Shown piece by piece: positions 1-51,928 of a stretch of 51,928 nucleotides of DNA. The position numbers and the translations under genes are program-made. The stretch comes from a virus (lineage: Duplodnaviria > Heunggongvirae > Uroviricota > Caudoviricetes). Every line of letters starts with the position of its first letter. Within the stretch, counting starts at the first letter, position 1. The notes below the pieces were generated by a model. The model ran no database searches, had not been told where the DNA came from, and saw nothing but the letters and a program-made list of their open reading frames with translations. The stretch covers positions 64,001-115,928 of the IMG/VR virus record IMGVR_UViG_3300031867_000014, one strand, 5' to 3'.

Positions 1-141
1 AGTGGCAAAATAAAGAGCACCATCTTGAATAGTTTTACGCTCTTTAATTTTACTTTCTGGACCTTTAAATAATTGAAGTGGAGATTGACCGTCAATTACA
101 GTTCTTTCAACGCCATTATAAATCATACGAGCGTCAGCCAT
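1..141 (-). CDS. 5' part of a tail fibre/appendage-type protein (runs off window)
   Basis: ATG at 141 after GAAGGAGGAG RBS. Translates MADARMIYNGVERTVIDGQSPLQLFKGPESKIKERKTIQDGALYFAT, sharing an FK.G...G.LYF.T motif with the neighbouring fibre-like genes. Confidence 0.7.
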   Translation of the reverse strand, partial: MADARMIYNGVERTVIDGQSPLQLFKGPESKIKERKTIQDGALYFAT

Positions 142-161
142 TTACTTAACTCCTCCTTCTC

Positions 162-203
162 AAAAAAATAAACTGGCAATATTATTGTAAATATTGCCAG
201 TTT
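162..203 (-). terminator. Rho-independent terminator
   Basis: AAACTGGCAATAT...ATATTGCCAGTTT inverted repeat followed by a T-tract on the minus strand, just after the stop at 211. Confidence 0.75.
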
Positions 204-210
204 GTATAAA

Positions 211-1779
211 TTAAAATTCTACCCAAGTTAATTGATTAACTACAGTAGTCATGCTTGTCTGTAATGAAGAAATATCCCCTTCGGCATCGCCTAAACGAGT
301 GCCTAAACCATCAATGCGACCGCCAAGAGCAGTATCGGCTGCAGCGCGTGCATCAGCTTCTTGCTTTACTGCATATGCAATAGAACCTTCTGTTGAGTCA
401 GATCCTTGAATAATATCTAACTTGCCTTCGGCTGTTGTCATACGAGTTTGCAATGCGCTAATATCACTATTTGCTGCACTAATATCAGCATTTACAGAAG
501 TTAATGCTGATGCAATTTTTTGATCAACAGAACCAGTAACATCCGCATTACCATCAAGACGAGTAATAGCTGCTTCTAAAGTATCAATATCGCTTTCAGC
601 TGTAGTTACACGACCAGTTAACGCGGTTGCTGCGCTTTCAATAGTAGTCGCGCGCGCTTTTAATGCTTCAATAGCGGCAGTATTATCACTGATATTGGCC
701 TGCATAGTAAGAGCATCATCACTATTTTCACCAATCCAGTCTGCAATTTCTTTTAATGTGTCAAATGCTTCTGGTGCTTCAGCAACAACAGTGGCAATAC
801 GATCATTAACTGTTTTAATAACAGAACCTTCACCATTACCATTTAAAGTTGAAATTGCATTTTCATTAGCGGCAACACGTGCTTCTAAACCAGTAGAACC
901 ACTACCAACTACACGCTGTAAAGCCGCAATATCAGTAGCATTTTGACTAATATCTGCTTCGTCATTTCCAAGTCGGTCTTGTAATGCCGTAATATCACTA
1001 GCATTTGCGGCATCACCGGCGCTACGTAAAGCAGCTTCATCAGCGACCGCTTTTGCCACAGAACCATCAGTATTAGCATCACCATTTAAAGTATTAATAG
1101 CACTAGTATGACTACTTACAGTGGTTGTTAAAGTGCCAACAGCGCTAGATAAATCACTAATGTCCTGTTCATTGGTTGCAACACGAGTTTTAAGCCCTAA
1201 AAGATCTTCAATTGCATCTTCTAATGCGCCGAGAGTTGTATAAGTAGATGCATCGCCCAATAAAGCATCACGTGCATCATTAACAGCTTTAGTAATAGAC
1301 CCAACACCATTGCCATTAATAGTCGCCAATGAATTTGTATGCGCAGCAACGGTAGCTGCCAAATCAGACAGATCCTGAGAAGTAGCAACAGTTTGTTTAG
1401 TAACAACTAAAGTTAATTCACCATTCGCTGCAACAGAAGTTGTAATAGCAGAAACAACATTTGCACCAACTTCATTATTAGGATCGTCACTTACACGAAC
1501 AATGCCAGCTTTATTAATTTGGACCCAGCGAGTATTTGTAGCGTCCCAACGGGCCAAAATATTATTTTCTTTTACATAATAAACTGCGGTTTCATAAGCA
1601 TGGCCGGCAACAGGCAAATCATTGATAGTATTAACTGGAATAAAATCACCCAAACGGACACGTTTATTACCAGTATCAACATACATTGCGCCTTCATCAG
1701 TGGTAATATAAATAGTACCATCAGTACGTTCGACAGGAAGCTATGCTAATAGACCACGTTTAAAATTTACACTTGCCAT
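211..1779 (-). CDS. Coiled-coil tail fibre-like protein, 522 aa with TAG=Gln
   Basis: The ORF extends through one TAG (1741-1743) to ATG 1779 with a GGAGG RBS (MASVNFKRGLLA[Q]LPVERTDGTIYITTD). Repeated LNG...GSV.K units, heptad character and an APEAFDTLKEIADWI motif. Confidence 0.75.
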
Positions 1780-1800
1780 AAAATTCGCCTCCTATTATCG

Positions 1801-2856
1801 TTATTCAGCAATTGCTGACCATTCAAGATTATGATGTTCGAGCATATAAGTTACATACTCTTCAACACTTGTATATGTATTATTCTCTGGATCAGTATAA
1901 ATGGTCTGGCCACCAGACGTATTTACATTTACCCAATTACCAAGAGCATTCATGAACAAATTAGCTTTTGCCGCATTATCTAAATTACCGGTAGCAACTG
2001 GCACTAAACCAGCAACTGAACCATTAAATAATGGGATAATATCCGCGGCATGATTTATTAAATCATCATAGATACCAGTTGCTGGGACAGGTACTAAAAC
2101 TGGTTCTCCAGTTTCAGGATCGGTGTCTTCTCTGGTTGTAGCAGCATGACCAATCAATGCTTCTAAATCACCAACAGCATCATTTAGATCTTGCGTGGTA
2201 ACATAATTACTAAGATCAAATTCGCCGCCCAAACGTACCCATGCAGTACCATTCCAAGCATATTCATCAGTACCAACTTGATATACATCACCATTAGCTG
2301 GTGAAGAAATTGCCTCTAACGCCTCAAGATCGGCCACTACGCCTTTAAAATGGAAAGCACCATTTAAAGCATTAATAGTGGTTTCTAAATCAGAAACACG
2401 ATTAACAATACCGGGAATTGCAGGAATATCATTTTCCACATCTGCGGGAGTACCGTATAATAAAGACTCTAAATCACCGACACTGTCCTCTACTGTATCA
2501 AGACGAGTATCAAGCGCTGCAATAGTAGAACTTTCAGCGCGACTGTTTAACTGTATCCATGCATTATTTGAATAAATAAAAGTATCTACAGTATTATCAA
2601 GATTAGTAATAATTACTAAATCATTAGCTACTGCAGTATTTTCACCTAATAAACGAGCGATACATATATTATCAGTCTCTTCCGCCAAGCGAGTTCCACT
2701 ATATACATGAGCCTGTCCAAATGGCACAGAACCACGATATAATTCACCAGTATCTGTTAAGAAATAAAGCGCATTCTCTAATTTAGAAGCTAAAGAATCA
2801 TATTGTGCGCGAGTACCAAATTTAAAAATTACTTTTGCATTTGTATTTGCTGGCAT
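1801..2856 (-). CDS. Tail fibre/appendage-associated protein, 351 aa
   Basis: Intact ORF with no TAG. N-terminal FKFGT...ALYFLTD motif and FKG.V...GDVYQV...EYAWNG..W..LGG module typical of phage fibre proteins. Confidence 0.65.
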   Translation of the reverse strand: MPANTNAKVIFKFGTRAQYDSLASKLENALYFLTDTGELYRGSVPFGQAHVYSGTRLAEETDNICIARLLGENTAVANDLVIITNLDNTVDTFIYSNNAWIQLNSRAESSTIAALDTRLDTVEDSVGDLESLLYGTPADVENDIPAIPGIVNRVSDLETTINALNGAFHFKGVVADLEALEAISSPANGDVYQVGTDEYAWNGTAWVRLGGEFDLSNYVTTQDLNDAVGDLEALIGHAATTREDTDPETGEPVLVPVPATGIYDDLINHAADIIPLFNGSVAGLVPVATGNLDNAAKANLFMNALGNWVNVNTSGGQTIYTDPENNTYTSVEEYVTYMLEHHNLEWSAIAE

Positions 2857-2895
2857 TATAATTCACTTCACTTTCTAACAGTTATCCTGTCTTTT

Positions 2896-2936
2896 AATAT
2901 CAAAAATCAACTTAGCCTATTAATAGAATTAGCCCA
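2896..2936 (-). promoter_or_regulatory. Candidate phage late-promoter motif, copy 1
   Basis: TGGG-N10-TAATAG-N9-ATTTTT-N-AT-N-TT, with the same spacing as the copy at 20650-20690. Both lie at or just after a hairpin and before a gene. Confidence 0.45.
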
Positions 2937-2955
2937 GATAAAATATCTGGGCTAA
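2929..2955 (-). terminator. Intergenic hairpin (terminator-like)
   Basis: TTAGCCCAGATA-AAA-TATCTGGGCTAA perfect 12-bp inverted repeat just after the TAA at 2960. The T-tract is weak. Confidence 0.55.
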
Positions 2956-2959
2956 AACA

Positions 2960-5152
2960 TTATTCTCCATCAGGTTCTTCAATAGTAATCTATAAAGTAT
3001 TACTCCAAGTCTCTGCATTATCATCACCATGCGTGCGTATTGCTTGAGCTCGATATGCTCCAGATTCAGTTACTTGATAAGAACCACTTATATTTTCTGC
3101 AATCAATGTATTATCTTTATACAAATTAATAACCACTTCATTGGTTGCGGTTCCAGGGCCACTAACTGTGATTAAAATCACATCAGTAGTTTCAGCTCTT
3201 AAAGAAAGTTCCACAGTCGGAATATTTAAAGTAATGGAATAATTTTCTTTAAGATCAGCAACCGCTGCAGCAATAGCAGCAGCAATATCAGTAGATAACA
3301 TATAATTATTTAAAGTAGTTTGCTGTACATAATTACTTAAGCCAAGCGTTTCTGCTAAACGATTAGTTGGTGTATAATCTGCAAATTTTGCATCAACTGC
3401 AGCAATTGCATTACGGGCGGCTTCAGTTGCTGAATTAGTGGCCCAATTAGTATTTAATCCACTAATTGCATTATCAGTATATGTATTAGCATTATCTTCA
3501 CAATCATCTGCATATGCCTTTGCCGTAGTTTCACAACCATCAGCATAAGTCTTACATGTGGTTTCACAAGTATCTGTATAATTATTAGCACTTGTTAAAG
3601 CGGCATCAATAGCACTAGCAACATCTGTAGCATTATTGGCTAATGTGCCAATCGCCGCATTGGTATATGCATTAGCATTAGATTCAGCCGTATTTGCTTT
3701 TGAAGTTGCATCCGCTGCAGCCGCAGATTGAACTGCCTCATCTGCCGCGGAGCGTGCACTTGCTTCTTGAGCAACAGCATAAGCAAATGAACCAGGAGTA
3801 GTTGCATTATTATTAATTAAATCAATTGCATCTTGAAGCGCACTATCTGCATTACTGCGCACTTGTGCTTCTGCACTAACAGCTGTTTCAATCGCGCTAT
3901 TACGATCAGTAATTTCCTTAGTAATGGCTGTACCACGATCAGTAACTTCTTTTGCAATTTGCTTTTCTAATTTACTTAATGCTGTATTTAAACTATCAGA
4001 TGCATTAATAGCACTAGCTGAAGAATTATTTTCATAACCAGTTAAAGCTAATGCACCAATATAATTAAATGTACGAGTTAATGCTCCGGTGCTCGCAGTT
4101 AATGATAAATCAGTTAATACATTACCAGTATTATTTGCAGTAGTCGAAATACTTGGTAAAGGAATTTTTACTGTGTGTGTACTGGAACTCACAATATGGC
4201 CAGCGGTATCATACTTTAAATTTGGTACTGTAAATGTAGCACCAAAATTAGGCGTTTTATTGGTAGTAGTATCTTCCACATCAGCTTCATGCATTTGCCA
4301 GTGGCCGAATGTAATTACTTTATTAGTAGTATCAACAGAAGAACGTAACCATTTATTACCAATTTTAAAACTAATTTTATCAACTAAGGAACTAGCTGTT
4401 ACATCAGTAGCCGTACTATTGTTAGTCACTGTAGATGTATCAGTAACTGGAGCAGCTAAGGTAATTGTTTTATAATTATCTGGCAAAGTAATAGTTTCCG
4501 TATTTTTACTACGAATATGCCCAGCCTCATCATACGTAAATGTATCAATGGCAAAAGTGCCTGTATCACTATTATAATCAATCGCGCTTGTAGTCGTATT
4601 AATCGTTTGTACCAAGTGCGCAAATTCAATTTTATCACTCGCTGCGGTGCTTTTTAATTTTAACCATTTATTCGCTGGGGCTAATGTAACAGTACCTGCA
4701 TTATTATTTGCAACGGTGTCACCATTACCCGTCACAGTTAAATCAGTGACTGCAGTACTTGTTGTGGTTACTTTAATTGTTTTAAACGCGCGCAATGCAG
4801 TAATACGATCATCAACTGTATCAGTTTTATTGTTTAAAACACCAGCAATGGCGGCTAATGACGCTAAAGAATAACCCTCTAAAGTAGTAGGATTAGTTCC
4901 ATAAATATCACGGAAAACCTAATCGATAAATTCAAATTTATCAGTTACTCGTTCATTTTCATCTTGACCAAGCTATATATCTTTAGCATGGACTAAAGGG
5001 AAAGTCTGGCCATTCTTTTGTGTAATACCAGAAATTAATAGCATAGTGCCTTCATAAGTACGGGGCTTTGCGCCATCAATTCCTTGCAATTTAGTATAGT
5101 CATAAGAATTACTATATAAATCTTTATTTTTAAAATTTTCTAACGTAGCCAT
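2960..5152 (-). CDS. Tail fibre-like structural protein, 730 aa with TAG=Gln
   Basis: ATG 5152 with GGGAGGGG RBS. In-frame TAGs at 4973, 4919 and 2990; ends TAA 2960. Duplicated NKWL...YD.AGHI module and A..YTD/YAD coiled-coil repeats. Confidence 0.7.
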
Positions 5153-5166
5153 TTATTTCCCCTCCC

Positions 5167-7641
5167 TTACGATACCGTTACTGTTGTTGTACCGAGATTG
5201 GGCTTAGTACTACGCCAGACAGTATAAGTATTAGTACCATTAGCATTATTAAATGTATTTTTAAAACTAATATTACCTAAATTATCAAAACCGCCTTCGA
5301 GTCCTCCAACCTTAAATACAGGAGTAATAGAACTTGGACAAATATAATACATATATTCTCCAGCTCCAGGAGACATACTAGTTGGTGATACTTTACCAGT
5401 TGCTAATTTATCGCCACGATTTTTAGTTAACACATTAACTAATTTAGTATAAGTATTAAAATCGGCTGCTTCATGAGCCGTACTAACACCCCAATAAGTG
5501 CGCCAAGCATATGTTAAAGTTTTAGAACTACTTACAGACTTATTGCGCTCATCAATTACTGTTAACGTCCATTTTGGCGCGGTATCATTAGATGAAGTAG
5601 TTACCTTATCAGTGACAGTATTTGTAGCTGATGCTAAATAATCTGCACGATTAGTTACATAATAATTAGGATTAATATTAGTATTATTGATTAAAGTAGC
5701 TGTACCAGGAGCCGTGCGTTTTAAAGTTAAAGATTTACGCGGACCTTTATTTAAGGTATACTTCAAAGTGGCCAAAAATTCTGTGGCTCCATATTCAACT
5801 AATGTACCTGCCGCAGAAGTTTCTGCTCCATTAGTTGTACTCGCCACTGGTACTGTTACTGTAAATGTAGGGATCGTCTATTCCTCATATTGCAAATCTG
5901 CCATTTCTTCTTGCATTTTATTAATCGCTTGTCCTAATGTATCAGTTGCTACCACGCCGTGTAAACAACTATTACCATAATAATTGTTTTGAGTTACGAA
6001 ATCTAAATTTAAACCTGTCAATTCATAACTTTGTGGTAAACGCCAAGTGCCACCACCATCTAATAAATAATCATCACCATTAGTAGAATTAACAGTCGTA
6101 TATGGAAATGCTGTATCAGTAGTAGCAATCACGCCTTGATTTGTAGTAGCCATTAATTTATTTTTAGCAAGAGAAGTAGAAATATTCCGTAACACGTCAT
6201 CAATACGACCGATCATACCTGCCACTGTATTAGTATCTCTTGGATTAGTTACTCCAGTTCCTAGAGCACGATGTAAAGCTACTAACATACCATAAAGACC
6301 TTCTTCTGGTGTTTCAAGCTTTACGCGTTTATAAGTATAACTACTAATTGTATAACGTTCTGCAGCAGGAATAATAGTAGTATCAGTGTTGGCTACACGA
6401 TACGTAGAACCGTCTTTATAATAAATACCAGTATTACTCTAAGTAAAGACTGGCGTTTTTGCATAATAATATACCGCAGTTACTTTACCATTTGTACCAA
6501 CAAAATATAACTTATTATCAGCCGCAGGTTGAGTGGGTGCTGGTGCCGCACTTACATAATCAAATGAGTAACCCAGAATATCACGAGTACGATTAATTGC
6601 GCCAACTAAAGTAGTATAATTATATTCTTTGGAATCACTTAATTTAGTTTTAATCCAGTCCTTTGTCACACGTGCTCCACCAGTAAAACCATAAATTTTA
6701 TCATATAAATCATGTACGGCATTACCAATAGCAGGGAAATTAATAGACCAAAGTCTAATATCATCAGCAACTGCAAAATTACCTGACAATGTAGTATTAT
6801 AATGACGACCAGTATGATCAGTGGTATAAGTAATTTCATTATTTTCATCAAGCGTGGTTTGGTGAACAGTAGGATCAAAACCAAGTTTATTAAAATTAAT
6901 AGCGACCGGTTGCGCCTCTGCATCTAAAGTATAAGTATGAGTCTTTTCAGTACCATCAGCATTATATGTGTACTTCTCTGTATACTGTTTAATAGATACA
7001 TCGCCATTTTCATCTGCGGCAAATTTATCTTGCCAATGACCTGGCATATGAATATAATAATTCAAATTAGTACTATCACTTGTGTCAATAGAAGGAGAAG
7101 TAGAAAATTCACTTGGAGCATCTACTACTGTTGAAAAAGTTGGTACCGCTGCATTTAATTCAGCTAACATAACATACTAATACTTATTAGACGTAGTATT
7201 AAATGTCTTACGCCAAACGGTACCATCATATCCACGGCCATATGTAGTTACATCTAAATTATAGTTAACACTATATGGTGTTTCGTCTGCTGTCAAACGA
7301 GTAAAGCCATTAGTAGAAGTATATCTATAGAAATCAATTAGATATATATTGCTTTCACCACGTTCAGTACGATTAGCAAGACTATTTTCATCTCGATATA
7401 ATGCATTATTAATACGCTGAACTTGTTTTTCAGGATCTAATTCAGGAGTGGCATAAAAACGACCGCCAGAATACCAGCCACTAATAGGTACGTCATCATA
7501 TTCTACTAATACAAAACGACCTAAAAATACATTATCAGTACCCGCGGTTAATGCTTCATCCATTGCTCGACGAGAAGTATAAACACGGTCAAACGTGAAA
7601 GCAGATTTATTAGAGCCAGATATATTGCCATAAAAACCCAT
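5167..7641 (-). CDS. Phage structural (tail/baseplate) protein, 824 aa with TAG=Gln
   Basis: Four ORF fragments (7177, 6439, 5878, 5167) in one frame, separated only by TAG. Starts MGFYGNI and ends TAA. Confidence 0.75.
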
Positions 7642-7643
7642 GT

Positions 7644-7961
7644 TTAACCCTCCTCATCATAAATATAATCAATAATTAAACTCGTTTTATAAGTTCCAAT
7701 CTGTTGCAAAGAATTTTTTGCAACCATCAATGAGGTAATTGTCGCCAATCCATCAATATTTAATTCATAAATACCAGTTGCGCCAATTACCAATGGAGTT
7801 TCACTATTATTGATCAAAATACGCGTGCCAGGCAAAGCCTAAACGCCGAGCTAAACAATCGGATATTTAAAAGCATCGCCAGTAGCCAAACTATTAAGAG
7901 AATGTGTATTGGCCGGCATATTTTCACCAAAATAACGAACCTAAGACACCTTTTTCGCCAT
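7644..7961 (-). CDS. Small phage tail-module protein, 105 aa
   Basis: ATG 7961 after AAGGAGG. MAKKVS[Q]VRYFG...PIV[Q]LGV[Q]ALPGTRILIN...IGATGIYEL, with three TAGs read through. Confidence 0.75.
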
Positions 7962-7975
7962 TGCTCTTTTCCTCC

Positions 7976-10297
7976 TTACAATATACGCTGTTCAGCACGA
8001 GTGGCTTTAACAGACATTAATCCATCATGCGCTAATGAGTATGATAATGAATCAATTAGATAATCCCCATCAATACCAGTCGTTTCATCATACACTTTAA
8101 TGCGTGTATTTGGCTCTAAATAATACACTGGCATCGCACTTAGATTAATTGTATCATTATAATATGTGCCTTCATAAATGAGCTAATCTAAAACCTCTTT
8201 TGCAGATTTACCCTAAGAACTCATAGAAAAGTAATTAGCATAAACTGTAGGGATAGTCATTCGTGCATATTTTAAATCATTAGAATACTTCACAATATCT
8301 TCTTCAGGATTAATGAATAAAACATCGGGAGTATCTCTAACAAATATGGATTTTACAGTAGTATCATTAACTACCTTTGGTCGATGACCAATTTTTGATA
8401 TTGCATAATTACGAATACCTGCGGCATTTGGGTCTAAGAAATCAAACCAAAAAATTAAACCATCTGGATTATAAATCTCAACTTCATGCGTAACATATGA
8501 ATAACGGAAATAGTCTGGATTCCAATAGCCATTAGCTTGCCATAAAGCCCATTCTTTTTCTGAAAAAGTAGTTTTAGAATCTTCAAGAGCAATTCCATTA
8601 TCCATTTTAAGATTGCCCGAAGAATCATATTGATACTTTACATATGGCTAACGCTCAACACGGTATAACTATTCCCAAAAACCCAATAAATCGGTGTAAT
8701 AACGTGCATATCCATTTAACAATAATTTATTATAAATTAAAGTAATTTCAGTTTGATATTGTACTGCCTTTTCGCGCGCTTCAGCAGGCCAAACATAACT
8801 TGGATTATTTAGATCGGCGCTTATATCAGTAATAATACCACGTGCATCGAAACAATCTTTTGCCATTCGGAAAATTAATTGCCGCCAATCATATTGACCA
8901 TTTAATTCCGTAGAAAACCATTTAATAGGCTAATTAGTATACTTCTATGAATCAGGACGTGAATGCTCTTCACACCATTTATTATACCAAGGTTTATGAT
9001 TTTTGCACCAACGCCAAAATTCTGAAAAATAAGCAGTAGGTTTTATATCAATAGCACAACGTAAATGAATAGGCAATTCTTTGGAAACACCTTTCATAGC
9101 GCCCCAAATAGAATAATCATTTTTAATGGCAGATAAATTGGGTGAATTATTATATGATTCAATCAATTGTCCGCCTTCAAACACATAAGTATCCATTGAA
9201 GTATAAGCTGTACTATCATAATAAATTTCAGAACCATTATAACCATTATCTTCTGTAGAAACCTTTGCGTTTGACCATGAAGTATTATAATAAATTTTTT
9301 TACGTTGAAAGACAAAATGTCCATCAAGATCATAAAAATATTCAAAATCACCTAACATTGTTACAATTTTATCTAACATAGAAGTAATGGTTTCGCCTAC
9401 AGCTACAATTAAATCACCAGCATAGGTTAAATCAGTGGCTTTAAAACCAATAGTTTGTCCATAATCAGCACGTTTCAAAATTGTATATTGAATTTGTGTT
9501 TCGGGGTCAATAATTGTCAAACCGTCTCCACGATATACTCCATCCGAAGAATAAATGCTAATACCGGTTGTACTTACGCCTTCTTTAAATTTTGCGCCTA
9601 CATCACTATTTTCAAAACACATTTGAGTAATTGTCTAATCACCCATGTGAATATTATAAACATAAATAGGATTATTGCGTGCGCGATAAGCAATTAATTC
9701 TACACCACAAGTATCTAAATCGTTAATTATAATATTGCCATAAGGCTCCAACCCATATTCATGCACTGCTTCACGGATAATGGTTTTAATTGGAATGTCA
9801 GTTTTTTGATAACGATTGGTATTGGCAATCTATTCCCATAGACTACCAAAATCGTTCTCAGCAGTTACTGTACCGCTAATATCTCCATTGAGCATACTCA
9901 TTTTATCTTTCCCTTGTAATGAAATAGAATAGCCCTATTCATTCAAAGTCACGCTATATGAAGTTAATAAAAAAATACCCATTTTAAAATAAATAATATC
10001 ATCATAGTCATCATTAATCATATTTTTTAATCCAATATATAATTGAAATTTTGTGCGTAAAGCCCAATCAACATCAGACTATGAATATTTTTTATTGGTT
10101 GTTAAAGAGATATTACAAGTACGTCTCACTGATGATTTACCATCGATATTCACACTACCACTTGTGACAGAGCCAGTAATTTCAGCTACTGGCTCTTCAC
10201 TCATGGTTAATGAAATAATTTTTACATATACTTCACGTAAATGCATATGATCTAAAGCTTTAAGAAATTCTTTATCTAACATTACATCATGCATCAT
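7976..10297 (-). CDS. Putative tail-tip/baseplate hub-like protein, 773 aa with TAG=Gln
   Basis: Fragments 10079, 8945, 8669 and 8213 share a frame; TAA at 7976. Motifs GSVNIDGKSSVRRTC and YFYDLDGHFVFQ. Lies downstream of the tape measure gene. Confidence 0.7.
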
Positions 10298-13182
10298 GTT
10301 TTCATCGCCTCATCTTCACGTTTTGCCAATTCTTCTTGCAAAATGTTTAAATAAGCAATCTTGGCATTATTATAATTGGTAAAGCTTTTCTTAAACTATG
10401 CATCTGTTAAAGTACCATTAAAATGTTTATAACCAGCACCATCTTTATACTATTTCTCACTGGTGCCATACCAAGCTTTTTCATAATTAACATAATTCTT
10501 TTTTAGAGTTTTAAATTTTTGTTGATTATCAATACTAACTTTATCTAAATTAGATTCCATATCATAATTAATAATCTTTTGATATAAACCAAATTCTGCC
10601 ACAATGCCTTGGCCAATAATAATAGATGGATTGCCATCACTATCCACAGGAATATAATCTACATCTGTGATCGTTAGAGACCCCGTTACTGACAAATCAA
10701 GTAGATTATCTCGATATATAGGCTCTTGATCAGAATTATACCCCAACAATTGACGACCATAAATAACTGTTGGATTATATTCTGTAAATAATGATAATGT
10801 ATATTGATTATTCGTTGTGTCAATAGCCAAGTATACAAAATCATAATTTTTTAATTTCCGAGATAAGATTGTAGACCATGCCGGATAAGCAGTAATTAAC
10901 TCATCAGTTACTAAGACTTTATAAACAGAATCAGGGTCAAGAGCCAATGGCGCTTGATTAGTATTAGCATCATGCAAATATTTTTGCAAAGCATCTATTG
11001 AAATATCTAAATCTACTACAGGCGCCGCAGTAAAACGTACAAAATATAGACGTTCAATTTCATGTTTTAAATCATAATATGGCTCTAAAATATTGGCATT
11101 TGTAGTAGCATCTTCTAAGCGAGCACGACGAATATATGCAAATTTACGCGCCGATAATCCAGATACAATATCAAAAGAAGTAAAGCCTTTACTTTCAATA
11201 CCATACGTAATAGTTGGAGTAAAACCATAAGCCCAATTCATACGAATATTATCTTCATCAATTCTTAAAAAATGCACAGGAGTAGTTAAATATAATTCAT
11301 ACTATCCCGTAGAACCAATAATGATTTTTTGGCCTCCAATAGTCACATATGTGCCTGGCATAAAATCTTCAAGTTTAATATATACACCAGCTTCACCACG
11401 TAAGAAATCGTCTTCCCAAGGCGCATATTCTTCTAGATCTTGGCTCAACACAGTAGTCATAAATAAAGTTTGTATATTAGTATTTAATTCTAATGACAAG
11501 AAACCTTGATCAATCAAAGCATCTGTAGAATAATCCGCAATTTCATCTGCCGTGCATGAAAATGTATGAATCATGCGGGAAAGAGTATCATTGGGTGACA
11601 AAGAAACATTATTTAGACGTACTAAATAATTGCCTTCACTTGGTGATTTAAATAATTTAATATTATCTTGATTCAACCAATCTAAAACTGCCAATTTAAA
11701 ACGACGTTCATATGTAATATTGTCATCAGTAATCGCAGTTGTATCTTCCCAATCCATACTCATTCCTAACTCTTGAGTGCGTGATGCAAAATATTCATCT
11801 TGATCACTTAAATAACTAATTAAACCATTAATAGGAAATTCTTTATAATTAATTATACCGTTGCGGAAAAAATAAGGATATTTACTACCCAATGCAGTTT
11901 TTTTACTATCAGAAATTACTGATTTAAATGAACTAATTTTAGGGTCAAATCGAATGCGTAATTGACGTGTACCATCATATAAAAATGCATCTTCAAAAGA
12001 TACAGTAATTAAACTAGTATGATACCAGCCATCATATTCAGAATATGTAACATCACGGAATCTATCGGGACTAGTTTTACCTGAATTTTCGTAATAAACA
12101 TTACTGGTACTAATAGATGCTACAATCGCCGCAGTTTCATTTTTTAAACGCCAACGAGACATTGGCATCCAAGAACTATAAATATTATATGAATTTAATT
12201 GCCGAATTGCATATTTATAATGTTGTCCTTGCTCAACAGTAAAATCAGTAAAAATACGTCCTTCTGCGGGCAAATGACCATTGAGATTAAAACGACTAAT
12301 TGTTGTCCATACTCTAAAATTATCTAACTCTTCAGCACGACCAATTTCAAAAGTACCAACAATAATAGCTTCAGACAAATCTACGCGTGGTAATAAAGTT
12401 AAGATAACACATGCATTATCATAATCTAATTCGCCAACTAAATCAGCCTTTAATGAACTAGTCATAGTTGTTGTTTCTACTACTTCATATAAAGGACTAT
12501 GGCAATATAAATCATTATTAGTACGAACATAATAACGAAGATAATAAGTCGCCATAGTATCTAATGTATATTTTAATGTAAACTAATCAGTTTGTGTTAA
12601 TGTTGAAAGAATATCTCCATCATCATTTTGCATCACATCTTCAATGTTATTGCTAGCAATATGAGAGCACCAACCAGTTGTCTATAATTCTGTACTCTTG
12701 TCCGCAGCGAATAAAGTAAATTTATATTCATAAGCTCTTTCTGTCGGATCAGTTTCATTAATATATTCACCGATAATTACTTGCTATGCGGCATTAGGAG
12801 CATCCTCTACAAAATTTGCAATAGTCGCTAATGGACGACCAGTGTATTTAACAATACCTACTGTAGAATAATAACCAATGGCATTAGAGCCAGTTTCTAC
12901 ATAAGCAATTTGTACTTTATAATACTCGCCCACAAACATTTTAGATAATTGCGTGTCGCCAAGAGTAAAAATAATTTCATGCTCAGAGAATGTAACAGGA
13001 ATATCCGTTGGGCCAATTACCTCAAATAAAAAAGTTTCAGTCGCTGCTGACTTTACTCGAAGAGCAAAGCCAGCAACTTCTGAACTTTTAACAATTTTAT
13101 TCATACTATATGGAATGATTAATTCATTACCATAAAAGGAAGGTAATGTGCCCGATATATTAGGGGGATATAAGCGAGCCAT
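10294..13182 (-). CDS. Phage baseplate/distal-tail-type structural protein, 962 aa with TAG=Gln
   Basis: Fragments 12784, 11302 and 10450 share a frame. Ends in a TGA overlapping the next ATG (ATGA). Fn3/Ig-like segment (FTDFTVEQGQHYKYAI). Confidence 0.7.
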
Positions 13183-13184
13183 TA

Positions 13185-13571
13185 TTACGCCTCCTCGTCA
13201 ATAATTAACTCCAATCCTTCCAGCTGTGCCGGAGTCATTTCAAGATTTTCAATAAGACTAAGTGGGATCATGCGCAAATCACATTCACAAGTAAACTCAT
13301 TAAGAGCCTGACGTGCTTCTGCACACTCTTCTTGTTTACCATCTTTAATCTTAAACATATTTTCGCCCTGCTGAATAGGAGCGCCGTTCTCATCAAATTC
13401 CAAATATTCTAATGCAAATTTACGTTCTTGCTCAAGATAGAAATCAAATTCCTTTTGAAGCATCGCGCTATTCTTTGCTAAAATTAAACTAAGCTTGAAT
13501 GGTAACTTTTCATCCTTCAATGCATTAAGAACAGTTACCAAAGATTGTAATTGATTAAAATTAAGTGTCAT
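13185..13571 (-). CDS. Hypothetical phage protein, 128 aa (acidic, helical; possibly chaperone-like)
   Basis: Intact ORF with AAAGGAGAG RBS, no TAG, TAA stop. Confidence 0.7.
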   Translation of the reverse strand: MTLNFNQLQSLVTVLNALKDEKLPFKLSLILAKNSAMLQKEFDFYLEQERKFALEYLEFDENGAPIQQGENMFKIKDGKQEECAEARQALNEFTCECDLRMIPLSLIENLEMTPAQLEGLELIIDEEA

Positions 13572-13595
13572 AAAATTCTCTCCTTTTTCTCTATA

Positions 13596-16500
13596 TTAAG
13601 TTAATGAAGATGGACTATAGGAATGGCTAGTTAATGATGTACCAGTACCATTATTAGAAACAGTATAAAGTGCAGGTGCACCCGGTCCACTCTTACTCCA
13701 TTTAGAAGCACCGTCTTTATTATCTGAAGTATTATACCAAATATATCGTCCGCTCTAGAAAATGTTACTATAAGAAATAATACTATAAGTACCAGTTTGA
13801 ATACTATGACTAGATGGCTTATAGGTATATTTTGTTTCTGAATTACCAGTATTAGCATATGTCGTAGCGGCTTTTGGTCCTTTAATTAATGTATTAGATC
13901 CACTTTTTTCAGTTGTAATCTTACCTACAGCTGCATTCCAGCCTGCCAAATATCCATCATTATAAGGCGTATTAATACCATACTAACTACTATAACCAGT
14001 AGCGGCAACAGTATCATCAGAACTATTAGTTAAAGTTGCTTTACCACGAACATAAGTTTTATGTGTAGAACTATCTACAGGATATTCAGTCGCAGCTGTT
14101 AATGCATATGTAACTTTAGAACTACTATTATCATCAGCTACTGTAGTTAATGATTTAGGCACCGTGATACTGCCTGCGCTTGTTGTAGAAGAGGTAAATT
14201 TAATTAATTTACATGCATCATTCCAACCATCTTTATAAATATCAGCTATATATTCATTTAATCCTGACATTGTCATTGGATAATAGCTATTTAAAATTTT
14301 AACATCAACTGCAATACGACCTTTGCCTGGATTTGTGCTTAAAGTAGTTTCACTATTAGGTCCAGAATTAGACGCAATAGCTTGCGAAACTAATTTATAT
14401 TCATGGCCGCCAGCAGAAGTATTAATACCCCATTCTGAATTACGTACGCCAATCAATTTACTAATTCGATCAACCGGTAAATGAATTGATAATCCGCTTG
14501 AAGTTTTCGCCCAAGTAGTTCCACCATCAGCAGTCGCATCTACAATTTCTGCTACTTCATACAAAGGACCAATATCAAAATATGTATAAGCACCGCTAGA
14601 ATAGGCTACGCCAACCCAACTTTCAGTGTCTGGCAATGTATTAGTAATTTCTCCTTCAGTAAATGAAATACCCATATTGCCAGTAAAAACCGTTGAACCA
14701 GTAATACTACCATCAGCATTAAACTTAGTACCTGCTGCTGAACTTAAAGTAACATAAATTAAGCCAGGTCCTGCATCATTAATATTTAAACTCAAAACTC
14801 TTTATATTTTCATATAAAGTCAGACTATATCTTCATCCACTTAATATGGATGCCCACCACTTCGAGCAATCGCCCTACTCCATACGGATAGTCGTTGAAC
14901 CTTCTTATCACTAAGCTTGGCTGCTGATTACCCATTGTCACAACACTTAGGATTTAACCATATGTCATCTCATTTATTATTTCTGCTTTCGCTCCATATA
15001 GGCAAATGAGCTTTAGGGCTTCCCAGCAATTCGATGGGTATTTTTTCACGCTTATTACTAAACGCGCACACAATTTAAATATTACCCAAAATTAATTTGG
15101 ATTCCTGAACCATTATGTGAATGATTTTTTGCTACACCATATGCGCGATTAGCAGTACCTTGTGCACCCGATGTAGCACTAGCTAATGCAGCGACGATTG
15201 GAGCTAACTAATCGACTACCCATTTTTTAGTCGCTACTTCATAAGCAATGACGCCGCCACTATTTGTTGAAGAGCTAGTACGAATATATAAATCTTTAAC
15301 AAACATAGTGGTCGTATCAATGGTAGAAAATGTGCCAGTTTTACCAGTAATTAAATCCCAATCTAATAATCCATTAATGGCACCTGAACCAGTTTTTGTT
15401 GGTGTAATTAAAGAAAAATGTTGAGATTGACCACCTGAAGGAGCAGTATAATTTTCTAATAAACGGAAACCACGATCTTCATGCGTTATACTAAAATAAT
15501 TTAATGAAGAAATTGTTTGTTTAGTGGCAGGCGTTAATGTGTATTGATTAAAAGTAATATTAGTAGTATAATCAATATTGGTCTACTGAGTATTACCAAC
15601 ACTAGACCCAGTTTCTTGAGAAGTACTAGTAAATGAAGTAGGTGCACCAAAAGTAGTACCAGTAGAACCAAGTTCACTTGAAAATGAATAAGAAATATTT
15701 TGTGTCGTATTACCTTTAATATTATAGCCCGCTAATAAAATAGTCGCACTATCATTGGTCATATCGCCCAAAGTAATTTGTTTATTCTTACCATCTAATA
15801 CGATCTAACCATTTGCTAAAGAAAGTTTTGCATTTGGCCCATCAAAAATATTAGAATATAAATTTTCTTTAGTTAAATCCCCTGTTGAATTCATTTGTAA
15901 ACCCAATAATAAAGATCCAGCAAGAGCCATATTACCATCATGGTAGGCCAATAATGGTATACTATAAGTTATTTCTTGATTATTAACAGTTGTAGTATAA
16001 GATTTATAAAATCCCATTCGTTGACCATTTAATAAGAAACAACTGCCATTATATTTATTATGATTATCTAATTGATAAATACCAATACCTGCCGGCGCTG
16101 ATCCAATCCCATATTGTGAATCAATAGCAGTGGGTTTGGCTGAAATACTAACATAACAATTACCATCTTCAAAAAAGCTAATTGGTGACATACCTTGACG
16201 AATACTGTCATAAGCTTTGTTAATGGTTTTTGCAACATTATTAGCCAATGTATCTAACGCAACTGTAGATTGTAATGCTAATGCACTTAATTCACCTAAA
16301 GTATCTTTAGAAATCGCCGGGCATTCTTGCCAACCATTGCGATTTTGCACTTCAGTTTTTGGAACGCCATTTACATCTAATAAACCCTACTCTGGATTAC
16401 CTGTCCATTTATAACAAATATATCCATTCATGGTTTTCTCAGTTAATTGAGAAATAGTATAAGCATAGTCTGAGTCCTGAGCAGGTTCAGTGTCATTTAA

Positions 16501-19500
16501 ATCTGTACCTTCAGTTTGTTCCATACCAAAAGTAGTAATATCATTAAAATCACTTACTTTGGCAGAAGTATCGTACCATAAATCTCCGACAATTAATAAA
16601 TCGCCGTAGGCTTTATTACAAATACCGCCATCTGTTGCCTTATTTGCCGGATTAATATCTGCATAATATGTATTTGCAAAACGTGATTGAACATCATGAT
16701 ATTCACCATCTGGCATACTGATCTATAGACTAGTTGCACGAACTTCACCTTGTAAATATGCGCGATTCAAATGAACAACGCCATTATGTTCAATACCAAA
16801 GTTAGGATAAAGCTATGTCGGAACGCCGGGATTTAAATCATTACCGTCGCCAGCCCAGAAAATATAACGTCCATAACGGCTACTTGGCTTTTCACCATTA
16901 TTACTAAAATCAAAATGAGTAGATTCGGAACTATCCCAGTAAACATCATCATATTCAATGGACGTATCTTCAGCATTAACAGGTATACCATCACGACGTC
17001 TCTCCTAACCTATAAAAATAATACCATTATTTTTTTGATATGTCAAACCTGTCGCTGAAAGCTATAAACAATCACCAATCATACCGTACCGAGCAATAAT
17101 ACCACCGCTCATATAAACACCATTATTTGGATCAACAACAAAATAATCGTGTTCATTATCATCGCGGAAAGTATCTGCCCATGCTGTATTAATCCATCCA
17201 AACTATTTAGCGCGGCTATAGTTTTCTAATGTACTTTCTAAATTTAATTTCTTATTTTTAGAATATAAGAAGTATTGTGAGAAAGAGCCATTGTCGGTTG
17301 CAATAGAACCATCTTCACTAATACTAAAATGGATTGGATTTAAGTTAATATAATGATCTTGAGAATAATCACTAATTAATGCGCGAGTGCCATCAAATTT
17401 AATCTGGCCTCGACCAGCCGGACCAATAAATCCAGTACCATCAATTTTAAATCCAAATGTTTGAGCACCATGAGAAAAGCCGTACAAACCAATAGGATCA
17501 ATAGATGAGTCACCTTTAGACGACCAGTCACCCATCATCACACCAGTAAAACGATTGCGTGTATCTTTAGTACCTGCGGCAAGCATTTTCGTTAATATAG
17601 CATTATTCTCTTTATCAAGTTGTAACTGTCCATCCCAACTATTAACAAGAGATGAAGCATAAACATTATGCGCGAATGCTATTGCCTGATAAACAACAGC
17701 TCCATTCAACCAGAAGCCAATAAATGTTGCATATTCAGTTTGATATGCATCATCCCAATAAAATGCAATCTAATCACGAATTTGATTAGTGTTATCTAAA
17801 TATGGATTTAGACTATACTCAATATGATAAGCGCTATCATGTTGAGCGACTTCTGAGTTTTCACGACTTTCTGCGTCTTCTGTATTTGTATTAATACGTG
17901 AAATTTGTGACACAGTTTCATTTAATGTTAAGAATTCACGAGTAGAATTATCTAACAATGTGAATGTATCATTAATCTTTTTATACTGCTCTAAGAACCA
18001 TGTCGGCCAAACCAATTTTTCATCCACGACACTCAACACTTCAAATGTACTTGCATCATAAATTGGGATAGTACCATCAGATTTATATTCAATACGATCA
18101 GGACAACCAATACGATAAAAATCACTTAAATTACTGTCAGATGCCGCCATAAAACCACGCACATCTTCAATATTATATTTATATTGAGGATCATGTAAAT
18201 TAACGCTTACTTTAAATACTGGCGGCTAATCAGTTTGTAAATAACCACGTATACTATTGCCAGTATAACCATTTGTACTTAAGGTATCCCAAGTAGAAGG
18301 TTGTGTAACTGTCGTAACATTGCGACCAATGCGGCAAGGGCCATCATTTAATAATTCATAATTAAACGTAAATAATGGTGATTCTAATTTATTACCATTC
18401 TGATCATAAATTGTGCTTTCAATTTGGAATGGTAAATTTTTAATCATCATATATCCCGCAGGATTAGTTAGATCAATACGTAAAGTATATTTAGTGCCAG
18501 TACTACCAGATTGGCCAAAACGCAATTGCTTTTGGCAAACGTATTGTTTACCATTACGGTTAATAATTGCAGTAATAATGTTATCTTGAAAACGAACATC
18601 CCAATAATTGTTAATCTTAAACTTACGAGTTGTTGTCGCAATACTGTTAAATGCAGTCTAACCAGCAGGAATAAGTGTTGAACTATATACTGCATCAGAA
18701 GTATCAATCGGCAAGAACTAAGTAATCATTGTGTCAGATACAGGATATTGCCATGTGACTTTAATTGGATCATTTGTAGATTCAGTGGTTAATGGCACAT
18801 AAGTTTCTGTATCATAATTATAAATCCAAATTTGAATATAATAATAAATATCAGAATAAAAAACTTCTTCATCATTTTTTATGCACTGATTATTTTCATC
18901 ATATACATAAAAATTACCGATACTATTATCTTCAACTAAACGTATTTGTTTATTACCGGCTTCATCTTTATAAGTTTCAGTACGTAATAAACGGAATACA
19001 ACTTCATTACGTGCAGCGGTTAAATCTTCACTAACTGTTGAATTAATATTCTAAAATACAATAGGATCAGAAATCTCATATGTTCCTTCCCAAGCAACAA
19101 CTGCTTTATAACGTTCACGATAAATATTAATATCCATTTGACGTGTAATTTCAAAACAATCAGTATACTCAGGCAATAACTCATAATCATAGCCACCCAA
19201 TGTGCTTAAACGCATTTTTTCTGTGGCTTTAGCATCCTCTTGCAATTCTTGTAATTGTGTTAATTTTCTTTCATAATTTTTCTTAACACGTTCATATTCT
19301 TTAATATAAGCCTCATGCCCACCAGCATAAGTCTCTTCATCATAAGAGGCTAATACTTGTTCCATTTCTGCTTTTAATGTATTATATTTTTCTTCTAATT
19401 CAACAGAAGTAGTGCCAGGCGCGATATATAATTCACCATCTGTATTATTATCATTACTCTTGCGTTGATGATACCAATAAATATGCGCTTTCTTATCTTC

Positions 19501-20622
19501 ATCGTCAATATCCAAATTAAATTGATTCAAAGTAGATTCGCTATTTACTGTTGTATATTCATTTTCTCCCGTTCGATGTACCCATGCAAAATGAATAGTA
19601 CGAGTATCTAAGTCAGCACGAGGTGTCGTTGAATTAAAGTCACGACCATAATTTAAATCATCATATGTAAATAGATAAATTTTTTCATTTTCAATATCTT
19701 TAGAAGATTCTCCAAAGAATACTTGTAATCCTTTTAAATTAATATTTGACATACCTTCATCAGGAATATAAGTATTATCATTTGCATAAAACTTATGATC
19801 TTGCCAAAAGTATGCCCGAATTTCACTAAGTTTTACAAATCTGCGCAAATCCATTAACATCTATTGTGTAGTCCAATCAATAAATGCATATGGATTACCA
19901 TACATTTCATCCGTAGTAAAATAAAACTCTTTTAGTACATCACGCTCAACTTGAATACTATTTTTACCATCTTCAGTAGGCGTTGACCAGTCACCCAAAA
20001 TTAAAAATCGTAATCCATAATTACCAGATACTGGTTGATAAGCGCCCAATAAAGTTTGCCAATCTACTTGAATTCCAAGAGTAGTACCAATTAAAGTGCC
20101 ATCAGCCGGTAAAACCCAACGCCAAATAAGATTTGGGTCTAAGGACACATCGTCTATATCTAACATTGGATCTGCGCCATCTATCGCACGATTTGCATGA
20201 TAACCACGTTCTTCATTGCGTAATAAAATAGTTTGTGTTTCATTGCCAGTTAAATTAAACAATGGAATAAAATCATCAAATGGGTATCTAAAATTAAATA
20301 CTTTAGATGTGCCATCTCCATCTACAGTAGTTTTACGACCGACAATAAATTTTTGTTGAGTGTAGTCATTACGAGGAACATTGACATATACAGTATCGCC
20401 CTCATAATAAGTGCCGCCAGTTGAATATGCTTCAAACTTTGCGCTTTGGATCTGTACTAAATAAACACCATCAGTCTTATCAACTACACTAATGACTTTT
20501 GCTTCAACTGTTGCATCAAAAGAAGCTTTAGATAATTTAGCGTCTACTTGCATTTCAACAGCTTTATTAAAAGTTTCAGCAATGTTAATTGCGCCCTTAG
20601 GTGTATCGTTAGCCAAATTCAC
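13596..20622 (-). CDS. Large tail-tip/central fibre protein, ~2,230 aa, spliced (exon 1 20622-15115, exon 2 14792-13596), TAG=Gln
   Basis: Eight fragments from 19861 to 15583 share one frame across TAGs; fragments 13983 and 13755 share another. Removing the intron joins them in frame (...KNHSH|SLNINDAG...). Start is GTG 20622 or TTG 20616 after AAGGAG; stop TAA 13596. Confidence 0.75.
14793..15114 (-). ncRNA. Group I self-splicing intron, 322 nt, no homing-endonuclease ORF
   Basis: Core elements in order: P AAUUGCUGGGAA (15031-15020), Q AAUCAGCAGCC (14929-14919), R GUUCAACGACUA (14900-14889), S AAGAUAUAGUCU (14833-14822). P9 hairpin CUUUAUAU-GAAA-AUAUAAAG. P1 CACAU|AAU pairs with AUUGUGUG (U-G at the splice site). 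P10 pairs AAUAUUUAAAUU with the 3' exon AGUUUAAAUAUU. Terminal G at 14793. Confidence 0.92.
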
Positions 20623-20649
20623 TCATCTCCTTTTTCTCTAACTCTAATA

Positions 20650-20690
20650 AACATAAAAAATTTATTAAAGCTATTATTCGTAATTACCCA
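20650..20690 (-). promoter_or_regulatory. Candidate phage late-promoter motif, copy 2
   Basis: TGGG-TAATTACGAA-TAATAG-CTTTAATAA-ATTTTT-TATGTT, with spacing identical to 2896-2936. Confidence 0.45.
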
Positions 20691-20693
20691 AAC

Positions 20694-20722
20694 AAAAATA
20701 GGCGGGGCATTTCTGCCCCGCC
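20694..20722 (-). terminator. Rho-independent terminator after the tape measure gene
   Basis: GGCGGGGCA-GAAA-TGCCCCGCC followed by TATTTTTGTTT. Confidence 0.85.
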
Positions 20723-20728
20723 AGTGTG

Positions 20729-23700
20729 TTAGTGTCTATGAATATATTGTGTTGTCTAATTAATTAAATCATTAAATGCCATTTCAATTTCATTATGATC
20801 AGTAACATTCGGGAACTCAGCCTAAATTTGTACATTTTGTTGTAGATCTTGCGATGTATTACCTACAGACGGAGTCGTAATACCGGCACCGAACATATTT
20901 AAAGCATTACCACTTAATAAATTTAAAATTTCAGGAGTTAAAGTACGCACTACTTTTACAGCATTAAGCATAATACTTGTGTCATCTGCATTAAGCATTA
21001 ACTCTGGATGTGATTTAGTGCCATCCACCCAAGCAGGACCAGTATAATCAACTAAACCGCCAGTAGCATAATGAGAATCACCGGGATATACAATACCCAT
21101 ATAATGACCGCATTTACTGCAATAACAAGTTTTTGTACCACCAGTTGGTACTTTTTTATTCCAATCATGTGCGCCACTTTCTGAGGTAGTTTGTGTTTTA
21201 CCACTCTTATATAACTTAAATATTGAACGGCTATGTCCGCTATTACCATTATCTTTCCAATCTCCCACATCTGTGCGCACAACTGAATCAGTATTATTAT
21301 TATTATTATTATTATTATTGCCATTATTGCCATTATTACCATTATTGCCATTATTGCCATTATTACCACCAGAACTTGGAATATTAACTGTCGGCTAAGT
21401 TACAGTATAAGAAGTAGTTGCACTACTAAATCCACTTTGTAAGCTTTGCATACTACGTAATGTTTGACCTAAAGTTTGAATTAATTGCTCATATTTACCA
21501 ATTACGCCTTGTACTGCACTTGCATGTGCATCCCATTCATTTGTAGCATCATGAATACCTTCAAGTGTTTCATCAATAGTATCCATCATATCTAAAGCAG
21601 ATTCGTTAGCTTTATTAATCATATCGTTATATTGGTCAATAGATGCAATCATATTATCATAACTGACATTAGAAGTATTTTCAACTTCTTCAATACGAGT
21701 CATGTATTCATCCCAAGCATCATCAATTTCTTGCAAACTTACACGTAATGCTTCTTCATACTCTTGCTGATTATCAATCATTGTCTAAATATCTGCGTCA
21801 AGAGCAGCCGTAACCATTTCAGAATGTTGCGTTTGAGTTAAACCATACCATTCAGTAATAGCACTTAAGTTCTCTGTCATATCGCCAACAACTAATTGAT
21901 ATTGTTCAGCATAATAATCCATAAGTTCAGTATAATGTGCAATAATCTCATCACGCGCATGGAGATATTCTTCATGACTTGCAAAATCACTTTCATCTAA
22001 TTCAGCAAGTTTTTGCTCTAAATTTTGACGTGCTTGAATATAAGCATTGGCCATATCATTCGCATGAGTGACGGTTAAATTACGAATCTTTTCAAGCACT
22101 TCTTCATAATTTTGTTCGGCCGCATTTACAGAATCTTGATCTGCCGTATATTGATAACCATAATTACCATTTTCGTCACGGGTCAAGCGTACTGTAGATT
22201 TAGCATTCTTCGCTTCTTCTAATTGCTGTAATGCTAAAGCCATTTCATATTGTAACTGATATTGCTGAATTTGATAGTCAGTTAATTGTGAACTTTCAGC
22301 TTGTGCATTAATAACTGCTTCTAAAGCAGCTAAACGCTCTTTGCTAGCTTGCGTGGTAGCGTCAGCAATAGATTCTTCAATCTAGCGATTTAATTTAGAA
22401 ACTTCATATAATTGTTTACCTGTAGCTAAGTACAACTATGATTGTTCATTCCAATAACCATAAGCATCGGCCACATCTTGCAAATCATTATGACCTGCAA
22501 CATTAACTTTACTTAAAGTTTTAAGAATAGATGCAACATATTCTTCATGGGCCTTTTGTAAGTCCGTTAAAGTTTCTTTAGTTGTTGACAACATCTCTTC
22601 ATGAGCTGAGACATATTTTTCAACCAAATCTTCCCATTGTTTTTGTTCGGTCTCAGTTAATTTATGACCAGCATCCATGCGGCGTTGGTAATATTGAATT
22701 TCTTTTTCTAATTCATCGACCCACGCACGTTGAACTTCAAGATTTTTTATATTAGACTCATACTATAAATTATAGAAATCTTCAAGAGCTTTATAATCAA
22801 CTGTATGACCCATAAGCCCCATAATGTCAATATATTCTTGCGCAACTTTATTAGCATGTTCAATAACTTTAGTATGCTTTTCTAATTCTTCATCGGCTTT
22901 CTTTAAAGCATCACCATATACATCAAGAATTTCTTTACGAAGTTTTTCAAGATCTTCAAGTGCATCAATAATTTGACCACGATACTCAGCTAATTGTTCA
23001 GCATAATCAGCATCATTAACGCCTTCTTGGCCATTAGATTCTATAAATTTACGATGCTCATTTTCTAATTCTTCAAGAGCACCATTATAAGCACGAAGAT
23101 TATCTTCATATTCAGCAGATTTAGTAATCATTGTTTCAAACATTTCATCTTGCATATGAAGTACATCTTCCATCTTCTCGATGAAATATTCGATAACTTT
23201 AATGTCATCTTCATTTAAGTCAACAACTAAATCAACTTTATATGTAATAACTTCAACAGTGGCTTGAGAAATTTTATTTTGCATCTCAAGTAAATTATTA
23301 TATTCATTTTGTGCTAAATCTAATGTGGTTTCATATTGTTCAAGAATCTTTTTACGTTCTTCGTATTCTTTCTCTGCTGCTTCTAATGCTTTTTTATCAG
23401 CCTCTTCTTGTGCTGACATATTATAGCGATCATAAGCTGCATCGAGTTCATCTAACCAATTATTCATAATTTGTACATAGTTTGCAATAGTACCATCGTC
23501 ATTAAAAGTCGCACCCAATGCAGCAATCGCCGCACGGTCTGATGGTAAATATTCATTGATTTCACGCAAATATTCTTCTTGCAAAGCAGCTTCGCGCTTT
23601 AAAGCATCAATTTCTTTATTCAATTCGGCGATATGTTTTCCGCCATATGTACGAGATTTAATTTTATCAATTTGTTCAAGACGTTGTTTTTGAGCATCTA

Positions 23701-26700
23701 ACATATCGAGAATAACATGATAACGTTCAATTTCATCTGAACGCTTTTTCTTTTCTTTGACTTCTTTTTTGCCACCTCCGCCACCTCCGCCGCCACCGCT
23801 ACTTGCAGTAGGTACAGCAGATTTCGCATTACCACGACCATTATATTTTGCGCCCTCTAAAGTATAATATACTTCATCATATGGCTCTGTAGTAGTAGTA
23901 ATTGTATTTTCAAATTCTACAGTATCTAAAGAGTCATTACCAGGGAAGCTATAAGAACCAGATTGATGAGTAATTCGAGGAGGTGGAGTAACTCGACGTT
24001 TATGCTCTTTAATTTCAGCATCTACGCCAACAGTGCTTAAAGCTGCTGTCATAGCTTGTGCAGCTTCATATGAACCAAATTCCATTTGTGCTATTTTGGC
24101 CCAAAAATCAGTATCATCTAAAGAAGCACCAATTTCTAAATCTCCATGCTAATTGATATATTGTTGTGCTTGAGCAAATACACTATCTAAATCACCCATA
24201 ACATTAGCTGGATCAAGTTTTACATTCTTACCAATATTCTATGATAAATCAACTGCTGCAGCACGTGCCAAATCATCAAACGCTTTTTCATCACCTTTAA
24301 CCGCCTTAGCCAATAAATCAGCATTTTCAGCGCTCTTTAAAAATGAATCTGAAAGATGGTCCATACCCCATGCGTCTAAATCAAAAATATCACTATAAAT
24401 ATCTCTCATAGATTCTAATGCATTAGAAAATTCAACTGTTTCTTCGCCACTCTTACTAATGGTTTTAGTAAGTTTTTCTAAGTCCGTACTTGCGGTCTTA
24501 AATCCTTTTTGCATACGTGCCATGCCTTTAGCTAAACGTAAAGCTTCTTCACGAGTTTGAGCAGTCATTTTGCCTAAGCGCTATAAGCGATCTGCGTATT
24601 CTTCTAATTCAATAACGCTACTAAAACCAGCCTATGAAGCCCAATTTTTATACATAAACTCTTGAGCATCTGCTACGGCGGTGCCAGCTTCTGTACCTTC
24701 TGGATTACCATATCTGCTTTGTAAATCTGCTTCTGTTAATTCTTCTGTGCCTTGAATTTTATAACCAATAACAGTGTGACCATCTTCAGAATATACTGGA
24801 ACGATTTGAGCATTTCCACCATGAGCCTAATTCCATTCTTGCCCCGCGGTACTTTGTAACCAAGCTTGTGCTTGTGCATAAGCACGTGCTAATGCGTCCT
24901 CCATAGATTCAGTCTAAGTGGTTACATTTTCTATTACTGCGCCCTGATATCCAGCAGGAACTACGCGACCTCGTCTGTCACGGTACTCTACTTCTTGCCA
25001 TGTGCGCTATTGGGCATTAAATTCCATATCTGCATCAACATCACGATAATAAGTAGCTTCACCAGTTTCCTCATTAAATTCTTTAAATTTCCAATCGTCA
25101 TTTAAAGCTTGACGCATACGCCATAAAGCAGCAGTAGTTTCATCCATGGAAGTTGCTAACGCATTATTAGCTTCATCTAATGTATCCCATCCGCCTTCTT
25201 CCATTAATTCATCTAACTATGCTCGCTCTGCTGCAGTTAAGGATTTCATACCTTGTTCCATAGCTTTCTGAACTAATGCTTGATCACTTTGTAATTTTGC
25301 AGTACGATTAGCGGCTTCTGCCTCTACTTGTGCCCGAGTATCACTCTAATAACGCGCTTCAGTAATCATGGCAGAACGAGTCGCGCCAACTACATCAGAG
25401 TCAGTTACCTTACCGACATAGAATGTTTCAATTATATCACTAATAATAGAAGCAATCCAATCTTGACTTAATTGTCCATCAGAAGATTTCCATTGCCATT
25501 CACCTTCAGCATTTTGTTCTACCATTTGATCACTATTTGCCAAACTAAGAGCAGTAACAACATTGGCCCACTGTGCATTATAAGCATCTTCACCCAAACG
25601 GTCTTTAGCAACAGCTGCACTTGCATAACCTTGCGCTTGCCAATAAGTATCTTCATTAGCCCAGGTATTAATGTCTTGCACACCTTTTTCGGTAGCTTGA
25701 CGAAGAACTGCCATGCCACCTTCCATCATATCAATGAGTTCGCCGCCAAATTCATCTGCTGATTCCATAAAACGAGTTGTTAACCTATCACGCATATTTG
25801 CTTTATATTGTTCTGTGGTAGTAGCAGTAACACGACCATTTGCATCATGATTTAAATCTCGCTGACCACTTGTGTTTTGAAAATCTGACTCACCATAACT
25901 TAAAATACGTAGATATGGTGCAGCAGCAGCACTTTGTAGCCAAGTTGGATCATTTAATGCATTAGTAATTTCTTCAACCGTCATACCATTCTCTTGCATT
26001 TTACGAACAATTGGGTCTAATTGAGCATCAGTTAATTGATCTACTAATGATTTAGTTGTGTCACCACTGGCTAAATTTTGGCGAACTTTATTCACTGCCT
26101 CAAAAGTGGTTTTCCAACGATCATAATATTTTTGTGCTAATTCTGCATCATAAGCATCAATTTTATCTAAAACACCCTTAACAGTATCTTTAATATTTGC
26201 CCATGTAACTTCAACTGCATTTTCAAATGCACTTAAAGAAGAATTATATTTAGTTTCAAATACTGCAAAAAATTCATCCCAAGTATGTCCATCCGCGATA
26301 AATTCTTCAATACTTGCATATGATTCGCCTAAATCTGCATTCAACTATGATAATGTATCAGAAATTAAAGAACCGAACATCTTTTTCTATATAGCATTAA
26401 ATTGACTATCTTCTAAATAACCGCCAGTAAAATAATCCATAAATTGTTCATTACCATATTCAGCTGTTGCCAATGCATTTAAAGCATCATCTAAATTAGT
26501 AAATGTTTCTGTGACTGCCTCTGCGTCCTCGGCAGTACTAGCGAATACTTGATAAAGAGGTTCTTCTTCAGTACCAACATTACGTACTTCTGCTCCAGTG
26601 TAATTTTGAATAAAATTCTATTTTGTCAATCCATTAGCATGTGTACGCACTGCATCTAACGTAATCCCTTCAAATGCACCATTACGCCAAGCAGCATCAA

Positions 26701-29700
26701 ATGAAGTATAAGCCTCTTGACCTTCAGCTAAATGTGCATTTGCATAAGACAATAATGCCTATCTCTAAAATGCATTAAGTTCGCCATGGTATGTCGCATT
26801 TGGATTAGTAGGAGTTGTGCCAATGGCTTCAGTCAACCATGTATCTGTTAATCCTTCTCGATCGAATGCATCAGTTAATCCACTTTGCCATCCAAGTTCT
26901 GACCAAACGTCATCAATTTTCATATCTTTTAATTCTTGTTTAATTTTGCCTAAAATTCTTTCTTGAAAACCTTCGCCTGGGTCAAATTCAGTCATCTAAA
27001 AACCAACATTAAGACCTTCCATTAAATAACGGCCCATTTCAATTGTATATTTAGATGGTGAATTAATACCTAATGCTACTTTAAAAGCACTCAATAATTC
27101 GCCGCCTTGTTCATCAGCTACAGCTTGCCAGTCAACACCACCGTGTTTTAACCCATATACTAAACCTTCTAAAAGCATACGGCCATAATTGCGCATATCT
27201 TCTGTCTGACCATGTTCAGCCATATTTTGAAGAGCTTCATATAATTGTGACATTTCTTGTAATGATACATTCCGTAATTGTTCAGGAGTCATACCCAAAA
27301 TACCATTAATTTTTTGAACAGCACCATATTTAGAGGCATATGACCAACCTTTACTATGTACTTGATCATTAATATTAGAAGCTAAATCGGTAACAGAACC
27401 TGCTGCCCATTGCATAGCATCAGCCATTTGTCCTGCAGAGGTTAATTCATCTAATAATGCACTAGCACGACGATTCATCATATCTTGTACACCCTGTGCA
27501 GATAAATCAACCATAACACTCGCTGTTAAGCCCATAGAATCAATTTGATCTTGTAATTCAGTAGCTGAAGTAGCAATTTCTACTTCAATACCTGCGGACA
27601 ATAATACTTCCTAAGCAGTTGGATCATTTGGATCTAACCAAGAAATAACACCATCAGCATTAATTGAATAATATTTGCCATCATCACCAGCAACAATTTT
27701 TAAACCCATTTCTGTATCTACATGCGCTACTGTACCAGACACCCATTCATGAGTATCTTTATTATATAATTTTAATGCATCAGGATCATCAATATCACTA
27801 TATAAAGAAAAACTACTTGAAACATCTTGACTACCTTCTGGTTTGATGAATTGCCATGTGCCAGTCTATTTATTGAATAATACAAATTTATTCGGATCAT
27901 CAGTTGAAGCCAATGCAAAAGTTGCTGTAGTAGTATCATCATCTGGTAAAATAGTTTTCCAGGTATTACTTGCTGGATCATATAAAGAATAAGTATCTGT
28001 ACTTGGATCATAAAATACTCGTTGAGTAACTGTACCAGTATTAGTATTAGGAGCCGCAGTTAACCATTCGTTTGTATCTTTATTATATAATGTAGTTGGT
28101 ACACCATTCTGATAAAAACCTATATATTGACGTTCCCAGCCACTGCCAGTTAATGGAGTACCAGTAACCCAAGTATTTGTGGCAGTATCATACATACCAG
28201 TAGGAAATCCAGTAGCTTCATCATATTCTACATATTGTGTTTCTGTACCGCTACCAGTCAGAGGTGTTAAAGTTGACCATTGATTTGTTGCCGTGTCATA
28301 AATTGAAGGTACGCCATTAATTATACTAATATATTGAGTTTCACGACCTGACCCACTTAAAGGCGTCATAGTAGACCATGTATTAGAACTTGCATTATAA
28401 ATCGCTGTAGGGACACCATTAGTCATTTCAATATATTGATTTTCATGACCTTCACCACTAACAGGTTCCATAGTAGACCATTCATTGGTATTGGCATTAT
28501 AAACTTTAGCGGCACCATTAATTAAAGCAACATATTGATTTTCATGACCTTCCCCGGTTAATGGTGTCATAGTAGACCATACATTATTTGTTGAGTCATA
28601 TAATGCTTCAGGAACACCATTTTGATTAAACGCCACATATTGCGTATTGGTTCCATCATTACTTAATGGAGTCATAGTAAGCCAGGCATTATCAGCAGGA
28701 CTAAAAATTGCTGTAGGTGTACCATTTTGATCAAAAGCTACTCTCTAAGTGCTGGTGCCTTCGGCGGTCTAAACTTCAATTTCTCGCCATGTCCAATTAT
28801 CAGTATCAAAACCATTTTCTGCTTCTGGAGCAATTTCTGCAGATACTGTAAATGATGTACCACCACCAACAGTTAATCCTTGAGCTTCTTGCAACTATTG
28901 TACTTGTTGTTCTTGACCCTTTAGCATTAACTGAATTTCTGTTGCGGCTTCTGACCATAAGGCTGCTTCATCTAATTCTTCATCATTATCTACTTTACCA
29001 ATATTTCGAATAATTTTATCTACTTCTTCTGCTGTATATCCTACTTCTAATAAAGCCTCTTTTAATTTTTCAATACTGCTAAAATCATTAAAACCTTCAC
29101 CAACAGTCATTTTTTGTAAAGACTATAAAGCCGTTTGAATAGTAGACATTTCTTTTTTCCGAGCTTCTTCGATAGCTTTTGCCGCAGCTTCTGCTTGTTT
29201 CTTAATATTATCATAATAAGTTTTATTTAATGCTTCTTTCTTTTGCATTAACTCTTGTACTTTTGCAGCATCATTAGCATAAAAAGTTAATTGTTCATTA
29301 TAATATTTTTCTGCTTGATCATGAGCATATTTGGCCCATTCTTCACTATTCATAGTCTAATAATTGGTTAATGCATCTGGGTCATATTCTTGTAGGGCTG
29401 TTAGTTCAGACATAGATAATGATCCTAATTTAGTCATAGCTTTTTCAAAAGCTGTGGCTGCGTTAGTCGCTTTTTCAATCGCAGTTACACGTTCTTCCCA
29501 AGCATTATTATCAATTTCATTTTCAGAAGCAATAATTTCATTATAAATAGATGAATAAGTACCCATTAATTCAGTACCACGTTCAACCTATGAATTCATA
29601 CTTTCTAATTCAGAATTTTGTGTGGTCCAATAGTCAGTAAATGAACTACGTGCGTCCCATACTTTTTTAAGCTAATCTTCATCTAATTGACTTAAACTGG

Positions 29701-32700
29701 TGAATTCTGTATCGCTGCCAAATACTTGTTTTAATAATGCTTGTTCTTGATCACGAGTTAAAGTCGCTGCTAAGCTATCGCGCCATGCATTACGTGCTTC
29801 TTCATGATCATCGCCTTTAAAATCGTCCCATTTTTGATCTTGTTTATAATTAGAACGATAAGTAGATTGTGCAGTCTTCGCAGTTGATAAACTATGTGCT
29901 CTAGATTGGAAAGCACGTAATAATGCCTATCCTTCTAAAGCCTAACCAGATTCATCAAATGCCCAAGCATGATTTTCTGCGGTCCAACCATTAGCAATTT
30001 TATTACTTAAAAATCGTTCTAATTCGATATAATATGCATTTAAATCTTCTTCAGCTTCTACTAATTCATCTCTGTTATGACGAATTAATTCAGCATTATC
30101 CGCAATTAATTCAGTATTCAAACGCTCTTGTTCTTGACGCATTTGTAATGCTCGAGTTTCAGGTGATTGACTTGCATAGGCAAATAATTCTTCACGAGTT
30201 TCAAAATACCCCGAATCCCATAAGCTTGAATATTGTTCTTTAGTAATTACACCGCCCTTATCGACTTTTTGAATCGCTTCAATTTGTCCTAACTTTTCTT
30301 GCTTTTTAGCCATTGCTGTTTTTGTAACTGCAGCTTCAACTGCACTATCATCTACATGTACACCAGTAGCATCAATTGTAATAGCCGATGGACGAATACG
30401 TAAAGCGGTATCAATATCAATGGTATGACCATCAATTTCACCATTATAGATCGCAGTTAAAAATTGTTCAGTCATATCAGACTTACTAATACCATTTGCT
30501 TGTACATTAAAATCAGCAACCTTTAGGCCTAATTGAACTGCTGCTTCATACTTAGTGCCAACATCCGACCATTGACTATAGCCTTTTAAAGTACTCGCAA
30601 CATATGCTTGATCTGTTGCATTTAAACCTTGCTCGCCACCCATTTTATGAATTAAATCATACATATCATTAAAATCATGAGTTTCACGACGTAAATTAAA
30701 TGCATCAATATCGTCCGCATAAGTCGTATACATCTATTCGGCCAATTTAGATTGACGAATTTGACGATCGGTATCTGCTAATTCATCGGCACCAATAGAA
30801 TCTAAGAAACCAACTAAATCAGCACTATATTGGCCCCAATCAACCGCCCCAAATTCATTTAAGAAATCATATAAACCAGCCCAATTTTGCTCTTTGCCAG
30901 CCATAGCTACTAATTTATTATTTGACCATTGGAAACCATATTCAGCTAATTGATCTATGTTTGCTTGATTAGATAATAAACGATTCCATTTACCACGTTC
31001 ATCGCTGTCGCTAACTGATCCTAAACCGCGTAAGGCATTATTCTAATTGTAAAACTAATCTAAAGTATCAGCCTATTGGTATAATGCCTCAGCTGCTTCA
31101 CGCGCAGCTTGCGCCTATTCACGCTAAGCAGCGGCTAATTCATGCGCGGCTTGAGCTGCTTGATCTGCAGCATCTGCCGCAGCCATCATACCAGCTGCCG
31201 CATCATCAGCCCACGTAACGTGCTCCCAATGACTACCTTGTCCAAAAGGATGCCATCCAAAAATTTCGATAGAAGCTAATGCATCTACAATGGCATTGCG
31301 CATATCAATAATGGCATTTGCCACAGTTTCTGGAACACTTAAAATCTTTTGAACAACACCCGCAAGTCCACGCAATAAGTTCGCTTTGAAAGATAAAAAG
31401 CCACCACGTAAATCATTAATCCAAGCTAAAACATCTAAAAATACTGCTTTTACACGTTGGCCGAATGCAGCAATACGTAATGCCGCGGTTTGAATCCATT
31501 GTCCAACGCGTACCCATAAAGATGTATTTTTTTGTGCTAAAACATCTACATGCTTTTGTACATTATCTTGCTGTTTGACATGAATTTCTTCTAACTCAGC
31601 AGTAATTTCTTGTTGTTCCGCCGCCATTGCTGCATGCATTTCTTCTGCTAAGGTTTCATAGCGACCACTCAAAACATCTAATGCAGTAACTTGAATACCA
31701 TAAGCTCCAGCAATTTCATTAATTGCATCAACTTGTTCTTCAAGCGTCATAGTAGTATCTTGCGTGACTTCTGCCAAACGCTACATTGCCTCAGCATTAG
31801 CTTGTGATTTTGCTTCTAATTCATTTGATCTCTCTGTTAAAGCCGTCATTTCTTCATCCAATTTAGCTAATTTCTAATCATAAGTTTCAGCATTAGCAAT
31901 AGCACTTATAATAACGGCCGCCAAAACTGCAAATGCTGCAACCGCTGCAATAATTGCACCAATTAAACCAAGTTTAGCCAATTTATTTGCAATAGTTGCC
32001 GCGGTATCTGCATTAGTAGCACCAGTTTCAAGATTTAAACCTAATGTAGAAGAAATCATTGCGCCTAATTTTTGTCTAAAACTAGTAGCTTGTCCTTTCT
32101 AAGCCATAGTATTAATATTGGTTGCAACTGTATTGGCTGTTTGTGCCGCTGTTAATAATGTCTAAATACCTTTAACTGCACTCATAACACCTTTAAATGC
32201 AGAATATGCAGCACCCGCCGCAGCTACAACACCCGTAATACGTTCCATAACAGACGCATTATCAGAAAAAGCAGTTTTTAAACCACCTACCATCATAGCA
32301 GTACTTGCTGCGACTTGTCCAATACCACCTATAACTTCGCCAATACCATCCATTGCATTAGGAGTATCAGCCATTTTTTCCATTTCTTCACGTAATTCTG
32401 CAACTTTTTCTTTCGCTTCATCGATTTTACCAGCGCCATCGCCAATATCAGATAACATTTGTACGTCTGCTACCATTTGATCTCCTGCTCCAGCTTCAAT
32501 TGTATTAGCAGTCTATTGTGCTTGTTCAATAGTATGCCCTTGTTCATCCTATTGTGTTTGTAAATTTGCTTGTCGTGCTTGTATTGAAGCAATAGAAGTA
32601 GCACGGTCAGAATAATTCTCGCGTGTAAATCCAGCTTCATCTAAGCGCGCCTAATATGCCGCTAAATCTTCATCTGCACCTTGTTTCATACCTACTGCTT

Positions 32701-35599
32701 CAGCCGCTTGATAACGAGCATTATCTGCACTCCATTCGCCTTTTTTCGCTCCTTGGCCGAAACTATCATCCTCAAGAAGAGCATCTAATTTTTCACTCTC
32801 AGCCGCTAATTCACCAATTTTTATTGTCGCAGCTTTGATTGTTGCATCACATTGTGCAATTAATTTATCTGCCATTTCAGCAACTTTGGCATCCGCCGTC
32901 GCAATAGCTTCTTCGCCACTATCACTTGCTGCAGTAGCAATAGCATCACCAATAGCATTATTAAAATCAGCAATTGATTTTCCTAATTCAGAATCATCAG
33001 CAATATCGCCAGCGTCTAATTGTACTTTAGGCACAATCTTTCGTTTTTCAAGATCGCCAGCAATTTGTTCTTGCATTTCATCTACATGTGATAAATATTC
33101 ATCAGCTTCTTTTGTCGCGGCATCAGCATCTTCTTGCTTTAATTTACCCGCCTCTTCCATCGCTTGACTTGGCGCTAAAATTTCAGCTTTTTTATCTTCT
33201 AATTCCATTTGTTCTAATTGAATAGTTTCAAGCGCATCTTGTTTACGGTCTAATGCGGCTTGTACTTTATCTAATGTTGCTAATTGTTGATCTAGCTATT
33301 GTTCTAATGCAGTATATTCATCTGAGCCCTATTGCCCTGCGGCTTCCATTGCTGCCATTTTATCCATAGTATCTTGGACGACACTTTCTTGACGAGCTTT
33401 ACTCAATTCTTTTTCACGCACTTCTGCCTAAGCCGCATTTGCTTCATTTTGTTTTAATTGTATATCCTGTTCTACTTCAGCTACTGCTGGCTAAGCAGCA
33501 GCACGCATTTCTTTAGCTTGCTCGATCATTTGACTACCTTCTTCATGAAGTGTGGCCGCACGTGTTTTACGTTCTTCCATTTCGGCAGCTTTAGCCTGTA
33601 CTTCTGCCTATTTTGCTGCTACTTCTTCTGGAGTTAAATTACCTTCAATTTCTAAAGTACCTTCACGTAACATACCTTTATTTTGTTCTAATAATTTATC
33701 AAAACGCGCAGTTTTTGCGGCATCACTTTGACGAGCTTTTGCACCACTATCAGCAGTTTCATTAGCTTTTTTCCAATGTTTTTCCATTTCGCCTAAAATC
33801 TAAGTACGTGCTTCTAAATCACTTTCTTTTTCTGCCATTTTTTCTTCCATACGTGGATTCCAACGATGTTGCTATACTAATTTAGCTTTAGCAGAGCTCA
33901 TGGTACTTAAATTTCTTGCCTATTCTGCACCAGTCATATCACCAGCTGCTTCTCTCTAACGTGCGATGTCAGCTTGCACTTGTGCATTTTCCTTAATCAT
34001 AGCAACATCTTTTTTAGTTTTAGAACCAGTGATCATACCAATGGTATCTTTCATTTTTTCGAATCCTTGGCTAATCATACCTTGGCCACCAAATTTAGAC
34101 ATAAAAGTAGTTGCGATTAATCCCAATAGCGGAACTAAACCGCCCATTTTATCAATAACTGATGTTACACCATTTAATAATTGACTAAATCCATCAATTA
34201 AAACTGTAATTGCTTTATCATCCACTAATTGAGAGTATAAACCCTGCCAAGCATTTTTAACTCTACCAACAGCAGCTTCAGTACTTTTTTCCCAAATTTC
34301 ATTTTGCTTTTCTAATTCGCCACTTGCATTATCTGCTAATTCAACATTAATTTTATAAGTCTCATAATTATCAAAGAAAGCCATCATTTGTGAATATTGA
34401 CGCGCACCACCAATAGTTTGTGCTAAAGCAGATTGTTGCGCACGTGATAATCCAGACCATTTTTCGCCAACTTCGTCAATAACTTTGCCCATATCGCGTA
34501 ATTCTCCGCCGGCATCTAAAATAGTAACGCCGATAGCGTTTAATGCTTTAGAATATTTATTAAGATCTACACCATCTTCTAAAGTTTCTCCTAATTTTAA
34601 ACCACCTAAACGGCTTAAAATAGTGTTCCAAGCAGTACCAACTGTTTCAGCACTTTGACGAGTAACACTAGCTGATGTAGCAATAATTGCAGACATTTGT
34701 TCCATATCTACGCCGACATTATTAGCAGTAGCCGCTACTTTCTGTAAAGCTGTAGAAATTTCTTCCATGCTAGTCGCAGTTTTCGCGCCTAAAGCTGCCA
34801 TGATATCAACATAATGCTCTAATTCATCAGTACCTACTTTATAAGAATTCCAAATAGCTGTCAAATATTCTGACATGTCTTTTGCAGAACTACTAAATGA
34901 AATATTCGCAGCTTTCATGGTGATCGCAGCTTTTTGTACAGCAGTACTAGTTTTATCGCCCTGTTGGAAATAAATTTTGGCTGCATCGGTAAATGCTAAT
35001 GTAGAAGCACTTAATTCTTTACCCATACGTTGTGCTGTCGCTGCAAAGCTGGACATTTCTTTATCAGTCATTTGAGTCACTCGTTGAATTGAATTTAAAC
35101 TATTATTTAAATCCATAGCATAATGTACAGCTTCTTGCAATTTTGCACTAAATTTATGGATAATAGTAGAACTAATTTGCCAAGATGCAGTTTTCTTTAA
35201 ATTAGTCCACAAATTCTAAAAATGCTAATTAACTTGAATAGTAGACTAACCAGTTTTTGCAATCGCCATGGAGAGTTGATTAAAAGTACTAACTCCTTCA
35301 GGCCCCAAATTAGCAAGACTATCATGTAAAGAGCGCAAATCTAAATTACTGGCTTTTAATTGGCTACTAAATTTTGATAGATTTAATTTACCAGTATTAA
35401 CATTCACTGCACCCTATAAAGCTTTTTTCAAATCTTGTGCAGCCTATACGCCCTTTTTTAAGTCTGATGTATCTGCTTTTAGGACTAACTAATTAGATAA
35501 TTTGTTTACTGACTTTTGTAATTCTTCAAGTGACGCACGAGCTTCTTTAGTATCACTCGTTACACGTACAGAAGCAGAAATTACTGTATTCGCTGCCAT
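20729..35599 (-). CDS. Giant tail tape measure protein, ~4,956 aa with TAG=Gln
   Basis: Twenty listed ORF fragments lie in one frame and each ends in TAG. ATG 35599 with AAAGGAGAG RBS; TAA 20729. N-terminal TP901-type TMP core (ALGAKTATSMEEISTALQKVAATA...TVGTAWNTILSRL), long Ala/Glu-rich helices, and C-terminal YATGG...PE.ML and AEFPNVTDHNEIE motifs. Not every inter-fragment gap was checked base by base. Confidence 0.88.
21291..21369 (-). repeat. Coding microsatellite: (GGY-AAT-AAT)n plus (AAT)n, encoding a GNN/poly-Asn linker in the TMP
   Basis: Plus strand shows an (att)n run followed by gccattatt/accattatt tandem units. Confidence 0.85.
27600..28810 (-). repeat. ~30-33-aa tandem repeat block inside the TMP
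   Basis: Recurrent unit W[S/T]TMTPL.G.G.E.QY....NG.P...Y...TN. The DNA repeats catagtagaccat and tattgattttcatgaccttc. Confidence 0.85.
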
Positions 35600-35625
35600 A
35601 ACATCAGAACTCTCCTTTCTCTCAT

Positions 35626-35660
35626 AAAAAAATACCGGATAAAATTATCCGGTATTTTTT
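35626..35660. terminator. Terminator-like hairpin with A/T tracts on both sides
   Basis: AAAAAATACCGGATAA-AA-TTATCCGGTATTTTTT, lying between the upstream gene's stop and the TMP RBS. Confidence 0.75.
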
Positions 35661-35673
35661 ACTCATAAATATA

Positions 35674-36201
35674 TTATCCCAAATCTTGCAAAATAGATTT
35701 TAATAAAGGACTATCCGCAACAGAATTTAAATCTTGTAAAATTGTTTGAGTATCTTTTACACTGTCTGCATTATTCATTTGCATATCCATAAACAAGCCA
35801 GCAATTGATGTACGATAATTAGACACAATTTCTAAGCCTCTATAAGCCATTTGATGTAAACTCTCTAATTCTTCTTGCGGAATTTCTTGCATGACTAAAT
35901 CAAAAATATTATTCAGTAATAACAAGTCATAAGTTTTAAAAGCATTATCACCTAACATTAAATCTGTCAAATTAATATTGGTGTAATGTTTAATTACTAA
36001 TAATGGATAATATACAGTTTCCCGCATACTACTAGACATGCCATGATCATCTAAAACCATTTCTAAAAATTCAGAAACAAATGTTGCTTTTAAAGTCATA
36101 GGTAAATACTATACAACAATAATTTCTTCTCCATTAATATTAAGAGTTTTAGTGGGTTTAGATTTAATGGTACTTAATTTATTAACACTAATCTTTGCCA
36201 T
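35674..36201 (-). CDS. Hypothetical protein upstream of the TMP, 175 aa (possible tail assembly chaperone by position)
   Basis: ATG 36201 with AAGGAGAG RBS and one TAG (IVV[Q]YLP at ~36109). TAA at 35674. Confidence 0.7.
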
Positions 36202-36232
36202 AAATACACTCTCCTTTTACTCATCTATAAAT

Positions 36233-36261
36233 ATAATACAACAAAATATTTTTGTTGTCAA
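36233..36261 (-). promoter_or_regulatory. Sigma70/SigA-type promoter overlapping a palindrome
   Basis: TTGACA-17 nt-TATTAT; the spacer region forms ACAACAAAA-N3-TTTTGTTGT. Confidence 0.7.
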
Positions 36262-36262
36262 A

Positions 36263-37432
36263 TTACATTTTTCTAATAGTGCTTTTAGAAATAGAAACAT
36301 CTTTACCAAGTCCGGGCAAAGAATTTTCTATTAACTCTTGAATCAAAGCGCTCGCTGGAATTACATAAAAATCATCACCAGTAGGATCATTATAAATTAA
36401 TAAATTAGCAGAATTAAGCGCATCTTTATAAATCTGACCCGCACCAGTAATTTCATAAATTACACGCAATTTTGCCCATACAGAATTAGCTTGCGCAATT
36501 AAAGATTCATTAGATGTATTACCGCTTAATACAGTAGCCAAGCCATATATCAATTTTTCTTTTTCTCGTTTTGATAAAGTTAAATTATGACCATTACTAC
36601 CTGATTCTAAAAAACCGATCATAGCATTTAAAACACGAACGGTACCAGTATTACCAAAATGAATTTCCGTTCGTGTATTGGCGCCCCAACCTTTTTGACC
36701 ATTTCCTAAATCTTGCCAAGAGCGTGAGCCATAATTTTTAGCAGTAAAACGTGCTTTACTTAATAGCTATATTAATTCTGCATATTTTGGATCAATATGC
36801 ATTTCTGCTGTAATAGTTAATGATTCGCCTGTGACGTCAACTTTCATAAAGGTTTGGCCAATAGCACGCGCCTTTTTACCTGCACTTTTTGTGGCTTCTC
36901 GGAATTTATTTAAAACTTCTTTAGATAACTAATCTGGTAAACCACGTAAGTTACTCGCGGTTATATTACCAGTAACATGCTAATCAATAGTTTTAGGTTG
37001 CCAATTTTCAATCGCTTTTTGTGCAACAGCCTCAATTACACGAGCTAAATCATGCTCTAATTGTTCACCACGATTTTTATCGGTTTTATTTGCTGAACGA
37101 TTTAAAAATAAAGCTAATTTAGGATTAACTAACTAAATTTGATCATAAATTTCTTGTACAGTTTTAGCATCTACAATTGTTTCAATAGCTTCTCCTAACA
37201 TTTCAGATTTTTCTACATCAAAACCTTTATAAGATAATTCTGAGGCATGCGCTTGCATACTTAACTATTTTAATGCACGAAAAAAAGACTATAATTTTTG
37301 TGCATCTTTCCAATCTGCAGATGCACGTCCTTTAACTAAAAACTACAATCGAATCTAAGTTTCAATTTTCTATAAAATAGTTGATAATTTATTACCATCA
37401 GCTTCAGTATATTCTTCAGCATTCCATGCCAT
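36263..37432 (-). CDS. Hypothetical protein, 389 aa with TAG=Gln (possible nuclease-like fold)
   Basis: ATG 37432 after GAGGTG. The frame is open except for nine TAGs; TAA at 36263. Confidence 0.7.
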
Positions 37433-37448
37433 GAACATCACCTCAAAT

Positions 37449-37488
37449 AAAAAAAATAGGGGAGATACATATTCGTATCTCCCCTATT
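37449..37488 (-). terminator. Rho-independent terminator after the tail tube gene
   Basis: AATAGGGGAGATAC-loop-GTATCTCCCCTATT followed by a T-run on the minus strand. Confidence 0.85.
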
Positions 37489-37498
37489 GTCTCTATTA

Positions 37499-38626
37499 TT
37501 AGTCACCAGTATTCTCAGCAAAACGTCCCGGAGGTGTCTTACCAGAATTCTCATGATATTCATTAGCAACGGTATTATCTTCGTCGCTCTCGGCAGTACC
37601 ACCATCATAGAGATCCTTATCTTCAACGATCTGGATAGCAGCGATTACTTTCTTAGTCTTATCGAACTTAGTGTAATCTGGGAATGCGTCCATTGTGAAG
37701 GTGAAAGTAGAAGGATCGCCAGTAGGCGCCATAGTGAAGGTGAAGTTAGACTGTACCTTGCAGTTTGGAATTACAAATTCAGCAGGATAATCTTCACCAG
37801 TTGCCTGATCACGGAACAAGGTAGAAGCTTCAAGATAATAAGAACCACCGAACTTACCGGCCTCAATATCAATCTGCTTTACATACTGACTGCTCTTTAC
37901 ATAGTAGTCAACATACATAACAGAACCTGGATAGTTAGGATCAGTACCATCAATATAGTCAGCTACAGTAGTAAAGTCTTCAGTAGAACTTGCATTATTA
38001 TAAGCATCTAAATCCTCTTGATTAGTAACTGGAGCAGGAGCAACAGCGCTCATGATCTTACCAGCAGCGATCAACTTAGCATGTTCAGTATTATACTTAG
38101 ATACCCAAGCATTAAAAGCAGCAGTAAGATTGATCTTCTTGCCATCAAGAACACCATTCTGACCAAGTGGGATTTCCATAGGAACACGGTTAGTATTAAT
38201 AGAACCGTCTTCATTCTTTAACATAATGAACAAACCACCAACAGTAGCAGGAGCATGAGAAAGCTCAAGAATGCCACCAGCCTGATCACCTTTTACCTGT
38301 ACTTCTTCAGTAGTATGAACATAAATTGGATGTTCATCATCAGCATCCATAAAACCAGCACCAGAAAGGATTGAGAAGCTCTCAGGGCTAATCAAAGCAT
38401 CTTCCATGGTGAAAGTTACTGTACGGTCACCTTCCCAAGCGACCAAGCGAGGATTGCCCTTACCACCCTGTGCATAAACAGTGGTGCTCTGACCTTCGAG
38501 TGAAGAAGTCTTCAAAGTATCGAAGTACATAACTGGCATATCCTTGTCAAGATAAAGCTTGCCGAAATAACCAGCAGCCTTTTTCTTGAGTACGACATCG
38601 CAAATTTCGCGTACACCAAATTTCAT
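37499..38626 (-). CDS. Major tail (tube) protein, 375 aa
   Basis: Intact TAG-free ORF with high-expression-like codon bias and GGAGG RBS. Motifs YAQGGKGNPRLVAWEGDR and FTFTMAPTGDPSTFTFTMD. Lies between the neck genes and the TMP. Confidence 0.75.
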   Translation of the reverse strand: MKFGVREICDVVLKKKAAGYFGKLYLDKDMPVMYFDTLKTSSLEGQSTTVYAQGGKGNPRLVAWEGDRTVTFTMEDALISPESFSILSGAGFMDADDEHPIYVHTTEEVQVKGDQAGGILELSHAPATVGGLFIMLKNEDGSINTNRVPMEIPLGQNGVLDGKKINLTAAFNAWVSKYNTEHAKLIAAGKIMSAVAPAPVTNQEDLDAYNNASSTEDFTTVADYIDGTDPNYPGSVMYVDYYVKSSQYVKQIDIEAGKFGGSYYLEASTLFRDQATGEDYPAEFVIPNCKVQSNFTFTMAPTGDPSTFTFTMDAFPDYTKFDKTKKVIAAIQIVEDKDLYDGGTAESDEDNTVANEYHENSGKTPPGRFAENTGD

Positions 38627-38643
38627 AGGTTATTTCCTCCTCT

Positions 38644-39402
38644 TTAATGTAAATCTTTCATCCAGTCGTCTGGTTTATCATCGGGCTTACCGCCTGCCAG
38701 ACGAGATTTAATATCTAAATCCCACCCAATATATAAGCCATAACGTTCCATAAGATCGTAAAGCTAATATACTGTTAAATTTAGACAATCATCTAAACTC
38801 ATAGACGATAGCCCGACAGTGAGAATAGAAACATATCTTCCTAACGTGCCTTCATTAGATTGACCTTTTGCTTGGGCAACCCTGGCACGCGCTTTTAAAA
38901 GCTTAGCTGCAATACGTGCAGCTTTAGCTCCTTTGGGTTTAAACCCAGCATTTTGCCCACCAGTAGAATTATTCACACCCGAAAAATCAGCAATCGCTTG
39001 TTTTAATATATCAAAATTCGTCTCGTTAATCATTAAATTATGTTTAGTCACTGGATTATTTAAATAAATACCCAAGTTTCCATCCAAAATCTAAACGGTA
39101 TAACCAGGAAGTAAGATTGTTAAAACATTGATTATCTATTCATGTCGAGTATGTTGTTCTTCTTCATCTAATGAGCTTATCAATGTCATAAATATTTGAA
39201 AATCACTCATGATGGATAGAGCAAAACTGCCCTTTGGATTTGCTGCCATTATAGCTTGTTTATCGAAACATAATAACTATAATGTCATAAAATATTCAAT
39301 TTCACCCACATAAGCAATTTCCTTAATGCGTGGCTAATGCAATGTTAATTGTAGCGCCGGGATTGGAATATCCACGCCCGTTAAAAGAGCTAATTTATTC
39401 AT
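38644..39402 (-). CDS. Phage tail-module protein of unknown function, 252 aa with TAG=Gln
   Basis: MNKLALLTGVDIPIPALQLTLH[Q]PRIKEIAY...LTVY[Q]LYDLMERY...DWMKDLH*. ATGA overlap with the upstream gene. Confidence 0.7.
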
Positions 39403-39929
39403 TTAACAGGTAACTAATCTTCGACGCTAAAAATTGATTCATATTCTAATACTAATCCCACTAACTAATCATTCATTACTAAATTATCACAACCCATAAA
39501 TTGTAATTCGCCTATACCAATAAATTTCTAATTATCTACCATTGAATCAATTTCTCCTGCAATTTTATAAGGCCGTAATTCAAAATCTCCTAAAATCCAA
39601 TGATCAGGATGACATAAAATTGCAAATTCAATTGTACATGATCGAAATTTAGGATTACTAGTTTTTTCATAATCCTTAAATGAAGTCAATACATAAATAG
39701 GACAATCCTGCCAGATATTAATTTTAGGAGTAATAGCAAATTGTTTATTAATTAAACTCATTTTCTATTCAAAAGTTAAATCTGGCTTTTTTAAACAATT
39801 AGGTTCATGATAATATAATAATTTTAAAAGACGTTGATTTTCTAAAAATTTTTGAAAAATCAAACGTAAATCTTTTTCTGCATTTAAAAATGTCGAACGT
39901 GGGAGAGTAAAATCTTGTCCAACTTTCAT
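39399..39929 (-). CDS. Putative tail terminator/neck protein, 176 aa with TAG=Gln
   Basis: ATG 39929, TGA 39399. Contains RLLKLLYY and LRPYKIAGEID motifs; lies in the neck region. Confidence 0.6.
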
Positions 39930-39944
39930 CGCCTTTTACTCCTT

Positions 39945-40874
39945 TTAAAATAATGATTCAACCAATACAGTTTTTTCAGCATCGCCACGTTTTATAATAT
40001 ATGAACCACTTAATAAAGCAGTCCAAGTTACTTTTATCATATCACCAATAATTTTATAATCTAAAACATCAGTAATTTCTTTATTCTTTTCGGCGGGTAG
40101 AGTAATACTCCAATCTCCAGCTTGATAACAAGTAAATACCGCGGGCTCCATAGGCTTTACACTTATAGGACCATCAATCATCTATTCAACATTTGTATTT
40201 TCTTCTACTGGTTCGACAAACATTTCATCAGCTTCACATTTATAATCTTCTTCCGCCTAGATATCTAAAACACCAGGAGTACTGATAAAATCAGGTGCCT
40301 AAACTTTCCAATAACGACCATTAAATTCAAATCGTTTATAACGTTCAAATGTCCGACGATTTTGCTCAGTATCACGTAAATATAATTCTAAAGTTAAATT
40401 TGGAACATCAACTACAATACCTGCTTTTTGAATAACATTTAATTTAGTTTCTACTGGACCACGAATAACTGCCCATTGACTAAATAATTCATGTGTTTCA
40501 GGATCTCTTGCAGTTAAATAATGACATCGACGACAATTGGCTCTAAAATAAGCAATTTCAGTGTCTTCTGACTTTAAAATCATCCAATGACTACCAGTAT
40601 CTTTACCCCATTCAAAAGTATCTCCTGGCTAAAATCCTGATTCAAAATCAATAGATAAGATCTTTTCATCATAATCAAATTTTACTTTATCTGGATTCAT
40701 TAACGCACGATGCCATTCTGCATTTTCTTGCCGATCATTTTTCACCCAGCAAGCTTGATATGAATATAATAATGCACGGTGAAAACCACGAAGTTTATCC
40801 ATAATCATACGATTATGTTGGCGATCATTGTTCGCGGCTTTCGCTCTTTTGTGCAATAATTCAAGATTTTCCAT
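39945..40874 (-). CDS. Putative head-closure/neck protein, 309 aa with TAG=Gln
   Basis: Fragments 40629, 40299 and 39945 share a frame across TAGs. Function inferred from synteny after the adaptor gene. Confidence 0.6.
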
Positions 40875-41169
40875 TTAATGTATTCGCCAAATCTGTAAGT
40901 AACGTAATCGCGCTAAATACAGTGGTCCGATAAGTATCAAAGTTTATGACTTCTTGCAATCCTTCTAATTTACTTATTAAAATAAGAAAATCAAGTTGAT
41001 CGCCAAACATTGCATGTAAGCCATATAATTCGATAAGTACAATATCTAACTATTTTTGCCAATCCTCATTATTTTCACGCATTGGCAATAGCTTCCATAT
41101 CTAATTGATTAAGCGCCGTAAATCAGATATAATGATTGAATCTTTAAATTCTGCATTATGGGCTCTCAT
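40861..41169 (-). CDS. Hypothetical phage protein, 102 aa (absent from the ORF track)
   Basis: MRAHNAEF...LIN[Q]IWKLLPMRENNEDWQK[Q]LDIVLIEL...SKLEGL...NGKS*, ending TGA 40861. Confidence 0.7.
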
Positions 41170-41794
41170 TATCTACTGGCTCCCAATAATAACTACTATC
41201 TTCAGCTGCTCCTTCAACTGGTTGCCAAGTACCCCCGTCGCCTACTTCCTTAACAGGAGTAACAACAACAATACTTGGAATTTCAACCTATTCCATGGCC
41301 GCTTCGACTAATTTATCTTTACGGTCATCTGTAAGAGCACTTTGATTTAACACACTCCAATTGGACATAATACGTCCGTCGTGCCCCTAAAAACGGCGCT
41401 TATAGAGGCGTTGAGCATGTATATTCTCTCGATGATTCTCAGCTTTTAAAGTTAATAACTTCGCAAGATGATTAGCTTGCGAAGTAAATTTAAAATCTGA
41501 ACCGGAATATTTCATCCGAGTATTTTCTACAGAATTAATTTGACGATCCAACCACGCCTATTTCATGCATAAAGCAAAAATATTAATCTCTTCAGGAGTT
41601 AAATCTACATTATATATACCTTTTTCTTCATCATAGTCATACAATGCAAAACGTGGAAATTCAAAATAAGGAATGGCATCAAGTAAGAACTATTTAGCAT
41701 CTCGAATAGTATCTTCCTCAGTAAGTTCTAAATACATATCATCAGTAATCTTACCTAAGAAGCGATTAATAATAGTTCCAAATGATGTTGCCAT
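41156..41794 (-). CDS. Putative head-tail adaptor/connector, 212 aa (absent from the ORF track)
   Basis: ATG 41794 after AAGGAG. MATSFGTIINRFLGKITDD...DLTPEEINIFA...DFKFTSQANHL, with four TAGs; TAA 41156. Confidence 0.7.
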
Positions 41795-41807
41795 TGTACT
41801 GCACTCC

Positions 41808-42413
41808 TTAGTCTTCTTTTTTACTTACGACATTATATTTAGGAGTTGTTCTGCGGCCAGTAGTTTCTTCAGCTGCTGTTGGCTGTACACGACGTGTAGG
41901 AGCAGCCTTGACTTCCATTCCACTGTCTGTCTGTCCAGCAGCTTCTGCTGCTTCTGCCGCAAGTTCTTCCTTATGCTTGAGCGCAAGATCTACCTTAAAT
42001 CCGGTCTTTTCTTGGATTGCCTTAATCTTACGAGTATCGGTAATAGGCAAATCTACAGCATATTTCTTAACTAATTCAATAACGCCACCTGGTGCAAAAT
42101 CAAGACAATCGAGTAATGCATCTACGGAACCATTCTTTAGAAGATCAATAACTCCCTTGTCATCTAAATAATATTCCGGTTCTACTTTCATTGGCATCTC
42201 TTTCACCGTTGGCGCATCCTGAATGAACAAACTATTACGAATAATATAGGCACCGCCAGCTTTCTGGCTTAAAGCCATAAGCTCTTCAACAGGAATCAAT
42301 TTAGTTTCACCTGGAGCAAACTCGCGGCGCACATGCATATCGTCCACATGATAGATAACAACACGATTGCTTCTATTGCGAACCTGTACCTTCTTATTTG
42401 TATCCATATTCAA
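41808..42413 (-). CDS. Hypothetical protein following the major capsid gene, ~200 aa
   Basis: Intact TAG-free ORF with AAAGGAG RBS (start TTG 42413 or ATG 42407). Confidence 0.75.
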   Translation of the reverse strand: MNMDTNKKVQVRNRSNRVVIYHVDDMHVRREFAPGETKLIPVEELMALSQKAGGAYIIRNSLFIQDAPTVKEMPMKVEPEYYLDDKGVIDLLKNGSVDALLDCLDFAPGGVIELVKKYAVDLPITDTRKIKAIQEKTGFKVDLALKHKEELAAEAAEAAGQTDSGMEVKAAPTRRVQPTAAEETTGRRTTPKYNVVSKKED

Positions 42414-42437
42414 TTAAACTCCTTTTTCTCTTACATT

Positions 42438-42463
42438 TAAGGGGGAGGGGATTACCCCTCCCC
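42438..42463 (-). terminator. Hairpin after the major capsid gene
   Basis: GGGGAGGGG-TAAT-CCCCTCCCC with a short T tail, so possibly leaky or a stability hairpin. Confidence 0.65.
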
Positions 42464-42474
42464 GATTATATCAA

Positions 42475-43539
42475 TTATGGGTTTGGAGTGACTGGAGTCT
42501 TATCACCCTGATATACGTCATACTGACCAGCAAGTTCTGTATCAACATAAACGCAAATGTCAGGAGTCATCACAACGCCAACGCCAACCTTCTTATAAAC
42601 CTGAATTTCACGGCTACGGTCCTTGTTAACATACTCGTCAACAATAGTAGAACCTTCCATAACAACCTTAACAGGCTTTACAGCACCTGGGAGGATATAG
42701 CAATAACCTGGGTCAATAACCTTGGTTGTATGAGTTGCATCAGTAAATCCCTGTGGAAGGATATTGAGCACATGGCCCTTGTAGTTAGCAAAACGGCCAT
42801 TGTTCCAAATGGTATCCTTCATATTGTCAGACCAAGCATCCCACTTCTCTGGGAGGATCTTCGCGGCAAACTCTTCAGTGCAATAAATGGTAGGAGTACC
42901 ATAAGCAGCAGAAATAGCGAGCAAACGATCGAAAGCTTGAGAATCGAAACCATCAACTTCAACAGTGTTCAAAGCTGGAAGCTGAGTAAGACCTTCCTTA
43001 AGAGCAGCACCGATTTCCCAATAAATGAGCTCATCAATACCGTCCATAACGATCTTGGTTACTTCTGCGAAGTCAGCACGACCATCAAGGAACTCTTCAA
43101 GACCAATCTGAGCGGCACCGCCGATAGCACTAGTCTGAACTTCGATTGGGGTATCCTTACCAAGCTTAAATACTTCGTAAATACCAGCCAAACCAACCTT
43201 GGTGATGAACTGCTTTGCACGCTGACGATCATGTTTACGCCAGAAGATAGTTGAATTACCCTGAGCAATAGTCTTCACTTCAGCAAACTTGCCATATTCT
43301 TCTTCAACCTTCTTAGGAAGAATATCGTCCATTGTCTCTTCAATCAAAGAGAAGATGGTGTTCTTATTTTCGCGATAAAGTGCGAAAGTACCCGCGAGTT
43401 CATTCATTTCCTTACGAAGAGTCTCATTAAGAGCATCGTAGGTAAGATTCTCGCCATTAAATGAGTAAGCAACAGGAGCAGAGCGATCAGCCTTTGCAGT
43501 TGCCTTCATCAATTTAAGAAGTTCATTTCTTTCCAACAT
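42475..43539 (-). CDS. Major capsid protein, 354 aa
   Basis: Size, position after the protease/scaffold and decoration genes, strong codon bias, G.Y.G motif (NGRFANYKGH), following hairpin. No TAG. Confidence 0.8.
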   Translation of the reverse strand: MLERNELLKLMKATAKADRSAPVAYSFNGENLTYDALNETLRKEMNELAGTFALYRENKNTIFSLIEETMDDILPKKVEEEYGKFAEVKTIAQGNSTIFWRKHDRQRAKQFITKVGLAGIYEVFKLGKDTPIEVQTSAIGGAAQIGLEEFLDGRADFAEVTKIVMDGIDELIYWEIGAALKEGLTQLPALNTVEVDGFDSQAFDRLLAISAAYGTPTIYCTEEFAAKILPEKWDAWSDNMKDTIWNNGRFANYKGHVLNILPQGFTDATHTTKVIDPGYCYILPGAVKPVKVVMEGSTIVDEYVNKDRSREIQVYKKVGVGVVMTPDICVYVDTELAGQYDVYQGDKTPVTPNP

Positions 43540-43560
43540 GACTTTTCTCTCCTTTCCTTA

Positions 43561-44361
43561 TTACTTAATTCTCATGACCTTAACGGCCTTCTGCATATCA
43601 CCAAGATTATAAATCTTGACAACCTGCCACTGGAGACTACCGTCGCCAGATGCAGATAAATAACCATGAGCATTTGGTGAAAGAACTGCACCAAGTGCAA
43701 CTGTTTCATCAGCAATAGTATTGGTAGTGAAAATATCACCCTCATGAGTCTTGAATACACGAGGAACCATCAAACCGGCCTTGCCCTGACCACCAATGCG
43801 ATCTGGCTGTGCATATTCTGCCATCTGAGGAATGTTCAACTTTTCAACTTCATAGCTATTGCCAATTGGATAATGATTACGACCATAGTCTGGAGCTTCG
43901 CCAGCTGCATTGTTATGAGCATCTGGATAAATTTCAACCTGACCCTGGATCTTCTTCATCATATCCCAATCTTCAGAAGATTCAAAACCATTAATACGAA
44001 CACCGTTGATGCCCTGAGCAGAACCCCAAGCAGCGGCAGAAGCGCCAACACCAACTGGGCTATAAACACGACCATTATAATCACGACGAATCATCGCGAA
44101 ATCCTGATCGGTCTCATGATCTCTATAAACCTTAACTTCATTAAATACGAGCATCCACTCGCCAGCGCCAGTGAAGTTGCAAGCGCCATTCAAATAGTCA
44201 TACTTGACGAACTGACCATTCTCAAGGATGTCAATATCTGCTGCAACAGGGAGCTGAGCATAAATTTCGCCAGTTCTCTGTGCACTGAGATGGTTAGGCT
44301 CGACCTGACCGAAGCCAAGAGTTACAAACTTAGCTTCTGGAGACAATCTTGTAAAAGCCAT
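43561..44361 (-). CDS. Putative capsid decoration/stabilising protein, 266 aa
   Basis: Lies between scaffold and MCP. Motifs GQVEPNHLSAQRTGEIYAQLP, LENG and GDIFTTN. No TAG. Confidence 0.65.
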   Translation of the reverse strand: MAFTRLSPEAKFVTLGFGQVEPNHLSAQRTGEIYAQLPVAADIDILENGQFVKYDYLNGACNFTGAGEWMLVFNEVKVYRDHETDQDFAMIRRDYNGRVYSPVGVGASAAAWGSAQGINGVRINGFESSEDWDMMKKIQGQVEIYPDAHNNAAGEAPDYGRNHYPIGNSYEVEKLNIPQMAEYAQPDRIGGQGKAGLMVPRVFKTHEGDIFTTNTIADETVALGAVLSPNAHGYLSASGDGSLQWQVVKIYNLGDMQKAVKVMRIK

Positions 44362-44385
44362 ACGTAGCTTCCTCCTTTATTAAAA

Positions 44386-45729
44386 TTAGTTCATTTCTTT
44401 GGCGGTCTCACGCACAGCCTTAATCCAGGCAGGCGCGCTGTCACCATCATTGCCATCCAACTCATAAACAAGTGGATTCTCTGGAGTCTTTTCTGACTCC
44501 TTCTTATCGTTATCAAGGTTAAAACTTACCTTGTTACGAACACAAATCACAGAAAGCTTAGCTTCGATATCATCGAGAGAATAAGTGTCGATGTTATCTA
44601 CACAGTCCTTCTTTTCAGCATCTGAAAGCATATAGAAACTATTAATCATTTCCTGCTTAGCTTTACGGTCGGTCTCAACCTTAAACGCACGGAGAGGCTC
44701 AACCTCAGCCTTCAATGCTTCGAAATCCTTTTGAAGCTGGGCAAACTGTACTGCCAAAGTCTTGTAAAGATCAGAATCTGCGACTTCTTCATCAGTTAAA
44801 GAATGCTTCGCAGCACCCTTCTTCTTCTTTTCGTCCTCATCTTCTTCACCCTTCTCTTCTTTATCAGAATCGGCAGGTGTACTTTCATCATCTTTGCCCT
44901 CTTCATCCTTCTTTGGTGGGAAAGGATTTTCCTTCTTTTCCTCTTCCTTCTTTTCCTCTTCCTCATCCTTCTTCTTGAATTCGGTTTCAGGATCAGTTGG
45001 GTTATTTTCCAAAGTAGGATCGATTACCTTATTTTCATCCATTGAAGTAAATCCTCCTTTGCTCAAAGCGTTCTTTATATCTTCCATTAAAGAAAATAAT
45101 TGGTTCTTGAAGTCTCCGTCAAAGGAGAATTGTGCTGCAATACCCGCGCCCTCAAAACAAGGCTCGACGTCTTCTCCAAGAATACAAAGCTTTTGTATCA
45201 TTGCTTCGTTAATTATGAAAAATTTAGGAGCACCATTATCATCGAATGTCCAATGGCCATCTAATTTTTCTTCATCAAGTTCCATGGATTGATTATTGCC
45301 ATGTTCTAAAATGCGCTTTGCTTCTTCATAGACGCTAGTCCACAAAAAACCTTCAGTCATTAAATACTCATGTTCTATGCCTTCATCATTAAATTTCTAG
45401 AACCAAATCTTCGCGCTTGAGTCAACAAAGCCATAAGCTTTAGTTTTATCAATAATTTTAAATTTACCATTGCCAACTTCAATACTGCGATTATGACCAG
45501 AAAAGTCTTGTGTCTCAGGATCAAAGTAGCCAACGATAGGACAACCATGTAAAGTTTTTGCCATTTTAGTGGCAGTTTCTTTTGTAATTACACTACCATT
45601 ACGATTTGGCTGCTCACCAACATAACAAACTTTTACTTCACAATGCTATAAAAGAGGATTATCCGCAATGGGAGTTACGTTAAGTAACTCGACTGTATTT
45701 TCAATAGGAATACTAATATGCTTAGGCAC
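44386..45729 (-). CDS. Prohead protease-scaffold protein, 447 aa with TAG=Gln
   Basis: GTG 45729 after AAAGGAG. N-terminal NRNGS, QSMEL and LCILGEDVEPCFEGA motifs; highly charged C-terminal scaffold region. TAGs at 45646 and 45397. Confidence 0.75.
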
Positions 45730-45734
45730 TTAAC

Positions 45735-47378
45735 TCACTCCTTTCCAGCAGATTCTCTATTAGCTATAGTTTTATCAGATTTCTATTCATTACTTTTTTC
45801 TGGTCTGCCCATTTGTTTTTCTTCTCCTATTGCCTTGCCCTATTGACCGGCAGCTTTATTTGCTGCTGCTTGAGCATTACCTTGTTGTCCAGGTAAAATA
45901 TCTTTACCATTTAAAGTAGAACTCATAAGAGGCGGGATCATAATTTCTTGAAGTTTTAGTACTTCATTCTCAAAATGAGCAGTTGCAATAATAGAACTCT
46001 ATGAATGTCCAAGTGCAATTTGAGGTAACATCTTGGAAAAACCAAGTTGTGTATGCTCTTTATACATCTTAGACAATTCTTTATAATTATTAATTGTGGT
46101 TTCTAACATGTTAAAATGTAAACACCACTTTTTATTCGCCGCAAACTTTCTACGTAATACACGACTAAAAAGTTCATTAAATTCAAATACTAAATCACGC
46201 ACACTTGCTTCGTCTACTGCAGAAGCTTTTTCCAGAGCCAAATTGCTATTAGAATTAAATAAATTCTAAGAAACACCTGCTTCATTATAAACAGTACGTT
46301 CTACTTTTTCTAACTCGTCTCGCGTAGTAGTAGTATTCTTATCAGCAAGATCGGCAACATCTACATCAGCAAATGTTGTCATAACATCAACGCCAACTGC
46401 ACGCTTTAACATCTAAACAGTATTATTATGAATATCTTTAGCTTCATCAACGTCGAAAATTAAATCGCCATTTTTATCTAAAGGTAATTTCTAAATAATA
46501 ACTTTTAAAAGTTGTTGCAACATTTTTCGTTGATCTAAATCCTGAGCTTCATCCAAATCGAGGATTTTCGTAGTAATATTTACTAATAAAGGATAATCTC
46601 GCCCATTTAGATTAACCTTAAAGGCACACTCTGGATCTAGTAGCCACCAAGGCCCATTCTTATTTTCTGGATCAGTCCACTAATCAGAAGGAGTCTTATT
46701 TAAACGGCCCTATTTATACGCAACGTATGCTTTTGCAAATTCCTCTGGATACATTTTAAGGACTCGAAGTCTCATTTCAATGTCCGGGAACATGTCATCA
46801 AAAAATTTAGGATTAAATTCTACCGCTGGCGTATTACCCACCTTAAAACGACTACGGCAATATTGAATTGGTAATTCCTAAAATGTAAAGCCGTTTTTAG
46901 TGTCAATAATATAACCATAGTAGCATCCATTAACGATAACTTTTAAAGCAATATCATTACATAATTTTTTAATGCCACTTTCATCCATGTAATCTAAAGC
47001 ATCAGCAAATGCACTCAATACTTCTTCATCTTTCGTTTTATCCTTTAAAATATATGGAGTGATATACCAATCATATCTATATAAACCAGCAAAATATTTA
47101 CATAGCCGTTCATATAGGCCACTTACTTCAAAGAAATAATTAGAAATATTCCGTAACATGTTTACATCTTTACGGGCCATTGCTCGTAAAATAGAAACTT
47201 TACTATAAGTACGTTGATCTGCTTTCTTTAAAGATCCTAAATCCACAACGGCATCTTCAAGAGTCTAAAAGCCGACCTTAATTTTGCCGTAATCTACTTG
47301 TGAACCATAGATGTCTCTTAGTTCTGGACGTTGAACGATTGAAAAGCCCTTGGCATGTATTGCATTTTGATCGGCCAA
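45735..47378 (-). CDS. Portal protein, 547 aa with TAG=Gln
   Basis: TTG 47378 after AAGGAGG; fragments 46878 and 45999 in frame; TGA 45735. Size, position after TerL and C-terminal GRP motif fit a portal. Confidence 0.75.
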
Positions 47379-47390
47379 TCCAATCCCTCC

Positions 47391-47747
47391 TTAATATCCA
47401 GCTTTTTCCATAATATAATCATAACTAATTAAATTCTCTTCAGTATATGGAATTTCAATTAGATTATAATTATTTAGCGCACAAAATCTACGCTTATTTT
47501 TATCGTTAAACTATTGACGATAAAAACCCTACTTTCCACCATATTTAGAAGAAGGCTCATAATGCTATTTTCCCTAATATTCAATTAAGAAATCTACATT
47601 GCCATCATCATCAAAAACACAGAAATCAAATTTTAATGGGCGACCATTAGGACTATTTAATCCTTCAAATTCTTGTTCCATGGTGAAATTTAATCCAGCT
47701 TCGCGCAAGATTTCTTCGATTTTAATTTCTCCTCTTGATGCACGCAT
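47391..47747 (-). CDS. Small PD-(D/E)XK (Vsr/DUF559-like) endonuclease, 118 aa with TAG=Gln
   Basis: SRGE..I...L...F..E..F...LKFDF...LIEY[Q]GK[Q]HY...D..K..FC...LIEIPY. Confidence 0.8.
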
Positions 47748-47757
47748 ATTTGACACC

Positions 47758-49488
47758 TCAATTCATGAATAACATATCACTAAATCTCTTTTTGCGCTTT
47801 TTACGTTTTTTATCTTCTTCAAGTTTAATATAGTATAAACCGTACTCAAAGGCGGAGAATTTATCTTTTTTAATGCCTTTATTCGCTTGTTTCAAAATGA
47901 TATTTACGCCTTCATTCTCTTCACGTAAATTCATCATCTCTTCTTTTAATATGGAAGTTAAAGTGAATGGTTTAAGATATTCTGCCCGTTCCTCAGGCTT
48001 CATATCTTGTCCGCGCTTTGTTCCCATTAACTTAACTTTCGCAACACGCTCATCAATCAACATCTTAACATGTCCAGAAGCCATCTAACTTTGCGCATTA
48101 GCATGAGCTTCAGTGTTAATGGGCGCATTAGCTTTAATAATCCAAAGCGCATTTTCTTCACAGATCTAAGTGCGATACTTTTTATACTCGCCATCATCAT
48201 CATTATCTACACCAAAATCTGGAATTACATCTCCAGTATCAGGATCAGTCTGACCTTTTACCATATAATCTACTAACCCAATACCTAAACCATTACCATC
48301 AATCACAAGCTTTTTAGCCTTATACTTATAGTATAATTTTTTTAATTTAATTGCCTAATCTTCAAAATGAGTATCAGACATTGTATAAATATTTACTAAA
48401 CTAATTAATGCTAAACCACTAGTTTGAGGAGTTACTTTAAATACACAAACTACTGTATCACAGCCTTTACGACCAACGTCGCAAGCCAATACATAATAAG
48501 CATTTTTAGTGCTACGACCGGAAAATTCATATTCAGGTTGTTTTAAAATACGATTATGATCAAATTGTTCGGCGTTAAAAAACGCATCTTCAATAGTGCC
48601 CGACCAAACACTTTCATATTCACGATCAAAAGATGATTCATTAAACGTTCCGTCCATCTTAAGATCTCGAATAAATGTTTTATCTAATAAACCCATTAAC
48701 ACAGGAATTCGCCAAGTACCGCCCATAATCATAGCACGGTCTGGTTTAATAATTTCCCATACTAATAATTGAATTAACTTATCATAAGCAAATGTATTTT
48801 TCCAACCAGCAGTTGTTACATAAATTTGACTTTTATTTAAAACTTCAGCATCGTCTTTATCGCCCCAAGCGCCTCGACGAGATACGTTCATTGTAGGAAT
48901 AATAACTTCATTAAGAATCGTTCCATCAATACCGACGCACTCTTCCATGAGTCCACCATGACGGCGTTGTCCTCTCGAAGTTTCACGAGCTGCTATATTG
49001 TCCAGCACTGACCCGTTCTTAAATACATATCTAACATAATCTTTACCTTCCATCGTTTTACCTCTCCGCCAATCTATCTCTTGATAGAGTGCGGGAATAA
49101 GGTGACATAATTCTTGCACTTTAGCTTTTAAAATACTTGAAGCCTGTTCCTTACCACCAGAAGTTACAAATAACTTTGCCCCAGGATACAGAATGCAACG
49201 CAAAATTAATATCAACGCCGCAAGGAAAGATTTTGAGTAAGCACGTGGGAATACTGCATACGTATATTTATAACGCATGGCCGCACGCAAGAAAACTCTC
49301 TAATAATAAAATAAATGAAAATTTTCTGGATTATTTTTCTCGGTTAAAAAATCAACAAATAAATCTGGATACTCTCGCCAAAATGCAATATATTTTCGCG
49401 CAATCGGAATACAAGCAGTAACACGTTCTTCAGATAAACCAATTTTATCTACATTGCTCTTGAGATTGAGTAAATCTTGTAAGGCCAT
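47758..49488 (-). CDS. terL: Terminase large subunit, 576 aa with TAG=Gln
   Basis: Three in-frame fragments. Adenine-binding YY[Q]R, Walker A-like PRAYSKS, Walker B GLMEE, motif III VTTA, RNase H-like LACDVGR and KDKFSA. Confidence 0.88.
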
Positions 49489-50660
49489 TACTCATCATCC
49501 TCTCCAAGCAATTCCCGCATTGTCTGTTCATCATCTTTTTGCTCTTGTTCAATAAATTCATAATGAGCTAAGAAATCGCCATCACTAAGAACTTCTTGTT
49601 CTACATTTTCCAAACTGAGATCATCCATATCTGTAGTGTCAGCGTCTTCTTCTTTTTCTTCTTCACGCTGCATAGTGCGAGCCGCATTCTCAATTAAGTT
49701 ACCAAGATTCAATTCTTCAGTAACTAAACGATGTGTGTAGCCACGCAAATCAGCTAAGGTTTCATCGGGTTTATCTTGAGGTTTATCAACATAATATCGC
49801 GGGATAAATCCTTCACGTTCGCATAGAAGAATAAATTCATCAATCGCGGAAACATACTCTCCGCTTTCTGCTTTATTCTAAGCTGCGGTAAATTTTGCGG
49901 ATTTCATAAGCGTGTCATATACTTTCGACATCTTTTGAAAACCTTCAATATCACCAAGGTCTACTAATTGATGACATTTTAAAGAAGTTTTACAAATTAA
50001 CTTCAAATAGTCCTCATGCGCTGGTGTAACAATATCGAAAGCCGCCATCATTTCCTAATACAGCTTTTCGAGTTGTACCCACTCATAAGGACGATAGGCT
50101 TTACCCCACTTAATAGTAAGGTATTTCTTATCTTCTTCTGTTAAATCATCACTAAAGTATTCAGGCTCATTTAAATCGATTGGAGCCCCAACATTACTTT
50201 GAGCCTAAAATTCGGCAGGCTTTTCAGGCATTGTGCCTGTAGTAATCGCTGCATCAATTTCTTCACCGCTATAACCCTATCGCGCCATAACTTCTGCTTT
50301 CTTAGCATCAGCCTCTTCGCGCAAACGCTCGGTGTCAGCCCAAGTATAATTGCTGAATTGCTTCATACGCATCTTAGACAAATAGCGTCCAAGAATAGTC
50401 ATACCAGTAACCTTTTTAGGATCCTTAGCATAACGTTCCAGAAGAGTTGTCCACTCTTCTTCTATATACGGCACATCAATTTCTTCTAAGATCCATGTAT
50501 ATGATTTTGGATCCCAGTTATCGACATGACGTGTTAAACATTTTTTACATTCCGGCAAGAATCCATCAGGATACTTGTCTGTCCGCTTGGTTTGATAGAA
50601 CTAATTTTCATCCATAGTTCTATTGCAAGTTTTACAATATAATGTCTTGCCTTCAGCCAT
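49488..50660 (-). CDS. Zn-finger protein, putative terminase small subunit, 390 aa with TAG=Gln
   Basis: ATG 50660. N-terminal CKTC...CKKC; directly upstream of and overlapping the terL start (TAATG); acidic C-terminus. Confidence 0.6.
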
Positions 50661-50662
50661 AC

Positions 50663-51733
50663 TTAGCTCTCCTTCTTTTTACTATTACGACATTGTTTAC
50701 AAATGGAATAGAAACCATCTTTGCTTGTCTTATTAATAGAAAAGAAGCGAGAATGAGCTAACTTAACTTCACCACAGCGCGAACATTTCTTCCACTTGCC
50801 TTTTTCAACAAATGTAAAATACCATAATAGCCATTCATCTTGAGCCTTTTGCGCAATTAATTTAGGAATCTTATTACGCCAAAGACTACTAATGTATTCA
50901 ATTGAGTGAGTAAACTGAAACTCTTGTTGTAGTAATGCCTAAATTTCTACATTTTGAAGTTTATCCATTTTATATTCAATAATACGCTTATACATTGGAT
51001 AATCTTCAAGCGCACGATTTACTAAGGGCATAAAATCCATGCATAAAGCCCAGGCATCACTATCAAATTTCCCTTCGGACCTTGCTTTTAATGCAGGATA
51101 AACTTGTAAAATTTCACTAATAACTTTATAATCTAAAAATGAGATACCTTCCCAACGAATAAGTGGATTATGTTTTTCATCATATTCAACCCATTCGCGC
51201 CATGGTAAAGGAATTGATGTCTTAAGCCCTCGTGTAATTTTACTAAAGATTATTGGTTGTCTGTAAGCATTCTTAATAATATATTGGTCTTTCCGCATTT
51301 CAATGAGTGTTCGTTTGACAATAAACGCTTCACGTCCGGTAACAGTTTTCTATAATTTTTCCCATCTTTCAATACTTTCCCGCAACTGTTTAAGAAACGG
51401 GATCTCTTCAATATCTTTTTTCGTAATTGTTACTTTCGGTTGAAATATTGTATTCTTTCCATTCTCACTAATTAAATTATAAATTCCATCTTCGCCATTC
51501 TCTAACTGTTCAACCAGACCCTCATAAGATGTTTCCCGCTTATTAATCGTTGCCATACGATTAGGCGTTAACAACTTATGCTCCTTTTTCTCTTGCTTCT
51601 CCATACAAAGAACAAGATAGTCGCCGAGGATTTCGAGATACTACTCGCTTGGGTCGGGAGTTTCTGCTAAAATCTAATTTACTAACTTTAAGCGTTCTTG
51701 TGGAGAATCGATTGTATAATCTAACTTAATTAT
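50663..51733 (-). CDS. Phage protein with HTH-like segment and C-terminal Zn finger, ~356 aa; probable ATA/ATT start
   Basis: Fragments 51350 and 50939 in frame across TAG. C-terminal CSRC...CKQC. The frame stays open upstream to a GGAGGAG RBS with no ATG/GTG/TTG. Confidence 0.7.
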
Positions 51734-51786
51734 AGCAATCTCCTCCTTTTAGAATTTAGTGGTTGTTAGTTCCACTTACTACACTC

Positions 51787-51815
51787 ATTATACTGAAAAA
51801 TTTTGCGTTTGTCAA
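51787..51815 (-). promoter_or_regulatory. Consensus sigma70/SigA promoter facing the packaging/structural cluster
   Basis: TTGACA-17 nt-TATAAT, a perfect match. Confidence 0.85.
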
Positions 51816-51837
51816 GATTGGCTTTTGCCCATATTAC

Positions 51838-51866
51838 TTGAAAATCTCAAAAATAAATGATATAAT
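51838..51866 (+). promoter_or_regulatory. Divergent sigma70/SigA promoter
   Basis: TTGAAA-17 nt-TATAAT with an extended TG, followed by an AGGAG RBS. Confidence 0.7.
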
Positions 51867-51890
51867 TATTATAGAAAGTAGGAGATGACT

Positions 51891-51928
51891 ATGAAGTTAG
51901 AAAAAGTAAAGTACACTTGTCCGCAATG
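51891..51928 (+). CDS. Start of a divergent gene (partial; MKLEKVKYTCPQ...)
   Basis: Promoter and RBS precede the ATG; the ORF runs off the window end. Confidence 0.55.
   Translation, partial: MKLEKVKYTCPQ

Follow-up and report, generated by a model that had tools for sequence, protein, structure and literature searches.

Gene content of the virion arm

The window, the whole 51,928-nucleotide stretch of viral DNA analysed here, belongs to a contig (G000) that is 66% complete, and all of its genes described below lie on the minus strand. At its head stands a predicted sigma-70-type promoter (51787..51815, minus strand), which matches at 12/12 positions ahead of the arm's first gene. A site of at least 11/12 is found at the same place in 36/41 relatives, recoded and standard alike; over the whole scan, promoter matches were about as frequent as by chance (38 sites, 35 expected), and only this conserved site is reported. 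The first gene (50663..51604) encodes a 313-aa protein of PHROG 5767, labelled 'sigma factor' (E 9e-49), with 2 in-frame TAG codons; a profile of this gene returned no match in Pfam or PDB. Downstream are a likely small terminase (49488..50660, 390 aa, 5 TAG), assigned by position (its match is phrog_3314, a family with no assigned function), and the large terminase TerL (47758..49488, 576 aa, 4 TAG), YonF-like by its terminase homologues. A nuclease-like protein recognized by its PHROG profile (47391..47756, 121 aa, 4 TAG) and the portal protein (45735..47378, 547 aa, 10 TAG; phrog_2739, E 2e-80) follow, and the next gene (44386..45729, 447 aa, 2 TAG; phrog_3313, likewise with no assigned function) probably encodes a scaffold or protease, judging by position.

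Three genes without TAG come next: an open reading frame for a head-module protein of 266 aa with 14 CAG codons (43561..44361), the major capsid protein of 354 aa (42475..43539) and an open reading frame of 201 aa (41808..42413). The capsid protein is YonB-like with an HK97 fold (Atlas YonB 0.99); its predicted model (pLDDT 76) gave Foldseek matches to capsids and encapsulins, and its sequence had no match in PDB. The head-tail region (38644..41794) holds five genes delimited by open reading frames, PHROG and alignments, namely 41156-41794 (4 TAG), 39945-40874 (4), 39399-39929 (4), 38644-39402 (5) and the conserved 3' part of frame 40861-41340. A virion structural protein of 375 aa without TAG (37499..38626; phrog_2729), by position likely the major tail protein, and two genes at 36263-37441 (9 TAG) and 35674-36201 (1 TAG), together spanning 35674..37441, precede the tape measure gene (20729..35599), which encodes 4956 aa with 61 TAG and matches PF10145 (E 6e-29) and PHROG tape measure families.

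Beyond the tape measure gene lies a large gene, to which its position points as a tail-tip gene, split by a group I intron. Exon 1 (15115..20622, within an open frame of 15082-20622 that holds 15 TAG) and exon 2 (13596..14792, 2 TAG) flank a 322-nt intron without an open reading frame (14793..15114; RF00028, 95 bits against a cut-off of 50), which explains the gap between the two frames at 14796-15081. Removal of the intron keeps the frame, giving a product of about 2234 aa as computed from the coordinates. In the RNA run X17, one contig skips exactly these 322 bases and another holds the intron; the joined form may also derive from an intronless strain. The match to the RF00028 core and the in-frame joint in one RNA-run contig place the element among group I introns. 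A 5' splice site chosen by eye at 15139 was rejected, because the RNA contig puts the joint 24 bases away. The arm closes with four tail/baseplate region genes (7644..13571), at 13185-13571 (0 TAG), 10294-13182 (6), 7976-10297 (10; phrog_1887 tail protein) and 7644-7961 (3), and four fibre-like genes (211..7641), at 5167-7641 (3 TAG), 2960-5152 (3), 1801-2856 (0) and 211-1779 (1), among which only the last has coiled-coil and fibre matches, both weak.

The tape measure gene, the terminase matches and the capsid homologues in Bacillota metagenome-assembled genomes agree with the first-pass description of a long-tailed phage of Bacillota, the host being a prediction from these homologues, which lie in five contigs and reflect binning, not infection. 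Relatives have genomes of 165-195 kb. Head module genes and their order are shared with SPbeta-like and other Bacillota siphophages (YonB capsid, YonF terminase; Enterococcus EF1/H1, Geobacillus E3, Lactococcus 949), whose terminases, unlike that of the present phage, carry single-gene annotations in the standard code. With phAss-1 of the proposed Phassvirus (PMC10607447; OQ749652) the phage shares TAG read as glutamine in virion genes, no synthetase, a long tape measure gene (4956 aa here versus about 3150 aa), a predicted Clostridia host, homologous terminase, portal and tail genes and, through its relatives, many tRNAs with CUA suppressors. Membership of that group, which comprises phages of more than 80% nucleotide identity on one branch with phAss-1, was nonetheless rejected: the two TerL proteins are 44% identical in amino acids, and in a quick TerL tree of 49 sequences (37/85 loci removed as short or duplicate, including L011, L034, L041 and L068) phAss-1 lies on a separate branch, farther away than the standard-code Enterococcus phage H1 and Geobacillus virus E3. 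Crassvirales, which have a crAss-type terminase and a short tail, were also rejected, since the terminase matches those of YonF-like Bacillota phages and a tape measure gene is present. The crAss-like code-15 phages (PMC7886860) have the same codon change concentrated in late genes and group I introns in virion genes, but belong to a different order with hosts of a different phylum, and the recoding has peptide proof there (PMC9523058), whereas here it is read from the sequence.

TAG acts as a third glutamine codon

In the window, open reading frames of at least 100 aa cover 0.605 of the minus strand under code 11 and 0.972 once TAG is read through. Control read-throughs of TGA (0.613) and TAA (0.681) left the cover far lower, and both were dropped as candidate recodings; coding density thus rises sharply for TAG only, as in code 15. 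Reading through TAG extends the longest open reading frame from 601 to 4956 aa. In-frame TAG occurs in 21/27 genes (a count that omits frame 40861-41340), with codon totals of 158 TAG, 507 CAA and 98 CAG, and TAG acts as a third glutamine codon in these 21. All 27 genes end in TAA (23) or TGA (4), as first annotated, and none in the contig clearly ends in TAG. The first-pass annotation had counted 20 TAG breaks in the tape measure gene; there are 61, leaving 62 fragments under code 11, and neither frameshifts nor other stops interrupt the 4956-codon frame. It had also described frequent overlap with the next start, which we observed at only 3/26 junctions, though 18/26 lie within 25 bases. The three motifs it quoted are present, at TerL codon 63, nuclease codons 61 and 64, and codons 37 and 41 of gene 7644-7961.

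The residues in homologues point to glutamine. Across 2090 cells from 80 loci opposite TAGs of the window (tallies limited to 37.5-51.6 kb), we found Gln in 1114, TAG in 315, Lys in 163 and Glu in 122, a profile that resembles the one opposite CAA. In columns conserved in standard-code lineages, TAG falls on Gln in 19/25 against a background of 92/2179 (4%), and CAA codons submitted to the same test gave 23/36, in agreement with the proposed reassignment to glutamine. At TerL codons 63, 378 and 468 most relatives have Gln or TAG, and codon 61 of the nuclease-like gene is CAA in 66/76 and TAG in 10/76 aligned loci. TAG positions interchange freely with CAA and CAG across the relatives, 55/80 of which show TAG recoding and 25/80 of which use no TAG with the same genes present. 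The aligned relatives have no in-frame TAA and at most one in-frame TGA, and none of the 80 is a TGA-recoded member. Stretches with TAG recur without a single letter changed in contigs from public runs, of which run X1 is possibly the source sample and RNA run X6 comes from another study.

That TAG encodes another residue, or marks genuine stops in a genome that is decayed or wrongly sequenced, is hardly credible. Such a reading can appeal to the 6/25 conserved columns that are not Gln, where six residues occur once each; the CAA control misses Gln equally often, the 4956-codon frame is intact, the TAGs recur in other assemblies and 55/80 relatives repeat the pattern. As far as sequence allows, we regard this alternative as refuted. 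The recoding is code 15, which earlier publications describe in gut phages and which is found here in an SPbeta-like siphophage of the cattle gut.

The recoding had been described as window-wide. This stands for 21/27 genes and does not for the remaining six, the major capsid gene among them, so the recoding is not uniform. Among recoded loci TAG is present in the major capsid gene in 1/32, in the 266-aa head gene in 0/33, in the 375-aa virion gene in 0/26, in the 201-aa gene in 4/29 and in TerL in 54/55. The major capsid gene and two other TAG-free virion genes are likely high-copy, and the absence of TAG from the former suggests that read-through is costly. TAG is absent from the DNA replication genes but present in late genes whose CAA bias is similar, giving the code-15 pattern of recoding concentrated in structural and lysis genes with standard replication genes; the exceptions to this concentration are the capsid genes that lack TAG and, in the other arm, a few genes that have it. 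The code-15 gut phages of Borges et al., especially the large Agate and Sapphire clades (10.1101/2021.08.26.457843), share TAG on Gln, this division between structural/lysis and replication genes, code variation among close relatives, cattle gut and, through the relatives, suppressor tRNAs and genome size, as far as the parts of that account used here describe them. The same parts report RF2 in a few TAG-recoded members, and give neither a suppressor tRNA structure nor TAG-free high-copy capsid genes.

Suppressor tRNAs of the relatives

No tRNA was detected in the contig itself by ARAGORN, RF00005 or model R1; 82 relaxed ARAGORN calls, without a CUA among them, were discarded as low-threshold noise. 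Searches of metagenome contigs found no exact match extending the contig start, and searches of viral contigs found no relative of the 442-aa gene. Synteny with relatives puts the tRNA cluster beyond position 1 of the contig, and in two further contigs the cluster lies upstream, by 5 and 8 kb, of the counterpart to a gene located close to the G000 start. CUA tRNAs are present in 4/4 tRNA-bearing closest relatives and in 9/34 related records searched; in the 402-kb record G025, the tRNA may belong to another phage. Among records at least 90% complete, a two-arm tRNA(CUA) occurs in 7/8 recoded and 0/7 standard-code records, the latter representing about four lineages. Across 20 records we found no GlnRS or GluRS; a release factor is present in 3/20, and the one inspected has an SPF motif, which we take to mark RF2. 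The relatives support the first-pass proposal of a suppressor encoded outside the window, although its 'must supply' is slightly too strong, since the recoded record G028 (100% complete) yielded no two-arm match, and the 49 kb of it that were searched held no tRNA with a CUA anticodon.

The relatives' tRNA(CUA) combines a Gln-type acceptor end with a second hairpin, whose loop carries a Gln anticodon (CUG or UUG) and occupies, as measured from the T arm, the place of the anticodon in an ordinary tRNA. In 32/42 distinct long-arm CUA tRNAs, YUG stands at the anticodon register (shuffles: mean 4.4, maximum 13). The second arm's 3-pair stem shows 100% pairing, each of its pairs has undergone two-sided changes, and the loop keeps Y32-U33-Y34-U35-G36 while stems vary; a rival stem register is only 77% paired, single-sequence folding favours another register in 4/5 cases, and the second loop of G009 is degenerate. 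In UCA tRNAs, suppressors of UGA, the same register reads CCA (Trp) in 26/36 and YUG in 1/36. The patterns behind these sets hold the first anticodon stem fixed, the rows share ancestry, and the motif was the ground for choosing alignment A2; a loose two-gap pattern gave mostly chance matches, whose loci entered the 91-gene parse and added little. A short variable loop is found in 49/91 distinct CUA tRNA-like genes and in the one annotated phAss-1 suppressor inspected, so the second arm is unneeded for amber suppression in general. Ordinary tRNA-Gln genes are kept by these phages as well.

By eye, the relatives' CUA arm presumably resembles the anticodon arm of tRNA-Trp, whose amber suppressor in E. 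coli we take to be su+7. The E. coli tRNA-Trp suppressor, as treated in the sections of PMC9976931 drawn on here, also inserts Gln, being charged with it, and G36 and U35 are recognition sites of GlnRS; this suppressor arose by a single-base change and has no additional arm, unlike the phage tRNA with its Gln-type acceptor end and second anticodon-like hairpin. Our searches found no publication describing the two-arm design. The novelty is this two-arm tRNA of the relatives, not the recoding itself.

Proposed decoding mechanism and its alternatives

We consider it fairly likely that the window represents the arm of virion genes in a large, long-tailed phage, that its TAG codons, aligned with Gln, are read by a tRNA(CUA) predicted in the third of the genome missing from the sequence, and that host enzymes load this tRNA with Gln through the second hairpin. 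A two-arm tRNA(CUA) cluster, as seen in relatives, would lie just beyond the contig start. Its CUA arm would decode UAG against competing host release factor 1, and its second arm, with the CUG/UUG loop, would together with the Gln-type acceptor end serve host GlnRS or the GluRS/GatCAB route. Replication genes, we propose, are free of TAG because they are translated before the tRNA accumulates, and the major capsid and other likely high-copy genes because read-through is imperfect; elsewhere TAG would drift in and out. Terminase, portal and tail would then not be makeable until the tRNA is present. The more general design, in which one arm reads the stop and the other displays the normal anticodon of the host synthetase's amino acid (CUG/UUG for Gln, CCA for Trp), we judge evenly balanced from the comparison of these tRNA genes.

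A doubtful alternative accepts glutamine and the phage tRNA while denying the second hairpin a role in charging, making it a relic of arm duplication, a segment cut out in maturation, a decoder of CAG/CAA or a decoy for an anticodon nuclease. Short-arm suppressors exist, the stem has only 3 firm pairs, the preference of single-sequence folding for another register fits, and a synthetase could presumably reach the second loop only with a non-standard fold. Set against this are the constancy of the five loop positions while the stems change, the poorer pairing of the rival register, a loop that tracks the amino acid across two different stop codons, and the ordinary tRNA-Gln genes present besides. 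It is quite improbable that the host supplies the read-through, by itself reading TAG as Gln or by its own suppressor, with phage tRNA unneeded. The empty searches of this contig and of G028 are in keeping with such a host, as is the lack of a gene here clearly ending in TAG; the contig, however, is without the whole region where relatives hold their tRNAs, a recoded host would let TAG reach the replication genes, and CUA tRNAs follow recoding among the relatives.

Selection may instead have kept the TAGs as a timer, with late genes delayed up to the code switch, a model stated by Borges et al. (10.1101/2021.08.26.457843) in the portion of their account used here; possibly one gate suffices, in the form of a TAG-bearing first gene, perhaps a late transcription factor, behind a host-type promoter. 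We regard this as unlikely, if tenable. It accords with the TAG-free replication genes beside late genes of similar CAA bias, with the conserved promoter heading the arm, and with a first gene that bears TAG in 39/42 recoded loci and the label of a sigma factor. Yet 25/80 relatives have the same genes and promoter without TAG, TAG positions swap freely with CAA/CAG, L020, a recoded relative, lacks TAG in its first gene, the gate would not reach the major capsid gene, and Pfam and PDB lend the sigma label no support. The TAG-free major capsid gene, through the cost of read-through that it suggests, bears on whether recoding is a timer or a drift that is tolerated.

For annotation, code 11 leaves the tape measure gene in 62 pieces and breaks the terminase and portal genes. 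Code 15 is hereby extended to a large cattle-gut clade whose recoded members are interleaved with standard ones, which makes it well suited to studying how a code switch arises. The findings also touch the question of how recoded phages load a stop-reading tRNA without a synthetase. If the two-arm reading is true, decoding and identity would be divided between two arms of one tRNA, which would explain how recoded phages cope without a synthetase of their own and would offer a route to suppressors for synthetases that read the anticodon.

In-frame TAG and the genes without it

The record is linear (115,928 bases) and 66% complete by CheckV, and its final 51.9 kb, the window, carries almost all of its coding on the minus strand. 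Re-calling genes in code 15 rather than code 11 raised minus-strand cover by ORFs of at least 100 aa from 0.605 to 0.972, as recoding predicts; control read-throughs gave 0.613 for TGA and 0.681 for TAA. In-frame TAG was present in 21 of the 27 genes counted (158 TAG vs 507 CAA and 98 CAG), a count that leaves out a 28th frame, 40861-41340, for which homologues exist. As the first-pass annotation had proposed, the genes terminate in TAA (23) or TGA (4). Its "often overlapping" junctions proved to be tightly packed (spacing of 25 bases or less at 18/26) but overlapped in only 3/26, and the tape measure gene, credited with 20 TAGs, contained 61. TAG-bearing stretches were repeated without any difference in contigs of public runs X1, possibly the source sample, and X6, an RNA run from a different study; bovine gut is the label on most runs holding matching contigs.

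Recoding was not uniform across the window: no TAG occurs in the capsid gene, the adjoining 43561-44361 or the gene that is likely to encode the major tail protein, and all three prefer CAG. Among recoded relatives' loci, TAG occurred in 1/32 for capsid, 0/33 for 43561-44361 and 0/26 for the likely major tail gene, in contrast to 54/55 for terminase and 48/49 for portal. The plus-strand arm of the contig (replication and nucleotide genes) is open in code 11, bar a few genes, the exceptions including 45662-46198 and 17529-18860, the latter in the TAG-bearing stretch 16958-18860 (contig coordinates); TAG ends 3 of its 41 code-11 ORFs, all three extending further in code 15. We infer that TAG is avoided in genes expressed early or at high copy.

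The base before in-frame TAG was seldom G or C in window genes (9/158 vs 149/605 for CAA/CAG), and CTAG, but not GTAG, is depleted genome-wide. In the very long tape measure protein (20729-35599, minus strand; 4956 aa), Trp-containing repeats of ~25 residues form an internal block around residues 2250-2600, and a run of Gly/Asn lies close to the C-terminus.

Relatives and the residue at TAG

Portal, nuclease and tape measure protein were named by PHROG and Pfam matches, and 42475-43539 was identified as the major capsid protein gene (Atlas YonB; predicted model and HK97-fold matches). Capsid homologues were found in five MAG contigs labelled Lachnospiraceae (two), Clostridia, Bacilli and Erysipelotrichaceae, labels that hint at the host. 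The YonF-like terminase is 50% identical to those of Enterococcus phages H1 and VRE9_4 and Geobacillus virus E3; phAss-1 is less similar (44%) and branches outside H1 and E3 in a quick 49-sequence terminase tree. There, the window falls within a subclade of recoded members only, whose sister group mixes recoded and standard-code members.

Window proteins with TAG masked were aligned to 80 loci collected by terminase search. Within window 37.5-51.6 kb, the span of these tallies, whose cells are not independent, those facing window TAG held Gln in 1114, TAG in 315, Lys in 163 and Glu in 122 of 2090, and those facing CAA held Gln in 52% and TAG in 7.6% of 3620. A stricter test used conserved columns of the 25 TAG-free loci, sorted into four lineages: TAG stood on Gln in 19/25, as the first-pass annotation had anticipated, against a background of 92/2179 over all conserved columns, with 20 further TAG columns variable (CAA on Gln 23/36; CAG 17/19). 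Interruptions by other stops, which would argue against recoding, did not approach TAG rates: across the 80 loci, TAG was in frame in 55, TAA in none, and TGA never above once per locus. TAG is thus almost certainly read as Gln, as firmly as sequence allows. Late-gene TAG=Gln is described for gut phages in 10.1101/2021.08.26.457843, PMC10607447 and PMC7886860, with peptide proof in PMC9523058.

The head of the arm and a group I intron

A perfect sigma-70-type promoter match leads the arm (51787-51815, minus strand) and is conserved in 36/41 relatives of both codes. Its position ahead of TAG-bearing genes would fit a translational gate, although standard-code relatives manage without one. The first gene (50663-51604, minus strand), labelled sigma factor by PHROG, has C-terminal zinc-finger-like cysteines and carries TAG in 39/42 recoded loci. 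A strong match also lies back-to-back at 51838-51866 (plus strand), at the window end, and a plus-strand gene begins in the final bases of the contig.

An ORF-less group I intron of 322 bases (14793-15114, minus strand) lies inside a large tail gene. In RNA run X17, one contig skips these bases in frame and another retains them; the joined contig probably represents spliced RNA, or else an intronless strain. Joining fuses two apparent genes into one of ~2234 aa, and without splicing the upstream frame terminates at 15082.

A two-arm suppressor tRNA in the clade

The first-pass annotation expected a suppressor tRNA(CUA) or related factors outside the window. In the phage's own contig (66% complete), neither tRNA (ARAGORN, RF00005 and model searches), release factor nor Glu/Gln synthetase was found, but relatives carry such a tRNA: among the five closest long ones, four possess tRNA clusters, each including tRNA(CUA). 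By synteny the cluster lies just beyond the contig start in relatives, and is predicted there for this phage; 2/47 further sources had the same tRNA upstream (5 kb in one, 8 kb in the other) of a gene located 2.6 kb into the contig. At the contig start itself (L555:30-3326), TAGs occur in plus-strand genes, some tail-like and one resembling a cell-wall hydrolase, that are separate from the main virion arm and adjoin the expected cluster site.

The relatives' tRNA(CUA) is ~90 nt long, with an extra hairpin bearing a Gln anticodon loop between the anticodon and T arms (L111:4496-4588 and L120:2267-2355, minus strand; L121:10186-10280, L130:3515-3606 and L132:17355-17447, plus strand; all labelled tRNA-Pyl by ARAGORN). 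Among records at least 90% complete, 7/8 recoded and 0/7 standard ones carried it, ARAGORN covering fetched cluster regions only for the latter. The recoded exception, the complete record G028, has a 134-nt tRNA match with an anticodon-region insertion (L554:177-310), and no CUA tRNA was found in the 49 kb fetched from it. G025 may be chimeric, its tRNA perhaps another phage's. G001 (L111-L120) carries 71 tRNA genes, almost every isotype twice, at both record ends, and two different two-arm suppressors. The standard-code relative G026 has a TTA-anticodon tRNA (L540:13974-14046).

A long extra region occurred in 42 of 91 distinct CUA tRNA-like genes of the fetched loci, and 32 of these 42 had CUG or UUG at the ordinary anticodon register counted from the T stem (2000 shuffles: mean 4.4, maximum 13); both Gln anticodons were present (25 and 6 in the 91-gene parse). 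Across 23 distinct rows, the hairpin's 3-pair stem was paired without exception, and each of its pairs showed two-sided changes. A rival register favoured by single-sequence folding was 77% paired. Among UCA tRNAs (L418-L537), a set known here from tRNA genes alone rather than from the code of their genomes, 36/50 distinct genes were long, with CCA at the register in 26/36 (shuffles: mean 2.1, maximum 7) and YUG in 1/36; most others resemble tRNA-Sec by eye. With CUG/UUG on CUA tRNAs and CCA on UCA tRNAs, the second loop appears to track the amino acid.

The bases recognised are U35 and G36 for GlnRS and a modified U34 for GluRS of B. subtilis (PMC9976931), which offers a rationale for a Gln-type second arm. 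Against a charging role, short-arm suppressors are common and the search patterns fixed the first stem. We give even chances to a two-arm tRNA that would split decoding (CUA arm) from identity (Gln-type arm). Release factor genes occurred in 3/20 related records (L558 in G011, L557 in G012, L556 in G025), the G011 protein carrying an SPF motif, presumably RF2-type. GluRS or GlnRS was found in 0/20, so the suppressor would be charged by host enzymes.

The mainly open-access literature searched, with passages of PMC10879173, PMC12386605 and PMC5389517 among it, yielded no account of a suppressor with two anticodons. The recoding seen in the window is thus of an already known kind; the novel part, the two-arm tRNA, belongs to the clade and would extend to this phage.

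Follow-up and report, generated by a model that had tools for sequence, protein, structure and literature searches.

The window analysed in this work, 51,928 nucleotides in length, represents the terminal 52 kb of a virus contig of 115,928 bases (G000), estimated to be 66% complete. Its genes on the minus strand form a morphogenesis block comprised of terminase-like, portal and virion protein genes, the tape-measure gene, the intron-bearing gene described below, and further tail genes. Among the sequencing runs that contain the locus and have a recorded organism, bovine gut metagenomes predominate. The window has a coding cover of 0.55 with code 11 versus 0.96 with code 15, in which TAG is read as glutamine. 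Gln is the commonest residue opposite the 15 TAG codons of exon 1 in the aligned homologues (36 of 105 cells), a count that is partly circular because the same code was used to read the homologues. With its in-frame TAG codons at Gln-conserved columns, the gene belongs to the TAG=Gln recoded phage genes. A search for tRNA genes across the 116-kb contig found none, and a suppressor or a release factor may sit in the missing third of the contig. A promoter and terminator scan gave 12 and 1 sites versus 10.4 and 1.1 expected, i.e. chance level. Throughout the contig, structural genes are heavily recoded at TAG and replication genes hardly at all; late-gene recoding in phages is described in a preprint (bioRxiv 10.1101/2021.08.26.457843). 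The tape-measure gene (20729-35599 of the window) encodes 4,956 amino acids with 61 TAG codons, and the protein has an internal block of ~30-residue repeats (around residues 2,260-2,560) that is unusual for tape measures.

The gene that follows the tape measure in the tail module is split in two. Exon 1 (15115..20622, minus strand, as are all features given here) has 1,836 codons, including the 15 TAG codons read as Gln, and ends in the codons of a His-Ser-His motif (HxH; 15115..15123), the last His codon of which provides the 5' splice-site U. It is followed by an ORF-less group I intron of 322 nt (14793..15114) with the terminal G at 14793, and by exon 2 (13596..14792), which has 398 codons plus TAA with two TAG codons and encodes a variable Ser/Thr/Gly-rich C-terminal part. 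As proposed in the preliminary description of this DNA, excision of the 322 nt (15114..14793) restores a single frame of 2,234 residues under TAG=Q, which reads KNHSH|SLNIND across the junction. Without splicing, the frame closes with NGSGIQINFG at an in-frame TAA (15084-15082), and the 398 C-terminal residues are missing. Read from the sequence, the full-length protein needs both TAG read-through (15 codons in exon 1 and two in exon 2) and splicing, as had been suggested. The true protein of these genes has ~2,200-2,400 residues.

The assignment of the host protein to the tail module is well supported by its position, and the protein is likely to be a tail tip. The earlier identification as a tail-tip protein is borne out in part: the gene follows the tape measure and its N-terminal model resembles minor tail proteins, but sequence searches of PHROG, Pfam and PDB gave no match. 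The model of residues 1-350 (pLDDT 63) contains an OB-like barrel and a carbohydrate-binding-like beta-sandwich; its best named matches are predicted minor tail proteins (E 3e-7 to 3e-4, with low TM-scores), and its matches to the lambda tip chains have E 3e-3 or weaker. The model of the exon-2 part (pLDDT 31) is unusable. Both His residues of the HxH motif are invariant in the six aligned homologues, and this motif may be analogous to the trimeric HxH metal site of fibres and spikes.

The intron had been described as a group I intron with a P/Q/R/S core and a P9 hairpin, for which a search with covariance models was recommended. The Rfam model RF00028 matches positions 15086-14801 with 95.2 bits (gathering threshold 50; E 2.3e-23), with no other Rfam match in the window and no second group I match anywhere in the 116-kb contig. 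All core helices were found, including the P3-P7 pseudoknot and the P4-P6 domain, the complete set in the window intron being P2, P3, P4-P6, P7, P7.1, P7.2, P8 and P9. The P1 loop (15085..15114), in which the exon frame stays open for 10 codons (NGSGIQINFG), contains a 7-bp hairpin (15100-15086) and leads into the internal guide sequence (15067..15084), the first three bases of which are the in-frame TAA (15082..15084) and at the same time the start of the P10 strand. The P10 part of the guide (15084-15072) pairs with exon 2, and its P1 part (15071-15067) pairs with the end of exon 1, with the U.G pair at 15115/15071. Further downstream lie P2 with a GNRA loop (15047..15066), the catalytic core (14823..15038) and the P9 hairpin with a GAAA loop (14800..14819). 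The core includes P3 (15038-15033 with 14858-14853), the P, Q, R and S strands (15031-15020, 14929-14921, 14899-14889 and 14833-14823, respectively), P7.1 (14888-14879), P7.2 (14875-14864) and P8 (14852-14834). The 8-bp P1 of the preliminary description is made up of five exon-side pairs ending in U.G and three intron-side pairs; the P10 pairing to the 3' exon is also present, its length being 13 contiguous pairs including one G-U and not 12 bp. The longest open stretch from M, V or L on either strand has 46 amino acids, in agreement with an ORF-less intron, and no endonuclease ORF was found within its 322 nt; the introns of the relatives L001 and L010 have 321-322 nt. In subgroup IA2 the two extra hairpins P7.1 and P7.2 are found between P7 and the 3' strand of P3. 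These two hairpins, which are paired in all three complete introns of this family, point to subgroup IA2, the commonest subtype among viral introns (PMC11835236).

Frame restoration alone is weak evidence for the splice sites, because 84 nearby U|...G pairs also restore a frame. When these pairs were ranked by the ligated-exon helix, the pair originally proposed was second of 84 with 18 bp, and a site at 15139 scored 22. The U.G pair in P1 is present in all five introns of the family and the terminal G in all three complete ones. Eight of the 24 listed sequencing runs were compared as assembled contigs, four of RNA (X18, X2, X22, X23) and four of DNA (X1, X3, X4, X19). A contig from the RNA run X18 joins 14791 to 15114 and skips 322 nucleotides, which with one base of ambiguity equals 14793-15114; the RNA junction of 15115 to 14792, which had been suggested as a check, was thus seen in one RNA run in the form of an assembled contig. 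The splice sites are therefore settled as predicted, and the ORF-less group I intron is removed at 15115/14792 in one metatranscriptome. Two other 5' sites that keep the frame, at 15124 (a 331-nt intron, suggested by a 7-bp hairpin) and at 15139 (346 nt, with a 9-bp decoy P1), were rejected, as the sole RNA junction seen is at 15115.

The X18 strain is ~96% alike to the window, and the joined contig has a depth of 4.6. The joined form was found in one of four RNA runs and in none of four DNA runs, with the intron kept in all four DNA runs. RNA run X2, which holds the window's own strain, bridges neither junction, and X22 is without the locus; neither of them counts for or against splicing. A second X18 contig consists of intron sequence (14852-15114) and stops exactly at the first base of the intron, a weak hint of free intron. 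Four intron variants in the close strain keep two P8 pairs and change one GNRA loop to another. These data bear on an explanation without splicing, in which exon 2 would be a separate gene and the joined RNA contig would come from an intron-less phage. In-frame starts do exist near exon 2 (TTG 14795, ATG 14813), and open alleles occur in the same clade, but these starts are not preceded by a Shine-Dalgarno-like site, unlike the starts of neighbouring genes. Moreover, the exon variants of the joined contig (14595, 14597, 14691, 15154) are also found on the intron-bearing X3 DNA contig, and the catalytic core is conserved with covariation. The homologues are single open genes; an independently initiated exon 2 in relatives lacking the insert had been named earlier as an observation that would speak against splicing. 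Exon 2 as a gene of its own was rejected on the grounds of these single-gene homologues and the start context, and we regard the explanation without splicing as extremely improbable.

The folding of the window RNA raised the possibility of splicing gated by recoding. A stretch of exon 1 (15136..15154), which contains a possible cryptic 5' site predicted at 15139, has a predicted pairing with the guide and P2 in the window lineage only. Such a decoy would block P1 until a TAG-reading ribosome clears it, so that splicing would await the code switch. The naked window RNA is predicted to fold into an 18-bp decoy, and the predicted probability of the U.G pair rises from 0.23 to 0.999 when the exon is left out. 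The last TAG is located 31 codons upstream, and translation-dependent splicing is known in bacterial group I introns (PMC3073962). However, the decoy is just 0.7 kcal/mol below the native fold, an equally good one arises in 49 of 300 synonymous recodings, and four of four relatives have the native fold as their minimum, although the TAG count of L014 is unreliable in this comparison (11 other stops in the stretch). With no decoy minimum in any of the four relatives, decoy gating was rejected as a mechanism of the family, and for the window itself we consider it very improbable.

Comparison with related phages places the spliced intron in a wider family. Homologous introns lie directly after the second His codon of HxH in L001/L012 (321 nt, 63.9 bits) and L010 (322 nt, 69.5 bits), and introns at the same site, cut by contig ends, in L011 and L014. 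The proteins of these intron-bearing relatives are 40-50% identical to the window protein. The Rfam search in gathering mode missed the L001 intron, which was found at 63.9 bits in E-value mode. In a covariation set of five related rows, two of them partial, 98.2% of cells are paired and eight of 61 pairs have a compensatory change, a level reached by none of 500 shuffles; P3, P4, P6 and P7 are 100% paired in the rows of this alignment that have letters. The two unpaired P1 cells of L014 are attributed to misalignment of that row at P1. A P10 between the guide sequence and the 3' exon is common, though not universal, in group I introns. The window has 13 such pairs, L010 has nine, and L001 has none in register; the guide of L010 has shifted along with its different exon 2, keeping the 9-bp P10. 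Exon 2 is very variable (30% window versus L010). Two database proteins match the predicted spliced forms: P0025 equals the predicted spliced form of L001 (68/68 and 163/164), and P0027 carries exon 2 of L010 (98/98), joined at HSH.

Intron-less alleles, another check put forward in the preliminary description, were found as well. The distant relatives L004-L007 have a single open gene of 1,877-2,412 codons with the same neighbours, and an Rfam search at this tail gene gave no match. Single open genes are also represented by the proteins P0039, P0007 and P0041. P0039, which is 72% identical to the window protein and occurs on 42-48-kb contigs, reads through HTH|NLNF, and its part beyond this point weakly matches exon 2. 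Two further loci end before the junction, L050, which is open over 2,310 codons, and L013. In a quick tree of 16 rows with a midpoint root, a 10-row clade (SH-aLRT 100) includes four rows in which the intron was seen, five rows that stop 8-17 residues after HxH, and P0039, the open sister of the window protein. We infer that the five early-stopping rows, available as protein only, carry the intron. Because the distant relatives and the 72%-identical sister read straight through, the simplest reading is likely to be one old gain followed by one clean loss or replacement in the P0039 lineage. In the related genome G001 the tail-gene intron is again the sole group I intron found. The P7/P7.1 motif is shared by 19 loci and 204 phage records, covered at most 61%; apart from L019 (identical with L001), none of these introns was seen in this tail gene, the host genes being read roughly. 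Searches for relatives in the genome_contigs database, and in IMG/VR for DNA of P0039 and P0028, found none.

The wide occupancy of the site could also result from spread rather than old inheritance, by collaborative homing in which a free-standing endonuclease cuts intron-less HxH alleles. The introns of the window, L001 and L010 are 79-87% identical, more than the flanking exon DNA (60-73%), and an open sister allele exists. Two candidate endonucleases are encoded in the contig, a GIY-YIG domain at G000:27256-27504 and an endonuclease-like gene of 121 amino acids at window positions 47391-47756, between the terminase-like and portal genes (phrog_9084, E 7.5e-29). A precedent is given by F-CphI acting with the psbA intron of cyanophage S-PM2, as described in PMC5931967. 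However, both endonuclease genes are more than 30 kb from the intron, whose host gene adjoins the tape measure and a 128-aa protein, and a search for HNH_3 in the genome (contig 66% complete) found none. Higher identity is expected for a structured RNA between variable exons, and the presence of the intron clusters in one clade. We therefore consider homing quite improbable as compared with old inheritance.

The preliminary description held that examples of phage group I introns in late genes are fewer. This rarity is overstated, since introns in tail, tape-measure, tail-tube and recoded genes have been published. One of the closest systems is the minor tail gene of the BAKA/Optimus mycobacteriophages, in which an ORF-less intron was confirmed by RT-PCR (PMC3706429). 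Like the window intron, it is short (265 bp), of group I type and ORF-less, and it interrupts a siphovirus minor tail gene located downstream of the tape measure, with the exon U, the terminal G, splicing demonstrated on RNA, and open alleles in relatives (PMC3706429). In contrast, that intron has a segment in common, at 98% identity, with a capsid intron that bears an endonuclease, and the phages carrying it are near-identical. The window intron is shared by proteins that are just 40-50% identical, its gene is TAG-recoded, and no mobile sibling of it was found in G000 or G001. In prophages of the Bacillus cereus group, tape-measure, tail-tube and terminase genes, similarly late structural host genes, carry group I introns, many of which have lost their endonuclease (PMC2504315). 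Translation there terminates in P1 or P2, at stops located within the first 27 nt (PMC2504315); unlike in these standard-code phages, the stop in four introns of the present family comes after 30-39 nt and the loop looks codon-like.

Introns in recoded genes are described for Zeta crAss-like phages (PMC7886860), and in their TGA-recoded PolB, as in the tail gene, one gene needs both read-through and intron removal (PMC7886860). In contrast to the present case of a single ORF-less intron in a different phage family, the crAss-like genomes are intron-rich, and their introns were found via endonuclease domains. The psbA intron of S-PM2 is likewise a phage group I intron without an ORF, and both its spliced and its unspliced RNA can be measured (PMC5931967), but it has a free-standing endonuclease downstream and light-dependent splicing (PMC5931967); the unspliced RNA is presumed to yield no functional protein (PMC5931967). 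Jug phages resemble the present phage in being gut phages, and metatranscriptome junctions validate 37 of their 76 introns (PMC12880540), but they use the standard code and have ~18 introns per genome (PMC12880540). In the full-text literature covered, which includes few subscription papers, no paper on this intron family or on tail isoforms made by an intron was found.

Group I splicing proceeds by two guanosine-started transesterifications guided by P1 and P10. The reading that we prefer, with a rough probability of 0.7, is that of a long-inherited, self-splicing ORF-less passenger, in which the TAA would stop ribosomes before the core and the 2,234-residue protein is likely to be the only working product. 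Late in infection TAG would be read as Gln, and ribosomes on the pre-mRNA would halt at the TAA and come off 10 nt upstream of the guide G, after which P1 and the core would fold. By the established chemistry, the first attack, after the U.G pair in P1, would come from free guanosine bound in P7, and the second, after the terminal G, from the released end of exon 1, with P10 aligning it. The spliced mRNA would yield the full protein. A single insertion into the HxH codon would have brought the intron into the ancestor of the clade, probably together with an endonuclease that has since been lost, and the intron would persist because nothing but exact removal is tolerated; the P0039 lineage would have lost or replaced it cleanly. 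An in-frame TAA is located 3-10 nt upstream of the guide G in all five introns, so that ribosomes would be released before the core. This agrees with the general rule of a stop just inside the intron, stated for phage and bacterial group I introns in two reports (PMC3073962, PMC2504315). Against the passenger reading stand the occurrence of the spliced form in one run and in a neighbouring strain, and the missing in-register P10 of L001. The codon-like loop and a kept Trp residue are explained by it incompletely.

These last features bear on the earlier suggestion that spliced and unspliced RNA could yield functional long and short isoforms, which is not supported, as the early stop is the normal rule and the tail of L014 has a single residue. 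The corresponding alternative is a domesticated switch, in which incomplete splicing would give a short Trp-bearing capped protein beside the long form, either with both being used or with the short one being marked, e.g. for degradation; we consider it unlikely. In a more specific version, which we find doubtful, unspliced RNA would encode a Trp-ended cap after HxH and spliced RNA would add the variable distal part of 400-530 residues, thus giving two tip proteins. If this were true, the production of two tip proteins from one gene would be the reason for keeping a single intron across a deep clade, and the tail-gene intron is indeed the sole group I intron found in both G000 and G001.

The codon use of the in-frame loop is exon-like in L001, L010 and L011 (0.34-0.44 per codon, exon mean 0.32). 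The loop score is reached by 5 of 3012 shuffles in L001, 4 of 3393 in L010 and 14 of 3273 in L011, counts that are not independent because the rows are kin, and the loop value is reached by none of the stop-free intron-body windows in L001 (0/312) and L010 (0/318). On the other side, the window's own tail is weakly codon-like (191 of 2474 shuffles and 8 of 289 body windows reach it), and non-synonymous changes prevail among L001, L010 and L011 (6/0, 5/1 and 3/1). The whole-codon indels can be explained by the necessity to keep the frame to the TAA. A Trp is found 10-12 residues after HxH in seven of 10 lineages, and within the last three residues in six of 10, at a Trp content of 0.5% in the nearby exon; but P0005 has no Trp, and L014/P0006 have the one-residue tail. 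The shared loop codons are identical in DNA and form an RNA hairpin with a compensatory change, which may account for both the codon-like tails and the kept Trp. A contig of the RNA run X23 spans the unspliced 5' junction, which fits a switch, but it may be pre-mRNA or DNA. Finally, the open alleles with the HxH motif run 118-581 residues beyond the motif, which is at variance with a short capped form.

In terms of annotation, standard tools break these genes up twice, at TAG codons and at the intron, and in one relative the intron escaped fast Rfam filters. For intron evolution, this is a clean case of an intron without an endonuclease that seems to have persisted throughout a deep clade of phages, apparently with a single exact loss, and the question of why ORF-less introns persist becomes testable in one gene. 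Should the short form prove functional, the gene would provide a rare example of alternative splicing being put to use in a structural protein of a phage.

Several additional observations were made in the related phages. The record of L006 (G004), which has no tail-gene intron, has 10 group I matches elsewhere, several of them clustered at 76-81 kb. Three other recoded phages (L020, L023, L032) have a similar group I intron in a gene of the head-tail region, followed by a GIY-YIG-like ORF in two of the loci and by none in the third. The near-identical phages L001 and L010/P0003 (end branches 0.004) differ in the end of exon 1, in the intron (87%) and in exon 2, and P0027 joins an L001-like exon-1 end (54/68) to the L010 exon 2 (98/98), which suggests module swapping with crossovers near the HxH site. 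In the C-terminal part of P0039, residues 2065-2202 match Intein_splicing (Hint/intein-like) with E 5.6e-7, a match under the cut-off. A PT-HINT domain (E 9e-12) is located at 427-870 of L001, near the end of the tape measure; the window is without either domain. A 2,909-aa homologue, P0002, has three copies of a ~450-residue block before the junction region.
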